From: an uncultured Clostridia bacterium
GTDB taxonomy: Bacteria; Bacillota; Clostridia; TANB77; CAG-508
Length of the DNA stretch: 37,365 nucleotides
Direction of reading: 5' to 3'
Assembly: GCA_944386145.1 (NCBI GenBank)
Contig: CALWZZ010000002.1
Coordinates: forward strand, 1-37,365
The notes under the pieces were generated by a model that did not search any database, was not told where the DNA came from, and saw nothing but the letters and a program-made list of their open reading frames with translations. The translations under genes were made by a program, and so were the position numbers. Of the stretch, positions 1 through 37,365 are shown one piece after another; the first letter of the stretch is position 1; the number at the start of each line of letters is the position of its first letter.

Positions 1-29
1 TTGCAAATTTTGTTCTTTATTGTTATGAT
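1..29 (+). promoter_or_regulatory. Candidate sigma-A promoter for ftsEX (TTGCAA, 17-nt spacer, TGtTATGAT extended -10)
   Basis: TTGCAA at 1-6 and TATGAT at 24-29 with TG at 21-22. It lies about 60 nt upstream of the ftsE start. Confidence 0.5.
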
Positions 30-88
30 AAGAATGAATAAATTATATAATAGAATATTATGCAAAAAATATATAAGGAGAGCAAAAG

Positions 89-769
89 ATGATTGAATTT
101 AGAAATGTTACAAAGACATATGACACAGGAACAAAAGCAGTCAAAAATGCCAATTTTAGAATAGACAAAGGTGAGTTTGCTTTTTTAGTAGGATCTTCAG
201 GAAGTGGAAAATCAACACTTATTAAATTAATTCTAAAAGAAGAAGAGCCAACTTCAGGAAATATTATAATCAATGGAAAAGACACCACATTTTTAAAACC
301 AAATCGAATCCCATATCTAAGAAGAAGTATGGGGGTTGTATTTCAAGACTTTAGACTATTACCAGATAAAACCGTATATGACAATGTTGCTTATGCTATG
401 TATATTGTAAGAGCAACACCAAGACATATTAGAAGACAAGTTCCAATGGTGCTTTCATTAGTAGGACTAAGTGGAAAGGCAAAAATGTATCCAAATGAAT
501 TATCAGGAGGAGAACAACAAAGGGTGGCACTAGCAAGAGCTTTGGTAAATAATCCATCTATGCTAATTGCAGATGAGCCAACAGGAAACTTAGACCCTGA
601 CACAGCATGGGATATAATGACATTACTAAATGATATTAACATGAGAGGAACAACGGTTGTTGTCGCGACACATGCGAAAGACATTGTAGATCAGATGAAA
701 AAAAGGGTTATTCACATTCGAAAAGGTGAAATCATAAAAGACGATAAAAAAGGTGGGTATGAACTGTGA
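89..769 (+). CDS. ftsE: Cell division ABC transporter ATP-binding protein FtsE
   Basis: Walker A GSSGSGKST, ABC signature LSGGEQQR and Walker B LIADEPT. RBS AAGGAGAG upstream. 4-nt overlap (GTGA) with the next gene. Confidence 0.95.
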   Translation: MIEFRNVTKTYDTGTKAVKNANFRIDKGEFAFLVGSSGSGKSTLIKLILKEEEPTSGNIIINGKDTTFLKPNRIPYLRRSMGVVFQDFRLLPDKTVYDNVAYAMYIVRATPRHIRRQVPMVLSLVGLSGKAKMYPNELSGGEQQRVALARALVNNPSMLIADEPTGNLDPDTAWDIMTLLNDINMRGTTVVVATHAKDIVDQMKKRVIHIRKGEIIKDDKKGGYEL

Positions 770-1668
770 AATATAATATATTAGGATATTTAATTGGAGA
801 AGGATTTAGTAATGTATTCAAGAATAAAAAATCAACTGGTGCCTCACTCATGATTATGTGTGCAACCATGATTATTTTTGGTGTATTCTTAATTTTAAGT
901 GAAAATATTAACCACTTTGTATCTGAGGTGGAAGAAGCACAAGGAATTCAAGTATTTGCAACAGATGAAGCAACAGATGAACAAATTAAGCAACTAGGAG
1001 AAGAAATTAATAAGATAGATGGGGTTAATACAACACAATATGTGTCAAAAGAAGAAGCACTAAATCAAATGAAGGAACGATTTGCGGAAAATGAAGATTT
1101 ATTAGATGGCTATGATGGAGATAACAACATTTTTACAGCGTCTTATGTTGTAACATTAACAGATTTAACATTAAGCCAACAAGTTCAAAATGAAATATCT
1201 CAATTAGATAATGTAAAAAAAATTACAAGTTCTAATGAAACGGTATCAACTTTAATTGATTTAGCAAATGGGGTAAAGATTGTAACAGGTGTTATTTTGG
1301 CATTATTAGTTATTATCTCAATATTCATTATTGCCAATACAATCAAATTAACAGTACACGCTAGAAGAAAAGAAATTTCTATTATGAAATATGTAGGAGC
1401 AACTAATGGATTTATCAGATGGCCATTTATTGTAGAAGGTATGATTATTGGAATCATTGCAAGTGCCATTTCCATTGTGATTGTAGCTGTTGCTTATAAC
1501 TTTATTGCAGAACAAATGGTAAATTCACAATTTATGAAAACCGTTGGCGTTAGCTTGGTTGGATTTTCAGATATGTTTAGTTCAATCATATTTATATATA
1601 TGTTACTAGGAATTGGAATAGGAGCCATAGGAAGTATTATTTCTATGAGAAAATATTTAAAAGTATAG
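766..1668 (+). CDS. ftsX: Cell division permease-like protein FtsX
   Basis: GTG start overlaps the ftsE stop. N-terminal TM segment, large extracellular loop, then three C-terminal TM segments typical of FtsX. Position directly after ftsE. Confidence 0.9.
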   Translation: MKYNILGYLIGEGFSNVFKNKKSTGASLMIMCATMIIFGVFLILSENINHFVSEVEEAQGIQVFATDEATDEQIKQLGEEINKIDGVNTTQYVSKEEALNQMKERFAENEDLLDGYDGDNNIFTASYVVTLTDLTLSQQVQNEISQLDNVKKITSSNETVSTLIDLANGVKIVTGVILALLVIISIFIIANTIKLTVHARRKEISIMKYVGATNGFIRWPFIVEGMIIGIIASAISIVIVAVAYNFIAEQMVNSQFMKTVGVSLVGFSDMFSSIIFIYMLLGIGIGAIGSIISMRKYLKV

Positions 1669-1677
1669 GAGGAGAGC

Positions 1678-2910
1678 ATGCGTAAAATTTTATGTAGTGT
1701 TTTCGCTTTTATCATCATTTGTACATATATAACTGTGGTATATGCAGAAGACAATACAACAAATAATACAAGCAATACAAACAGTAACAATTTAACAGAC
1801 TTACAAACACAACAACAAAATTTACAAGATCAAATAAACCAATCTAACGAAGAATTAGAAGAAGTGCAAAGTCAATTATCAGAAAATTTACAACAAATTG
1901 AAAAATTAGACGAAAAAATCAGAGAATCAGAAAATAAAATAGAAGAATTGAATACACAGGTAGAACAATTACAAGAAGAGATTGCTAGTATTCAATCACA
2001 ATTAGACGTAGCAGAAAAGAATTATGAAAAGCAAAAAGAGATTATGGAAAAACGATTAGTAGCCATTTATGAAGCTGGTGATACAAAATATATAGATGTA
2101 CTACTAAATTCAAGTAATCTTTCCGATTTTTTATCAAGTTATTACTTGATTACAGAAATTACATCAGTAGATAAAGCGTTACTAAATGATGTAGAAGCAG
2201 AAAAGAAAGAAATTGAATTATCAAAACAAAAATTGCAGAAAAACCAAGAATCTTTGGCTACTGCGTTAAAAACGCAAACACAAACCGCAACTGTATTACA
2301 AAATACAAAGACATTAAGAGAAAATTACTTAGCAAGATTATCAGATGAGGAAAAAGCAAAACAAGCACAAATTGATGAAATGACGGAACAATATGAAGAA
2401 GTCAATAATCAAATATTAGAACTTGCAAAGCAAGGATTAGATACAGCCTATATAGGGGGCGTGCTTGCTTGGCCAGTACCAGGATATACCAAAATTACCT
2501 CAAATTATGGAATGAGGGTACATCCAATAACAGGACAATATAAATTACATACAGGTGTGGACATTAGTGCACCAATTGGTGCCAACTTTGTGGCTGCCAA
2601 TGATGGAATTGTAACAAAGGCGGGATATAATACAGCATATGGAAATATGGTTATCATAGACCATGGTGGTGGTATTTCAACACTATATGCACATGGTTCT
2701 GAAATTTTGGTAACGGTTGGACAAACGGTTAAACAAAATGAGGCCATTTTAAAAGTAGGTTCAACAGGATATTCAACTGGACCACATGCACATTTTGAAG
2801 TTAGAATTAATGGGGTGGTAACAAATCCAATCCCATATATCACAAATGGGCTTGTGCCAGGAACAGAAGCAGAAGAAGAGTCACAAGAGGATATGACAGC
2901 ACAATATTAA
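1678..2910 (+). CDS. Coiled-coil M23 metallopeptidase (EnvC/PcsB-like murein hydrolase), paralog 1
   Basis: Signal/anchor segment and a long Q/E/K-rich coiled coil with the motif EKRLVAIYEAGDTKYIDVLL. C-terminal M23 motifs HTGVD and HAHFEV. RBS AGGAGGAG. Confidence 0.9.
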   Translation: MRKILCSVFAFIIICTYITVVYAEDNTTNNTSNTNSNNLTDLQTQQQNLQDQINQSNEELEEVQSQLSENLQQIEKLDEKIRESENKIEELNTQVEQLQEEIASIQSQLDVAEKNYEKQKEIMEKRLVAIYEAGDTKYIDVLLNSSNLSDFLSSYYLITEITSVDKALLNDVEAEKKEIELSKQKLQKNQESLATALKTQTQTATVLQNTKTLRENYLARLSDEEKAKQAQIDEMTEQYEEVNNQILELAKQGLDTAYIGGVLAWPVPGYTKITSNYGMRVHPITGQYKLHTGVDISAPIGANFVAANDGIVTKAGYNTAYGNMVIIDHGGGISTLYAHGSEILVTVGQTVKQNEAILKVGSTGYSTGPHAHFEVRINGVVTNPIPYITNGLVPGTEAEEESQEDMTAQY

Positions 2911-2958
2911 GGAAGTAAAAGAAACAAATGTAAGAGGAGAAAAAAGGAGAAAAACAAA

Positions 2959-4137
2959 ATGAAAAAAATAGGACTTAAAATTATAGGAATAATGATTATA
3001 GCAATTATTGTATTACAATTTAATGTTGTTATAGCAGCAACAAAATCAGAATTGAATGCAAGTAGTAATGAAACAGATCAAAAAATAGAAGAAGCAAAAG
3101 AAGAACTAGAAAATATCAATGCGGAAAAATCAGAAACCTTACAACAAGTAGAAGATTTGATTATGCAAATTTCTTCTGCACAGTCAGAAATTGATGAGCT
3201 AGATAGTCAAATAGCAGATATGAATGCACAAATCGAAGAAGCACAAAATAAATTAGATGAAAAACAAGAAGAATATGATAATAAAGAAGAATTACTAGAA
3301 AAAAGATTAGTAGCTGCTTATGAAGCAGGAGAAACTTCTTACTTAGATGTATTACTTTCTTCAAGTAGTTTAACAGATTTAATTTCTAACTATTATATGA
3401 TATCAGAAATTACACAAAGTGATATGGACTTAATGGAAAAAATCAAGAAAGAGCAAGAAGAAATCGAAACAGCAAAACAAACGATTGAAACAAGCAAACA
3501 AGAATTGGATAGTGTGAGAGCACAAAAACAACAAAAAGCAACAGAATTAAAAAATACTAAAAATGAAAAAGATAATTATGTAGCACAATTAAATGAAGAT
3601 GAAAAAAATACACAAGCAGAACTAGAACAATTTGAACAAGACAAGAGAGATATACAAGCACAATTAGCAGCAATTGCAAGACAAGAGGCTGCTAATGCAA
3701 GTAGTTCAAATGTTTCTAATATTACCAATAATCCTAGTAGTAGTGGATATATTAGACCGATTGTAGGATATAGCATTACCACTGGTTGGATGGGATATAG
3801 TGGACATACAGGTGTTGATTTTAGTGGCTCAGGAATAGCAGGAAAACCAGTATTAGCAGCAAAAGCAGGAACAGTTGTTACATCAACAGCTTTAAAATAT
3901 GCTAATGGAAATTATAGAAGTTATGGAGAATATATTGTTATTAATCATCATGATGGAACTATGACATTATATGCACATGGTGCACCAGGTTCAAGATTGG
4001 TAAGTGCAGGACAAACCGTTAGTCAAGGACAACAAATCATGAGTGTAGGAACAACTGGAAATTCAACAGGATATCACTTACACTTTGAAGTAAGAGTAAA
4101 TGGAACACCAGTGAACCCAACACCATATTTACCTTAA
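2959..4137 (+). CDS. Coiled-coil M23 metallopeptidase, paralog 2
   Basis: Same architecture as paralog 1: EKRLVAAYEAGETSYLDVLL, M23 motifs HTGVD and HLHFEV. RBS AAGGAGA. Confidence 0.9.
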   Translation: MKKIGLKIIGIMIIAIIVLQFNVVIAATKSELNASSNETDQKIEEAKEELENINAEKSETLQQVEDLIMQISSAQSEIDELDSQIADMNAQIEEAQNKLDEKQEEYDNKEELLEKRLVAAYEAGETSYLDVLLSSSSLTDLISNYYMISEITQSDMDLMEKIKKEQEEIETAKQTIETSKQELDSVRAQKQQKATELKNTKNEKDNYVAQLNEDEKNTQAELEQFEQDKRDIQAQLAAIARQEAANASSSNVSNITNNPSSSGYIRPIVGYSITTGWMGYSGHTGVDFSGSGIAGKPVLAAKAGTVVTSTALKYANGNYRSYGEYIVINHHDGTMTLYAHGAPGSRLVSAGQTVSQGQQIMSVGTTGNSTGYHLHFEVRVNGTPVNPTPYLP

Positions 4138-4231
4138 ATTATGATATAGTATCAAAAAGATTTTATACTTAAATTTTTAATATTTGCTTCATGACCTTTT
4201 ACGAAGTTATAGAAGAAAAAGGAGGAAACGT

Positions 4232-5494
4232 ATGAAGAAAGTATTTAGTAAGATACTAGGGGGATTAATTAGTGCTGTACTCATTTTACAATTTAATGTT
4301 ATTGTATATGCTGATGAAATAACAGATTTGAAAAACGAGCAAGCTTCTAATGAAGAAAAAATGCAAGATGCCCAAGAACAAAAAGACCAAGTTACACAAG
4401 CAAAAAGTGAAACATTACAACAAGTGGAAGAAATCGAAAATCAAATAGCAGATTATGAAAATCAAATTAATGCGTTAGATACAAAAATAGGAGACTTGAA
4501 TAATCAAATAACAGAGGCAGAAGAACAAATTAATCAAAAACAATCAGATTATGATAAGCAACAAGAATTATTAGAAAAGAGGCTTGTGGTAACCTATGAG
4601 TCAGGAGAAACATCATTTTTAGATGTATTACTTTCTTCAAAGAGTTTAACAGATTTGATTTCAAATTATTATATGATTTCTGAAATTGCACAAGCAGATA
4701 TGAACTTAATGGAAAGTATAGAAAATGAAAAAAATGAAATAGAACAAGCTAAAACAACGCTAGAACAGAACAAACAAGAATTAGATTCATCAAAAGCAGA
4801 AAAAGAAAGTATGAGTGTTCAATTGCAAAATGCAAGAGAAGAAAAAAATACCTATGTTGCGCAATTATCTTCCGAAGAACAAGAGTTACAAGCACAAATT
4901 GATGAATTAGAAGAAGCAAATAAATCTATAGATGCAGAAATTCAACAAAAGCAAGCAGAAATTCAAAAGAAATTACAACAACAAAGACCAACATCTGGTG
5001 GAAGTTCTTCAGGAAGTAGTTCTTCAAGTGGTAGCTCTTCAGGTAGTAGTTCAAATGGTGGAACTTCAACAGGCGGTGGAGCCGTTAGCAGCTCAGGATT
5101 TATCTATCCAGTTCCAAGTGGATATACAAGAATTACGACATATATGTATTATTCAAGTGGACAATATCATGGAGCAGTTGATTTTGGTTCAGGAGGAATT
5201 AATGGACAACCAGTCTATGCTGTGGCAGATGGAGTCGTTGTAACAGCAAAAGCATTAAATTATAGTTATGGAAATTACATTATCATTGCACATTATAATG
5301 GATTATATACATTGTATGCACATGGACAATCAGGATCTATCAGAGTTTCAGAAGGAGATTATGTTTCTCAAGGACAGCAAATTATGAATGTAGGAAGTAC
5401 AGGAAATTCTAGTGGACCACATTTACATTTTGAGGTAAGAACAAGCCCAGGATTATATGCTAATAGAGTAGACCCAACAAATTATTTACCTTAA
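4232..5494 (+). CDS. Coiled-coil M23 metallopeptidase, paralog 3, with a Ser/Gly-rich linker
   Basis: The ATG at 4232 is preceded by AAAGGAGGAAACGT. The TTG at 4184 in the ORF track looks like an over-extension. Motifs EKRLVVTYESGETSFLDVLL, HGAVD and HLHFEV. Confidence 0.88.
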   Translation: MKKVFSKILGGLISAVLILQFNVIVYADEITDLKNEQASNEEKMQDAQEQKDQVTQAKSETLQQVEEIENQIADYENQINALDTKIGDLNNQITEAEEQINQKQSDYDKQQELLEKRLVVTYESGETSFLDVLLSSKSLTDLISNYYMISEIAQADMNLMESIENEKNEIEQAKTTLEQNKQELDSSKAEKESMSVQLQNAREEKNTYVAQLSSEEQELQAQIDELEEANKSIDAEIQQKQAEIQKKLQQQRPTSGGSSSGSSSSSGSSSGSSSNGGTSTGGGAVSSSGFIYPVPSGYTRITTYMYYSSGQYHGAVDFGSGGINGQPVYAVADGVVVTAKALNYSYGNYIIIAHYNGLYTLYAHGQSGSIRVSEGDYVSQGQQIMNVGSTGNSSGPHLHFEVRTSPGLYANRVDPTNYLP

Positions 5495-5560
5495 GGAATA
5501 TAAGTAGAGAAATTTGAATTTATGTGATTTTAAGATATAAAACGGTTATTTAAAATAAAA

Positions 5561-5629
5561 GTACATATTATAAGATTTGGTTTATTATATTATAAAGGAT
5601 ATAAATACATAAGATCTTATAATATGTAC
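5561..5629 (+). terminator. Long hairpin after the M23 array (16-bp perfect stem, 37-nt loop), possible terminator
   Basis: GTACATATTATAAGAT (5561-5576) is the exact reverse complement of 5614-5629. The downstream T-tract is only weak. Confidence 0.4.
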
Positions 5630-5763
5630 CATTATTTCATCTATTCGGAATACTGATTTTCTAATAGATAAAAGCCGATGTACACAATTTTAGTTATTTG
5701 GAATGTTCATTGGATTGTGAAATATAATAGATATAGATATTTTCATAGAAAAGGAGAAAACAG

Positions 5764-6987
5764 ATGGAGGAAAAAAAGAGATATAAAGTTTATAAGATTA
5801 TAATGCTGATTGTTTTAGTAGCATTTATAACATTTATGATAACATCAATCACATTTTATCAATACTTTGTAAAAGGGGATAGCTTAAACAAATACTTGAC
5901 ATTAATGACATCAAAGGGAAGTCAAGATATTTCACAAATATTAGACACATATCGAGCAGTTATAGATAAATACTACTTGGGAGAAGTAGATGAAGAAAGC
6001 TTAAAAGAAGGTGCAATAAAAGGATATATAGAAGGATTAGGAGATCCATATACAGAATATATTTCTGCAGAAGATATGCAAGACTATTTAGAAGATACAA
6101 TGGGAAACTTTGTTGGAATTGGAATTTATATGGTAAATGATAAAAAAACCAATCAAATTATGGTCTTATCTCCAATAAAGGGTAGTCCAGCAGAAAAAGC
6201 AGGTATTCAACCAGGAGATTACATCATATCTGTTAATGGAGAACAATGTACAGCAGATGATTTAACAGTTATTTCAACAAAAATCAAAGGAGAAGAAGGC
6301 TCAACTGTCAAATTACAAATTTTAAGAGGAGAAGAAACATTAGATTTTGAAATTACCAGAGAAAATATTATTGTAAATCCAGTAGAAGGAGAAGTATTAG
6401 AAAATAAAATAGGCTATATTGAATTTTCATCATTTGATGAAAATACCGCAGATGAATTTAAGTCAAAATTTGAAGAATTGCAATCACAAGGGATTACATC
6501 ATTGATTATTGATTTAAGAAATAATGGTGGTGGAATTGTGGATGAAGCATTAAAAATTGCAGGATATATAGCAGATAAAGATTCTGTATTACTATATGAA
6601 GTAGACAAAGACAATAATGAAACGGTAGAAACAAACAAAAGTGATCCAATTATCAATATGCCAGTAATCATCTTAACCAATGAAAATACAGCAAGTTCAT
6701 CTGAAATATTGGCAGGTGCATTAAAAGATTTAGGAAAAGCAACTATAGTGGGAACCACAACATATGGTAAAGGGGTTATTCAACAAATTTTAACACTTCC
6801 AGATGGTAGTGGATTAAAAATCACAACAGAAAAATATTTAACACCAAACCGTACAGAAATTAACGAAATTGGAATTGAACCAGATGAAGAAGTAGAATTA
6901 CCAGAAAGTGTGGAAAATGTACTAAATGTTGAAAGAAGTCAAGATACACAATTACAAAAAGCAATAGAGATGTTGTCAACAAAATAA
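5764..6987 (+). CDS. ctpA: Carboxy-terminal processing protease (S41 family, CtpA/CtpB-like) with PDZ domain
   Basis: N-terminal TM anchor, PDZ-like GSPAEKAGIQPGDYIISVNG, S41 catalytic region TASSSEILAGALKD and TYGKG. Confidence 0.9.
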   Translation: MEEKKRYKVYKIIMLIVLVAFITFMITSITFYQYFVKGDSLNKYLTLMTSKGSQDISQILDTYRAVIDKYYLGEVDEESLKEGAIKGYIEGLGDPYTEYISAEDMQDYLEDTMGNFVGIGIYMVNDKKTNQIMVLSPIKGSPAEKAGIQPGDYIISVNGEQCTADDLTVISTKIKGEEGSTVKLQILRGEETLDFEITRENIIVNPVEGEVLENKIGYIEFSSFDENTADEFKSKFEELQSQGITSLIIDLRNNGGGIVDEALKIAGYIADKDSVLLYEVDKDNNETVETNKSDPIINMPVIILTNENTASSSEILAGALKDLGKATIVGTTTYGKGVIQQILTLPDGSGLKITTEKYLTPNRTEINEIGIEPDEEVELPESVENVLNVERSQDTQLQKAIEMLSTK

Positions 6988-7082
6988 AAGTAGAGTTTTT
7001 TACATTATAGGAAATTGCATTTCCCATAATGCAAAAAAACAAATTGCACAGAAAAATTGTGAAACAATTTTTCGCGCAACAA

Positions 7083-7167
7083 ATCTTATACGCTTCTTGC
7101 TAGACATTAAATTAATATAGCAAATATCAAAAAGTAGAGAAAAAGGTCTAGCGAAGCTAGATTTGTT
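7083..7167. repeat. Structured intergenic repeat, copy 1 (hairpin GCTTCTTGCTAGAC ... GTCTAGCGAAGC), upstream of pgsA
   Basis: Roughly nine-tenths identical by eye to 12519-12602. Weaker similarity extends upstream to about 7073. Internally self-complementary. Confidence 0.8.
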
Positions 7168-7291
7168 CTATAATAAGAAAAAGATGTGTGTAACAAAAAC
7201 GATAACTCTGTTACACGGATATATAATAAAAGGGAATGTTAGAAAAATTAAAATTTTTCACAAAGTTGCCTTCACGAAGGGAATGAATAAA

Positions 7292-7885
7292 ATGAATTTA
7301 CCAAATAAGCTAACTATATTTAGAGTCATATTGGTTCCGATTATGGTCATCATACCATTTTTTGGAATACAAGGAGATTTATGGGGAATACCAATCACAT
7401 ATTTAATTATCGATCTCATATTCATATTAGCTTCACTAACAGATAAATTAGATGGATATTTAGCAAGAAGTAGAAATCAAGTAACTGCTTTTGGAAAATT
7501 TTTAGATCCATTAGCTGATAAAATATTAGTATTGTCAGCTATGCTAATGCTAGTAGAAATGAATAAATTACCAGCATGGATACCAATTATTGTATTGGCA
7601 AGAGAATTTTTAGTATCAGGATATAGACTAATTGCCGTAGAAAAAGGTGGAGAAGTTATTGCGGCATCAAAATGGGGAAAACTAAAAACGGTTACCCAAA
7701 TGTTAGCCATTATTCTTGCATTCTTAGATTTGCATGCATTTGGAGAATGCTTTAATGGTAGTTTACAAGGTGGCGACTTTGTATTAAATGTGTTTGTTAC
7801 TATTATGATGATTGTACAAACCATTGCAACGATATTTTCTGGAATAGACTATATGAGAGGTATCAAAAAATATTTAAAAGATTAA
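7292..7885 (+). CDS. pgsA: CDP-diacylglycerol--glycerol-3-phosphate 3-phosphatidyltransferase
   Basis: CDP-alcohol phosphatidyltransferase motif DKLDGYLAR...G..LDPLADK and a multi-TM profile. Start chosen at the ATG 9 nt after GAAGGGA (alternative 7283). The TTG at 7163 in the ORF track is probably an over-extension. Confidence 0.88.
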   Translation: MNLPNKLTIFRVILVPIMVIIPFFGIQGDLWGIPITYLIIDLIFILASLTDKLDGYLARSRNQVTAFGKFLDPLADKILVLSAMLMLVEMNKLPAWIPIIVLAREFLVSGYRLIAVEKGGEVIAASKWGKLKTVTQMLAIILAFLDLHAFGECFNGSLQGGDFVLNVFVTIMMIVQTIATIFSGIDYMRGIKKYLKD

Positions 7886-7910
7886 AATTAATAAAACGGT
7901 GAAGAAAAAA

Positions 7911-7940
7911 ATGAAATTTGTATTGACAAATTTCATTTTC
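7911..7940 (+). terminator. Rho-independent terminator after pgsA
   Basis: 11-bp perfect stem ATGAAATTTGT/ACAAATTTCAT, 4-nt loop, then TTTC. An A-tract precedes it. Confidence 0.7.
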
Positions 7941-7951
7941 TGCCGTAAGAT
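7923..7951 (+). promoter_or_regulatory. Candidate greA promoter embedded in the pgsA terminator (TTGACA-17-TAAGAT)
   Basis: TTGACA at 7923-7928 and TAAGAT at 7946-7951. A 12-bp perfect leader hairpin follows at 7959-7993. Confidence 0.4.
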
Positions 7952-8056
7952 ATGGAAAGTATGCATAACAAAATTAAAGATTGTTATGCATACGGGTGCA
8001 AAATTGCTTCGTAAAAGCTAGCACAAATATGTACATAAATTCAAGGAGGAATTACT

Positions 8057-8533
8057 ATGGAAGAAAAGGAAGTTATATTAACACAAGAGGGGTATAATAA
8101 TTTAGAGAAGGAATTAAATTTTTTGAAAACAGAAAAAAGAGCAGATATCGCAGATAGAATAAAAGTTGCATTAGGCTTTGGAGACCTATCAGAAAATTCA
8201 GAATATGATGAAGCAAAAAATGCACAAGCAGAAAATGAAGTAAAAATTGCAGAATTAGAAAATAAATTAAGACATGCAAAAATCATAGATGAAAAAGATA
8301 TTGATACAGAAACTGTTCAAATTGGAAATAAAGTAAAAGTATTAGATGTTGAATTTGACGAAAAAATCGAATACACGATTGTAGGTTCAACAGAAGTAAA
8401 CTTAGCAGAAAACAAAATATCAAATGAATCACCTCTAGGAGAAGCATTACTAGGTGCTAAGAAAAATCAAACAGTCGAAGTAAATGCACCAGCAGGTGTC
8501 ATGAAATATAAAATATTATCAATCAAAAAATAG
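8057..8533 (+). CDS. greA: Transcription elongation factor GreA
   Basis: 158 aa. N-terminal coiled coil with acidic-tip motif GDLSENSEYDEAK. C-terminal globular domain ending SPLGEALLG. RBS AAGGAGGA. Confidence 0.95.
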   Translation: MEEKEVILTQEGYNNLEKELNFLKTEKRADIADRIKVALGFGDLSENSEYDEAKNAQAENEVKIAELENKLRHAKIIDEKDIDTETVQIGNKVKVLDVEFDEKIEYTIVGSTEVNLAENKISNESPLGEALLGAKKNQTVEVNAPAGVMKYKILSIKK

Positions 8534-8673
8534 ACAATTGGGGCCAGGTGATGATTTTAGGGACGGAGCAAAAAATCATCATTATACTAAATTATTAAAT
8601 TTAATAATCAATTTTTAAATATAATGATGATTTTTTGCTCCGTCCCTAAAATCATCACCTGGCTCGGATTGTC
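8533..8673. repeat. 141-bp palindromic element filling the greA/deoD convergent gap (43-bp perfect arms)
   Basis: 8544-8586 is the exact reverse complement of 8620-8662. Outer GACAAT/ATTGTC also pairs. Contains the sub-hairpin GATGATTTT-aGGGACGGAGcaa-AAAATCATC. Confidence 0.9.
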
Positions 8674-9393
8674 TCAAACAGATTCTAAAGCAAGTTTAAT
8701 CATTCTGTCTAGTCCATTTTCTCTTTCTTCAGAAGTAGCGGCTTCGGTTTTAAATCTTGAATCCACAACAGTCATTAAGCAAGTGGCTTTTTTATTTAAC
8801 AACTTTGCATTATAGCATAAAGCAAAAGCCTCCATTTCAGCACTTAAAGCATGAAAATCTTTAGGCACTCTTGCCATAAAACTATCAAAATCTTCTTGAG
8901 TCATATAAGGGTCAAAACAATCACTACAAATGGTGTTTCCTTCTATAACATGAATGTTGTTTTTACTTGCAACATCTTTTATTCTTGTATTTAGTTCTGG
9001 ATTAGCTTCTACAATATGACAATCTTCATTATGAAATGTTAAAGCAAAGTTACTTTCACTAAAAATAGATTTTGAAAGCACAATATCAAATAGATTTAAT
9101 TCAGGAACATAGGCTCCACAAGAACCAATTCGAATAATATTTTCAACTTCATAAAACTTAAATAATTCATAAGAATAAATTCCCATACTAGGCATTCCCA
9201 TTCCAGAAGCCATAACAGTTACGTCTTTTCCCTTATATGTTCCTGTATAGGCATAAATTCCTCTTACTTGATTAACTAACTTGGCATTTTCTAAGAAATT
9301 TTCGGCGATATGTTTTGCACGAAGTGGGTCACCAGGCATGATAACCGTTTTTGCAATATCTCCTAAATTTGCTTCATTATGTGGTGTAGACAT
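8674..9393 (-). CDS. deoD: Purine nucleoside phosphorylase, DeoD type
   Basis: 239 aa, PNP/UDP family: MPGDPLRAKHIAE, GMGMPSMGIYSYEL, SAEMEA. RBS AGGAGG. Confidence 0.9.
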   Translation of the reverse strand: MSTPHNEANLGDIAKTVIMPGDPLRAKHIAENFLENAKLVNQVRGIYAYTGTYKGKDVTVMASGMGMPSMGIYSYELFKFYEVENIIRIGSCGAYVPELNLFDIVLSKSIFSESNFALTFHNEDCHIVEANPELNTRIKDVASKNNIHVIEGNTICSDCFDPYMTQEDFDSFMARVPKDFHALSAEMEAFALCYNAKLLNKKATCLMTVVDSRFKTEAATSEERENGLDRMIKLALESV

Positions 9394-9566
9394 TTTTATT
9401 ACCTCCTATTGAATTTGAATATATTAGATATGTATAAAATAGTATAAACAAAATTTGATAAATGTATTCGGTTTATACGAATTGAGAAATACAAATCTAA
9501 AATGAGTATAACAATAAAATTATAAAAAAGCAATGACATTATTAAAGTTACAATTATTAGAAATCG

Positions 9567-9595
9567 TTGACTTTTAAAGATAAACATAATATAAT
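9567..9595 (+). promoter_or_regulatory. Candidate argS promoter (TTGACT-17-TATAAT)
   Basis: Near-consensus hexamers with a 17-nt spacer, about 60 nt upstream of the argS start. Confidence 0.6.
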
Positions 9596-9654
9596 CTTGT
9601 AAGAAAAAAGAACTTTAGAAACGATCATAAAAGTTCAAAGAAGGGAAGAGAAAT

Positions 9655-11361
9655 ATGATAGATTTTAAAAAGACAATTGCAAAATCCATAGCAGAAGCTA
9701 TAAAAATTGATGAAAAAGAATTAGAAACCTATATAGAAATACCAAAAGACACAAATAATGGAGATTATGCATTTCCATGTTTTAGACTAGCAAAAGAATT
9801 AAAAAAAGCACCGCCAATGATTGCCAATGACATTAAAAACAATATCAAAATAGATGAAAAATTTATAGAAAAAGTAGAAGTAGCAGGAGGATATCTAAAC
9901 TTTTATATCCAACAAAGTGTAATGGTAAAAGATGTGTTAGAAGAAATAGCAAATCAAGAAGAATATGGAAAATCAGAAATAGGAAAAGGAAAAAACATTA
10001 TTGTAGAATATTCAGCACCTAATATTGCAAAACCATTTCATATAGGACATCTAAGAACAACATTAATAGGAAACTCACTATATAGAATATATAAATATTT
10101 AGGATATCATACAATTGGAATCAATCATTTAGGAGATTATGGAACACAATTTGGCAAAATGATAGAAGCATATAAGATGTGGGGAGAAGAATATGATTTA
10201 TCAGTAGATCCAATAAATAAATTGATGGATATGTATGTTAGAATTAATGAACTTTGTAAAAAAGATGAAAACGTCCTTGAAAGATGTAGAGAAAATTTTA
10301 GACTATTAGAAGCAAAAGACCAATATTGTGTGGATTTATGGAATAAATTTAAAGATTTAAGTATGGTAGAATTTAATAAAATTTATGATATTTTAAATGT
10401 TAAATTTGATTCATACAAAGGAGAATCTTTCTATGCAGATAAAATGGATGAAGTAATAGAAAAACTAAATGAAAAAGGGGTATTAAAGGAATCAGAAGGT
10501 GCAAAAATTGTTGATTTAACAGATGTTGGAATAGATACACCATGTATTGTACAAAAAGCGAATGGTTCATCAATATATGCCACAAGAGATTTAGCAGCCA
10601 TCATGTATAGAGCAAAAACATATGATTTTGACAAATGTCTATATGTAGTTGCATATGAACAAAATCTATATTTTAAACAAATATTTGCAGTAGCAAGATA
10701 TTTAGTAGACGAAAAATATGTAAAAGGATTGGAACATGTATCATATGGAATGGTAAATCTTCCAACAGGAAAAATGTCAACAAGATTAGGAAATGTCGTA
10801 AAAATTGAGGATTTAATAAATGAAACAATAGAAAAAGCAAAAGAAATTATTATAGAAAAAAATCCAGAACTAAAAAACAAAGAAGAAGTTGCTAAAAAAG
10901 TTGGGGTAGGAGCGATTGTATACAATACACTTTCAACAACAACAATAAAAGATCAAATATTTGATTGGGACACAGCTTTGAACTTCCAAGGAGAAACAGG
11001 CCCATATATTCAATATACATATGTAAGAACGAAAAGTGTACTAGAAAAAGCAGGATATATTCCCAAAATAGGGGAAGTTAAGTTTGACAACTTGTTAGAT
11101 GAAACCTCAAAAAATTGTATAAAACTAATTTACAATTTTGAAAATACACTTGTGCAAGTAACGGAAAAAGAAGAACCATCAATTCTATCTAGATATCTAA
11201 TCGACTTGGCAAAAGCTTTTAGTAATTTCTATAATGATAACAAAATATTAGTAGAAGATAAAGATGTACAAAATGCTAGAGTTTATTTGACATACGCAGT
11301 TGGTAAGGTATTGAAAATAGGAGCAAATTTATTAGGAATCGAAATGCCAGATAAAATGTAA
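9655..11361 (+). CDS. argS: Arginine--tRNA ligase
   Basis: 568 aa. Class I HIGH motif (PFHIGHLR), KMSTR (KMSKS variant), and a C-terminal anticodon-binding DALR-type region. Confidence 0.95.
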   Translation: MIDFKKTIAKSIAEAIKIDEKELETYIEIPKDTNNGDYAFPCFRLAKELKKAPPMIANDIKNNIKIDEKFIEKVEVAGGYLNFYIQQSVMVKDVLEEIANQEEYGKSEIGKGKNIIVEYSAPNIAKPFHIGHLRTTLIGNSLYRIYKYLGYHTIGINHLGDYGTQFGKMIEAYKMWGEEYDLSVDPINKLMDMYVRINELCKKDENVLERCRENFRLLEAKDQYCVDLWNKFKDLSMVEFNKIYDILNVKFDSYKGESFYADKMDEVIEKLNEKGVLKESEGAKIVDLTDVGIDTPCIVQKANGSSIYATRDLAAIMYRAKTYDFDKCLYVVAYEQNLYFKQIFAVARYLVDEKYVKGLEHVSYGMVNLPTGKMSTRLGNVVKIEDLINETIEKAKEIIIEKNPELKNKEEVAKKVGVGAIVYNTLSTTTIKDQIFDWDTALNFQGETGPYIQYTYVRTKSVLEKAGYIPKIGEVKFDNLLDETSKNCIKLIYNFENTLVQVTEKEEPSILSRYLIDLAKAFSNFYNDNKILVEDKDVQNARVYLTYAVGKVLKIGANLLGIEMPDKM

Positions 11362-11507
11362 TTGTTAGATAAGCAAAAAATCTACATATGAGGAAAACAA
11401 GAGTAGATCTATTCTATACAATAAGATACAACAAATTGTTCATAAAAACAGGCAAAGTAAAATTAAAAATATAAAAAATTCCAAAAAATTACAAAAAAGA
11501 CTTGAAA

Positions 11508-11557
11508 AACATAGATAAACATGTTACAATACAAACATAATTTATCTATGTTTTTTA
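11508..11557 (+). terminator. Rho-independent terminator after argS (A- and T-tracts on both sides, so possibly bidirectional)
   Basis: 12-bp stem AACATAGATAAA/TTTATCTATGTT, 21-nt loop, then TTTTT. Confidence 0.75.
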
Positions 11558-11731
11558 TTCTAAGGATAGATTAGATTCATAATATATATTTTTTAATTTT
11601 TATTTTAGAAATTTGTTCAAAATTTTATAATCAAGTTTATTTTAGAATATCATCTATAATTCTAATAAAGTATATGTGAAAAATATACTTAGTTTAACTT
11701 CGACTTATTTCATTCGGAAAGGAGGGATTTC

Positions 11732-12349
11732 ATGGTAGATACAATAGAAAAATTATGGGAGAAAATGCAAGAAGAATTTGACAAAATAAATGGAAAATTT
11801 GCAGAACACGACAAACGATTCGACCAAATAGACGCAAAATTTGCAGAACATGACAAACGATTCGACCAAATAGACGCAAAATTTGCAGAACACGATAAAC
11901 GATTTGACCAAATAGACAGCAAACTTGTAGAACATGACAAAAAATTTGCAGAACATGACAAACGATTCGACCAAATAGACGCAAAATTTGCAGAACATGA
12001 TAAACGATTTGACCAAATAGACAGCAAACTTGTAGAACATGACAAAAAATTTGCAGAACACGACAAACGATTCGACCAAATAGACAAAAAATTTGCAGAA
12101 CACGATAAACGATTTGATAAACAAGACAAAAAACTTGAAGAACATGATGGAAGATTTAACAGTATAGAAAACAAATTAGATATTATGGTAAATGTAAATT
12201 TGGCACAAATCTTAAATGAACAAACAAGAACAAGGACAGAATTAACGAAAAAAATAGATGATTATATGGAAAAAAATGAATTTGAACATAAAGAAATAAA
12301 TCTAAAATTAGCAGAAGATGAAGAAAAATATAAATATTTATCTGATTAA
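11732..12349 (+). CDS. Heptad-repeat coiled-coil protein of unknown function (about 10 units of KFAEHDKRFDQIDA)
   Basis: Strong RBS GGAAAGGAGGG. The repeats differ mainly by synonymous changes (CAC/CAT, GAC/GAT, TTC/TTT), which supports translation. A non-repetitive C-terminal tail follows. Confidence 0.8.
   Translation: MVDTIEKLWEKMQEEFDKINGKFAEHDKRFDQIDAKFAEHDKRFDQIDAKFAEHDKRFDQIDSKLVEHDKKFAEHDKRFDQIDAKFAEHDKRFDQIDSKLVEHDKKFAEHDKRFDQIDKKFAEHDKRFDKQDKKLEEHDGRFNSIENKLDIMVNVNLAQILNEQTRTRTELTKKIDDYMEKNEFEHKEINLKLAEDEEKYKYLSD
11795..12172 (+). repeat. In-frame 42-bp tandem repeat array with two 21-bp half units and a higher-order 105-bp duplication
   Basis: The unit AAATTTGCAGAACAYGAYAAACGATTYGACCAAATAGACGCA and its variants were read directly from the sequence. 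Confidence 0.9.
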
Positions 12350-12375
12350 AAAGTAGAATAAAAACATAGATAAAG

Positions 12376-12434
12376 GAAAGAGAAGAACATATATCCTCCC
12401 TTAAAGAATGGTATATAGTAAACTTCTCTTTTTT
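12376..12434 (+). terminator. Probable terminator after the repeat-protein gene
   Basis: AAAGAGAAG / CTTCTCTTT stem followed by TTTTATTTT. The loop is long (37 nt). Confidence 0.5.
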
Positions 12435-12447
12435 ATTTTATAAAAAA

Positions 12448-12476
12448 CTTGTAAAAAAATAAATCAAATAGTATAA
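12448..12476 (+). promoter_or_regulatory. Candidate promoter of the LCP gene (TTGTAA-17-TATAAT)
   Basis: Hexamers at 12448-12453 and 12471-12476. This would place structured repeat copy 2 inside the 5' UTR. Confidence 0.55.
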
Positions 12477-12518
12477 TATAAAAGAATTATAAAAAATATG
12501 CGAAAACAAAATATGATT

Positions 12519-12602
12519 ATCTAATACGCTTCTTGCTAGACCTTAAATTAATATAGTAAATGTTAAAAAGTGAAGAAAAGGACTAGCGAAGCTAGATTCG
12601 TT
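12519..12602. repeat. Structured intergenic repeat, copy 2, ending 20 nt upstream of the LCP start codon
   Basis: Aligns with 7083-7167 with a few substitutions and one indel. Similarity extends upstream to about 12500. Confidence 0.8.
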
Positions 12603-12622
12603 AAAATCAAGGAGGAAAAAAC

Positions 12623-13666
12623 ATGAGTAGAAATCATGAAAAAACAGGAAGAAAAGGATTAAAAATATTTGGAATTATTGTACTAATTTTAGTAATTCTT
12701 TTAGTTTTAATAGTAGGAAGTGTATTTATTTTTATAAATAGTAAATTAAGCAAAATACAACAAGTAACGATTGATGAAACCGATTTGGGTGTGTCTTCAC
12801 AAGCAGAAGAAAATTTGTCAGGATACAGAAATATTGCCTTATTTGGAATAGACAGTAGAGATAGTAGCTTAGGAAGAGGAAACAGAAGTGACTGCATTAT
12901 CATAGCAAGCATTAATAATAAAACGAAAGAAGTAAAACTGATTTCAGTATATAGAGATACCTATGTTAATATTGAAGGACATGGCTTAGATAAAATTACA
13001 CATGCCTATTCTTATGGAGAAGCACCATTAGCTTTAAAAACATTAAATGAAAACTTTGATCTAAATATAACCGAATTTGCAACTGTAAATTTTGACGCAG
13101 TAGCAGAAGCTATTAATGCATTAGGCGGTGTAACTATAGATGTTCAACCAGAAGAAGTAGAATATATCAATGATTATATTGGAGAAACTTCAAAGGTAAC
13201 AGGGCTATCTACAGAAAAAGTAACTTCAGCAGGAACACAAACTTTAGACGGTGTACAAGCTGTAGCATATTCAAGAATTCGATATACAGAAGGTGGAGAC
13301 TACAAAAGAGCAGAAAGAATGAGAACAGTTGTAGAAGCAATGGTAGAAAAATTTAAAACAAAAAGTATTAGTGAAATGAATCAAATTATAGATAAAATTT
13401 TGCCAGAAGTGTATACAAACATAACTTCAAGCGACATCTTTTCACTATTACCAAGCATAGCAAGTTTTAAAGTTACAGATAGCATTGGATGGCCATATGA
13501 GACAAGAGGAATTACACTAGATAGATGGTATGGGGTACCAGTCACATTAGAAAGTAATGTTCAAAGATTACATCAAGAAGCTTTTGGAGAAACGGATTAT
13601 ACACCATCAGACAGAGTAAAAGAAATTAGTAATCAAATTATTGAAACAACAGGATATACACAATAG
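12623..13666 (+). CDS. LytR-CpsA-Psr (LCP) family cell-wall glycopolymer transferase
   Basis: N-terminal TM anchor, LCP core motifs (FGIDSR...RSDCIIIASI, ISVYRDTYV), and a position ahead of the polysaccharide locus. Confidence 0.9.
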   Translation: MSRNHEKTGRKGLKIFGIIVLILVILLVLIVGSVFIFINSKLSKIQQVTIDETDLGVSSQAEENLSGYRNIALFGIDSRDSSLGRGNRSDCIIIASINNKTKEVKLISVYRDTYVNIEGHGLDKITHAYSYGEAPLALKTLNENFDLNITEFATVNFDAVAEAINALGGVTIDVQPEEVEYINDYIGETSKVTGLSTEKVTSAGTQTLDGVQAVAYSRIRYTEGGDYKRAERMRTVVEAMVEKFKTKSISEMNQIIDKILPEVYTNITSSDIFSLLPSIASFKVTDSIGWPYETRGITLDRWYGVPVTLESNVQRLHQEAFGETDYTPSDRVKEISNQIIETTGYTQ

Positions 13667-13667
13667 A

Positions 13668-13795
13668 TTGGTTGGGAAATAATTACAATTTTGGCGTTGT
13701 CAAACTTCATTTGAAATTTAATCAACGTACAAAAAGTACGCCTCATAAATTTCAAATTCGTTTTCCTAGCCAAAATTTAATTCTTTTCCAACCAA
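13668..13795. repeat. 128-bp imperfect palindrome immediately after the LCP stop codon
   Basis: TTGGTTGG / CCAACCAA termini, TTTTGGC/GCCAAAA, TTTGAAATTTA/TAAATTTCAAA, and apex CGTACaaaaaGTACG. Confidence 0.75.
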
Positions 13796-13932
13796 GAGAG
13801 CTTTAGGAAAAGAATGTGAAAAAAATGAAAGATGATAAAATAAAAAACACAGACACAGATTATGATTAGAGTCAAAACTCTAATCATATTTCATGGCGAG
13901 AGAAAATATCTAAAAAGTGAGGAATTCAAGAG

Positions 13933-14433
13933 ATGAAAACAAACATATTTAGGGGAATTATGGCAATTTTACTCATTTGTACACTTTTTACAATATTTGA
14001 ATTTTCTAGTCAAAATGGAACACAATCAAAGGGAATTAGTACAAGAGTAACAGAATATATATTACAATTTAGTTCTCGATATCAAGAAGCAGATACAAAA
14101 GAAAAAACACAAATACGAAATAAAACAAATGCTATTATACGAAAATTAGCTCATTTTTCAATATACACACTATTAGGATTGTTTATGATGGGAATCATGA
14201 CGAGAACAAAATTAAGAGACAAATGGAGAATTTGCATAACAATAGGATTTGGAATATTATATGCAATTTTAGACGAATTCCATCAAAGTTTTTCACCTGG
14301 AAGAACACCGAAAGTTACAGATGTATATATTGATACTTTAGGTGTTATATTGGGGATTTTATTGGTATTGTTAGTAAGAGGAATTTATAAAAAAATACGA
14401 CAAAAAGATTACAATAATATTACAGAAAAATGA
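13933..14433 (+). CDS. VanZ family membrane protein
   Basis: Four TM segments and the VanZ signature DEFHQSFSPGRTPKVTDVYIDTLG. Confidence 0.85.
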   Translation: MKTNIFRGIMAILLICTLFTIFEFSSQNGTQSKGISTRVTEYILQFSSRYQEADTKEKTQIRNKTNAIIRKLAHFSIYTLLGLFMMGIMTRTKLRDKWRICITIGFGILYAILDEFHQSFSPGRTPKVTDVYIDTLGVILGILLVLLVRGIYKKIRQKDYNNITEK

Positions 14434-14465
14434 CAATAAAGTAGAAAAATGTTATAAAAAAGGTA

Positions 14466-14494
14466 TTTACATAATTGCTTGAGTGTAGTATAAT
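14466..14494 (+). promoter_or_regulatory. Candidate promoter of the polysaccharide operon (TTTACA-17-TATAAT)
   Basis: Hexamers at 14466-14471 and 14489-14494, about 50 nt upstream of the priming transferase gene. Confidence 0.6.
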
Positions 14495-14543
14495 GTTGTT
14501 GGCAAAAAAAGGAGAAAAATGAATTTTTAGGGGGAAATAAAAG

Positions 14544-15260
14544 ATGGATGTCAGAAATGATGTGATATTATCATATGGAGACGATAATATCGAAAATTTA
14601 GCACTGATACCTAAACATATCGAAAGAAGCAGAGCAATTTTAAGATTGGAAAAAATTGCTAAAAGATTTCTAGATATTTTAGGTGGTTTTTGCGGTCTAT
14701 TGGTATTAATACCATTGACGATTGGTATATGGATAGCTAATAAGGTATCAAAAGAAGACGGACCAGTATTTTTTACACAAGAAAGAATCGGACAAAACGG
14801 AAAAATATTTAAAATGTACAAATTTCGCTCTATGGTAGTGGGAGCAGATGAAAAGCTAAAACACTACTTAGAAGAAAATGAAGAAGCTAGAGAAGAATAC
14901 AAAAAATATAAAAAACTAAAAAACGACCCAAGAATAACAAAAATAGGAAAATTTATCAGAAAAACAAGCTTAGATGAATTTCCTCAATTTATAAACGTAC
15001 TAAAAGGAGAAATGAGTTTAGTAGGGCCACGACCATACTTACCAAGAGAAAAAGAAGAAATTAATGGATTCTTCAAATACATAACATCTTGCAAACCAGG
15101 TATTACTGGTTTATGGCAAACAAATGGAAGAAGCGATACAACATTTACAGAAAGATTAACTTTAGATATGGAATATTATTATAACCATACATTAAAGACA
15201 GATGTTAAATTGATTTATAAAACAGTAGAAAATGTAGTAAAAAAAGAAGGAGCTATATAG
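14544..15260 (+). CDS. Undecaprenyl-phosphate sugar phosphotransferase (small monotopic priming transferase, WbaP/CpsE C-terminal type)
   Basis: Bacterial sugar transferase motifs KFRSM, DPRITKIG.FIRKTSLDEFPQF.NVLKGEMSLVGPRP and PGITGLWQ. Confidence 0.9.
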   Translation: MDVRNDVILSYGDDNIENLALIPKHIERSRAILRLEKIAKRFLDILGGFCGLLVLIPLTIGIWIANKVSKEDGPVFFTQERIGQNGKIFKMYKFRSMVVGADEKLKHYLEENEEAREEYKKYKKLKNDPRITKIGKFIRKTSLDEFPQFINVLKGEMSLVGPRPYLPREKEEINGFFKYITSCKPGITGLWQTNGRSDTTFTERLTLDMEYYYNHTLKTDVKLIYKTVENVVKKEGAI

Positions 15261-15261
15261 A

Positions 15262-16119
15262 ATGACGATTGAGATTATTTGTCCTCTATATAAGGCAGAA
15301 AAGTATATAGAAAAATTACATAAAAGTCTTATAATGCAAGAAAAAGTAAATATTAGTAATATAAGGTATATTGTTACAAAAAGCAATGATAACACAACAA
15401 AGATTTTAGATGATTTAAATATAAACTATGAGGAAATTTTACCAAGTGAATTTTCGCATAGTTTAACGAGAGAAAAAGCAGCAAAAGAATCTAAAGCAGA
15501 TATTATTGTTTTTATTACACAAGATATCATAATAAAAGATAAATTATGGTTATATTATTTAACAAAAGATATCATTGAAGGAAAATGTGAAGAAACTTAT
15601 AGTAGACAGATTGCAAAGGATAATGGAATAGAAAAATATACTAGAGAAAGAAATTATCCAGAGCAATCTAGAATTTTTACAAAAAAAGATGTAGAAAATT
15701 TAGGTATTAAAGCATTTTTTTCATCAGATGCTTCATCAGCAATCAAAAGGGAGATATTCAACAAATTGAATTATTATGATGGAAAAAATTTACCTACAAG
15801 CGAAGATATGTATATTACATATAAACTAATTATGAATGGCTATACTGTAAAATATTGTGCAGATTCAGTAATTTACCATTCACATGATTACGGCATTAAG
15901 GAAAATTATAAAAAGTATTATGATATAGGTAAATTTTTTAAACAAAATAGTTATTTAAATGAATATCAAGTAACAAAAGCTGGTGGCGGAATGGCAAAAT
16001 ATATCTTGAAACGTGCTATTCAAGATAAAAATTGGAAAGTAATATTTAAGTTTTTTCCCAATATGGTTTCAAGATTTATCGGAATGCAGGTGGGAAAAAT
16101 GAGCAAAAAAGAGGGATAA
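15262..16119 (+). CDS. Glycosyltransferase family 2 (rhamnosyltransferase-like)
   Basis: N-terminal GT-A pattern (IICPLYKAEKYI), DxD-like region (SEDMY), tightly packed in the operon. Confidence 0.75.
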   Translation: MTIEIICPLYKAEKYIEKLHKSLIMQEKVNISNIRYIVTKSNDNTTKILDDLNINYEEILPSEFSHSLTREKAAKESKADIIVFITQDIIIKDKLWLYYLTKDIIEGKCEETYSRQIAKDNGIEKYTRERNYPEQSRIFTKKDVENLGIKAFFSSDASSAIKREIFNKLNYYDGKNLPTSEDMYITYKLIMNGYTVKYCADSVIYHSHDYGIKENYKKYYDIGKFFKQNSYLNEYQVTKAGGGMAKYILKRAIQDKNWKVIFKFFPNMVSRFIGMQVGKMSKKEG

Positions 16120-16120
16120 C

Positions 16121-17290
16121 ATGAATGTCAAAACAGTAGTTATTGTAAATGACTTTAACTATGTTCAAGGAGGAGCAAGTAAAGTTGCTATAGATACAGC
16201 GAAGATGTTAAAAGAAGCAAATCTTGATGTTTACTTCTTTTCTGCTGTTCACAAAAAAGAAGAGGAAATAGAAGGAATAACATATATTTCGACAAATCAG
16301 CAAGAAGCATTGAAAGAAAAGAATAAATTAAAAGGTATTTTTAATGGAATATACAATTTTAAAGCAAAAAAAGAATTAAAAAAATTATTAGAAACATTAG
16401 ATAAAGAAACAACAGTAATTCATGTTCATGGGTGGACAAAGGCATTATCTAGTAGTGTATTTGATATTGCATTTAAAATGAAATTTAAAGTGGTATTAAC
16501 ATTACATGATTACTTTACAGCATGCCCTAATGGTGGATATTTTAACTATCCACAAAATGAAATATGTCATTTAAAACCACTAAGTTGGAAATGTATAAAA
16601 TGTAATTGTGATTCAAGAAATTATGGATTTAAATTATATAGAGTACTAAGGCAATTTGTTCAAAACAAAATTGTCAAATTAAATGATAAACTAGAATATG
16701 CTATTTCTATTTCAGATTTTAGTGAAAAAATCTTAAAACCAACATTAGGGAAAAATACAAAAATTACAAAAATATATAATCCGATAGATATAGACGAAAA
16801 TATAGAAAAAATTGACCCAAGTAAAAATGAGTATTACCTATATGTAGGCAGAGTATCAAAAGAAAAAGGTGTTGATTTATTCTGCCAAGCTATAACTGAT
16901 TTGAATTATAAAGGAATTGTTGTGGGAGACGGCGACGAAAAAGAAAAATTAGAAAAACAATTTCCTAATATAGAGTTTGTTGGTTGGAAAAATAAAGATG
17001 AAGTGAATGAATATATGAAATGTGCTAGAGCTTTGATTTTTCCTAGTAGGTGGTATGAAACAGCAGGTTTAACAGTTTTAGAAGCACAGGCAATTGGAAT
17101 ACCTTGCATAGTGAATGAATGTTGTGCAGCAAAAGAATTTGTTAGTGAGAAAAATGGTTATTTATTCAGTAATGTTAATGAACTAAAAGAACAAATAGTA
17201 AAAGTAAATAGTAGAAAAGAATTTATTGTAGAAAGACTTTATAAAAATGATTATAAATATGAAATAATGCATTTTTTAAATAGTATTTAG
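16121..17290 (+). CDS. Glycosyltransferase family 4 (GT-B fold)
   Basis: C-terminal GRVSKEKG and the EX7E region (SRWYETAGLTVLEAQAIGIPCIV). Confidence 0.85.
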   Translation: MNVKTVVIVNDFNYVQGGASKVAIDTAKMLKEANLDVYFFSAVHKKEEEIEGITYISTNQQEALKEKNKLKGIFNGIYNFKAKKELKKLLETLDKETTVIHVHGWTKALSSSVFDIAFKMKFKVVLTLHDYFTACPNGGYFNYPQNEICHLKPLSWKCIKCNCDSRNYGFKLYRVLRQFVQNKIVKLNDKLEYAISISDFSEKILKPTLGKNTKITKIYNPIDIDENIEKIDPSKNEYYLYVGRVSKEKGVDLFCQAITDLNYKGIVVGDGDEKEKLEKQFPNIEFVGWKNKDEVNEYMKCARALIFPSRWYETAGLTVLEAQAIGIPCIVNECCAAKEFVSEKNGYLFSNVNELKEQIVKVNSRKEFIVERLYKNDYKYEIMHFLNSI

Positions 17291-17305
17291 GTGAGGGAAG
17301 ATATA

Positions 17306-17929
17306 ATGCAAATAAAAAAAATATTACTAAAAATATACAAAAGTACAATCGGTGTTGTAAATAATAAAAGATTAAAGAATAAAAATTTTACAATTATTTC
17401 AAATAATTGTTGGGCTGGTATTTTCTATCGAAATAATAATTTGGAATACTTATCACCTACCTTGGGATTATTTTTTATGGCAGAAGATTATATAAAATTT
17501 ATATATAATATAAAATACTATATTAATGAAGATTTACAATTTATCAATATAGAAGATTCAAAATATAAAAATTATTTAAAAAAATTAAATTATAATAGTC
17601 CAATAGGTAGAATTGATGACATTGAAATAATGTTTTTGCACTATAGTTCTGAAAAAGAAGCTAAAGAAAAGTGGGATAGAAGAAAACAAAGAATTAATTG
17701 GGATAATATTATATATAAATTTTCTGATCAGAATATGTGTACATATGAACATATAAAAAAATTTGATGAGTTTAAAGCGAAAAATAAAATATTATTTACT
17801 ACAAGAAAATACGAAGGAATTAATTCTATACAAATAAAAGAATTTAGTAAAAGTGAAAGTGTAATGGACGATATAAAAACATATAAGAAATATTTTAATT
17901 TTTATAAATATTTAAATAAACTAAATTAA
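17306..17929 (+). CDS. DUF1919-family exopolysaccharide biosynthesis protein
   Basis: Signature FTIISNNCWAGIFY. The ATG at 17306 follows GAGGGA. The GTG at 17291 in the ORF track is a less likely start. Confidence 0.7.
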   Translation: MQIKKILLKIYKSTIGVVNNKRLKNKNFTIISNNCWAGIFYRNNNLEYLSPTLGLFFMAEDYIKFIYNIKYYINEDLQFINIEDSKYKNYLKKLNYNSPIGRIDDIEIMFLHYSSEKEAKEKWDRRKQRINWDNIIYKFSDQNMCTYEHIKKFDEFKAKNKILFTTRKYEGINSIQIKEFSKSESVMDDIKTYKKYFNFYKYLNKLN

Positions 17930-17942
17930 AAGGAGAAAAAAA

Positions 17943-19082
17943 ATGAAAATAATTACATTTTATTTACCACAATTTCATGAGATACCAGAAAATAACGAAT
18001 GGTGGGGAAAAGGGTTTACTGAATGGGTTAATGTAAAGAAGGCACAACCATTATTTGATGGACACTATCAACCAAGAATTCCAAAAGATAAAAACTATTA
18101 TAATCTTTTAGATAAAAAAACTATTAAATGGCAGGCTGAAATAGCAAAAAAATATGGTATATATGGTTTTTGCTTTTATCATTATTGGTTTGATGGACAT
18201 ATGTTACTTGAAAAACCCATTGAAATTTTTTTGCAAAATAAAGATATAGATATTAATTATTGTATTTCGTGGGCTAATGAGGATTGGACAAATGCATGGG
18301 CTAATAACAGTAATAAAACTTTAATTTCTCAAAATTATGGCTCAAAAAAAGAATGGATTAATCATTTCGATTATTTTTTGAGATTTTTTAAAGATGATAG
18401 ATATATAAAAATAAATAATAAGCCTTTACTAATTATATATAGACCAGAATTAATAGGATGTCTAAATGAAATGCTTGATACTTGGAATGAATTAGCAATA
18501 GAAAATGGCTTTGATGGAATTACATTTGCATATCAGCATTTTAATTATGGGAATATGAAAAATAAAGATGATTCTAGATTTAGTTATCAAATAGAATATC
18601 AACCTTCATATGCTATGAAAGAAAGTGAAAATAATAGATTATTATTATTTTTAAAAAGAATAAAAAATAAAATAGATGTTTTTTCTCAAAAAATATTTCA
18701 TAAAAGTATACAAGTATCTACATTAAAAAATAATTTAAAAAAATACGATTATGATGAACTATGGAATAACATTTTAAAAAGAAATCCAGAAAATGAAAAA
18801 AATGTTCCAGGAGCATTTGTTGGATGGGACAATACGCCAAGGAAAAATAACAGAGGAAGTGTTGTTGTTAATAATACACCAAGTAAATTCGAAAATTATA
18901 TGGTAAAACAAATTAATAATGCTAAAGATAAATATCATAAAGATTTTATTTTTATGTTTGCATGGAATGAATGGGCTGAAGGTGGATATTTAGAACCTGA
19001 TGAAAAATATAATTATGAATATTTACAAGCAATAAAAAATGCATTAAATAAAACAAATGAAAATCCATATACGAAAGGATAA
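17943..19082 (+). CDS. WbsX-like (GH99-like domain) glycosyltransferase
   Basis: N-terminus FYLPQFHEIPENNEWWGKGFTEWVNV and the later WNEWAEG motif are typical of the WbsX family. Confidence 0.8.
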   Translation: MKIITFYLPQFHEIPENNEWWGKGFTEWVNVKKAQPLFDGHYQPRIPKDKNYYNLLDKKTIKWQAEIAKKYGIYGFCFYHYWFDGHMLLEKPIEIFLQNKDIDINYCISWANEDWTNAWANNSNKTLISQNYGSKKEWINHFDYFLRFFKDDRYIKINNKPLLIIYRPELIGCLNEMLDTWNELAIENGFDGITFAYQHFNYGNMKNKDDSRFSYQIEYQPSYAMKESENNRLLLFLKRIKNKIDVFSQKIFHKSIQVSTLKNNLKKYDYDELWNNILKRNPENEKNVPGAFVGWDNTPRKNNRGSVVVNNTPSKFENYMVKQINNAKDKYHKDFIFMFAWNEWAEGGYLEPDEKYNYEYLQAIKNALNKTNENPYTKG

Positions 19083-19085
19083 AAA

Positions 19086-20171
19086 ATGAAAGGGATAGCT
19101 TTTATAGGAATAATTTTATATGGTTTAATATTAAAAAATAAAAAAAAATTTTGGCTTTTATGTTTAATATTTTATATAATCATGATTTTAACTACTACAG
19201 GTCAGGCAGATTATATTAATTATGAAAATTATTATAATTTGTTAAATAATGGGACTGTGGAAATTTCATATATGGGTATGTCTATTTTGTGGGGCAAATT
19301 GTGTTTATTGTGTGGAAAATTAAATTTGACATATACAGGAATGTCTTTAATTGTAATTATTATTTCAATGATATTAATACATTCCAGAATTAAAAAAATA
19401 AAATTTTGCGAAAATTTATTTTGGGCTTTTTATTTAATCTTTCCAGGTTTAATTCAATGTATACAGCTAAGATTTTTTCTTGGTACATCTGTTGTTTTTT
19501 GGGGATTAATACCTTTTTTAAAAAAAGAGCCTAAAAGTATTATAGTTTTTTGCATTTCAGTATTTATTGCATATTTTATACATTCATCATGTATAATATT
19601 TTTAATTTTTTTATTTCTACCATTATTTGACAAATATGGAAATAAAAAAACATTATTTTTTGCTTTTACTTGTTTTGTTGTAATGTTTATTGGAAAAGAT
19701 TATATTATTAAAATAATTGAAAATATAATTCCGGTTGTAAAGTTTGAAAGATATTTTATGTCAGATATATCACAAACAACTACATCGTGGTTTATAAAAA
19801 TATTAGTTATATGGTTTATTTCATATATAGGAGCTAGATATTTTTATTTACAAATTAGTAAAAAAAATATTCAAGATGAAAATAAAGAATTTCTTTTAAG
19901 ATGTGTAAATGCTATTTCATTGTTATTAATTACAACATTTTTTTTAATATATGATTCAAATTTTCATCGTTTTTTAGAAATGGGATATATGTTATTTTAT
20001 ATTATATTTGCTTATTATTTTTCTAATTATAAAATTGAAAATAAAATGAGAGGTTTTACGATTTTGCTGATTCTTATTTTATTATGCTTAATTACATATA
20101 ATTATACTCCAATTGAAACAGTTATAAAACCATTTTTTACATACAGTGGTGTTAATTCAATTTTTAAATAA
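19086..20171 (+). CDS. EpsG/Wzy-like polysaccharide polymerase (polytopic membrane protein)
   Basis: About 10 predicted TM segments, extremely hydrophobic, and located in a Wzx-dependent locus. No strong sequence motif was recognised. Confidence 0.6.
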   Translation: MKGIAFIGIILYGLILKNKKKFWLLCLIFYIIMILTTTGQADYINYENYYNLLNNGTVEISYMGMSILWGKLCLLCGKLNLTYTGMSLIVIIISMILIHSRIKKIKFCENLFWAFYLIFPGLIQCIQLRFFLGTSVVFWGLIPFLKKEPKSIIVFCISVFIAYFIHSSCIIFLIFLFLPLFDKYGNKKTLFFAFTCFVVMFIGKDYIIKIIENIIPVVKFERYFMSDISQTTTSWFIKILVIWFISYIGARYFYLQISKKNIQDENKEFLLRCVNAISLLLITTFFLIYDSNFHRFLEMGYMLFYIIFAYYFSNYKIENKMRGFTILLILILLCLITYNYTPIETVIKPFFTYSGVNSIFK

Positions 20172-20191
20172 GTATATAGAAAGGATTTTTT

Positions 20192-21118
20192 ATGGATAAA
20201 TATAAAGTTGAAGAAAATATTGAAAAAATAAATAAGGAATATCTAGAAATTGTATATTCTAAAGAATACAAATTAGGTAGAAGAATGTATAAAATAAAAG
20301 ATTCATTAAAAAAAATTAATCTTAAAGAATTAATTAATTATTATAAGTCATATAGAATGCAAAAAAAATTAAATAAAATTTCTGGTAATCAAGAATTTAA
20401 AGAAATTAAATATAATACCGGAAATAAAATATATACTAATTATGCAGTCTATACATGTATCACAAATAATTATGATACAATCTATGATCCATATTTTTGT
20501 GATACTGAATTTATTTTATATACTGATAAAATAAATCCGAATTATAATCAAATATGGCAACAAAGAGATATTCCAGATAATGCTAAAAGACTTAAGGGAA
20601 ATAAAATTAATAGATATTGCAAAATGCATCCATTTGAGCTTCTTGGGGATTATGATTTTTCGATATACATTGATGGTAATGTACAAGTCATCTCGAATAT
20701 TAGTGGGCTATGTGATATAGCTAAAAATTCTAAATGTGGAATAGCTATGCATCAACATCCAAATAGAAATTGTGCCTATGTAGAGGCTAAAGTATGTGAA
20801 GTATGCCATAGAGGAAACATAGATAAAATTAAACAACAGATGAAAAAATATGAAAAGGAAAATTTTCCTAAAAATTTTGGACTTTGTGAGGCTACAATAA
20901 TAGTATGTGATTTAAAAAATCCAATAGCAAAAAAAATAATGTCAGATTGGTATGATGAGTTTTGTAAATCAGAAAGTGAAAGAGATCAATTAGCATTACC
21001 ATACGTTATATGGAAAAATGGTTATAAAATGAGTGATATAGGTATTTTGGGTAACAATTTATTATTTAACCCACTTTTTAGAATAAAAAATTTAGGAGAT
21101 CATAAGATATTGAGGTGA
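20192..21118 (+). CDS. DUF616-family putative glycosyltransferase
   Basis: Motifs AVYTCITNNYD and FSIYIDGNVQV resemble DUF616 proteins of O-antigen/capsule loci. Confidence 0.65.
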   Translation: MDKYKVEENIEKINKEYLEIVYSKEYKLGRRMYKIKDSLKKINLKELINYYKSYRMQKKLNKISGNQEFKEIKYNTGNKIYTNYAVYTCITNNYDTIYDPYFCDTEFILYTDKINPNYNQIWQQRDIPDNAKRLKGNKINRYCKMHPFELLGDYDFSIYIDGNVQVISNISGLCDIAKNSKCGIAMHQHPNRNCAYVEAKVCEVCHRGNIDKIKQQMKKYEKENFPKNFGLCEATIIVCDLKNPIAKKIMSDWYDEFCKSESERDQLALPYVIWKNGYKMSDIGILGNNLLFNPLFRIKNLGDHKILR

Positions 21119-21121
21119 GAT

Positions 21122-22012
21122 ATGATATTTTTTAGCAAGTTAATTATAAAAATATGTACAATTTTAAGAATTAAAAATTATATACCAGATAAAATTTATT
21201 TACATTTAATGTATTATATTTTAACGAATAAAAAATTAGATTTAGATAATCCAAAGACGTTTAATGAAAAATTACAATGGCTAAAGTTACATAATAGAAA
21301 GCCAGAATATACAAGAATGGTAGATAAATATGAAGTAAAAAATTATATTACTAATATTATTGGAAAAGAATATGTAATTCCTACATTAGGAATTTATGAA
21401 AAATGGGAAGATATAGATTGGGATAAATTACCAAATCAATTTGTTATAAAATGTACACATGATTCTGGAGGAATTGTAATAGTTAAAGACAAAAATTCTT
21501 TTGATTTTAATAAAGCAAAGAAAATAATAAAAAAATCGTTAAAAAATAATTATTATTGGAATTGCAGAGAATGGCCATATAAAAATGTAAAACCTAGAAT
21601 TATAATCGAGGAATATATGGAAGATAAATTTTATCATGAGCTAATTGATTACAAAATATATGCTTTTAATGGAAAATGCGATTATGTAATGGTATGTTTT
21701 GATAGATTTAAAGATAATGTGAAATTTATTTATTTTGATAGAGACTGGAACATAAAAAAAACATTTAGCAATGATGGAATAAAATATGGAGATAATATAA
21801 ATCTAAAAAGACCTAATAATTTAGATTTAATGTTTAAATATGCTGAAGAATTATCTAAAAATATACCTTTTGTGAGAGTGGATTTTTATGAAGTAAATGG
21901 TAAATTATATTTTGGAGAATTTACATTCTTTCCAAGTGGAGGATTTGATGACACTAGAACAGATGATGCTACAAAATATTTGAATGAACAATTAAAAATA
22001 TCAGAAAAGTAA
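21122..22012 (+). CDS. TupA-like ATP-grasp enzyme
   Basis: NPKTFNEKLQWLKL, FVIKCTHDSGG and RVDFYEVNGKLYFGEFTFFP are typical of the ATPgrasp_TupA family. Confidence 0.75.
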   Translation: MIFFSKLIIKICTILRIKNYIPDKIYLHLMYYILTNKKLDLDNPKTFNEKLQWLKLHNRKPEYTRMVDKYEVKNYITNIIGKEYVIPTLGIYEKWEDIDWDKLPNQFVIKCTHDSGGIVIVKDKNSFDFNKAKKIIKKSLKNNYYWNCREWPYKNVKPRIIIEEYMEDKFYHELIDYKIYAFNGKCDYVMVCFDRFKDNVKFIYFDRDWNIKKTFSNDGIKYGDNINLKRPNNLDLMFKYAEELSKNIPFVRVDFYEVNGKLYFGEFTFFPSGGFDDTRTDDATKYLNEQLKISEK

Positions 22013-22217
22013 AAATTGTTCATATATATCAATGGATTTTAAATAATAGAACAACATTTGAAACATTAGTTTATTTATAATAATGTTTTGGATAAAAATA
22101 GTTTTAATAATTAAATAAAAAGTTTTTGACATATGTAAATAAAAAATAGATTAAAAAAATATTTGATATATTAACAATAAATGAAGATAATTTAATATTA
22201 GATGAGGTGAAAAGATA

Positions 22218-23174
22218 ATGAAAACAGTTGGTTTTTTAAAGAGTGATAAAGAAAATGAAAATAGAATATGTTTATTACCAGAAGACATAAACGTTATACA
22301 AAATAAAAAATATATTTATCTTGAAGAAGGATATGGCAAAAACTTAAATATAGAAGATAATGAATATATTAAAGCAGGTGTGAATGTTGTTGATAAACAG
22401 GAAATATTTGATAAAAATATTATAGTAGAACCTAAAATTGGTGATGCACAGTATTTGAAAAAATTGAAAAATAAAACTATATTTGGTTGGATACATGCAG
22501 TACAAAATAAAGCAATAACAGATATTTTAATAAAAAACAAATTAACAGTATATGCTTGGGAAGAAATGTTTGAAGAAGGTAGACATATTTTTTGGAGAAA
22601 TAATGAAATAGCAGGAGAAGCAGCAGTGATGCATGCGTTATTAATACATGGAATAATGCCATATAATTTAAAAGTAGCTATTATTGGAAATGGAAATGTT
22701 TCTAGGGGAGCATATAGAGTATTGACTCAATTAGGTTGTAATATAACTGTTTATAATAGAAAAATGGAAAAATTATTATCTAAAGAGATTGCAAAATACG
22801 ATATTATTGTTAATGCAGTTTTATGGGATGTTAATAGAAAGGATCACATTATATATAAAGAAGACTTAATGAAAATGAAAAAAGGTAGTTTAATTATAGA
22901 TGTAAGTTGCGATCATAATGGTGCAATAGAAACAAGTAAACCTACAACTATAGAAAAGCCAACATATTGGATTGATGGGGTTGAACACTATGTTGTTGAT
23001 CATACACCATCATTAGTATATAGAACAGTTTCTAAAGAATTGTCTGGAGAAGTATGCAAATTTATAGATTATTTCATAACAGACAGTAAAAATGATGTTT
23101 TAAATTCAGCACTTATTGTGAAAAATGGGGTAATACTTGATAATAATATAAATGAATATCAGAAAAGAAAATAA
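22218..23174 (+). CDS. AlaDH/PNT-fold dehydrogenase resembling N5-(carboxyethyl)ornithine synthase
   Basis: 318 aa. N-terminus GFLKSDKENENRICLLPEDI and dinucleotide fold VAIIGNGNVSRGA. Shorter than alanine dehydrogenase. Preceded by a 205-bp AT-rich gap. Confidence 0.6.
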   Translation: MKTVGFLKSDKENENRICLLPEDINVIQNKKYIYLEEGYGKNLNIEDNEYIKAGVNVVDKQEIFDKNIIVEPKIGDAQYLKKLKNKTIFGWIHAVQNKAITDILIKNKLTVYAWEEMFEEGRHIFWRNNEIAGEAAVMHALLIHGIMPYNLKVAIIGNGNVSRGAYRVLTQLGCNITVYNRKMEKLLSKEIAKYDIIVNAVLWDVNRKDHIIYKEDLMKMKKGSLIIDVSCDHNGAIETSKPTTIEKPTYWIDGVEHYVVDHTPSLVYRTVSKELSGEVCKFIDYFITDSKNDVLNSALIVKNGVILDNNINEYQKRK

Positions 23175-23201
23175 CATTATTGAGAGGAATATGATAATTT
23201 T

Positions 23202-24722
23202 ATGAGAAGTAAAAAAGCAATAAAAAATATTATATCATCTGTATTTCAACAAATAGTAACTTTTGTATGTGGGTTAATTGTTCCTAGAGCTATAATAGGT
23301 ACATTTGGTTCAAGTGTAAATGGACTACTATCTTCTATTACACAGTTTTTATCATATATTACGTTATTAGAAGCAGGTATTGGACCAGTAATAAAATCGG
23401 CATTATATAAACCAATAGCTCAAAAAGATAAATACGAAATCGAAAAAATCTTAAAAGCAAGTCAAAGGTTTTTCAGGATAATTTCAGCTATTTTTATAGT
23501 GTATTTAATAATTTTATGTTTTATATATCCATTAATAGTAGCAAATCAATTTGATTATATGTTTACAGTTTCATTGATATTGATAATTTCAATAAGTACA
23601 TTTGCAGAATATTTTTTTGGTATGGTTTACAAATTATATTTACAAGCAGAACAAAAAACTTATGTTACTTCCATTGTACAAAGTGCTACAACAATATTAA
23701 ATGCAGTATTAATTGTTGTATTAATAAAATGTAATGCTAATATACAGATAGTCAAATTAGTAAGTGCTTTTGTTTTTGTGTTAAGACCAATAGTTCAGAA
23801 CATATATGTAAAAAGAAAATATAATATTAATTTTAAAGAAGTAAAGGAAAAATATGATTTAAAGCAAAAATGGGATGGCTTAGCACAACATATTGCAGCA
23901 GTAGTTCACAATAATACTGATGTAGCGGTATTGACAATATTTTCAAATACAGCAGAAGTTTCTGTATATACAGTTTATCTTTTTGTGATAAATGGTGTAA
24001 AAAATATAGTACAAGCATTTACTGGAGGCGTAGATGCATCATTTGGAGATATGATAGTAAAAGGAGAAAAAGAGGCATTAAATAGAAGTTTTAGGACATA
24101 TGAAATGTTTTATTATACAATTATAACAATTGTATATATTGTTACAATGATTATGATATTACCATTTATTACGGTATATACTAAAGGAATAACAGATGTG
24201 AATTACTATCGACCAGGTTTTGCTATGTTAATAATTTTGGCTGAATTATTTTGGTCTATTAGATTACCATATAGTTCAATAACATTGGCGGCGGGACATT
24301 TTAAAGAGACAAGAAAAGGAGCTTGGGTCGAAGTATTTTCTAATTTGATCATTTCTATAGTATTAGTATTTAATTTTGGAATGATAGGTGTGGCAATTGG
24401 TACACTAGTAGCAATGTTTATAAGAACAATAGAATTTATATATCATTCATCAAAATATATTTTAGGTAGAAGCATTTTGGATTCAGTTAAAAGAATAATA
24501 TTATTATTTTTAGAATTGCTTCTATTAGTGCCAATAGGTATATTTATATGTAGTAAATTTAATATTGAAGAATATTCATCATGGATTATAATAGCTGCTG
24601 TAGTGACAATTGTTATTGCAGTGATAGTTCTTCTTATTAATTTACTTATTTATAGAAATGATGCTAAATCTGTCTTAGAAATATTAAAAAAGAATTTTAT
24701 TAAGAAAGAGGTAAAAGAATAG
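23202..24722 (+). CDS. wzx: Wzx-type polysaccharide flippase (MOP superfamily)
   Basis: 506 aa, about 12-14 TM segments, typical N-terminal KKAIKNI....Q. Confidence 0.8.
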   Translation: MRSKKAIKNIISSVFQQIVTFVCGLIVPRAIIGTFGSSVNGLLSSITQFLSYITLLEAGIGPVIKSALYKPIAQKDKYEIEKILKASQRFFRIISAIFIVYLIILCFIYPLIVANQFDYMFTVSLILIISISTFAEYFFGMVYKLYLQAEQKTYVTSIVQSATTILNAVLIVVLIKCNANIQIVKLVSAFVFVLRPIVQNIYVKRKYNINFKEVKEKYDLKQKWDGLAQHIAAVVHNNTDVAVLTIFSNTAEVSVYTVYLFVINGVKNIVQAFTGGVDASFGDMIVKGEKEALNRSFRTYEMFYYTIITIVYIVTMIMILPFITVYTKGITDVNYYRPGFAMLIILAELFWSIRLPYSSITLAAGHFKETRKGAWVEVFSNLIISIVLVFNFGMIGVAIGTLVAMFIRTIEFIYHSSKYILGRSILDSVKRIILLFLELLLLVPIGIFICSKFNIEEYSSWIIIAAVVTIVIAVIVLLINLLIYRNDAKSVLEILKKNFIKKEVKE

Positions 24723-25696
24723 TGACCACATATTTCATTACCGGCGGAGCTGGATTTATCGGTTCAACATTAAGCCAAAAATTAATCGAACAAGGAAACA
24801 AAGTAGTAGCAATAGACAATTTTTGTGACTTTTACAATCCAAAAATAAAAGAAAATAATGTAAAAGAATTACTACAAAATGAAAATTTTAAATTATACAG
24901 AGCAGACATACGAGATAGAAAAGCCCTAAAAGAAATATTTGATGAAAATCAAATTGACATAGTCATGCACCTAGCCGCTATGGCAGGTGTTAGACCATCA
25001 ATAGAAAATCCGATATTGTATCAAGAAGTAAACTGTATGGGAACGCAAAATATTTTAGAAGAAATGAAAGAACATAATGTAAAAAATGGCGTGTTTGCAT
25101 CTTCTAGTAGTGTTTATGGAAATTGTAAAGAAGTACCTTTTAGAGAAGATATGATAGTAGATTATGCCATAAGTCCATATGCAGCAACTAAAAAAGCAAA
25201 TGAGGTAATGGCACATGTATATCATAAATTATTTGATATGAATATTGTTATGCTAAGATTTTTTACAGTTTATGGTCCAAAACAGAGACCTGACTTAGCA
25301 ATCAATAAATTTACAAGATTAATGTTAGAAGGAAAAGAAATACCAATGTTTGGCGATGGTACAACGTCAAGAGATTATACATATATTGATGATATAGTTG
25401 ATGGAATTATAAAATCTTGTAATTATTGTATGAACAATCAAGAGGTGTATGAAATTCTAAATATCGGAAATTCATCTCCAACAACATTAAAAGAAATGAT
25501 AAATACCATTGGACAAGCTTTAGGAATAGAACCAAAAATAAAACAATTGCCAATGCAACCAGGAGATGTGGATAGAACTTATGCAGATGTTTCAAAAGCG
25601 AAAACATTAATTGGATATGAACCAAAAACAACATTTAGGGAAGGAATAGAAAATTTTGTAAAATGGTATAAAGAAAATAAAAATTTATATGAATAA
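24722..25696 (+). CDS. NAD-dependent sugar-nucleotide epimerase, probably UDP-glucuronate 4-epimerase
   Basis: GGAGFIGS Rossmann motif and YAATKKANE (YxxxK). The GTG start overlaps the wzx stop. Adjacent to ugd. Confidence 0.8.
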   Translation: MTTYFITGGAGFIGSTLSQKLIEQGNKVVAIDNFCDFYNPKIKENNVKELLQNENFKLYRADIRDRKALKEIFDENQIDIVMHLAAMAGVRPSIENPILYQEVNCMGTQNILEEMKEHNVKNGVFASSSSVYGNCKEVPFREDMIVDYAISPYAATKKANEVMAHVYHKLFDMNIVMLRFFTVYGPKQRPDLAINKFTRLMLEGKEIPMFGDGTTSRDYTYIDDIVDGIIKSCNYCMNNQEVYEILNIGNSSPTTLKEMINTIGQALGIEPKIKQLPMQPGDVDRTYADVSKAKTLIGYEPKTTFREGIENFVKWYKENKNLYE

Positions 25697-25713
25697 TAGG
25701 GGGAACATAAAAA

Positions 25714-27018
25714 ATGAAACAATATAAAATAGCGGTAGCTGGAACAGGATATGTAGGATTAGTAGCAGGTGTATGTTTTGCAGAAAAAGGACATCAAGTC
25801 ATTTGTGTTGATGTTGATGAAAGAAAAGTAGAGACTATGAAACAAGGAATTTGTCCAATATATGAAGAAGATTTAGAAGAATTAATGCAAAAAAACTATA
25901 AAGAAGGAAGATTGGATTATACAACAGATTACAAAAATGCCTATAAAGATGCAGATGCCATATTTATAGGTGTAGGAACACCAGAACAACCAGATGGTTC
26001 AGCAAATTTAAGTTACATAGCGACTGTGTCAAGACAGATTGCAGAAAGCATAGAAAAAGATTGTTTAGTGGTTGTAAAATCAACTGTACCAATTGGAACA
26101 AATGATAAGGTAGAACAATTTATTAAAGACTTTTTGGTAAATGATGTAAAAGTAGAAGTGGCAAGTAATCCAGAATTTTTAGCCCAAGGTACAGCGGTAA
26201 AAGATACATTGCAAGCAAAAAGAATTATTATCGGAACAGAAAGTAAAGAAGCTGAAAAGAAATTAATGGAAATATATGAACCATTTGAACTACCAATTGT
26301 TTCAGTAAATAGAAGAAGTGCAGAAATGATAAAATATGCGTCAAATGATTTTCTAGCCCTAAAAATTTCATATATGAATGATATTGCGAATCTTTGTGAG
26401 TTGGTAGGTGCCAATATTGAAGATGTGGCAAAAGGTATGTCATATGACCCACGTATAGGTGCAAAATTCTTAAATGCTGGTATTGGTTATGGAGGCAGTT
26501 GTTTCCCAAAAGATACAAAGGCATTAAAATATTTAGCAAAACAACATGGGTATAAATTAAAAACAGTAGAAGCAGCAGTAGATGTTAATGCAGAACAAAA
26601 AGTAAAATTATTTAAAAAAGCGTCAGAAAGAATGATTACATTTAATGGGGTAAAAATTGCCATATTAGGATTAACTTTCAAACCAGGAACAGATGATTTA
26701 AGAGAAGCACCATCAATTGATAATGTGGAATTATTGTTAAAAAATAATGCAAATAATATTTATGCATATGACCCAGTAGGAGAGGATAATTTTAAAAAGA
26801 GATATCCAACAGAAATAAATTATGTTTCAACACCAGAAGAAGCATTAGAGGGAGCGAATATATGCTTTATATTCACAGAATGGAATGAGATAAAAGCAAT
26901 TAAACCAGAAACATATAAAAAATTAATGAAAACACCATTAGTGTATGATGGAAGAAATATATATGATGTAAACGAAATGAAAAATGCAGGAATAGAATAT
27001 TATTCAATTGGAAGATAA
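25714..27018 (+). CDS. ugd: UDP-glucose 6-dehydrogenase
   Basis: GTGYVGL Rossmann motif, catalytic GGSCFPKD, 434 aa. Confidence 0.93.
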   Translation: MKQYKIAVAGTGYVGLVAGVCFAEKGHQVICVDVDERKVETMKQGICPIYEEDLEELMQKNYKEGRLDYTTDYKNAYKDADAIFIGVGTPEQPDGSANLSYIATVSRQIAESIEKDCLVVVKSTVPIGTNDKVEQFIKDFLVNDVKVEVASNPEFLAQGTAVKDTLQAKRIIIGTESKEAEKKLMEIYEPFELPIVSVNRRSAEMIKYASNDFLALKISYMNDIANLCELVGANIEDVAKGMSYDPRIGAKFLNAGIGYGGSCFPKDTKALKYLAKQHGYKLKTVEAAVDVNAEQKVKLFKKASERMITFNGVKIAILGLTFKPGTDDLREAPSIDNVELLLKNNANNIYAYDPVGEDNFKKRYPTEINYVSTPEEALEGANICFIFTEWNEIKAIKPETYKKLMKTPLVYDGRNIYDVNEMKNAGIEYYSIGR

Positions 27019-27094
27019 AAAATTATAAAATTTAATTATTTTGTCCATTTCATAAGCATAACCCTAAAACAGATTACCTTTTTTACGAAACATG

Positions 27095-27123
27095 TTGCAA
27101 AACTATCTTAAAAACTGTATACT
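27095..27123 (+). promoter_or_regulatory. Candidate internal promoter for wzz-wze (TTGCAA-17-TATACT)
   Basis: Hexamers at 27095-27100 and 27118-27123 in the 154-bp gap after ugd. Confidence 0.5.
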
Positions 27124-27172
27124 AATAAAGTATCAATGCAAAAGAAAAAAAGAAAGAATAAAAGGAGGAAAT

Positions 27173-27898
27173 ATGGAAGAAATAGACTTAAAAGAATTAT
27201 TTGAAATATTTTGGCATAAGAAAGTTCAAATTCTATTAATCATATTAATTTTTATGGTAATTGGCGTAATTTATTCGGTAGGATTTGTAACACCAATGTA
27301 TAGTTCATCAACCACATTACTTTTAGCAGGAACAGCAAGTAGTACAGAAGAGCAGTCAACAAATACAATAACAACTGCAGACTTATCAATCAACTCTCAA
27401 TTGGTTTCAACATATAGTGAATTGGTAAAAAGCAAAAATATTTTAGGACAAGTTATTTCAAATTTAGGAATGAACATAGATGAAGAGCAATTAAAACAAA
27501 ATGTACAAGTTACATCAGTGGAAGATACAGAATTAATCAGAATAACAGTTTCTAACGAAAATGCAGAATATGCTGCTAGAATTGCTAATGAAATTGCAAA
27601 TGTATTTAAAGAAAAAATTGCAAAGGAAATATATAATATCAATAATGTACATATTGTAGATGAAGCAACTGTAGAAACAGAACCTTCAAATGTTAATCAT
27701 ATAAGAGATATTGCTATCTTTGCATTTATTGGTGCAGTTATTGCTGTTATGTATGTATTAATTGCTAATATGCTAGATACAACAGTAAAAACACAAGAAG
27801 ATATTGAAAAAAGTATAAAAATACCAGTCTTAGCATCTATTCCAATGTATGATATGGATATGGAAAAACTTAAGAAAAGAAAAGGAGGTAGAAGATAA
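27173..27898 (+). CDS. Wzz/CpsC-type chain-length regulator (BY-kinase transmembrane modulator)
   Basis: The ATG at 27173 follows AAAGGAGGAAAT. Two TM segments flank an extracellular domain. The stop overlaps the kinase start. Confidence 0.85.
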   Translation: MEEIDLKELFEIFWHKKVQILLIILIFMVIGVIYSVGFVTPMYSSSTTLLLAGTASSTEEQSTNTITTADLSINSQLVSTYSELVKSKNILGQVISNLGMNIDEEQLKQNVQVTSVEDTELIRITVSNENAEYAARIANEIANVFKEKIAKEIYNINNVHIVDEATVETEPSNVNHIRDIAIFAFIGAVIAVMYVLIANMLDTTVKTQEDIEKSIKIPVLASIPMYDMDMEKLKKRKGGRR

Positions 27899-28920
27899 TG
27901 AAAAAAGAATTAATTGCGCATAGAGATCCGAAGTCTCCTGTTTCTGAAGTTTTTAGAACATTAAGAACCAATATTCAATTTATGAATACCAATAATAAAT
28001 TAAAAACATTATTAGTAACATCTACATTACCAGGTGAAGGAAAAAGCTGGGTAACATCCAATTTAGCTGTTACTTTTGCACAAGCAGGAAAAAAAGTAGT
28101 TTTAGTTGATGCAGATATGAGGAAAGGAAGACAATATACCATTTTTGAGGTTTCTCCAAGACCAGGACTTTCAAATTATCTATCTGGGTTTGATAGTAAC
28201 ACAGGAGAAGAAATTTCAGAAGATTTAGCGAATTATATACAAGATACGCAAATTCCAAATCTATACATTATACCAGCTGGAAATATACCACCAAACCCAT
28301 CAGAATTATTAATTTCAACAAAAATGGTTAGTTTATTAGATAGATTAAAAGAATTATGTGATTTAGTCATTATTGATGGAACACCTTGTGAATTGGTAAC
28401 AGATTCAATTATACTTTCTAGAATTGTTGATTCTACAGTAATTGTAACTGCACATAAACAAACAAAGAAAGATGATTTACAAAAAATTGTTACCAATATT
28501 CAAAATGTAGGTGGAAAAATTGCAGGTATTGTGTTAAATAAAATACCAGTATCTGCTAAGAAATATGAACAATCATATTATTATGGCTCAACAACAATGA
28601 AAAATCCAAACATGAGACCTAAAACAAATAGAGTACCAGCGAATAATCGACTTAATATGTCTAGACAGAATAAAGTAGAAGATATGAAAAGAAGAGTAAG
28701 ACCAGAAAATCCACAAGCTTCAAGAAATAATCGAGAAATGCAAAATGCTAATCATAAAATAAATAGAAATACGACAAATCATGAACAGCCTAAATCATTA
28801 GACAATAAAATAAAGATAGATACCTCTGGAGATGTATCTTTGGAAAAAACAACAGATATTTTAAATCAAATTAATGCTTATCTAGATGAAGAAAAGAAAA
28901 ATCTAAATAATAAATCTTAA
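27898..28920 (+). CDS. CpsD/CapB-type tyrosine autokinase (BY-kinase) with a long C-terminal extension
   Basis: Walker A GEGKSW, Walker A' VLVDADMRK, Walker B LVIIDGTP, Tyr cluster YEQSYYYG, followed by about 110 N/R/K-rich residues. Confidence 0.9.
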   Translation: MKKELIAHRDPKSPVSEVFRTLRTNIQFMNTNNKLKTLLVTSTLPGEGKSWVTSNLAVTFAQAGKKVVLVDADMRKGRQYTIFEVSPRPGLSNYLSGFDSNTGEEISEDLANYIQDTQIPNLYIIPAGNIPPNPSELLISTKMVSLLDRLKELCDLVIIDGTPCELVTDSIILSRIVDSTVIVTAHKQTKKDDLQKIVTNIQNVGGKIAGIVLNKIPVSAKKYEQSYYYGSTTMKNPNMRPKTNRVPANNRLNMSRQNKVEDMKRRVRPENPQASRNNREMQNANHKINRNTTNHEQPKSLDNKIKIDTSGDVSLEKTTDILNQINAYLDEEKKNLNNKS

Positions 28921-28923
28921 TAC

Positions 28924-28945
28924 AAGAGACTTTAACAAGTCTCTT
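28924..28945 (+). terminator. Hairpin after the BY-kinase gene (9-bp stem, TAAC loop), weak terminator
   Basis: AAGAGACTT taac AAGTCTCTT followed by CTTCTTC. Confidence 0.45.
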
Positions 28946-28998
28946 CTTCATGGCATATACAAAAATCGTCAAAATTGGACAAAATTTGCAAATACATA

Positions 28999-29027
28999 TT
29001 GAAAAAATATTAAGATAACGGTATACT
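28999..29027 (+). promoter_or_regulatory. Candidate promoter for the phosphatase gene (TTGAAA-17-TATACT)
   Basis: Hexamers at 28999-29004 and 29022-29027. Confidence 0.5.
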
Positions 29028-29071
29028 ATTATAGACACTGCAAAAAACGAAGAAAAAGGAGCAAAAGAAAA

Positions 29072-29854
29072 ATGATAGACTTTCATTCACATATATTACC
29101 AAATATTGATGATGGTTCAAGAAGTATAGAAGAAACATTTAATCTAATTAAAGAAGCAGAAAAAGCAGGATTTGAGGCAGTTATATCTACCTCACATTAT
29201 ATGGAAAATTATTATGAAACAGATGTACCAGAAAGAGAAGTATGGGTCAAAGCAATTTTAGAAAATTTAAAAACAAAAAATATTAATACCACTTTATATT
29301 TAGGAAATGAGATTTATTTTACAAATAATATTATTGAATTGTTAGAAAAGAGAAAGGCATCAACCATTAATGATACAAGTTATGTCTTGTTTGAATTACC
29401 TTTAAATGCGGAACCTATGAACTTATATGATGTGGTATATGATATGTTGCAATATAAATTAGTACCAGTTTTAGCACATCCAGAAAGATATAGTTTTGTA
29501 CAAAAGGAACCAGACTTGGTGTATGATTTAATAGAAAAAGGGGTATTAATGCAAGCAAATTATGGCAGTATCATTGGACAATATGGTGAAAAGGCACAGA
29601 TGATTGTTAGAAGATTTTTTGAGAATAATATGATACATTTTTTGGGCTCAGATGTCCATAGACAAAATACAATTTACCCAAAAATTCCTCAAATATTGGA
29701 TGAGATAGCAGATATTATCGGAGAAGAAAAGTTAGAGGAATTAACAACGACAAATCCAAAATTAGTTTTAAGTAACAAAAAGATTGAAATCGACGAACCA
29801 TTTGATTTTAAATTATCCTTAAAAGAAAAAATTATTATGAATTTTAAGAAATAA
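29072..29854 (+). CDS. CpsB/YwqE-type PHP-family protein-tyrosine phosphatase
   Basis: N-terminus MIDFHSHILPNIDDG, plus AHPERY and GSDVH metal-binding motifs. Confidence 0.9.
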   Translation: MIDFHSHILPNIDDGSRSIEETFNLIKEAEKAGFEAVISTSHYMENYYETDVPEREVWVKAILENLKTKNINTTLYLGNEIYFTNNIIELLEKRKASTINDTSYVLFELPLNAEPMNLYDVVYDMLQYKLVPVLAHPERYSFVQKEPDLVYDLIEKGVLMQANYGSIIGQYGEKAQMIVRRFFENNMIHFLGSDVHRQNTIYPKIPQILDEIADIIGEEKLEELTTTNPKLVLSNKKIEIDEPFDFKLSLKEKIIMNFKK

Positions 29855-29996
29855 TAGCATTGTTGAAGAATTTGAATAATATAAAAAGAAATAGAATTTC
29901 ATCAAATAAGTTACCAAAGATTTCATGATAAATAAAAAGGGACAATAGGATTTGAAAATAAAATTAAAATTGATTTTAAGGAAAGGAAGTTGAACA

Positions 29997-31361
29997 ATGA
30001 GAAAATATTTTGGAACAGATGGTATTAGAAGGATTGCCAATACAGAATTAACCCCAGAATTGGTGTATAAAGTTGCAAAAGCAGGTGCATATGTGTTATC
30101 AAAACATACAGACCATACACCAACGATTTTAATAGGAAGAGATACACGTATTTCTGGAACATTAATTGAGAGTGCTATGACAGCTGGATTTTTAAGTTAT
30201 GGAGCAAATGTCAAATTATTAGGCGTTATTCCAACACCAGCAGTAGCATATTTAACCAGAAAATTGAAAGCAGATGCAAGTGTGGTAATTTCGGCTTCAC
30301 ATAATACATTTGAATTTAATGGTGTAAAATATTTTAGCAATAAGGGAACCAAAATTCCAGACGCACTAGAAGAAGAAATTGAGGAAGTAATGGATTCTGG
30401 AAAATTAGAAGAATTGACAGCCAAAAATGAAAAAATTGGTGTTGCAGAATATTGTTTTGATTTAATGAATGAATACATCTATTTTTTTAGAAAGCATTTT
30501 GATGATACAATCGAACCCCACTTACGTGATGATTTTGTTGTTGGAATAGATACAGCAAATGGTGCAACATCAGTCGTTGCAGAAAAAGTTTTTAAAGATT
30601 TAGGAATCAATTATAAAATTATCAATAATACACCAGATGGAATCAATATTAATGATAATTGTGGTTCTACCCATTTAGGCAATTTAAAGAAATTTGTTGT
30701 TGATAACAAATTAAGTTTAGGAATTGCTTATGATGGAGATGGCGATAGATGTTTAGCCGTTGATGAAAATGGGGAAGAAATTGATGGAGATAAATTATTA
30801 GCCATTATTTCTTCAAGTTTAAGAAAAAAAGGAAAACTAAATAAAGATACTATTGTAGCTACAGTTATGAGTAATTTGGGATTAAATAAATATGCTGAAA
30901 ACAATGGGCTACAATTGAAACAAACAAAAGTAGGAGACAGATATGTTTTAGAAGAAATGCTAAAAAATGGCTATAACCTAGGCGGAGAACAATCAGGACA
31001 CGTCATTTTATTGGATTATAACCCAACAGGAGATGGTATCTTAACATCGCTAATGTTAATTCAAACAATCTTAGAAGAAAATAAAAAAGCGTCAGAATTA
31101 GCAAGCATTATCAAATTATATCCACAAGTCTTAATTAATGCAAAAGTAAATGCTGACAAAAAATATGATTATGAAAAAGACGAAGATATTAAGAAAGCGA
31201 TCGAAGATGTTGAAAAAGAATTTGCAGGAAATGGAAGAGTTTTAATTAGACCATCAGGAACAGAACCATTAGTAAGAGTTATGATTGAAGGCGAAGATCA
31301 AGCATACATAACGAAAAGAGCACAAGAAATTGTGAATCTAATTGAAAAAAAATTGAAATAA
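29997..31361 (+). CDS. glmM: Phosphoglucosamine mutase
   Basis: YFGTDGIRR, active-site SASHN, metal loop DGDGDR, GEQSGH, and RPSGTEPLVRVM. Confidence 0.93.
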   Translation: MRKYFGTDGIRRIANTELTPELVYKVAKAGAYVLSKHTDHTPTILIGRDTRISGTLIESAMTAGFLSYGANVKLLGVIPTPAVAYLTRKLKADASVVISASHNTFEFNGVKYFSNKGTKIPDALEEEIEEVMDSGKLEELTAKNEKIGVAEYCFDLMNEYIYFFRKHFDDTIEPHLRDDFVVGIDTANGATSVVAEKVFKDLGINYKIINNTPDGININDNCGSTHLGNLKKFVVDNKLSLGIAYDGDGDRCLAVDENGEEIDGDKLLAIISSSLRKKGKLNKDTIVATVMSNLGLNKYAENNGLQLKQTKVGDRYVLEEMLKNGYNLGGEQSGHVILLDYNPTGDGILTSLMLIQTILEENKKASELASIIKLYPQVLINAKVNADKKYDYEKDEDIKKAIEDVEKEFAGNGRVLIRPSGTEPLVRVMIEGEDQAYITKRAQEIVNLIEKKLK

Positions 31362-31478
31362 ATTCGATTTGTTAATTAATATTGTAATCAATTTGTAACA
31401 TAAATGTAAATAAAAAAGCATTGATATATCAAAGGTAAAATGATAACATAAATGTATAATCTAAGGGGGTTGTGTTAG

Positions 31479-31817
31479 ATGTTCATTTTTGATATATCAA
31501 ATATTTTAAATTTAATTTTAATGCTTATAGCAACAATATTATTAATCTTTTTAGCACAAGAGCTAAAGAAAAGTTATATAACTGGAATTGCATTGTTTGC
31601 ATATCTAATTTTATTGATTGTACATGCAGGACAGATGATAACATTACCAGCAGAATTTCGTGATATGTTACCAGTGCTTGGAAGATGTATAGCAATTGAT
31701 TTTGTATTTATATTTATTACATTCTTTGCATATTTATGGGTTGATGATATTGAAGCTAAGAAAATGCAAAAGAAAAGCCTTGATAATAGTTTAGACTGGT
31801 TATGGAAAAATGTATAA
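31479..31817 (+). CDS. Small three-TM membrane protein, unknown function
   Basis: RBS AAGGGGG upstream and three hydrophobic helices. No recognisable family. Confidence 0.55.
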   Translation: MFIFDISNILNLILMLIATILLIFLAQELKKSYITGIALFAYLILLIVHAGQMITLPAEFRDMLPVLGRCIAIDFVFIFITFFAYLWVDDIEAKKMQKKSLDNSLDWLWKNV

Positions 31818-32123
31818 TGTCTAATTGTCCAATTGGGGACGTTTCTTTCCGAGACATTTTTATGTTAACAATAATATTGGAAAAATAATGTATATAATAT
31901 TTTATTCATTAAATGGCTAACATTACAGAATATACAAATTCTAATATTACCAAGCATGAAATTGCTGGCACACCGCAGATTTCCTACTTGATAATATAAG
32001 AATTTGTAATATTCCTCCATTTGCACATTTAATCTCATAAAATATTATATACATTATTTTTGTTAATAAATTTTTATAAAATTGATAAAATGTCTCAGAA
32101 AGAAACGTCCCCAATTAGACATT
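31816..32123. repeat. 308-bp MITE-like long palindromic element with 37-45-nt terminal inverted repeats
   Basis: Left TIR 31816-31860 and right TIR 32087-32123 (AATGTCTAATT[GTCCAATT]GGGGACGTTTCTTTCYGAGACATTTT). Internal matching blocks include a 24-nt exact inverted match (AAAATAATGTATATAATATTTTAT). Confidence 0.85.
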
Positions 32124-33096
32124 CTAGTATTTGGATAGCATTACTTGCTGCGCCTTTTCTTAAGTTATCTGCGACAACCCACAAATTTAGTCCATACTTA
32201 ACACTAAAATCTTTTCTAATTCGCCCAACAAAAACTTCATTATATCCATCTGCTTTTGTTGCAATTGGATAATAATTTTTTTCAATATCATCTACGACAA
32301 TAACACCAGGGAAATTTTGTAACAATTGTTTTACATCATAAAGATCAAAATCTTTTTCAAATTCAACATTAATGGATTCACTATGGCAATTCAAAACAGG
32401 GACACGCACAGTGGTAGCGGTAATTGGCAAATGTGGTCTATTTAAAATCTTTCTAGTTTCATTTATCATTTTATGTTCTTCTTTTGTATAACCATCATCC
32501 ATAAAGACATCAATATGTGGCAAGCAGTTATTAAAAATCGGATAAGGAAATTTCTTGGGAGCAAAGCCATTCATTCCGTTTTCTAAATCTTCAATGCCTT
32601 CTCTTCCAGCACCAGAAACCGCCTGATAAGTAGAATACACAATTCTTTTAATTTGGTAAGCATCATCTAAAGGCTTTAAAGGAACAACGGCTTGAATCGT
32701 AGAGCAATTAGGATTAGCAATAATTCCTTTATTTTTAAAAGCTTCTTGCATATTTACTTCTGGAACGACTAGAGGAACATCAGGATCCATTCTGTAAACA
32801 CTACTGTTATCAATGCAAATACAGTCATGTTGGACAGCAATAGGTATGTACTTTTTAGAAACGCTACCTCCTGCACAGAAAATGGCATAATCAAAATGTT
32901 TGTTAAACGAATTTTCATCTAACTCTTGTAGAATATAATTCATTCCAAAAAATTCAATCTTTTTACCAGCAGATCTTTTAGAGGAAAATAACGTATATTC
33001 AATATTTGGGAGCGATTTTTCCTCTAATACTTTTAAGGCAGTTCTTCCTACAACACCGCTGGCTCCAACAATTGCTACTCTATATCTTGTTTTCAT
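32095..33096 (-). CDS. asd: Aspartate-semialdehyde dehydrogenase
   Basis: VAIVGASGVVG and active site IANPNCSTIQ. Start chosen at MKTRYRV after GGAAAGGATGG (the ORF track extends to 33117). The last 8 codons lie inside the repeat TIR. Confidence 0.9.
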   Translation of the reverse strand: MKTRYRVAIVGASGVVGRTALKVLEEKSLPNIEYTLFSSKRSAGKKIEFFGMNYILQELDENSFNKHFDYAIFCAGGSVSKKYIPIAVQHDCICIDNSSVYRMDPDVPLVVPEVNMQEAFKNKGIIANPNCSTIQAVVPLKPLDDAYQIKRIVYSTYQAVSGAGREGIEDLENGMNGFAPKKFPYPIFNNCLPHIDVFMDDGYTKEEHKMINETRKILNRPHLPITATTVRVPVLNCHSESINVEFEKDFDLYDVKQLLQNFPGVIVVDDIEKNYYPIATKADGYNEVFVGRIRKDFSVKYGLNLWVVADNLRKGAASNAIQILECLIGDVSF

Positions 33097-33175
33097 ATAG
33101 CTAACCATCCTTTCCATAGATAAAAAATTATTCTATTTTAAAGTATATGCTTGTTAAAAGAAAAATTGCATAATA

Positions 33176-33398
33176 GAGACAGTTTGGGACAGGTTAGGTC
33201 CAATTGGGGACGTTTCCTGATGTCAATGGGGACGGAGATTTTGACAACTTTAATACTTATAATACTTACAATACTAATACTTATAATATTTGTAATTTTA
33301 GTTAACAAAATTTAAAATTGTAAAAGTTGTCAAAATCTCCGTCCCCATTGACATCAGGAAACGTCCCCAATTGGACCTAACCTGTCCCAAACTGTCTC
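33176..33398. repeat. 223-bp palindromic element with perfect 76-bp arms and a 71-nt AT-rich spacer
   Basis: 33176-33251 is the exact reverse complement of 33323-33398. The spacer carries roughly 9-nt periodic AATACTTAY units. Confidence 0.95.
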
Positions 33399-33464
33399 AT
33401 TAGAACAATTGTAACAGAAAAAGAATACAATATACTAGACATAAAATGGAGGTGTAGTAAACAA

Positions 33465-33692
33465 ATGAGCAGAAGAACAATTAATACATTAGCAATGGAG
33501 GAAATAGGAATTGTTAGTAAAATTATAGGAGAAGAAACAATAAAAAGAAGATTGTTAGATTTAGGATTAATAGAAGGAACAGAAATAAAACCTGTATTGA
33601 TAAGTCCTTCAGGAGACCCTAGAGCTTTTGAATTTAGAGGAGGATTAATTGCTATTAGAAAAGAAGATGCAGAAAATGTGGAAATAAGATAA
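33465..33692 (+). CDS. feoA: Ferrous iron transport protein FeoA
   Basis: 75 aa, SH3-like FeoA pattern (RLLDLGLIEGTEI ... IAIRKEDAENVEI). Confidence 0.85.
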   Translation: MSRRTINTLAMEEIGIVSKIIGEETIKRRLLDLGLIEGTEIKPVLISPSGDPRAFEFRGGLIAIRKEDAENVEIR

Positions 33693-33727
33693 GAATGTTG
33701 AATTGTTATTTATGAAAAAAATGAAGT

Positions 33728-33754
33728 TAAGAAAATATCTAGATTTCTTATTTT
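33728..33754 (+). terminator. Hairpin plus T-tract between feoA and feoB (possible attenuator or partial terminator)
   Basis: TAAGAAA / TTTCTTA stem with a 9-nt loop, followed by TTTT. Confidence 0.35.
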
Positions 33755-33898
33755 AATAAAATACTAGATAGTTGTTTTTTACTATTAAATTGAAACGACA
33801 AAAAGTGTTAAGTTATTTTTATAAAATGAAAATTTATCACAAAATCAATAAAATTTATATACTATAAAATAAACGCAAGTAGGTAAAAGGAGGCATGT

Positions 33899-36142
33899 AT
33901 GAGGATATTAAAAAAAGATAGAGGTGTAAAACAAAATAAAATAGAAACAAAAGCAAAGTATACAGTAGCATTAGCAGGAAATCCAAATGTAGGAAAGTCT
34001 ACAATATTTAATAATCTGACAGGAATGAACCAGCACACTGGTAACTGGACAGGTAAAACAGTTGCAAATGCAACTGGATATTTTGAGTATAGAGGAGAAA
34101 ATTATCAATTAGTGGACATTCCTGGTACATATTCTATTATGTCTCATTCAGAGGAAGAAGAAATTGCCAGAAATTATATTTGTTTTGGAAACCCAGATGT
34201 GACAATAGTTGTAGTTGACGCAACTTGTTTGGAAAGAAACTTAAATTTGGTGTTACAAATAGCAGAAATAACGGACAATATTATTTTGTGTGTGAATTTA
34301 TTAGATGAAGCAAAAAAGAAGAAAATAACCGTTGATTTAGAAAGATTATCACAAATTTTAAAAATACCAGTGGTTGGTGTAACAGCTAGAAATAAGAAAA
34401 CATTAAATGAACTACTAAAGGTAACCAGAAAAGCTTGTGAACATAAGGAAGAAGCAAAAACGATATATCAAGTACAATATGAAGAATCAATCGAAAAAGC
34501 AATCCAAGAACTTCAAGAAATGTTGATGAAACAATATTCAATAAAGCCAAAACTAGCAAGATGGATTGGTATTAAAATTTTAGATGGGGAAGAGAGCATT
34601 ATAAAAGAAATAGAAAATCATTTACATATAGATATAAGGGAGAATGATGGAAGAAAATCAAATAAACATAATGAAAATGACAATAACAGTAAAACTAAGT
34701 TAGATACAAAAGAGATTTGTAAAAAAGACAAAGAGGAGAAAATTGAAAATAAAAATACACTAAAAATAAAGAAGAAACAGATAATAAAAGATTTGCAAGA
34801 AAAAGGAATCACCCAAGAAATTTTTAAAGAAAAATTAGTAACTACTATGGTTAAAAATGCAGAAGAAATTGCAAAAAAGGTATGTAAATTTGAAAATAAG
34901 GCATATGCCAAAAGAGATAGAAAAATCGATAAAATACTTACATCTAAAAAATATGGCATTCCCATTATGATACTATTTTTACTCATCATATTTTGGATTA
35001 CCATAGTAGGTGCCAATTATCCATCTCAATTTTTATTTAGTGTATTTGGAAATATACAAGAAAAACTAATCCAATTTGCTACATATATACATTGTCCAGA
35101 ATGGTTATCCAATATGTTAATATTAGGTGTATATCAAACCTTAACATGGGTCATATCGGTCATGTTGCCACCAATGGCTATCTTTTTCCCGTTATTTACT
35201 ATATTAGAAGATTTGGGATATTTACCAAGGATTGCATTTAATATGGATGGCTTTTTTAAAAAGGCTTGTTGCAGTGGAAAACAGATGATTACCATGTGCA
35301 TGGGATTTGGTTGCAATAGTTGTGGTGTAACAGGTTGTAGAATTATTGATTCACCAAGAGAACGATTAATTGCTATTTTAACAAACAATTTAGTTCCTTG
35401 TAATGGAAGATTTCCATTTTTAATCACAATTGCAAGTATATTTATAGCAGGAACGATAGGGGGAATAGGTGCCTCAATTTTATCAACAGTATCTGTGATA
35501 CTCGTCATCATATTGGGAATTATTATGACATTGGTTATCTCAAAAATATTATCCAAAACCATATTAAAAGGAATGCCATCATCATTTGTACTAGAATTGC
35601 CACCATATCGAAAGCCACAATTTTTAAAAGTATTGGTTAGGTCTATTTTTGATAGAACCATCTTTATATTGGGAAGAGCAATCGCAGTTGCGGCACCTGC
35701 TGGCCTTGTTATATGGCTATTTGCTAATATTGGTATACAGGGAGAAAGTTTATTAACAATCATAGCAAACTTTTTAGACCCATTGGCAAATCTTATGGGA
35801 TTAGATGGCTATATTTTAACAGCTTTTATATTTGGAATTCCTGCAAATGAAATTGTGCTTCCAATTATCCTTATGTGTTATATGCAAGGAACATCATTGG
35901 TCAATATGGAAGATACATTTGCAATAGGGGAAATTTTAAGACAAAATGGTTGGACGATTTTGACAGCAATTAATGTGATGTTATTTACAGTATTCCATTT
36001 CCCTTGTGCGACAACTTTACTGACAATAAAAAAGGAAACGGGAAGCCTAAAATGGACGGCTATTAGTTTTTTAATTCCAACCGTTTGCGGAATTGTGATT
36101 TGTATGTTCACAACTTTTATTTATCATGTTTTGGTAATTTAA
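33899..36142 (+). CDS. feoB: Ferrous iron transporter FeoB
   Basis: G-domain GNPNVGKST, DIPG and NLLD, with a polytopic C-terminal permease. Contains a K/E/N-rich insertion between the G/helical domain and the membrane domain. Confidence 0.93.
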   Translation: MRILKKDRGVKQNKIETKAKYTVALAGNPNVGKSTIFNNLTGMNQHTGNWTGKTVANATGYFEYRGENYQLVDIPGTYSIMSHSEEEEIARNYICFGNPDVTIVVVDATCLERNLNLVLQIAEITDNIILCVNLLDEAKKKKITVDLERLSQILKIPVVGVTARNKKTLNELLKVTRKACEHKEEAKTIYQVQYEESIEKAIQELQEMLMKQYSIKPKLARWIGIKILDGEESIIKEIENHLHIDIRENDGRKSNKHNENDNNSKTKLDTKEICKKDKEEKIENKNTLKIKKKQIIKDLQEKGITQEIFKEKLVTTMVKNAEEIAKKVCKFENKAYAKRDRKIDKILTSKKYGIPIMILFLLIIFWITIVGANYPSQFLFSVFGNIQEKLIQFATYIHCPEWLSNMLILGVYQTLTWVISVMLPPMAIFFPLFTILEDLGYLPRIAFNMDGFFKKACCSGKQMITMCMGFGCNSCGVTGCRIIDSPRERLIAILTNNLVPCNGRFPFLITIASIFIAGTIGGIGASILSTVSVILVIILGIIMTLVISKILSKTILKGMPSSFVLELPPYRKPQFLKVLVRSIFDRTIFILGRAIAVAAPAGLVIWLFANIGIQGESLLTIIANFLDPLANLMGLDGYILTAFIFGIPANEIVLPIILMCYMQGTSLVNMEDTFAIGEILRQNGWTILTAINVMLFTVFHFPCATTLLTIKKETGSLKWTAISFLIPTVCGIVICMFTTFIYHVLVI

Positions 36143-36167
36143 TATAATTAATGATATAAATATATAA

Positions 36168-36209
36168 TCCCCATATTGGTATTGTATGGGGAATTTATAT
36201 TTATTTTTT
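36168..36209 (+). terminator. Rho-independent terminator after feoB
   Basis: TCCCCATA / TATGGGGA stem with a 9-nt loop, then a T-rich tail ending TTTTTT. Confidence 0.65.
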
Positions 36210-36249
36210 GACTTCAAACTTTTTATGGTTTTGCTCTGTTTTTTATCAT

Positions 36250-36326
36250 AAAAAAAGTATGTGTAGTTACGGTACACATACGAGTAAATGTTATCCTCAA
36301 CCTAATCTAGGATACATTTTTGTTAT
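36250..36326 (-). ncRNA. Candidate small RNA of about 75 nt (minus strand): promoter, two stem-loops, intrinsic terminator
   Basis: Minus-strand TTGACA (36356-36361), 17-nt spacer, TGtTATTAC (-10 at 36333-36338). Hairpin TATCCT/AGGATA. Terminator stem 36257-36265/36273-36281, followed on the minus strand by T7 (36250-36256). No ORF longer than 6 codons. Confidence 0.3.
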
Positions 36327-36392
36327 ACTTAAGTAATAACACATTATTATTATTTTGTCAAATGTAATTTTTTTAAAAATTTTGAATTACTC

Positions 36393-36421
36393 TTGACTTT
36401 TACAAACAATTGTTTTATAAT
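36393..36421 (+). promoter_or_regulatory. Near-consensus promoter (TTGACT-17-TATAAT) about 175 nt upstream of the MazF-like gene
   Basis: Hexamers at 36393-36398 and 36416-36421. Confidence 0.6.
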
Positions 36422-36600
36422 ATTTTAAGCTTTTGAATTATATTAATATTAAATTCTAAAATTGTTTTACGTCCAAATTAATATATAAAAAATTATTTTA
36501 CTTATTAAATCTTATAAAATTTAGTAGATATTCAAATTTCACTTTCAAAAAAATAATAAAATATCAGTAAAAAGATATCAAAAAGAATATAATAGGAGGA

Positions 36601-37158
36601 ATGCTAATGCAAATAGAATTATCAAAAATACAAAATTTATTAGATTGGATGAAAACAAAAATTTATTTAGATACAATTTCAACCAATGCAATAAAAAGAG
36701 TAGTAAGAAGAGGAGAAGTTTATAAATGCAATTTTGGTATTGGAATTGGATCAGAAATGCAAAAAGAAAGACCTTGTATAATTGTTCAAAATAATACTAG
36801 AAATTCTCGTTCAGGAAATGTAATTGTTGTACCTATATCTCACACCAATAAGAAAATATCTTGTATAGTACCAATAAAAACTAGGATAGATAAAGAAAAT
36901 AATATTATTTTAGATGGTTATGCAAATGTTTCAAACTTAATGTGTGTAAGTAAAGCAAGGTTAAGCTCATATATAGCAACAATATCTAAGGAAGAAATGA
37001 AAAACATTGATATGGAATTATTTGCAACTTTAGATTTATTTAATTATTATAAGAAATTTGAAAGACAATTAAAAGATAAAGATCTATATATTTCAAAATT
37101 AAAAAATCAATTAACAGAATTAAAGAAAATTGCTAATACAGATTCTTATGAAATTTAA
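36601..37158 (+). CDS. PemK/MazF-family toxin-like protein with N- and C-terminal extensions
   Basis: Core RRGEVYKCNFGIGIGSEMQKERPCIIVQNN...NVIVVPISH matches the MazF/PemK signature. It has about 34 extra N-terminal residues and a coiled-coil tail of about 40 aa. RBS AGGAGGA. Alternative start at 36607. Confidence 0.7.
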   Translation: MLMQIELSKIQNLLDWMKTKIYLDTISTNAIKRVVRRGEVYKCNFGIGIGSEMQKERPCIIVQNNTRNSRSGNVIVVPISHTNKKISCIVPIKTRIDKENNIILDGYANVSNLMCVSKARLSSYIATISKEEMKNIDMELFATLDLFNYYKKFERQLKDKDLYISKLKNQLTELKKIANTDSYEI

Positions 37159-37291
37159 AAAAATTTCTAAAAAAGCTAGACAAATTCTTATAAATCATGA
37201 TACAATTAAATTACAATAAAGTTATTGCTAGAAGGCAATAATCGTAATAAGTTTTTAACAAGGAAGAGCCTAGAATGGCTCTTTAGTACAT

Positions 37292-37365
37292 GTGCGACAG
37301 GCATGTCATTTAACTAATCGGTGAAAGTCCGTAGTGGGGGTATATATCGCTAACCACATAGAGAA
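37292..37365 (+). mobile_element. Probable 5' end of a group II intron (truncated by the window edge)
   Basis: Begins GTGCGAC (group II 5' consensus GUGYG), followed by GGTGAAAGTCCG-type domain I sequence. A 7-bp hairpin (37264-37283) lies 8 nt upstream. Confidence 0.45.

Follow-up and report, generated by a model that had tools for sequence, protein, structure and literature searches.

TIRtrons and their TIR-associated tyrosine transposases (TIRYTs) were reported by Di Nocera et al. 2013, and the TIRs of these elements share the motif GGGGWSAS (PMC3733652). Quentin et al. 2018 placed 20 of the 26 described TIRYTs in TnpA-Y1 subclass 2.1, the members of which have a C-terminal HTH (PMC6006769). 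We infer that TIRYTs probably equate with RAYT Group 1 of Bertels et al. 2017, a group that has been reported in Clostridia (PMC5581495). We analyzed a stretch of DNA of 37,365 nt (the window) that contains three long palindromes, which we call P1, P2, and P3. These palindromes are copies of a small mobile family of hairpin-forming repeats from uncultured gut Clostridia with a GC content of about 28%. In seven related genomes the same repeat units flank a Y1/HUH gene, so the family belongs to a known kind of system, and this system matches the published TIRtron/TIRYT class (PMC3733652).

The sequence-only reading of the window had proposed that two cores recur across the three palindromes. Both lie where it had placed them and at counts far above chance. 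Core 1, GGGACGGAG, has four copies (8560-8568 and 33229-33237 on the plus strand, 8638-8646 and 33337-33345 on the minus strand) where 0.54 are expected by chance, and 0 of 100 shuffles reached four. Core 2, CAATTGGGGACGTTTC, with 0.11 copies expected by chance in the window, occurs at 31830-31845 (+), 32102-32117 (-, with one mismatch), 33201-33216 (+), and 33358-33373 (-). That reading had treated core 2 as a loop motif. Its positions held, but core 2 is not a loop motif alone and is also the head of a terminal unit of 33-36 nt with a sharp start at TGTCC. A scan of the window with a covariance model of this unit returned exactly four copies and nothing else significant.

P2 (31818-32121) is a REPIN/MITE-like element, recognized from its inverted-repeat arms, with two inverted terminal units and a 226-nt interior. 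The arms (31826-31860 and 32087-32121, 35 nt) are 94% complementary and separated by 226 nt, and the element starts directly 3' of the TAA codon of an ORF at 31479-31817. The left terminal unit, TGTCCAATTGGGGACGTTTCTTTCCGAGACATTTT (31826-31860, +), scored 50 bits with the covariance model (E 2.7e-13) and has a partial duplicate of its head, ATGTCTAATTG, ahead of it at 31817-31827. The right terminal unit, TGTCTAATTGGGGACGTTTCTTTCTGAGACATTTT (32087-32121, -; 52.8 bits, E 3.7e-14), has the stem TGTCT/AGACA, a T-A variant of the usual TGTCC/GGACA, and supplies the final eight codons and the stop codon of asd (32095-33117, -). Other strains of the window's species (L136, L128) lack a nested segment of 89 nt in P2 (31921-32009). 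Contigs of this species terminate within P2 or P3.

P3 (33176-33398), a compound palindrome, lies in the divergent spacer upstream of asd and has a predicted folding energy of -155 kcal/mol. Its arms (33176-33262 and 33312-33398) are 95% complementary, and each arm of 87 nt combines an outer module and a unit head with a core-1 hairpin. The outer module, GAGACAGTTTGGGACAGG, contains GGGACAG (33176-33193, +; inverse copy at 33381-33398). The unit head, GGTCCAATTGGGGACGTTTCCTG, is core 2 (33197-33219, +; inverse copy at 33355-33377), and both copies were detected by the covariance model at 27 bits (E 4e-6). The core-1 hairpin, with stem TGTCAA/TTGACA and loop TGGGGACGGAGATT, was located by a core-1 search and folding at 33221-33246 (+) with an inverse copy at 33328-33353 (-). 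An identical hairpin pair is present in L026.

P1 (8532-8676), also a compound palindrome, occupies the entire convergent spacer between greA (+) and a PNP-family gene (-). It starts at the greA stop codon, also provides the stop codon of the minus-strand gene, and has arms (8532-8596 and 8610-8674, 65 nt) that are 89% complementary; the energy of the RNA fold is -93 kcal/mol over 145 nt. Its core-1 hairpin at 8550-8580 (+; -10 kcal/mol) has the stem GATGATTTT/AAAATCATC and the loop AGGGACGGAGCA, and a core-1 search with folding placed the inverse copy at 8626-8656 (-). Thus core 1 is indeed presented in loops on unrelated stems in P1 and P3, as had been proposed. The P1-type stem with an identical loop was also found at five other loci (L018, L034, L015, L062, L110). 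Comparison with the unit logo added to the earlier description a degenerate unit head, GACAATTGGGGCC / GACAATTGGGGCCAGGT, at 8533-8549 (+) of P1. Its inverse copy at 8657-8673 is further decayed, and decay of the P1 unit head is too strong for detection with the covariance model.

An exact scan with the core-2 17-mer matched at least 115 loci, and about 110 of the matches listed belong to Clostridia MAGs of low GC content that come from human, chicken, and mouse gut. The existence of further instances had been set as a test of the family, and there are hundreds in other genomes. The 33-nt terminal unit headed by core 2, TGTCC-AATTGGGGACGTTTCTGTTTG-GGACA, occurs solo or in inverted pairs spanning 64-501 bp. 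At the TGTCC boundary conservation leaps from background to T94 G94 T99 across 152 distinct copies. Core-1-type hairpins carry GGGGACGGA(G/C) on many different stems, and the hairpin blocks are found solo, as inverted pairs, or nested into long palindromes like P1-P3. Most solo hairpins have the sense orientation relative to the gene upstream. The repeats are mobile, with copies filled or empty at orthologous intergenic sites (L102/L044, L081/L062, L121/L102, and L006/L010).

No cognate gene had been visible in the window, and a tblastn search of the 37 kb with the Y1 family found none. A cognate gene does exist in relatives. We examined seven homologues (L086, L109, P0072, P0030, P0078, P0106, and P0038), all from related genomes and not the window's own, and inverted units or TIRs lie on both sides of the Y1 gene in all seven. 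The gene is of RAYT class and syntenic, in the order miaB-like, small hypothetical gene, Y1, radA, disA in every case, and is putatively single-copy. At L086:6878-7666 it matches Pfam Y1_Tnp with 64 bits (cutoff 23). The seven proteins are 54-100% identical to the L086 protein, with those of P0072, P0030, P0078, P0106, and P0038 at 54-69%, and are 255-278 aa long. Among NCBIfam models they match NF047646, 'REP-associated tyrosine transposase', best (E 1e-19 to 4e-21), although the score of 68-75 bits is below the equivalog cutoff of 80; the IS200 model gave E of about 1e-4 and 17-24 bits against a cutoff of 55. Invariant residues include HxH (H62/H64) and Y-I-H-Q-N-P (Y121-x3-N125-P126, the Y---NP signature). 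An AF2 model (pLDDT 76) matched the structures of IS608, ISDra2, and TnpA-REP (E about 4e-5, probability 1.0). At the C terminus the proteins also share a conserved extension of about 100 aa, which is helical in this model. An HTH search with the extension gave sub-threshold matches to HTH_26 and HTH_5 and none to Bac_DnaA_C, HTH_23, or HTH_28. Assemblies are interrupted at the repeats, and many Y1 homologues are alone on contigs of about 1.0 kb. Core-1-type hairpins occur inside unit-bounded elements, and none directly flanks a Y1 gene among those examined.

The short hairpins of the family present (T/A)GGGAC(G/A) on the 5' side of the loop. Of 129 independent intergenic motif contexts, 34 (26%) are enclosed by a perfect stem of 7 bp or longer, versus 5.5% of 4000 motif-free intergenic controls (p = 1.2e-14). 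Loops with GGGAC(G/A) are borne on more than 35 distinct and unrelated stems, several of them inside one MAG. The pattern of a constant loop with free stems, noticed originally in the window, therefore extends to more than 35 stems. Stem covariation had been named as a further test. At the closing position of the unit stem the pair is C-G in 59 units, T-A in three, and G-C in two, and 0 of 2000 shuffles reached the observed unit-stem pairing. The G-C variant, TGTCG/CGACA, is present in TIRs around a Y1 gene and has a dispersed copy in L150. A C·A mismatch occupies the covarying position in about 20% of units, and in an alternative fold of the unit the GGAC of the motif is paired with 5' GTCC.

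Recognition of the hairpins by a Y1 HUH transposase of the REP/RAYT kind had been suggested for the window, along with a search for co-occurrence of the motif with a specific gene family. The presence of the same units around a RAYT-class Y1_Tnp gene in seven related genomes, together with the loops on more than 35 stems, supports this suggestion. We consider it likely that the repeats are non-autonomous, REP/REPIN-like mobile elements with a RAYT-class Y1 partner, and we include in this reading loop recognition and the following model of transposition. The TnpA of IS608 recognizes its hairpin by loop and shape. By analogy, we propose that the Y1 enzyme would bind the units as single-stranded DNA hairpins and would recognize the loop motif and the shape of the hairpin rather than the sequence of the stem; direct recognition of the loop by the Y1 protein is thus an inferred step. 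The enzyme would then cleave and rejoin the DNA at the feet of the hairpin, allowing units or pairs to be excised and reinserted without duplication, probably during replication. Copies would survive only in spacers, where many now seem to adjoin stop codons and ribosome-binding sites, and some may have been recruited as structures of RNA 3' ends or as structures linked to translation.

A bolder form of this model, to which we give little credence, is that a RAYT-like enzyme reads only the loop-displayed (T/A)GGGAC(G/A)N3-4CA and hairpin geometry, and that the host has co-opted copies flush with stop codons or ribosome-binding sites as control elements linked to translation or mRNA. Were this so, any hairpin gaining the word would turn into a substrate, explaining the more than 35 unrelated stems that share one loop. 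With co-option, the family would then be a stem-agnostic, loop-addressed REP system in Firmicutes having a cellular role.

The hairpins could instead, as the sequence-only reading had also allowed, be primarily functional RNA (terminators, stabilizers of mRNA 3' ends, or structures linked to translation and read by an RNA-binding protein) that is kept by selection, with the Y1 association incidental or secondary. Several features fit this idea. Of 205 motifs that lie no more than 60 nt from a gene 3' end, 180 are in the sense orientation relative to that gene, as are 14 of 16 solo core-1 hairpins, and solo units are sense in 38 cases versus 21. The start of the unit is exactly 3' of a genuine TAA, TAG, or TGA codon in 32 of 147 cases, elements are commoner in tandem and convergent spacers than in divergent ones, and ACGGA(C/G) in loops recalls GGA-loop motifs. 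The orientation bias and the abutment to stop codons suggest constraints at the level of transcript or translation, beyond transposition alone, and the hairpins may have an additional role as RNA. As the primary explanation, however, function as RNA is unlikely. Rfam gave no match at gathering score in the window, in five rich loci a search up to E 10 returned nothing beyond miRNA-hairpin noise, and the TwoAYGGAY family had no match in these searches. A T-rich tail lies 3' of only 13 of 61 non-unit hairpins, and the majority of copies, being inverted pairs, show both orientations. Furthermore, the presence of a copy varies between species with sharp boundaries, and these same units serve as TIRs of a transposase gene.

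Alternatively, the GGGAC/GTCC words could be double-stranded sites for a protein, for instance a host factor or the HTH-like C-terminal part of the Y1 protein, in which case the hairpins would be irrelevant and the covariation would reflect concerted change, since the arms of repeated double-stranded sites would co-vary as well. The layout of the unit, a(TGTCC)-a'(GGGGAC)-spacer-a'(GGGACA), and the alternation of TGTCCC and GGGACA in the long TIRs of L086, L141, and L150 are compatible with this, as are the joint change of arms between species and the weak HTH matches and helical model of the C-terminal extension. Nonetheless, we regard this explanation as quite improbable. The core-1-type hairpins use more than 35 stems unrelated to GGGAC, several per genome, with the constant part between complementary arms. 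Enclosing stems are five-fold enriched over intergenic controls, and the catalytic domain of the Y1 protein is from enzymes that act on single-stranded hairpins.

Perfect TIRs with a TGT start and an ACA end, and sizes of 64-501 bp with variable interiors, are also features of ordinary MITEs that arise from an insertion sequence of the DDE type with TG...CA ends and are mobilized by it. This origin is very improbable. Target-site duplications were found in 0 of 37 inverted pairs (64-501 bp), and no DDE transposase is encoded among the ORFs of about 1.1 Mb of loci examined, where recurrent ORFs are housekeeping genes. We therefore rejected membership in DDE-type MITEs. Plasmid and phage collections contain no similar sequence, and the only gene found bounded by these ends is the Y1 transposase. 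A chance or low-complexity artefact has a negligible probability, as nothing beyond the tendency of an AT-rich background to favor short inverted repeats speaks for it and it is already refuted by the shuffle tests, the hundreds of copies elsewhere, and covariance-model E-values of 1e-13.

Among known systems, the origins of rolling-circle and CRESS-DNA replicons resemble our mobile-repeat reading in how they work only, in that an HUH nuclease reads a conserved loop on replicon-specific stems. They are single replicon origins rather than dispersed chromosomal repeats, and their enzyme is of the Rep class. The Firmicute repeats BOX, RUP, SPRITE, Bcr1, and EFAR, which have an unknown enzyme or a DDE partner, are likewise intergenic elements with a modular, structured organization and a size of tens to hundreds of bp, and they possibly affect neighboring transcripts. 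They have no sequence relation to the present family, which lacks a TA or other duplication as in RUP and for which a Y1 partner gene can be named. The IS200/IS605 elements and their PATE derivatives share the catalytic fold, the absence of target duplication, and, in our proposed model, single-strand hairpin substrates. IS200/IS605 elements encode, in a multi-copy gene, a TnpA of about 130-150 aa with Y----Q; their left and right end hairpins differ from each other, and they lack TIRs. We rejected membership in this group because the proteins found here are 255-278 aa with Y---NP, the inverted ends are identical, and the gene is in one conserved chromosomal slot.

The family is closer to REP/BIME/REPIN-RAYT systems (E. 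coli TnpA-REP, PDB 4ER8; Pseudomonas REPINs, PMC3116915). Like them, it consists of short extragenic imperfect palindromes, solo or in inverted doublets that fold as long hairpins, without target duplication and preferentially on the 3' side of genes. The class 2 Y---NP signature is also shared, and like the single-copy, vertically inherited Y1 gene of those systems, the gene here, putatively of the same kind and in one shared slot, lies amid its own repeats. By contrast, the 5' GT[AG]G tag of REP hairpin feet is absent and TGTC(C/T/G) forms the foot instead, conservation lies in a large loop of 9-21 nt rather than in a GC-rich stem, and E. coli RayT is only 20% identical to the Y1 proteins found here.

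Compared with TIRtrons, the family differs in that Firmicutes are missing from the published cases (PMC3733652) and in that Quentin et al. detected no REP-like hairpins close to subclass 2.1 genes (PMC6006769), whereas here each TIR unit is a hairpin. The motif is also shown here on many unrelated stems, the family spans many species and its gene keeps a fixed slot beside radA, and the C-terminal HTH is weakly detectable. The commonest form of the motif is GGGGACG(T/G). The dominant form, GGGGACGT or GGGGACGG, matches six of the eight GGGGWSAS positions, and many copies of the perfect matches, GGGGACAC and GGGGACAG, lie in second modules and some hairpins. A further test had been whether the copies are fragments of a known IS; they are not pieces of a catalogued IS but TIRs of a RAYT-like 'TIRtron' (PMC3733652). 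As in TIRtrons, a RAYT-like Y1 gene is bounded by long TIRs and not by GTAG REPs, and its product is longer than IS200 TnpA with a C-terminal extension. The TIR sequence is also dispersed as single, dimeric, and clustered copies, and a species-specific variant of the unit is dispersed in L150.

The window has a GC content of ~28% and Firmicute-like gene content that includes FtsEX, three PcsB-like M23 peptidases, CtpB, GreA, ArgRS, LytR, a capsule-type locus, GlmM, and Asd. It contains the three long palindromes that had been described from the sequence alone, at 8532-8676 (P1), 31818-32121 (P2), and 33176-33398 (P3), and these elements entirely fill their spacers. P1 is bounded by two stop codons, that of greA and that of a convergent PNP-family gene. 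P2 begins at the first base after the TAA of an ORF at 31479-31817, and its right end encodes the final codons of asd together with the stop; P3 is located upstream of this gene. The sequence-only reading claimed that two short cores recur in these palindromes, and we found both where it had placed them. Core 1, GGGACGGAG, and core 2, CAATTGGGGACGTTTC, occur four times each, with chance expectations of 0.54 and 0.11. Core 1 sits in the loops of hairpins with the stems GATGATTTT/AAAATCATC (8550-8580) and TGTCAA/TTGACA (33221-33246), and each hairpin has an inverse copy in the opposite palindrome arm. Core 2 is the head of a 33-nt terminal hairpin, TGTCC...GGACA, that we call the unit.

The right unit of P2 supplies the last 8 codons and stop codon of asd (32095-32121) and the end of P1 supplies the stop codon of the PNP-family gene (8674-8676). 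For annotation, this means that the repeats give stop codons and C-terminal residues to neighboring genes. An 89-nt segment within P2 (31921-32009) is missing from conspecific strains (L136, L128; L-numbers denote metagenome loci of relatives). It has its own short inverted ends without the GGGAC word and looks like a nested small indel element. Elsewhere in the window, tandem 21/42-nt repeats (11710-12217) lie within an ORF at 11732-12349 (205 aa) whose counterpart in ten syntenic contigs varies in length between 129 and 233 aa. The two copies of a 61-nt direct repeat (89% identity), at 7083-7143 and 12519-12579, are located shortly upstream of gene starts at 7163 and 12623 and may be a shared promoter or leader. 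In the middle of the polysaccharide locus (17000-24000), GC falls to 20-25% and the gene content differs in all syntenic relatives, a pattern typical of swapped capsule or glycan cassettes.

The ten syntenic metagenome contigs encode identical GreA, and the greA-PNP spacer is hypervariable among them. It contains ordinary terminators in L001, L002, L005, and L008, one hairpin, AAAAGGGAAA-TTGGGAACGGACCCA-TTTTTCCTTTT, in L010, and in L003 and L006 a hairpin of the L010 type together with long palindromes of GTCCA-TTTGGGACGTTTCTGTT-TGGAC units. With one genome taken per species, a scan for CCAATTGGGGACGTTTC matched at least 115 loci, which are further instances in other genomes. About 110 of these listed loci belong to MAGs of uncultured Clostridia/Eubacteriales (25-31% GC) sampled from the gut of humans, chickens, and mice; the window's own species is absent among them. 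A covariance model of the unit found exactly 4 copies in the window and 3 in the ten syntenic relatives (205 kb). In unbiased sequence of the window's genus the density is roughly 1 per 35 kb, and some other MAGs are far denser, reaching as much as one element for each intergenic region across several kb. Searches of plasmids and phages with blastn gave no match to the unit, and Rfam gave no match at gathering score or E-value thresholds. Contigs of the window's species (L128, L131, L133) end inside P2 or P3. Short-read assemblies of common gut Clostridia are fragmented because these repeats break contigs.

Conservation of the unit starts abruptly at T94 G94 T99 CC and continues through AATTGGGGACGTTTC(T/C)NTTTGGGACATTTTT (152 distinct copies). 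Units are solitary or form inverted pairs of 64-501 bp with unrelated interiors, and in some elements (L029, L049, L067, L100, and P3) a core-1-type hairpin is found immediately inside each unit. The elements are mobile. Orthologous spacers of related species are occupied or empty with clean junctions, as with a 90-nt core-1 hairpin pair that is present in L102 and missing in L044. No target-site duplication was found at any of 37 inverted pairs, and a DDE MITE was rejected as the identity of the family on this basis. Candidates for a larger element were also discarded. Loci with GGGGTATCTGTCAC arrays, considered as its possible ends, have PheT, IleRS, MetK, MiaB, and SpoIIIA as neighbors and no transposase, recurrent ORF clusters near elements are all housekeeping genes, and candidate 'full-length' elements of 4 kb and 2 kb in L042 and L121 have ordinary genes inside. 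Separately, a 715-nt insertion with a Fic-domain gene directly follows a unit in L083 (3393-4109), and the orthologous site in L073, from another species, is without it. A second repeat class (L023, L078, L085, L095, L096; for example, L095 2620-2980) comprises CCAATTGGGGACGTTTCC and, after it, two or three direct repeats of ~18 nt, (A/T)ATGGGGTAT(C/A)(T/A)(G/C)TCAC. Its neighbors are housekeeping genes, with no transposase nearby.

The word GGGAC(G/A) is located on the 5' side of hairpin loops with very different stems in all low-GC loci. Its stems include the paired forms TGTCC/GGACA, TGTCCAA/TTGGACA, TGTCTCA/TGAGACA, and GGGACA/TGTCCC, as well as GATGATTTT, GGGATTTT, AGGGA, TGTCAA, TCTGCCA, TTGAGAC, GTGGAACG, AAACGGAACGAT, GTTGCCAAA, TTGGAAAG, AAACTTTTT, and CGATGTTTTTT, among others. 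One MAG, CANSPP01, has several unrelated stems (L015, L018, L034, L056, L064, L113, L118, L121). We clustered the copies into independent contexts in intergenic DNA only and compared them with 4000 motif-free intergenic controls. Perfect enclosing stems of ≥7 bp were present in 34/129 contexts versus 5.5% of controls (p = 1.2e-14), which bears out the proposal of a constant loop on non-conserved, complementary stems. Pairing in the unit stem also exceeded that in all 2000 shuffles, giving the covariation that had been proposed as a check. The closing pair is C-G in 59 units, T-A in 3, G-C in 2, and C·A in 16, counted from anchored unit ends; MAFFT misregistered the 3' arms of 31- and 32-nt units. 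The sample is biased to the CC form, since the scan pattern fixed it. Alternatively, the unit can fold with the GGAC of its motif paired to the 5' GTCC. Between these two folds, the outer stem is favored by the G-C variant found in L150.

The window contains neither a Y1 transposase gene nor a remnant of one, in agreement with the sequence-only reading. Among all ORFs of the collected loci, phmmer with E. coli RayT gave no match, and an HUH...Y regular expression found nothing real in these loci. Examination of ORFs between inverted units 0.7-5 kb apart located a 262-aa protein (L086:6878-7666) that matches Pfam Y1_Tnp at 64 bits, with a 53% identical homologue in L109. Both genes have inverted units on both sides, and the ends of the L086 element are 55-nt TIRs (terminal inverted repeats), TGTCCCATTGGGGACGTTTCTGTTTGGGACATTTTGTCCCATCTGGGACACATCTC. 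At E ≤ 1e-10 the family comprises 3610 members, and many of these are alone on ~1.0 kb contigs, as expected if assembly breaks in the flanking repeats. Five more homologues, 54-69% identical to the L086 protein, each lie between inverted units in a conserved slot (mreB, miaB-like, small hypothetical gene, Y1, radA, disA, PPIase). The left TIR directly follows the stop codon of the upstream gene and the right TIR extends to or overlaps the radA ribosome-binding site or ATG. This gene-repeat association in relatives supports the Y1/REP-RAYT reading of the hairpins. A 112-aa ORF upstream of P2 was considered as a counterpart of the small gene preceding Y1 and rejected, having no homology to it.

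The best NCBIfam model for the Y1 proteins is 'REP-associated tyrosine transposase' (E 1e-19 to 4e-21, 68-75 bits with a cutoff of 80). The IS200 model reached about 1e-4 at best, and an IS200/IS605 element was rejected as the identity of the family. The HxH and Y-I-H-Q-N-P motifs do not vary and can be aligned to E. coli RayT. The family profile weakly matched TnpA-REP 4ER8 (E 0.07), and an AlphaFold model (pLDDT 76) matched IS608, ISDra2, TnpA-REP, and IS200 transposases (E about 4e-5). All of the Y1 genes examined are preceded by a conserved hairpin, AAAAAGTATAGCACA-N10-15-TGTGCTATACTTTTTT, which lies between the gene start and the left TIR (L086 ~7720-7770, L138 ~3900-3950, L141, L144, L150, L152) and may be a regulatory or insulating structure. 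The adjacent radA is split into two ORFs by frameshifts in L086 (6210-6384), L141 (5274-5445), and L144 (4194-4305) and is intact in L109 and L138; the split could be assembly error or real decay.

Units start at the base right after a genuine stop codon in 32/147 copies (TAA 21, TAG 6, TGA 5), with 6-7 copies at each neighboring offset, and the opposite unit end adjoins a ribosome-binding site in about 18. Liang, Rudd and Deutscher reportedly found in 2015 that REPs of E. coli affect translation when they lie within 15 nt of a stop codon, and the abutment seen here recalls that effect. It could instead reflect deletion bias in compact genomes around constrained elements. Solo hairpins are mostly sense relative to the upstream gene. 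An intrinsic-terminator reading was rejected, with T-rich tails on only 13/61 hairpins, and a CsrA-type GGA-loop was set aside, since core-2 loops are without ANGGA context and pairs show both strands. TwoAYGGAY, suggested by ACGGAC loops, had no Rfam match. The G-rich strand is the coding strand in 113/117 loci, so replication and transcription orientation are inseparable.

We infer that the Y1 enzyme works on folded single strands. It would recognize the GGGAC loop word and hairpin geometry and cleave at the TGTC/GACA feet. Units and inverted doublets would then be cut out and reinserted in the way that has been suggested for REPs and REPINs. The C-terminal region of the protein could make extra double-strand contacts to the repeated GGGAC/GTCC words. 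The putative recognition word on dozens of natural stem variants amounts to a mutational scan made by nature, through which substrate recognition can be tested directly; it is also a natural substrate series for an uncharacterized branch of Y1 enzymes.

RAYT-like genes between long TIRs ('TIRtrons', 'TIRYT') were described by Di Nocera et al. (PMC3733652). Many of their TIRs share GGGGWSAS and some form dispersed families; no Firmicutes or Clostridia are named in that paper. Quentin et al. (PMC6006769) put 20/26 described TIRYTs in TnpA-Y1 subclass 2.1, which has the class 2 Y---NP signature and C-terminal HTH-like extensions; REP-like hairpins were not found adjacent to these genes. Group 1 RAYTs have been reported in Clostridia with flanking 16-mers that are only modestly frequent (Bertels et al., PMC5581495). 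Subclass 2.1 (TIRYT), which probably corresponds to RAYT Group 1, is the biggest and least understood branch of domesticated Y1 transposases. The present family fits in the TIRYT class, having a RAYT-like gene, TIRs, and dispersed copies. Its motif is GGGGAC(A/G); the exact forms GGGGACAC and GGGGACAG occur in second modules and some hairpins, and the dominant form agrees with GGGGWSAS at 6 of 8 positions. Unlike canonical REPs, its repeats have no GT[AG]G foot. It goes beyond published TIRYTs in its Firmicute clade, its hairpin TIR units, and its loop word on many stems. The TIRs of this clade are themselves hairpins dispersed through many genomes and, if the association holds, would extend REPIN-like repeat populations to Firmicutes.

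Follow-up and report, generated by a model that had tools for sequence, protein, structure and literature searches.

A TupA-family ligase and a CEOS-like dehydrogenase as candidate enzymes for opine-amide decoration of a Clostridia capsule

Introduction

Opine substituents on O-antigens, such as carboxyethyl-lysine, have been known from NMR for decades, and in the literature searched we found no gene assigned to carboxyethyl-lysine or other opine substituents of glycans, two seeming matches having turned out to concern the reagent TCEP; the Proteus gene-cluster paper likewise assigns none to the carboxyethyl-lysine substituent. Could an uncultured gut-type Clostridia bacterium have such genes in its capsule locus? 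In the window (the whole stretch of DNA analysed here, 37,365 nucleotides), a gene for a TupA-family ATP-grasp ligase is followed by one for an enzyme that resembles N5-(carboxyethyl)ornithine synthase (CEOS), and genes for the synthesis of uronic acids lie nearby. The initial annotation of this DNA proposed that the pair is the basis of an opine-amidated polysaccharide, and we examined this proposal by computational analysis.

The chemistry on which the proposal drew is well founded: amides of carboxyethyl-lysine with GalA or GlcA, which the initial annotation named for some O-antigens of Proteus and Providencia, are documented in both genera (PMC10609480, PMC5560731). They include N-epsilon-(1-carboxyethyl)-N-alpha-(D-galacturonoyl)-L-lysine in P. 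rustigianii O14 (PMC10609480), GalA6(R-Cet-L-Lys) in P. mirabilis O13 and GlcA6(S-Cet-L-Lys) in P. myxofaciens O60 (both PMC5560731, table S4). The O-antigen clusters of the last two are KY710693 (O13) and KY710739 (O60). These three O-antigens have the type of product predicted here, an opine amino acid whose alpha-amine forms an amide with a uronic acid, but they are Gram-negative and known from chemistry alone. Among other Proteus serogroups, O3ab carries the plain amide GalA6-L-Lys, and O30 has three glycosyltransferase homology groups in common with O60; P. alcalifaciens O23 and Shewanella fidelis KMM 3582 are further strains of interest from work on glycan structures.

Two groups of enzymes serve as references for the pair. 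The lactococcal CEOS (ceo, EC 1.5.1.24) joins pyruvate to the side-chain amine of ornithine or lysine with NADPH, which gives the same moiety as that found on the Proteus and Providencia glycans. TupA of alkaliphilic Bacillus, the name-giver of PF14305, belongs to teichuronopeptide, a polymer of glucuronic acid and amino acids; its support is genetic only, and its polymer and reaction differ from the amidation of side groups on a repeat unit.

Results and discussion

Capsule locus and supply of uronic acids

Profile searches show that the capsule locus is of the Gram-positive Wzx/Wzy-dependent type, with the expected components all on one strand, the Wzx-type protein among them being a plausible assignment (Table 1). 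A packed gene run spans positions 14544 to 27018, and the ligase and CEOS-like genes, whose open reading frames have exactly the coordinates of the initial annotation, lie in the middle of this run.

Table 1. Features of the capsule locus, with positions in the window
Feature	Position	Strand	Basis
LCP	12623	same strand as capsule run	profile match
Bac_transf, initiating phosphotransferase	14544	same strand as capsule run	profile match
GT2, GT4, WbsX (glycosyltransferase/glycan genes of capsule run)			profile match
EpsG, Wzy type	19086	same strand as capsule run	profile match
TOD1/MUCI70-like glycosyltransferase, candidate galacturonosyltransferase (weak)	20192..21118	+	PF04765
TupA-family ATP-grasp carboxylate-amine ligase, 296 aa; predicted uronate C6 amidoligase	21122..22012	+	PF14305
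AT-rich 205-bp spacer, 14.6% GC; promoter-like site and ribosome-binding site, no terminator	22013..22217	.	sequence
CEOS-like AlaDH-fold NAD(P)H-dependent enzyme, 318 aa; predicted N-(1-carboxyalkyl)-Lys/Orn synthase	22218..23174	+	PF05222, PF01262
506-aa polytopic membrane protein, probably Wzx-type flippase	23202..24722	+	hydrophobic segments, cluster neighbours
SDR epimerase, probably UDP-glucuronate 4-epimerase (to UDP-GalA)	24722..25696	+	PF01370, PF16363
UDP-glucose 6-dehydrogenase (Ugd/TuaD-like), uronic acid source	25714..27018	+	three UDPG_MGDP_dh domains
Wzz/CpsC	27092	same strand as capsule run	profile match
CpsD	27898	same strand as capsule run	profile match
CpsB	29072	same strand as capsule run	profile match

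The proposed supply of uronic acids by the locus agrees with our searches, firmly for the dehydrogenase and as a probable assignment for the epimerase. Ugd reaches 453.5 bits against the nucleotide-sugar dehydrogenase subfamily TIGR03026 (cutoff 189.8) and 514.9 bits against the TuaD equivalog, below the cutoff of 700. The epimerase matches the PDB entry 5u4q with 291 bits, and its best functionally labelled solved structures are the 6ZL6/6ZLA set (204 bits, versus 165 for WbgU and about 125 for GalE), which we take to be the UDP-glucuronate 4-epimerase of B. cereus; its score against the GalE equivalog is below the cutoff. Judged by these matches, the enzyme is probably a UDP-glucuronate 4-epimerase that makes UDP-GalA.

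The gene directly downstream of the pair had been called wzx. A Wzx-like role is plausible, since some of the nearest Atlas clusters of its product carry Polysacc_synt/MatE, but profile support is absent, no Pfam match being found for this protein. It has about 10-12 hydrophobic segments, and homologues with 20-52% identity were detected by tblastn in seven other loci with a CEOS-like gene, in three of which (L078, L071 and L058) the homologue lies directly 3' of that gene. Thus, it is plausibly a Wzx-type flippase that travels together with the cassette. On the other side of the pair, the TOD1/MUCI70-like gene ends 3 bp upstream of the ligase gene, and its product matches PF04765 with 37 bits over part of the profile (cutoff 21.4). 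MUCI70 is the founder of GT116, a family of UDP-GalA-dependent GalA transferases, and a galacturonosyltransferase is a weak assignment for this product. As a companion of the cassette the gene was rejected, being present in one locus only among those with a CEOS-like gene.

The ligase belongs to the TupA family

The ligase matches PF14305 (ATPgrasp_TupA) with 222.7 bits (E 6.8e-66, cutoff 25) over 239 of the 241 profile positions, and a scan of the whole genome with this profile returned no other match. Its AlphaFold model is confident (pLDDT 91.1), and the top 50 PDB matches of the model are all ATP-grasp ligases (Ddl, LysX/ArgX, RimK and VanA) with probability 1.0, at TM-scores of only 0.40-0.49; a sequence search of PDB found no relative. 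The TupA-family identity assigned initially is thus confirmed by both profile and fold. Four residues (K110, R252, D254 and E266) are invariant in an alignment of 13 TupA ligases from loci with a CEOS-like gene.

In the TupA tree, the window ligase falls within a clade of five ligases adjacent to CEOS-like genes (support 98/99). A single lineage of such ligases was rejected: although they cluster, their distribution on the tree requires three changes or more, and two ligases labelled as adjacent (L001 and L093) are in the locus without being immediate neighbours. Close TupA relatives were also found in genomes that have no CEOS-like gene.

Amidation of the C6 carboxylate of a uronate is the predicted function of this ligase, by analogy with a capsule enzyme of C. 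jejuni. According to PMC11800379 (citing Riegert et al. 2022), the C-terminal TupA-like domain of Cj1438 from the HS:2 capsule catalyses an ATP-dependent amidation of the C6 carboxylate of GlcA. The two proteins share a TupA-like ATP-grasp fold of the Pfam type and a place in a capsule locus, but the Cj1438 domain is fused to a GT2 glycosyltransferase and works with ethanolamine phosphate or serinol phosphate, whereas the window ligase stands alone and has a CEOS-like partner.

The dehydrogenase groups with CEOS and apart from alanine dehydrogenases

The product of the second gene contains the N and C domains of the AlaDH/PNT family (PF05222 and PF01262), and its AlphaFold model (pLDDT 91.3) superposes on M. 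tuberculosis AlaDH with a TM-score of 0.88, so that both members of the pair have their families supported by profile and by structure, a check that the initial annotation had called for. Against the AlaDH equivalog TIGR00518 it reaches 103.6 bits, far below the cutoff of 391.85, and it gave no match to a curated NCBIfam model of CEOS. Identity is 33.8% to L. cremoris CEOS, compared with 24-30% to three AlaDHs; this CEOS reference, a plasmid gene of L. cremoris, is a lactococcal homologue known as CEOS by annotation. Two deletions relative to AlaDH, of about 12 and 21 residues, are common to the window enzyme and lactococcal CEOS. In a tree of AlaDHs, lactococcal CEOS homologues and window-type enzymes, CEOS and the window-type clade are grouped at 100/100 with the AlaDHs outside, and the window-type enzymes form a separate subclade (83/80; the tree carries a long-branch warning). 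A true alanine dehydrogenase was therefore rejected, on the score below the TIGR00518 cutoff, the length (318 aa versus about 370), the two deletions and the grouping with CEOS; clustering with such dehydrogenases, named initially as an outcome that would speak against the proposal, was not seen in this tree, which had no transhydrogenase subunits.

Sixteen members of the clade all keep residues R16, K73, H93, E115 and D232, which align with AlaDH and CEOS positions that we take, from work on M. tuberculosis AlaDH, to be those for pyruvate binding and catalysis. After the GxGxxG motif, the window enzyme has YNRK and lactococcal CEOS YYRK, whereas AlaDHs have an acidic residue; Gram-negative members of the clade have YDR. 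Going by the YNRK motif, which has no acidic residue, the window enzyme may prefer NADPH. Lactococcal CEOS is thus similar in AlaDH/PNT fold, length (310-313 aa versus 318), deletions, catalytic positions and non-acidic cofactor motif, but it has an 11-residue insertion that is absent from the window-type clade, which in turn has a C-terminal extension; moreover, lactococcal CEOS genes stand alone, without ligase or glycan genes, while those of the window-type clade almost always adjoin an ATP-grasp ligase gene. Public CEOS names on relatives with 58-70% identity are automatic annotations.

The AlaDH fold and the resemblance to CEOS noted initially were both recovered, and the resemblance needs a narrower wording: the enzyme falls in the same group as lactococcal CEOS, but identity is only 34% (32-34% for the window-type clade to lactococcal CEOS homologues), the clade is separate, and its members also occur outside glycan loci. 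On profile scores and tree placement, the enzyme is not an AlaDH but a member of a separate, uncharacterised CEOS-related clade. By analogy with CEOS, its predicted substrates are a keto acid, most likely pyruvate, and the side-chain amine of Lys or Orn.

It might be argued that no opine is involved: the ligase could attach an ordinary amino acid or amine to the uronic acid, and the role of the AlaDH-fold enzyme would be limited to providing that amine (for example, L-alanine from a keto acid and ammonia). The fold and all the catalytic residues are indeed those of AlaDH, uronic acids carry plain amides of Ala, Lys, Thr and Ser far more often than carboxyethyl-lysine, and TupA relatives occur without a CEOS-like partner. 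However, the wide failure of the AlaDH equivalog, the CEOS-specific deletions and the 100/100 grouping with CEOS speak against this explanation, alanine is available to cells without a dedicated enzyme, and the tight linkage to a ligase across phyla, described below, argues for a dedicated and unusual substrate. We regard this explanation as quite unlikely.

The pair is linked across phyla and mostly in polysaccharide loci

The gene neighbourhood was surveyed in the 80 metagenomic loci most like the window, with neighbours annotated by home-made HMMs built from few seeds. Among the 40 assessable loci, an ATP-grasp gene is the immediate same-strand neighbour of the CEOS-like gene in 33, and an adjacent ATP-grasp gene is absent in seven; in 23 loci, a TupA gene lies upstream of the CEOS-like gene, as in the window. 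At least three polysaccharide families are present in 18 of the 19 loci that extend for 8 kb or more on both sides, and a UDP-sugar 6-dehydrogenase gene lies within 10 kb in 14 of these 19. All eight of the named or long contigs, which represent three phyla, have an ATP-grasp neighbour, a polysaccharide locus and a UDP-sugar 6-dehydrogenase. The five-gene order of ligase, CEOS-like enzyme, 506-aa protein, epimerase and Ugd recurs in L078 and L071, although the CEOS-like proteins of these loci are only 59% and 56% identical to that of the window. Within the phylum, the CEOS-like gene was found in seven of 401 genomes and TupA in 20 of 401 (the genome of the window being counted in both). Since both genes are so rare, chance adjacency is negligible. 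The co-occurrence of both families in polysaccharide loci, which had been suggested as a check, gave a strongly positive outcome.

TupA is not an obligate partner of the CEOS-like enzyme, as RimK-type and ATPgrasp_ST ligases stand in for it at other loci. In two Firmicute genomes, a RimK-type/CEOS-like pair lies outside polysaccharide loci, one flanked by an IS200 transposase, an M20 peptidase and a true AlaDH and the other located between holA and spoIIP/murJ/lepA; in one further carrier of the CEOS-like gene, no recognisable ligase was found. There is one clean case of a CEOS-RimK fusion, P0231, on a single 2.7-kb contig and possibly due to a lost stop; we attach little weight to it. Two longer fusion-like proteins were rejected as Rosetta-stone fusions because they are truncated chimeras. 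No Proteus or Providencia entry was among the best 120 protein matches to the Cobetia homologue, and the CEOS-like/RimK pair of Acinetobacter had no blastn match in 5,426 E. coli genomes, a search too insensitive to be informative.

The pairs in non-glycan contexts and the five long loci that lack a UDP-sugar 6-dehydrogenase gene over a distance of 10 kb would fit a different acceptor: an opine-type compound may be made, but its carboxyl may be placed on an amino sugar, or it may go to another envelope component or remain a free metabolite. An N-linked substituent of this kind is known, as alanopine occurs on Qui4N in P. alcalifaciens O35 (PMC10609480). For the window, such an acceptor appears unlikely, though somewhat less so than an ordinary amine. 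Profile searches of the window found no aminotransferase or amino-sugar pathway genes, while Ugd and the UDP-GlcA 4-epimerase-like gene follow downstream in a recurring block; both genes of the pair are embedded in a capsule gene run that is coded on a single strand; and the one TupA-like enzyme known to be characterised activates a sugar carboxylate (PMC11800379).

The spacer between the two genes

The AT-rich gap that the initial annotation read as a hint of a separately acquired module does exist, and no other spacer of the packed run is as long. It is also unusually long for this pair, as the spacing between the TupA and CEOS-like genes in 23 other loci has a median of 15 bp, with five 4-bp overlaps. 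A ribosome-binding site (GAGGTG) is located 8 nt ahead of the ATG of the CEOS-like gene, no terminator was found in the spacer, and a promoter-like TTGATA-17-GATAAT at 22163-22191 agrees at 10 of 12 positions, though shuffled sequence contains such sites at least as often. Because the two genes match their neighbours in GC3 and the pair is tightly linked in the 23 other loci, the gap does not speak for a separate acquisition, and we rejected such an origin for the CEOS-like gene.

The unusual spacer, together with the very AT-rich and variable central part of the locus, could also suggest that the capsule locus is a mosaic in which the pair is carried along without activity, or in which its two members are neighbours with no functional relation. 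We consider this highly improbable, as both open reading frames are full length compared with their homologues and keep all invariant residues, both proteins have confident models, the pairing is kept in dozens of diverged loci, and a second MAG assembly also carries the CEOS-like gene in identical form.

Proposed function of the pair

On balance, we favour the view that the pair makes a carboxyethyl-Lys or carboxyethyl-Orn amide on GlcA or GalA in the capsule, with reasonable though far from full confidence. Family, fold, placement in the clade, conserved catalytic residues and gene linkage are direct observations, while we infer what the enzymes act on, what they make and which step comes first. 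The opine-amidation basis proposed initially thus gains from the tree, the co-occurrence and the precedent of a TupA-like glucuronate amidoligase (PMC11800379), although the identity of the substituent is still a deduction.

Within this capsule locus of the Gram-positive Wzx/Wzy type, the two genes would form a decoration cassette. UDP-GlcA, and probably also UDP-GalA, would be provided by Ugd together with the 4-epimerase-like enzyme. In a reductive condensation, probably with NADPH, the CEOS-like enzyme would join the side-chain amine of Lys or Orn to an alpha-keto acid, most likely pyruvate, to yield an N-omega-(1-carboxyethyl) amino acid. The TupA-like ligase would then convert the C6 carboxylate of GlcA or GalA on the growing lipid-linked repeat unit into an acyl phosphate and couple it to the alpha-amine of this amino acid. 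The order may also be reversed, with Lys or Orn being ligated first and its free amine carboxyethylated later. Export of the decorated unit would fall to the Wzx-like protein that travels with the cassette, and its polymerisation to the EpsG-type Wzy.

A broader reading, to which we give somewhat less than even credence, is that a small cassette, mobile by horizontal transfer and not described so far, is the general genetic basis of N-carboxyalkyl amino-acid substituents of bacterial surface glycans in at least three phyla. It would consist of an opine synthase of a distinct CEOS-related clade and an ATP-grasp ligase that can be exchanged (TupA, RimK-type or ATPgrasp_ST), would often include a flippase of its own, and the same pair would modify non-glycan targets outside glycan loci.

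Implications

The cassette offers two concrete candidate enzymes for opine-amide decoration of glycans, and its cultured carriers include Acinetobacter radioresistens, Psychrobacter immobilis, Myroides such as M. odoratimimus, Capnocytophaga cynodegmi and Sphingobacterium lactis. If confirmed, the function proposed here would extend opine synthases from the chemistry of free metabolites to glycan decoration and would add an amidoligase/reductase pair to the glycoengineering toolbox. Side groups that shape charge, serotype and recognition by phages or the immune system would then become predictable from sequence in gut and clinical bacteria. Should the broader reading also be true, the Clostridia capsule would have a side chain that bears an amine together with carboxylates.

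Identity of the ligase and the dehydrogenase

In a profile search, the TupA-family ligase matched PF14305 end to end (222.7 bits), and its model (pLDDT 91.1) had structural matches only to ATP-grasp carboxylate-amine ligases, with modest TM-scores (0.40-0.49); no sequence relative was found among solved structures. The dehydrogenase carries both AlaDH/PNT domains, and its model (pLDDT 91.3) gave a TM-score of 0.88 on M. tuberculosis alanine dehydrogenase (AlaDH). The pairing of a TupA-like ATP-grasp ligase with a gene resembling N5-(carboxyethyl)ornithine synthase (CEOS), as observed in the initial annotation, is confirmed.

Because no CEOS structure has been solved, the fold alone is indecisive on dehydrogenase function. 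The product missed the AlaDH equivalog by far (103.6 bits vs. a cutoff of 391.85). When annotated lactococcal CEOS genes from plasmids were aligned with true AlaDHs, the window dehydrogenase showed 33.8% identity to L. cremoris CEOS vs. 24-30% to AlaDHs, and shared with CEOS two deletions that explain the lengths of ~317 vs. ~370 aa. The AlaDH active-site Arg, Lys, His, Glu and Asp positions are kept and are invariant in 16 clade members, and a non-acidic YNRK follows the dinucleotide-binding motif, like YYRK in lactococcal CEOS. In a maximum-likelihood tree of AlaDHs, CEOS and window-type proteins (transhydrogenase subunits being absent from the set), lactococcal CEOS and the window-protein subclade (83/80) formed one 100/100 clade, within which the three TupA-linked dehydrogenases grouped at 90/99. 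All AlaDHs fell outside; therefore, the clustering with true alanine dehydrogenases that would speak against the proposal was not seen. Strictly, the window dehydrogenase is a member of an uncharacterised sister clade of CEOS.

The capsule locus

The source MAG (1.63 Mb, 74% complete) contains a Gram-positive capsule locus with all genes on one strand, and a second assembly of an uncultured Clostridia bacterium has an identical copy of the CEOS-like gene. The order is LCP, VanZ, initiating phosphotransferase, GT2, GT4, DUF1919, WbsX glycosyltransferase, EpsG-type polymerase, TOD1/MUCI70-like transferase, ligase, CEOS-like gene, 506-aa membrane protein, SDR epimerase, Ugd, CpsC/D/B homologues and a phosphohexomutase-family (PGM/PMM) enzyme. 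Housekeeping genes lie on both sides (5', ftsEX, three PcsB-like peptidases and argS; 3', asd and feoB). The TOD1/MUCI70 family was founded by plant GT116 galacturonosyltransferases, and its bacterial member here is a candidate GalA transferase. The middle variable portion of the locus is AT-richer than the conserved ends. The CpsD-type kinase and the MazF/PemK-like toxin seem longer than usual for their families.

Features of the window
Feature	Position	Remarks
Three tandem PcsB-like coiled-coil M23 peptidase paralogues	1678-5494	410, 392 and 436 aa; right behind ftsE/ftsX; CtpB-like S41 peptidase next
Coiled-coil-like ORF	11732-12349	205 aa, between argS and LCP gene; Pfam matches all sub-threshold; overlapped by antisense ORFs; may not be a real gene
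Capsule locus	12623-31361
DUF1919 and EpsG-type polymerase genes	17291-20171	19.4% and 20.3% GC; AT-richest in the locus
TOD1/MUCI70-like transferase	20192-21118	partial domain; ends 3 bp before ligase gene
TupA-family ligase	21122-22012
CEOS-like dehydrogenase	22218-23174
CpsD-type kinase	27898-28920	340 aa
MazF/PemK-like toxin	36601-37158	185 aa; domain at residues 36-140

The spacer between the ligase and dehydrogenase genes (205 bp, 14.6% GC) contains a promoter-like site, and no terminator was found in it. The AT-rich gap itself was borne out, but the hint of a separately acquired module was not: the spacer is no indication of separate acquisition, since GC3 equals that of the neighbouring genes and the pair is normally tightly linked (median spacing, 15 bp).

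Distribution and neighbourhoods of the cassette

CEOS-like relatives at 58-73% identity, named CEOS in public records by automatic annotation, are patchily distributed in Clostridia, Gammaproteobacteria and Bacteroidota. All eight contexts examined were polysaccharide loci with a UDP-sugar 6-dehydrogenase; a RimK-type ATP-grasp gene directly follows the CEOS-like gene in the six Gram-negative carriers, and the two Firmicute MAGs have the layout of the window, with a TupA ligase gene in front.

A metagenome scan with the family alignment yielded 80 loci, which were annotated by HMMs from Pfam-verified seeds. The expected co-occurrence of both families in polysaccharide loci was recovered: an ATP-grasp gene is the immediate same-strand neighbour in 33 of the 40 loci showing both flanks (TupA upstream in 23 loci, RimK downstream in 19), and 18 of 19 long loci contain at least three polysaccharide families (UDP-sugar 6-dehydrogenase in 14/19). 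The five-gene order from ligase to Ugd was found again in two loci (L078 and L071), and the window-type 506-aa membrane protein in seven loci beyond the window. In one 700-aa protein (P0231), two residues link a CEOS-like portion (1-317) with a RimK-type ligase (320-700). P0231 is encoded on a single short Logan contig (2.7 kb), is the sole evidence of fusion, and reflects either natural fusion or loss of a stop codon. Elsewhere (L008, L028, L045, L053, L057, L070, L074, L086, L089 and L098), the CEOS-like gene often directly adjoins a PGA_cap (CapA-like) gene, which is absent from the window and may be a third cassette component.

Among 400 sampled genomes of the window's phylum (its own excluded), 6 had the CEOS-like gene and 19 had TupA. 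None of the four strong carriers had TupA, and three had a RimK-type neighbour; in the fourth (G201), no recognisable ATP-grasp ligase was found, and the CEOS-like gene adjoins a HAD hydrolase. Two Firmicute genomes have a RimK-type/CEOS-like pair (L019:9482-11609 and L020:8661-10699) that is not part of a glycan locus: one pair has an IS200 transposase, an M20 peptidase and a true AlaDH as neighbours, and the other is located between holA and spoIIP/murJ/lepA. These pairs suggest a non-glycan target or a free product and, together with G201, mean that the CEOS-like clade is not exclusively glycan-associated. TupA ligases adjoining CEOS-like genes are clustered but not monophyletic, and close relatives of these ligases are encoded in genomes that lack the dehydrogenase.

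Link to known chemistry

The one TupA-like protein with documented biochemistry that we found is C. jejuni Cj1438, whose C-terminal domain amidates the C6 carboxylate of capsule glucuronate with ATP (PMC11800379). Carboxyethyl-lysine amides on GalA or GlcA occur in P. rustigianii O14 (PMC10609480) and in P. mirabilis O13 and P. myxofaciens O60 (PMC5560731). A Proteus gene-cluster study assigned no genes to carboxyethyl-lysine substituents, and no published assignment for substituents of this type was found in the literature searched. The ligase and CEOS-like pair as the basis of an opine-amidated uronic acid is the best available explanation, a prediction that we regard as moderately probable.

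What the first reader, a model, noticed from the sequence alone, without database searches (positions are those of the whole stretch)
31816..32123. 308-bp MITE-like hairpin element inserted stop-to-stop, re-coding the C-terminus of asd
- Terminal inverted repeats (31816-31860 and 32087-32123) flank an interior that is itself an extended imperfect palindrome, including a 24-nt exact inverted block.
- The left TIR starts inside the TAA stop of the upstream membrane-protein gene.
- The right TIR supplies the final 8 codons (CLIGDVSF) and the TGA stop of asd on the opposite strand, so an essential gene ends in repeat-derived sequence.
- The left TIR carries an 8-nt internal duplication (GTCCAATT) relative to the right TIR.
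- Each TIR can fold by itself (AATGTCT...AGACATT) and displays AATTGGGGACGTTTC in the loop.
Basis: seen in the sequence. Interest (0 to 1): 0.62.

Follow-up and report, generated by a model that had tools for sequence, protein, structure and literature searches.

The report
Mobile hairpin repeat recodes asd tail
The hairpin between the membrane-protein gene and asd is a gene-less mobile repeat whose arms match those flanking a hairpin-cutting transposase gene elsewhere in this gut Clostridia genome, and its right arm does supply the last eight codons and stop of asd, which is a known kind of event in a little-studied lineage.

Summary
Positions 31826-32121 form a 296-bp nested palindrome (fold z = -12).

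It is composite:
- **Family A (outer arms).** The arm TGTCCAATTGGGGACGTTTC... occurs about 70 times in this 1.6-Mb MAG. The same arms flank a single-copy RAYT-like Y1 (HUH) transposase gene on contig C27. This is a REPIN/TIRtron-like arrangement.
- **Family B (interior).** This is a second hairpin repeat with about 30 copies.

The A+B composite recurs as a unit in relatives.

asd ends ...ILE-CLIGDVSF*, and those 8 codons plus the TGA are arm sequence. Only the sister species G010 shares this tail, and it carries the same element at the same site. Twenty-two other orthologues end ILE.LI plus 0-7 variable residues. Two more enzymes here end in the same arm-coded tail.

Family-wide:
- 18% of arms abut a real stop codon with no gap.
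- The "8-nt duplication" is a recurrent stutter of the arm tip.
- A copies are mostly fixed between sister species, whereas at least 7 of 19 B copies are absent there.

A dedicated bidirectional-terminator role is unproven, and copies lying inside operons argue against strong termination.

Verdict: a real feature and a new member of a known kind. Interest is moderate.

The parts
31479..31817 (+). Its stop TAA is at 31815-31817.
   Evidence: ORF; no Pfam family; conserved in G010.
31818..31825 (+). Tip stutter TGTCTAAT, a partial extra copy of the arm tip. It is present only in G000 and extends the hairpin into the asd codons.
   Evidence: I5; G010 has ATGAAG here. The same kind of stutter occurs at 13 of 207 arms.
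31826..31869 (+). Left arm of repeat family A (TGTCCAATTGGGGACGTTTCTTTCCGAGACATTTTTATGTTAAC). The tip mini-hairpin TGTCC/GGACG lies at 31826-31841.
31881..32061 (+). Repeat family B. The perfect 25-bp outer stem is 31881-31905 / 32037-32061. The conserved core is 31895-32047, plus-oriented (co-directional with the upstream ORF, antisense to asd).
32087..32121 (-). Right arm of family A. It differs from the canonical tip at one position (TGTCTAATT instead of TGTCCAATT), which gives Leu instead of Pro.
32095..32121 (-). The last 8 codons (CLIGDVSF) and the TGA stop of asd, all read from the arm.
   Evidence: offset +27.
32095..33117 (-). asd, aspartate-semialdehyde dehydrogenase, 340 aa. Both Pfam domains are complete. 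The dimerisation domain ends at residue 321, so the arm-coded tail (333-340) lies outside it.

Best explanation
The 296-bp palindrome is a non-autonomous, composite mobile repeat.

**Outer arms (family A).** These are the terminal inverted repeats of a REPIN/TIRtron-like system. The same 40-nt arms flank a single-copy Y1 (HUH) tyrosine transposase gene of the RAYT type on contig C27. That enzyme class acts on single-stranded DNA hairpins and leaves no target duplication. I infer that it mobilises the gene-less copies in trans.

**Interior (family B).** This is a second hairpin-forming repeat. It is nested in the centre of A, and the A+B unit then spread as one piece.

**History of this copy.**
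- It landed at the 3' end of asd in the common ancestor of this species and its sister G010, after the split from G068.
- The insertion was in the one arm frame that closes after 8 codons. It replaced the short, variable native tail with CLIGDVSF*.
- The enzyme tolerates this because the tail lies beyond the last conserved domain.
- The copy has since been inherited vertically. It decays by symmetric central deletions (G010 has lost 89 nt).

**Function.** The element is primarily selfish or neutral DNA. As a by-product it forms the shared structured 3' end of two convergent genes.

**Shown:** the repeat families, the arm-flanked transposase gene, the arm-derived asd tail, shared ancestry of the insertion, and the lack of a target-site duplication.

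**Inferred:** that this transposase moves the arms, that B entered A through its hairpin loop, and any effect on RNA.
For: **Copies.** There are 69-75 arms genome-wide. About 21 form inverted pairs, with a modal length of about 150 bp. The arm 16-mer occurs 57-63 times. It belongs to the second most abundant 16-mer family of the genome.

**Transposase.**
- C27:10878-11651 encodes a 257-aa protein. It scores 60.7 bits on Pfam Y1_Tnp (cut-off 23). It scores 71 bits on NCBIfam REP-associated tyrosine transposase against 24.9 for IS200.
- By eye it carries HVH and RYIHQNP motifs (my reading of the translation as the HUH and catalytic-Tyr motifs).
- It is flanked by 40-41-nt arms at 97.5% identity.
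- It is single-copy. Its 96%-identical orthologue in G010 is flanked in the same way.

**No target-site duplication**.

**asd.** Only G000 and G010 have the CLIGDVSF tail. Twenty-two other orthologues do not. G010 carries the same composite at the same site. G068 (asd 89% aa) ends ILENMMMA* with no arm. The tail lies outside the Pfam domains. Two further enzymes end in the same arm frame: ribulose-phosphate 3-epimerase (CPIGDVSL*) and a saccharopine-dehydrogenase-like protein (GSIGDVSF*).

**Composite as a unit.** There are at least 5 full-length A+B copies in G068 and a 295-nt copy in G010 where G000 keeps only 110 nt.

**Persistence.** A is present in G010 at 10 of 14 testable orthologous sites, counting the asd site itself.

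**B mobility and nesting.** At least 7 of 19 B sites are empty in G010. One B copy lies in the loop of a terminator-like hairpin, and one lies in the centre of a short palindrome.
Against: - No direct evidence shows that the C27 protein cuts or moves the arms.
- Its NCBIfam score is below the curated cut-off (71 < 80). phmmer found no solved relative.
- Only one A site is polymorphic between the sister species, and its junction is untidy, with 10 extra nt. The insertion chemistry is therefore not defined.
- The mobilising enzyme of family B is unknown.
- B shows a strict orientation bias (13 of 13 copies between same-strand genes point with the genes). Pure selfish DNA does not predict this.
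- The exact docking of arms on stop codons is also unexplained by this model.
Confidence: 0.8

Rival explanations
1. The element is kept mainly because it works as a compact bidirectional transcription terminator or RNA-stabilising 3' hairpin for the two convergent genes. On this view, arms in general are recruited as 3'-end modules placed right after stop codons.
For: - The arm tip is a 5-bp hairpin followed by TTTCTTTTT. It was the only terminator-like site found in 31300-33500.
- Arms face genes tip-first. They abut real stop codons at offset 0 in 12 of 69 arms and 19 of 104 arms in other species.
- The full hairpin is very stable.
- REPs close to ORF 3' ends are thought to act as RNA elements (PMC3733652).
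Against: - The tip hairpin is weak (-5.4 kcal/mol) and not better than shuffles.
- No U-tract follows the full hairpin on the plus strand, and only a U5 run follows on the minus strand.
- At asd the tip hairpin lies inside the coding sequence.
- Paired copies sit between genes that I read, from their terminal sequences, as fabH-like and fabD-like (C32) and as ftsW-like and murG-like (C50). They run from the stop up to the next ribosome-binding site. A strong terminator there would be harmful.
- No transcript data could be obtained.
Confidence: 0.13
2. The conserved interior (family B) is a structured non-coding RNA gene or cis-regulatory RNA, and the palindrome reflects selected RNA pairing.
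For: - 24 of 58 predicted pairs show changes on both sides that keep pairing.
- 13 of 13 copies between same-strand genes point with transcription.
- A roughly 130-nt core is highly conserved.
Against: - No Rfam match, even at E <= 10.
- The covarying pairs almost never pass through G-U: 4 of the 24 have any one-sided change, in 1-2 sequences each. This fits DNA-level symmetrisation of a palindrome better than RNA selection.
- Copies are present or absent between sister species, next to unrelated genes.
- Copies decay by central deletions.
- The orientation bias could equally reflect replication-strand-specific insertion, as known for single-strand transposons.
Confidence: 0.05
3. The asd tail is native, and the hairpin arose locally by inverted duplication of the asd 3' end, not by insertion of a repeat.
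For: The left flank carries an inverted copy of asd codons (AATGTCTAATT), which extends the pairing beyond the canonical arm (I5).
Against: - The arm occurs about 70 times elsewhere with the same 35-46 nt.
- Orthologues without the element lack the tail.
- The left patch is G000-specific and absent from G010. Similar tip stutters occur at other copies.
Confidence: 0.02

Closest known systems
REPIN-RAYT systems (Bertels and Rainey 2011, PMC3116915; Bertels et al. 2017, PMC5581495)
   Same: - Two inverted arms form a hairpin around a short spacer.
- The arm 16-mers are strongly over-represented.
- The same sequence flanks a single-copy Y1 transposase gene.
- Several such gene/repeat pairs coexist in one genome. 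Here there are three RAYT-like genes, at least two flanked by their own repeat family.
- Copies persist at orthologous sites between species.
   Different: - The arms are 35-46 nt TIRs without the 5' GTAG tag of classical REPs.
- The host is an uncultured gut Clostridia lineage. In PMC5581495 only RAYT groups 2 and 3 carried abundant flanking 16-mers, and the Clostridia representatives mentioned belong to group 1.
- Copies carry a second nested repeat family.
TIRtrons and TIR repeats of TIRYT transposases (Di Nocera et al. 2013, PMC3733652; subclass 2.1 of Quentin et al. 2018, PMC6006769)
   Same: - A RAYT-like Y1 gene is flanked by long terminal inverted repeats that also occur as moderately abundant singles and dimers.
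- The arms carry a G-rich motif (GGGGACGT), close to the TIRYT consensus GGGGWSAS.
- The protein has a roughly 115-aa C-terminal extension.
   Different: - The motif fits only 6 of 8 consensus positions.
- No DnaA_C or HTH Pfam domain could be detected in the extension.
- Copy number is higher relative to genome size.
REPs and Rickettsia palindromic elements that overlap coding regions (PMC3733652, section read)
   Same: The repeats lie within 20 bp of ORF 3' ends. Some supply the stop codon or in-frame residues to housekeeping genes.
   Different: Here a fixed arm frame gives the same 8-residue tail to three enzymes. Most arms do not contain the stop but abut it exactly.
Correia/CREE, ERIC, RUP and BOX elements (bacterial MITE-like repeats). 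This comparison is from my own knowledge and was not tested.
   Same: They are of 100-300 bp, gene-less and hairpin-forming. They are co-transcribed with neighbouring genes and can alter gene ends.
   Different: Correia, RUP and ERIC make TA-type target duplications and are linked to DDE-type transposition. No duplication and no DDE parent are seen here.

Membership tests
REPIN-RAYT system | Inverted pair of repeat units forming a hairpin with a spacer | tested here: met
   About 21 inverted pairs with a modal length of about 150 bp. This copy folds with z = -12.3.
REPIN-RAYT system | Repeat 16-mers strongly over-represented in the genome | tested here: met
   CAATTGGGGACGTTTC occurs 63 times against 0 for the reversed control. 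It belongs to the second most abundant 16-mer family.
REPIN-RAYT system | The same repeat flanks a single-copy RAYT gene | tested here: met
   C27:10878-11651 is flanked by arms at 10662(+), 11744(-) and 11825(-). tblastn finds one copy. The G010 orthologue is flanked likewise.
REPIN-RAYT system | The transposase belongs to the RAYT clade rather than IS200 | tested here: inconclusive
   NCBIfam REP_Tyr_transpos gives 71 bits (E = 9e-20) but the cut-off is 80. IS200 gives 24.9 bits. Pfam Y1_Tnp passes. No PDB sequence match.
REPIN-RAYT system | REP unit of 20-40 nt with a conserved 5' GTAG tag | tested here: not met
   The arm consensus TGTCCAATTGGGGACG... has no GTAG. The tip hairpin has a 4-5 bp stem.
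REPIN-RAYT system | The transposase cleaves and mobilises the repeats | not testable with these tools
   This needs biochemistry or mobilome sequencing.
TIRtron / TIRYT TIR repeats | Y1 gene flanked by long TIRs that also occur dispersed as singles and dimers | tested here: met
TIRtron / TIRYT TIR repeats | TIR motif GGGGWSAS | tested here: not met
   The arm has GGGGACGT, which fits 6 of 8 positions.
TIRtron / TIRYT TIR repeats | C-terminal HTH domain (Bac_DnaA_C, HTH_23 or HTH_28) of subclass 2.1 | tested here: inconclusive
   A roughly 115-aa extension is present, but there is no Pfam hit below E = 0.01. The feature is described in PMC6006769.
Classical MITE (deletion derivative of a DDE insertion sequence) | Target-site duplication flanking the TIRs | tested here: not met
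   No direct repeats at 21 pairs or at the occupied/empty comparison.
Classical MITE (deletion derivative of a DDE insertion sequence) | Parent IS with the same TIRs encoding a DDE transposase | tested here: not met
   The only gene found between arms is the Y1 type. The MAG is only 74% complete, so absence is not proof.
Intrinsic (bidirectional) terminator | Stable GC-rich stem directly followed by a U-tract on each transcribed strand | tested here: inconclusive
   The tip hairpin plus T-run matches the scan, but at -5.4 kcal/mol it is no better than shuffles. The full hairpin lacks a clear U-tract.
Described structured RNA family (Rfam 15) | Match to a covariance model | tested here: not met
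   No hit at the gathering threshold in the window. Only chance-level hits at E <= 10.

The most novel reading that the evidence does not exclude
The RAYT-type system of these Clostridia integrates its arms at the exact boundary of translation stop codons.

- About 18% of arms have zero spacing to a real stop (31 of 173).
- Others lie one arm frame upstream and give the IGDVSF* tail.
- Different GGGGACG-type repeat families occupy the same gene ends in different species.

This would imply a targeting rule tied to gene 3' ends, through sequence, structure or a transcription/translation-coupled single-stranded target. It would make the arms exchangeable 3'-end cassettes (stop, hairpin, T-run) that repeatedly rewrite the C-termini and 3' UTRs of housekeeping genes.
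Probability: 0.2. Interest if true: 0.65.

Novelty: new member of a known kind. Interest (0 to 1): 0.38.

Why it matters
- It documents REPIN/TIRtron-like repeat populations in small-genome, uncultured gut Clostridia. Each is paired with its own RAYT-like gene. The papers I read (PMC3116915, PMC5581495, PMC3733652) deal mainly with Proteobacteria.
- It gives a clean, dated example of such a repeat rewriting the C-terminus of a housekeeping enzyme (asd), and of two others, without loss of the gene.
- For annotation, gene ends in these MAGs can be repeat-derived. Assemblies break at these elements.
- The family-level patterns offer handles on how Y1 transposases choose targets. These are exact docking at stop codons, tip stutter, nesting of one palindrome inside another, and replacement of one family by another at the same site.

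Tried and rejected
- **Rfam.** Searches at the gathering threshold and at E <= 10 found nothing meaningful.
- **Small ORF in B** (ATGGCT...; 28 or 37 aa by subfamily, my own reading of the alignment). Rejected. There is no Shine-Dalgarno sequence, and most differences between copies change the amino acid.
- **ORF running through family A from an ATG made by the stop plus TG** (TAA|TG). Rejected. Frames are interrupted at different places in different copies.
- **Target-site duplication** for A. None found.
- **Flank preference** for A. Only depletion of C at positions -1 and -2, with no fixed target word.
- **Link between B and the two IS200-type tnpA genes** (C160, C110). No shared sequence.
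- **Stop adjacency through ORF ends adapting to the arm.** Rejected. The C-termini are identical in species with and without the arm.
- **phmmer against PDB** for the transposase: no hit.
- **Pfam HTH search** in its C-terminal extension: nothing significant.
- **Distribution.** BLAST-level and pattern searches across 80 genomes of the order found A and B only in G068 besides G000. An exact 20-mer scan found A arms in more than 30 uncultured Clostridia MAGs.

Full report
**What is in the sequence.**
- Positions 31826-32121 are a nested palindrome.
  - The outer arms are 31826-31860 and 32087-32121 (35 nt, 94% complementary).
  - A perfect 25-nt inverted block lies at 31881-31905 / 32037-32061.
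  - An inner pair lies at 31933-31962 / 31979-32008.
- As one strand the region folds at -112.6 kcal/mol, against -51.9 +/- 4.9 for shuffles (z = -12.3).
- The upstream 112-aa ORF stops at 31815-31817.
- asd (340 aa, minus strand) ends at 32095.
- Read on the minus strand, 32121-32095 is TGT CTA ATT GGG GAC GTT TCT TTC TGA, that is CLIGDVSF*.
- The window is contig C2 of a 1.63-Mb MAG with 171 contigs, 74% completeness and 28.8% G+C.

**The element is composite.** A genome search with the 308-bp stretch gave 67 matches. These fall into two sets: the ends (query 10-59 and 272-308) and the interior (query 78-268).

**Family A: the arms.**
- The consensus is TGTCCAATTGGGGACGTTTCTTTTTGAGACATTTTTATGTAAAGTT.
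- I found 69-75 arms. About 21 form inverted pairs, mostly 148-168 bp long with an AT-rich variable centre. The rest are solo arms.
- No pair has a target-site duplication.
- The arm 16-mer occurs 57 times exactly, and 63 times with one mismatch allowed.
- It belongs to the second most abundant 16-mer family in the genome.

**Family B: the interior.**
- B has about 32 hits, of which 21 are near full length.
- Its core of about 130 nt is highly conserved.
- There are two apex subtypes.
- The outer stem differs between copies but stays complementary.

**The A+B unit is itself repeated.**
- G068 has at least five 295-nt copies.
- G010 has a 295-nt copy at a site where G000 retains only 110 nt.
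- G000 has further copies that are truncated or have lost their centre (C20, C29, C53, C87).

**The partner gene.**
- A Pfam Y1_Tnp search of the genome found five matches.
- One of them, C27:10878-11651, lies between arms at 10662(+) and 11744(-)/11825(-). These are 40-41 nt long and 97.5% identical.
- The 257-aa product scores as follows:
  - 60.7 bits on Y1_Tnp, above the cut-off of 23.
  - 71 bits on NCBIfam "REP-associated tyrosine transposase", below its cut-off of 80.
  - 24.9 bits on IS200.
- By eye the translation contains HVH and RYIHQNP. I take these to be the HUH and catalytic-tyrosine motifs.
- The gene is single-copy. Its 96%-identical orthologue in G010 is flanked in the same way.
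- Two paralogues (26-35% identity) exist.
  - C24 is flanked by its own 25-nt inverted repeat.
  - C6 lies between inverted units of the genome's most abundant repeat, GATGATTTTGGGGACGGAGCAAAAAATCATC, which has about 118 units.
- This layout matches REPIN-RAYT systems (PMC3116915, PMC5581495) and the TIRtrons of Di Nocera et al. (PMC3733652).
- In Quentin et al. 2018, most TIRYT proteins fall in subclass 2.1 and carry a C-terminal HTH domain. I could not detect such a domain here.
- The arm motif GGGGACGT fits 6 of 8 positions of the TIRYT consensus GGGGWSAS.

**Is the asd tail repeat-derived?**
- I recovered asd from 24 of 31 related genomes and read the ends of the 20 best loci.
- Orthologues end, for example, ...QILEKLIS*, ...EKLIN*, ...EFLLSNK* and ...EKLIQK*. 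That is a conserved ILE.LI followed by 0-7 variable residues.
- Only G000 and G010 (asd 93% aa identity) end ILECLIGDVSF*.
- G010 carries the same composite at the same place.
  - Its central 89 nt of B are deleted.
  - It lacks the 8-nt TGTCTAAT patch on the left.
- G068 has both repeat families, and its asd is 89% identical.
  - It ends ILENMMMA*.
  - An unrelated perfect hairpin follows and no arm is present.
- The insertion therefore dates to the common ancestor of G000 and G010.
- The arm-coded residues 333-340 lie beyond the dimerisation domain, which ends at 321.
- The arm differs from consensus at one base (TGTCTAATT against TGTCCAATT). This turns Pro into Leu, the residue orthologues have at that place.
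  - That is suggestive of selection.
  - The same position is T in several other arms of this genome, so I do not press it.
- The arm has one frame that closes after 8 codons. Two other genes use it:
  - ribulose-phosphate 3-epimerase (...CPIGDVSL*);
  - a saccharopine-dehydrogenase-like protein (...GSIGDVSF*).

**Dynamics of family A.**
- I joined the flanks of 18 paired A elements and searched G010, whose flanks are 91-100% identical.
- Thirteen of those sites could be judged. The asd site itself makes a fourteenth.
- Counting the asd site, A is present in G010 at ten of the fourteen.
- One site (C40) is empty. There the stop and the next ribosome-binding site are about 5 nt apart, and the occupied allele carries 10 extra nt.
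- At C10 a different GGGGACG-type palindrome occupies the site. At C71 no A arm was found in the gap. At C159 a single arm stands where G000 has two copies.

**Dynamics of family B.**
- The same test on 19 B copies showed at least 7 empty sites in G010.
- The alignments show clean insertions of about 245 bp.
  - One lies in the loop of a terminator-like hairpin, AAAAAGCAC...GTGCTTTTT (C44).
  - One lies in the centre of AATTCA|TGAATT (C52).
- B has therefore moved more recently than A, and it tends to enter hairpin loops or palindrome centres. That is a plausible route to the A+B nesting.

**Distribution.**
- The arm 16-mer is abundant in G000 (63) and G068 (50). It is essentially absent from 79 other genomes of the order.
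- The exact 20-mer occurs in more than 30 uncultured Clostridia MAGs from chicken, human and other guts.

**Family-level patterns.**

1. *Stop-codon docking.*
   - In G000, 12 of 69 arms have the stop codon of an ORF of at least 80 codons immediately 5' of the first arm base.
   - Five more have stop plus AA. Three ORFs stop at +27.
   - In 80 loci from other species, 19 of 104 arms are at offset 0, against 1-6 at each neighbouring offset.
   - The C-termini are the same in species with and without the arm, so the native stops are retained.
   - In G000, other palindromic families sit at the same gene ends.
   - The flanks show no fixed target word.
   - Di Nocera et al. already noted that REPs lie within 20 bp of ORF ends and can supply stop codons. 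The exact peak at zero is sharper than that and remains unexplained.

2. *Tip stutter.*
   - Partial tandem copies of the tip (TGTCCAAT, TGTCTAATT, TGTCCAATTG, ATCCAATTGGG) stand just outside 13 of 207 arms. The background is 0.5% per 14-nt window.
   - This could be a footprint of cutting within the tip hairpin followed by re-insertion. That is inference.

3. *Orientation of B.*
   - All 13 B copies lying between same-strand genes point with the genes (two-sided binomial p = 2.4e-4).
   - This fits either an RNA-level constraint or replication-strand-specific insertion, as known for IS608-type elements.

4. *Covariation in B.*
   - 24 of 58 pairs change on both sides while keeping the pairing. 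Only 4 of them show any one-sided change, in 1-2 sequences each.
   - That favours DNA-level symmetrisation of a palindrome over selection on RNA pairs.

**Function.**
- The arm tip (TGTCC AATTGG GGACG followed by TTTCTTTTT) was the only terminator-like site in the local scan.
- It is weak (-5.4 kcal/mol) and not better than shuffles.
- Paired copies fill the gap from the stop to the next ribosome-binding site between genes whose sequences look like fabH/fabD and ftsW/murG (my reading of the flanks). Strong termination there is unlikely.
- My best reading is therefore selfish or neutral DNA. Incidentally, it forms the structured 3' end of the two convergent genes.

**Comparison and verdict.**
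- The element works like, and largely qualifies as, a REPIN/TIRtron-type repeat.
- It fails the GTAG-REP definition and the classical MITE definition (no duplication, no DDE parent).
- I file it as a new member of a known kind.
- What is modestly new:
  - the host lineage;
  - the two-family nesting;
  - the repeated use of one arm frame to end housekeeping proteins;
  - the exact stop-codon docking.

Noticed in passing
window 33181-33395: A second long palindrome lies between asd and feoA. It is built from other modules (GAGACAGTTTGGGACAGGT, then TCCAATTGGGGACGTTTCC, then TGTCAATGGGGACGGAG) and shares the CCAATTGGGGACGTTTC core with family A.
   Followed up: partly
G000 genome-wide, e.g. C6:10848 and C6:12400: The most abundant repeat of the genome is a 31-35-nt hairpin, GATGATTTTGGGGACGGAGCAAAAAATCATC, with about 118 units. 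Inverted units lie on either side of a second RAYT-like gene (C6:10895-11650), one 47 nt from it and one about 750 nt away. A third RAYT-like gene (C24:13577-14305) has its own 25-nt inverted repeat.
   Followed up: partly
G000 C159:4338-6138: Two inverted family-A copies enclose 1.4 kb. It encodes a protein with what looks like a pilin-type N-terminus and a BspA-like leucine-rich-repeat protein (read by eye). In G010 the whole block is replaced by about 158 nt holding another palindrome and one A arm. The arrangement looks like a composite transposon.
   Followed up: partly
G000 arms genome-wide; loci L058-L137: Arms abut real stop codons with zero spacing in 12 of 69 (G000) and 19 of 104 (other species) cases. 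Native C-termini are unchanged, and no fixed target word was found.
   Followed up: partly
G000 C10:4730-5006 versus G010 C11:27203-27350: The same intergenic site holds a family-A element in G000 and a different GGGGACG-type palindrome in G010. Repeat families seem to replace one another at fixed gene-end sites.
   Followed up: partly
window 31950-32040 versus G010 (L022); G000 C94:2165-2274 versus G010 C21 (L054): Composite copies decay by symmetric deletion of the hairpin centre. G010 has lost 89 nt at asd, and G000 has lost about 185 nt at the C94 site.
   Followed up: yes
G068 C64, downstream of asd (L173): In G068 asd is followed by an unrelated, perfect palindrome of about 34 bp (AAAGAAGCTACTACACTCTAGCTGGTACATGTTT...). 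It converges directly on a gene whose 3' end reads like glmM (by eye). The 112-aa ORF is absent there.
   Followed up: no
G000 contig ends (C1:1-119, C29:1-188, C53:3-145, C113, C137): Many contigs end inside A or B copies, so these repeats are a main cause of assembly breaks in this MAG.
   Followed up: no

Follow-up and report, generated by a model that had tools for sequence, protein, structure and literature searches.

A perfect 76-nt inverted repeat between asd and feoA of an uncultured Clostridia bacterium as a probable gene-less member of the RAYT/TIRYT-associated repeats

Described repeat systems and how E1 compares

RAYT-like genes that are flanked by terminal inverted repeats (TIRs) sharing the motif GGGGWSAS, and that have no GTAG REPs, have been described under the names TIRtrons and TIRYTs (Di Nocera et al. 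2013, PMC3733652), and in some species the TIRs form moderately abundant families organised as dimers or clusters (PMC3733652). TIRYTs correspond to TnpA-Y1 subclass 2.1, beside whose genes no REP-like hairpins were found (Quentin et al. 2018, PMC6006769), and the same set makes up RAYT group 1, the largest and most widely distributed, which occurs in 21 classes including Clostridia (Bertels et al. 2017, PMC5581495) and whose flanking 16-mers are repeated only modestly (PMC5581495). In these papers we came across no case of a TIRYT-type enzyme shown to transpose or to cleave DNA (PMC3733652, PMC6006769, PMC5581495). REP dimers nested in longer palindromes are described from Anabaena variabilis and Halothiobacillus neapolitanus (PMC3733652), a precedent for the layered element that we describe here.

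That element, E1, is a palindrome located between asd and feoA in a stretch of 37,365 nt from an uncultured Clostridia bacterium, hereafter the window. The first-pass annotation had compared it to non-autonomous elements of the REPIN/MITE type, a reading that is supported by empty sites, strain polymorphism and a link to Y1 transposase genes elsewhere, and we consider it probable that E1 is a non-autonomous, gene-less palindromic repeat, REPIN-like in being a doublet of inverted REP-like units, of the class linked to RAYT/TIRYT genes. The sequence family, which had not been recognised, has no match in Rfam or among plasmids, and a published relative exists in the GGGGWSAS repeats of TIR/TIRYT genes (PMC3733652, PMC6006769). 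We would provisionally place E1 among the RAYT/TIRYT-associated repeats as a new member, with no new system needed; it agrees with them in type of motif, polarity, absence of a GTAG tag and of target-site duplications, and organisation as a dimer.

E1 and its relatives resemble the TIR/TIRYT families in having a GGGGWSAS-type G-rich motif within inverted repeats on either side of a RAYT-like Y1 gene (here in other genomes), in occurring also away from the gene as dimers or clusters, in their wide taxonomic spread including Clostridia, and in lacking a GTAG tag. They differ in the motif itself, the commonest form here being GGGGACGG(AG) where the published one is GGGGWSAS: GGGGACGG has G, not A, at position 7, and the outer GGGACAGG-type copies alone fit. 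An exact fit is found in the right copy of the terminal module, T1, in the element of locus L189 (GGGGACAG) and in L194 (GGGGACAG), and the outer T1 copies of E1 (TGGGACAG) fit save for the first G. E1 is furthermore a three-layer composite with 76-nt perfect arms, and neither the window nor the fetched loci of the species hold a partner gene. The published families are moderately abundant only. Quentin et al. (PMC6006769) found no REP-like hairpins near subclass 2.1 genes, whereas many of the present units form short hairpins that have the motif in their loop. The literature gives RAYT group 1, or subclass 2.1, a weak repeat association or none at all, and the motif found across phyla, its strict polarity and the turnover of the elements within the species bear on this poorly understood group.

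With the REPIN/REP-RAYT systems of Pseudomonas and Enterobacteria and the BIMEs of E. coli, the E1 family shares inverted doublets of short hairpin units, mosaic modules, an extragenic position that is mostly downstream of genes, and the lack of target-site duplications; a single-copy Y1 transposase gene flanked by repeats is likewise common to the REPIN/REP-RAYT systems and the present family. As in canonical REP/REPIN, two inverted hairpin units of E1 form a larger hairpin without target-site duplication, but its arms are much longer and the GT[AG]G foot tag of canonical REP/REPIN (RAYT groups 2 and 3) is missing, with neither GTAG nor CTAC in the E1 arm. REP sequences are species-specific save for GTAG, whereas the present 10-12-nt motif recurs across loci of 27-74% G+C. 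A CGTC-tagged REP was considered and rejected, CGTC being found only inside CTCCGTCCCC and without the 8-9 bp stem, 4-5 nt loop and CCA tail.

The perfect inverted repeat and its setting

E1 comprises a left arm (33176-33251), a central spacer (33252-33322) and a right arm (33323-33398), none of which is assigned a strand. As the first-pass annotation had stated, the 76 nt of the left arm are identical to the reverse complement of the right arm (76/76) and the 71-nt spacer is AT-rich, with 12.7% G+C against 47% in the arms and 27.9% in the window. Its further description of the spacer as roughly 9-nt periodic AATACTTAY units stands in part: AATACTWAY units begin at 33252, 33261 and 33270, and since there are only these three the periodicity is partial. 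A repeat finder lengthened the arms to 87 nt at 95% complementarity, weaker symmetry extends outwards to 33162 and 33412, and the region folded as single-stranded DNA reaches -102.8 kcal/mol (z = -23 against 200 shuffles). The whole of E1 is 223 nt long and has no coding capacity.

Each arm is a stack of three units, all built on GGGAC / TTGGGGACGGAG, followed by a 6-nt tail. From the outside inwards these are the terminal module T1 (GAGACAGTTTGGGACAGGT; 33176-33194, mirrored at 33380-33398), module M2 (TAGGTCCAATTGGGGACGTTTCCTGAT; 33195-33221, mirrored at 33353-33379) and module M3 (GTCAA-[TGGGGACGGAGATT]-TTGAC; 33222-33245, mirrored at 33329-33352), the last being a short hairpin unit that presents the canonical motif in its loop. 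The G-rich motif of the arm units can be written (T)TGGGGAC(G/A)G, and its copies read, from outer to inner, TTTGGGACAGG, TTGGGGACGTT and ATGGGGACGGAG; the outer copies are more degenerate than the inner, and ATGGGGACGGAG, innermost and inside the short-hairpin loop, is the purest in the arm. The smaller modules originally named in the arms are all present, GGACAGGTTAGGTCC at 33187, CCAATTGG at 33200 and 33367, and GTCAATGGGGACGGAGATTTTGAC at 33222, and the blocks said to be shared with other elements of the window recur as well: the 19-mer GTCCAATTGGGGACGTTTC of M2 is found again at 31827, within the element noted at 31816 (E3), and the core GGGACGGAG at 8560 and 8638, within the element noted at 8533 (E2). 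The core occurs in the window only at these two positions and at 33229 and 33337, against a chance expectation of 0.00.

The window thus holds three related palindromic elements within 37 kb, with core motifs far above chance. E2 (8532-8674, no strand) fills the gap between the convergent greA and a PNP-family gene and has T1-like ends, arms of 57-65 nt at 89-93% identity, and the unit GATGATTTTAGGGACGGAGCAAAAAATCATC. E3 (31818-32121, no strand) is a 304-nt nested palindrome between a 112-aa ORF and the 3' end of asd that terminates in 5'-TGT...ACA-3' and whose interior core is also found in L189. Its right arm supplies the final codons of asd, which ends in ...ILECLIGDVSF here vs ...ILENLINV in sister species without E3. 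The ends of the elements differ (AGACA... in E1 and E2 vs TGTCT... in E3), and the three have only short cores in common, with no near-identical full-length copies of the kind expected after a recent burst.

We regard it as highly improbable that the perfect palindrome is an assembly artefact. A contig from another sample, L001, agrees with the window at all positions (0 mismatches in 2315 nt) and starts within the right arm, matching 33344-33398 and the adjoining flank without mismatch, so the junction between arm and flank is real; its break at that point also indicates that short-read assemblies break at the E1 repeat. Such a break within the right arm of an independent assembly is what an artefact might produce, as is a scaffold gap with foreign sequence at E3 in L184, and L001 confirms the right arm with the flank beside it, left arm and spacer orientation coming from a single assembly. 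Against this stand the identity of right arm and flank in L001, the synteny of both flanks with relatives, and palindromes of the same architecture in dozens of independent assemblies.

E1 adjoins asd (semialdehyde dehydrogenase; 32095-33117, minus strand) and feoA, the first gene of feoA-feoB (33465-33692, plus strand), and since these genes diverge it lies upstream of both, in keeping with the original remark that it cannot simply be a terminator. No T run follows the E1 arms, and an intrinsic terminator is defined as a G+C-rich hairpin plus U run downstream of a gene. Related copies, though, lie mostly at gene 3' ends, which makes E1 between divergent genes a rare case: 31 palindromic clusters from loci below 56% G+C divide into 18 between co-directional, 10 between convergent and 3 between divergent genes. 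A consensus scan placed a promoter-like site for asd, TTAACA-16-TAGAAT, at 33130-33157 on the minus strand, its upstream edge 18 nt from E1, and one for feoA, TTGTAA-16-TATACT, at 33409-33436 on the plus strand, beginning 10 nt past E1; the block round the second hexamer of the latter is kept in relatives that lack E1.

This exact placement between the two promoter-like sites, whose upstream hexamers are 18 and 10 nt away, together with the AT-rich centre and very strong cruciform potential, could suggest that E1 primarily has a regulatory or structural function for the host at asd and/or feoAB, as an operator array or a supercoil-absorbing cruciform between divergent promoters. We judge such a function very unlikely, because sister species have the same gene pair without E1, another strain of the same species (L184) has a different interior, and only 3 of the 31 palindromic clusters are divergent. 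We know of no protein that binds E1. Equally, the AT-rich segment with promoter-like hexamers on both strands between inverted repeats recalls an invertible promoter switch, in which a short segment is flipped by a site-specific recombinase; the segment is just 71 nt against repeats of 76 nt, its hexamers on both strands are at chance rate (20 found vs 16.6 expected), and no recombinase recurs among the neighbouring ORFs of motif-bearing loci, which leaves this the least credible of the readings weighed here. Most likely the E1 palindrome is selfish or commensal repeat DNA and no dedicated regulator of asd or feoAB, and at this site it is probably a passenger lodged between two predicted core promoters. 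A Fur box was also rejected, the feoA promoter block being kept in relatives without E1.

Searches for other identities returned little. At gathering thresholds no Rfam family matched the window or any of 18 related loci, blastn of a plasmid collection with E1 and the motif array was likewise without a match, and the motif strings retrieved only unrelated primers from the literature. Run in E-value mode, Rfam returned only sub-threshold plant microRNA-precursor models, which reflects a generic long hairpin. A phage origin was set aside, as the 12 matches of CAATTGGGGACGGAG in viral contigs are mostly in apparently coding DNA, with 0 in a repeat array, and were taken as chance. We likewise rejected a CsrA-binding hairpin with ACGGA in the loop (conservation extends to the GGGG in front of it, there are too many copies, and the motif appears to occur also in lineages that are not known to encode CsrA), a G-quadruplex (the loops would be too long), a hammerhead-like core suggested by CUGAUG in M2 (it has no GAAA and no Rfam match), and a motif derived from tRNA-Pro or related to ribosome-binding sites (the spacing to start codons is inconsistent). 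KOPS- or Chi-like polar sequences were dropped, as such sites are not known to be conserved between phyla.

Gain in the lineage and turnover between strains

Sister species with 80-86% DNA identity and 81-91% identity of the asd protein keep the order feoB-feoA / asd-orf112-pgm-cpsB, and offer a view of the same sites without the elements. Between asd and feoA they have 171-267 nt of plain AT-rich DNA and in the asd/orf112 gap ordinary hairpin terminators, and the fetched syntenic loci, of 10-21 kb each, contain no motif copy at any element site. E1-family elements were thus gained in this lineage. Loci L185 and L186 have a single isolated GTCCCCAA 8-mer about 8 kb from asd.

Within the species, which is present in the sample series ONAT22-1 and BRZ, genomes and contigs at 98-100% DNA identity also differ from one another at the E1 and E2 sites. 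In L184, which is 98.6-98.8% identical, the E1 site is occupied by a different, shorter perfect palindrome, AGACAGTTCGGGACAGGT GGGGTTTTGTATCATTTTTGTCGAAAAATGATACAAAACCCC ACCTGTCCCGAACTGTCT, which has only the outer 18-19 nt (T1) in common with E1, a T>C difference being mirrored in both arms; homology between the strains ends at 33194 and 33380, the inner edges of T1. At the E2 site, L189 and L190 have a 385-nt element that ends in T1-like sequence and whose arms are of the same type as the L184 interior; its own interior is ~88-90% identical to that of E3, and a compensatory A>C / T>G change keeps its inner 25-nt inverted repeat. T1-related sequences terminate both E2 and this L189 element. 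The comparison with related strains and species that the first-pass annotation had in mind therefore gave empty sites in the sister species and different palindromes in strains of the same species.

The greA/PNP gap exhibits several element states among ten genomes with identical GreA protein, from empty with an ordinary terminator, through a solo motif and hairpin units with the motif in the loop, to E3-type arms. These varied states and the different interiors at the same sites indicate that the elements are modular mosaics that come and go at intergenic hot spots, and polymorphism of this kind at defined sites provides natural material for gauging element turnover in uncultured gut Clostridia. 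No target-site duplication was found at any of about 10 copies, and no target sequence is evident at the copies examined. The E1 family is, in short, dispersed, gained in the lineage, polymorphic among strains and without target-site duplication.

These features bear on two alternatives. Classical MITEs such as Correia/NEMIS, RUP and ERIC are similar to the present elements in their size of 100-300 nt, long inverted repeats, intergenic position, strong hairpin and presence/absence polymorphism, and differ in having target-site duplications and an origin from DDE insertion sequences, neither of which we find. That E1 is an internally deleted DDE-type IS derivative moved by cut-and-paste via its terminal inverted repeats would agree with its long terminal repeats in 223 nt without coding capacity, with the polymorphic occupancy and with the 5'-TGT...ACA-3' ends of E3. 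We think it unlikely given that none of the roughly 10 copies has a target-site duplication, that E1/E2 and E3 have unlike ends, and that no DDE transposase recurs among 835 neighbouring ORFs, where a Y1 gene does.

It is also unlikely, to a similar degree, that the palindrome was made and kept perfect by local replication errors, through inverted duplication and quasi-palindromic template switching on a pre-existing G-rich array, with no dedicated transposase involved. The perfect arms would follow, as would the mirrored changes between alleles, the resemblance of the L184 allele to a deletion derivative of an L189-type element, and a likeness between arms that is greater within an element than between species (91-98% identity within one element vs 81-88% between orthologous elements of different species). 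Against this, unrelated loci and different species have near-identical modules of 18-35 nt in common, so that copies must have passed from site to site, and sister species have nothing at the sites of the window's elements. Copying by replication error could still explain the identity of the arms after insertion.

The motif across genomes and its association with Y1 transposase genes

Further copies, for which the first-pass annotation had proposed a search, are not confined to E2 and E3. In a scan of one genome per species, three MAGs of uncultured low-GC Clostridia/Bacillota contained E2-type elements, some of which occupy orthologous sites in more than one species. These elements have in common the unit GATGATTT(T)GGGGACGGAG(A/C)AAAAAATCATCATT around an AT-rich loop of 29-34 nt, with an outer module GTCCAATTGGGGAC present on both arms, on one or on neither. 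Arrays of CAATTGGGGACGGAGG were found in Lachnospiraceae (Dorea, Extibacter, Faecalicatena and relatives), Coriobacteriia, Fusibacter and a gammaproteobacterial MAG, about half of the 44 matches of the genome scan being chance matches in coding DNA, close to the expected number. In metagenomes we retrieved at least 120 matches with two tandem motif copies, from loci of 27-74% G+C, some of which are surely ordinary minisatellites or coding repeats. The same 10-12-nt motif thus occurs across at least three phyla, with taxonomy named for isolate and MAG genomes only. A clade-specific pattern gave 0 matches in the first metagenome scan. One motif locus comes from a 'Klebsiella' MAG, has no match in E. 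coli genomes, and lies on a contig that is probably mis-binned.

The arrangement of the copies is strongly polar. Among non-redundant clusters of mixed orientation, 54 run from G-rich to C-rich and 1 the reverse (p = 3e-15), a bias that the scan could not have produced since the G-rich and C-rich classes remain distinct under reverse complementation, and direct-only arrays favour the sense strand 13 to 5. Degeneracy in the clusters is greater in outer than in inner copies, as it is in E1. Copies can be dense, with three to six clusters within 8-14 kb of L008, L033, L175 and L133, densities that are subject to the ascertainment bias of loci gathered by motif search. The motif lies in the loop of a local hairpin (stem of at least 5 bp) in 21% of copies vs 9% in a swapped control; we therefore rejected the local hairpin as a universal feature, as it is enriched yet found in a minority of copies.

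An all-against-all comparison of the 835 neighbouring ORFs revealed no universal neighbour and one family, a Y1/HUH transposase, in seven unrelated loci. An HMM search of 6918 ORFs from all loci extended this to eight strong Y1 genes, associations that carry the same ascertainment bias, and six of the eight have canonical motif copies within ~350 nt. The Y1 gene of L083 has one GGGACGGAG about 200 nt upstream, and that of L145 a single GGGGACGGAG about 50 nt upstream and none downstream. Where both flanks of the gene are visible, GGGGACGGAG lies upstream and CTCCGTCCCC downstream, which is the polarity of the gene-less palindromes; the polarity of E1 is that of a TIR-flanked Y1 cassette with the gene removed. 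The units themselves also correspond, the M2 variant GGGGACGT flanking the Y1 gene of L193 and the architecture of M3 being the same as in the units that flank the Y1 genes of L086 and L156. E1 is thus like the repeats flanking RAYT-like genes in its motif, its polarity and the architecture of its units.

The Y1 proteins exceed the Pfam Y1_Tnp threshold, and among NCBIfam models they score highest against the REP-associated tyrosine transposase, though below the cut-off for an equivalog. Invariant residues include H61 and H63 of the HUH motif and Y121, N125 and P126, the class-2 Y---NP signature. Among solved structures 4ER8, in which the E. coli REP-associated transposase is in complex with a REP hairpin, comes out best in the sequence profile (E = 7e-8) as well as in the predicted fold (E = 2.2e-6, TM 0.67, model pLDDT 89.8), and it matches the proteins better than the IS608 or ISDra2 transposases do. 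The TIR/TIRYT class is also marked by a C-terminal helix-turn-helix (HTH) extension like DnaA_C, HTH_23 or HTH_28, which is weakly indicated here: the model contains a helical bundle at residues 193-251, and C-terminal HTH matches are sub-threshold only.

In a reverse test, which is free of the ascertainment bias, we picked three homologues by protein similarity alone and then read their flanks for the motif. All three (3/3) are flanked by inverted copies of a motif variant of their own, GGGGACGY, GGGGACAG and AGGACGGAC, the flank pairs being CACATCGGGGACG(C/T) and ACGTCCCCAATGTGC for the first, GAACTTTTGGGGACAGTC and GACTGTCCCCAAAAGTTC for the second, and TTTTAGGACGGAC and GTCCGTCCTAAAA for the third. 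The three layers of the E1 arm resemble these three variant types, so E1 may combine units of more than one sub-family. Sampling by motif and sampling by protein both tie such Y1 genes to one G-rich motif class with fixed polarity, and in other bacteria units of this class flank RAYT-like Y1 genes in inverted orientation, matching the TIR/TIRYT arrangement. The RAYT or Y1 partner suggested in the first-pass annotation is therefore borne out in other genomes; in the 37-kb window, and in every fetched locus of this species or its close relatives, no Y1 transposase gene is present, so that the partner is unobserved in this genome.

If E1 is indeed a repeat of the RAYT/TIRYT-linked class, a transposase of the Y1/RAYT type, encoded elsewhere in the genome, would excise it and insert it as a single-stranded hairpin at replication forks; as the window holds no transposase gene, we infer this mobilisation by analogy. 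IS608 and ISDra2 are established to move in this way, as single-stranded hairpins at replication forks, and REP hairpins are cleaved and rejoined in vitro by the REP transposase of E. coli. New units may enter existing palindromes or replace their interior, which would account for the nested layers; insertion sequences that target the centres of REPs are known. The arms of E1 may have remained identical through recent insertion, or because one arm was copied from the other.

More tentatively, and with somewhat more doubt than confidence, we raise the possibility that the GGGGAC(G/A)G(A/G)G repeats and the RAYT-like genes form one cross-phylum system of the REPIN type, with a conserved motif and spread via the centres of palindromes and terminators. 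The recognition motif would then be a conserved one, common to low-GC Clostridia, Lachnospiraceae, Coriobacteriia and organisms of 50-74% G+C, and the largest and least understood RAYT group would gain its missing cognate repeats. By entering pre-existing palindromes and terminator hairpins at their centres, the elements would give rise to nested mosaics, take the place of terminators and alter the 3' ends of genes, as E3 has with asd. The last case has a side-effect on annotation, in that the final seven residues of the asd product derive from the neighbouring element.

Interior and arms of the palindrome beside asd

The 304-nt nested palindrome between the 112-aa ORF and the 3' end of the minus-strand asd gene (E3, 31818-32121) encloses an AT-rich interior of ~180 nt (31881-32061), which is a nested palindrome in its own right with a small G+C-rich centre (GCTGGCACACCGC). 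A second locus of this species (L189, about 4990-5200) has this interior too, with 88-90% identity. The element that hosts the L189 copy differs from E3, as do its arms, and the 25-nt inner repeat of the interior is preserved between the two copies by a compensatory change. The interior may represent cargo, a small RNA, or what is left of a transposon.

The right arm of E3 encodes the asd stop codon together with the last residues of the protein, CLIGDVSF (32095-32121), whereas the asd C terminus in relatives reads NLINV. In a scaffold of the same species (L184, 1430-1560), a run of Ns lies within E3, and beyond it a Mur-ligase-like coding fragment continues into the same E3 arm sequence. This junction suggests either that the genome has a further copy of the arm elsewhere, at the 3' end of a mur gene, or that the scaffold was wrongly joined at the repeat.

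Repeat units at other loci

In one relative, greA and the PNP gene are separated by 60 nt (locus L200, 1978-2037), all of which form a single hairpin, AAAAAGGAAAA...TTTTCCTTTTTT, the loop of which contains GGGGACGG twice; the repeat unit appears to serve also as the bidirectional terminator. At two metagenome loci of ~53-55% G+C (L160 and L148), several copies of an unrelated second repeat (...AAGCGGTGCAGGCACTTAGCCCCGGGCCTCGGCCCGGGG...) adjoin arrays of the G-rich motif common to the palindromic elements of the window.

An 85-nt repeat upstream of envelope genes

We identified an 85-nt sequence present in two copies with ~89% identity (7083-7167 and 12519-12602), located immediately upstream of genes for two cell-envelope proteins, one being a CDP-alcohol phosphatidyltransferase and the other a LytR-CpsA-Psr protein. 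A common long-range hairpin, CGCUUCUUGCUAGAC...GUCUAGCGAAGC, is predicted in both copies (z about -2.4), and the repeat has no match in Rfam. It may be a regulatory leader common to both envelope genes.

Other genes and repeats of the window

Tandem repeats with a period of 21/42 nt, ~13 copies in all (11710-12217), lie within a 205-aa ORF, the product of which, with weak Pfam matches of coiled-coil type only, looks like a repetitive coiled-coil protein. Three paralogous genes (410, 392, and 436 aa) stand side by side at 1678-5494 and have DNA segments in common with 60-75% identity; the annotation of their counterparts at locus L191 is coiled-coil PcsB-like plus M23 peptidase. Downstream of feoB, a 185-aa ORF (36601-37158) carries a PemK/MazF-like toxin domain.
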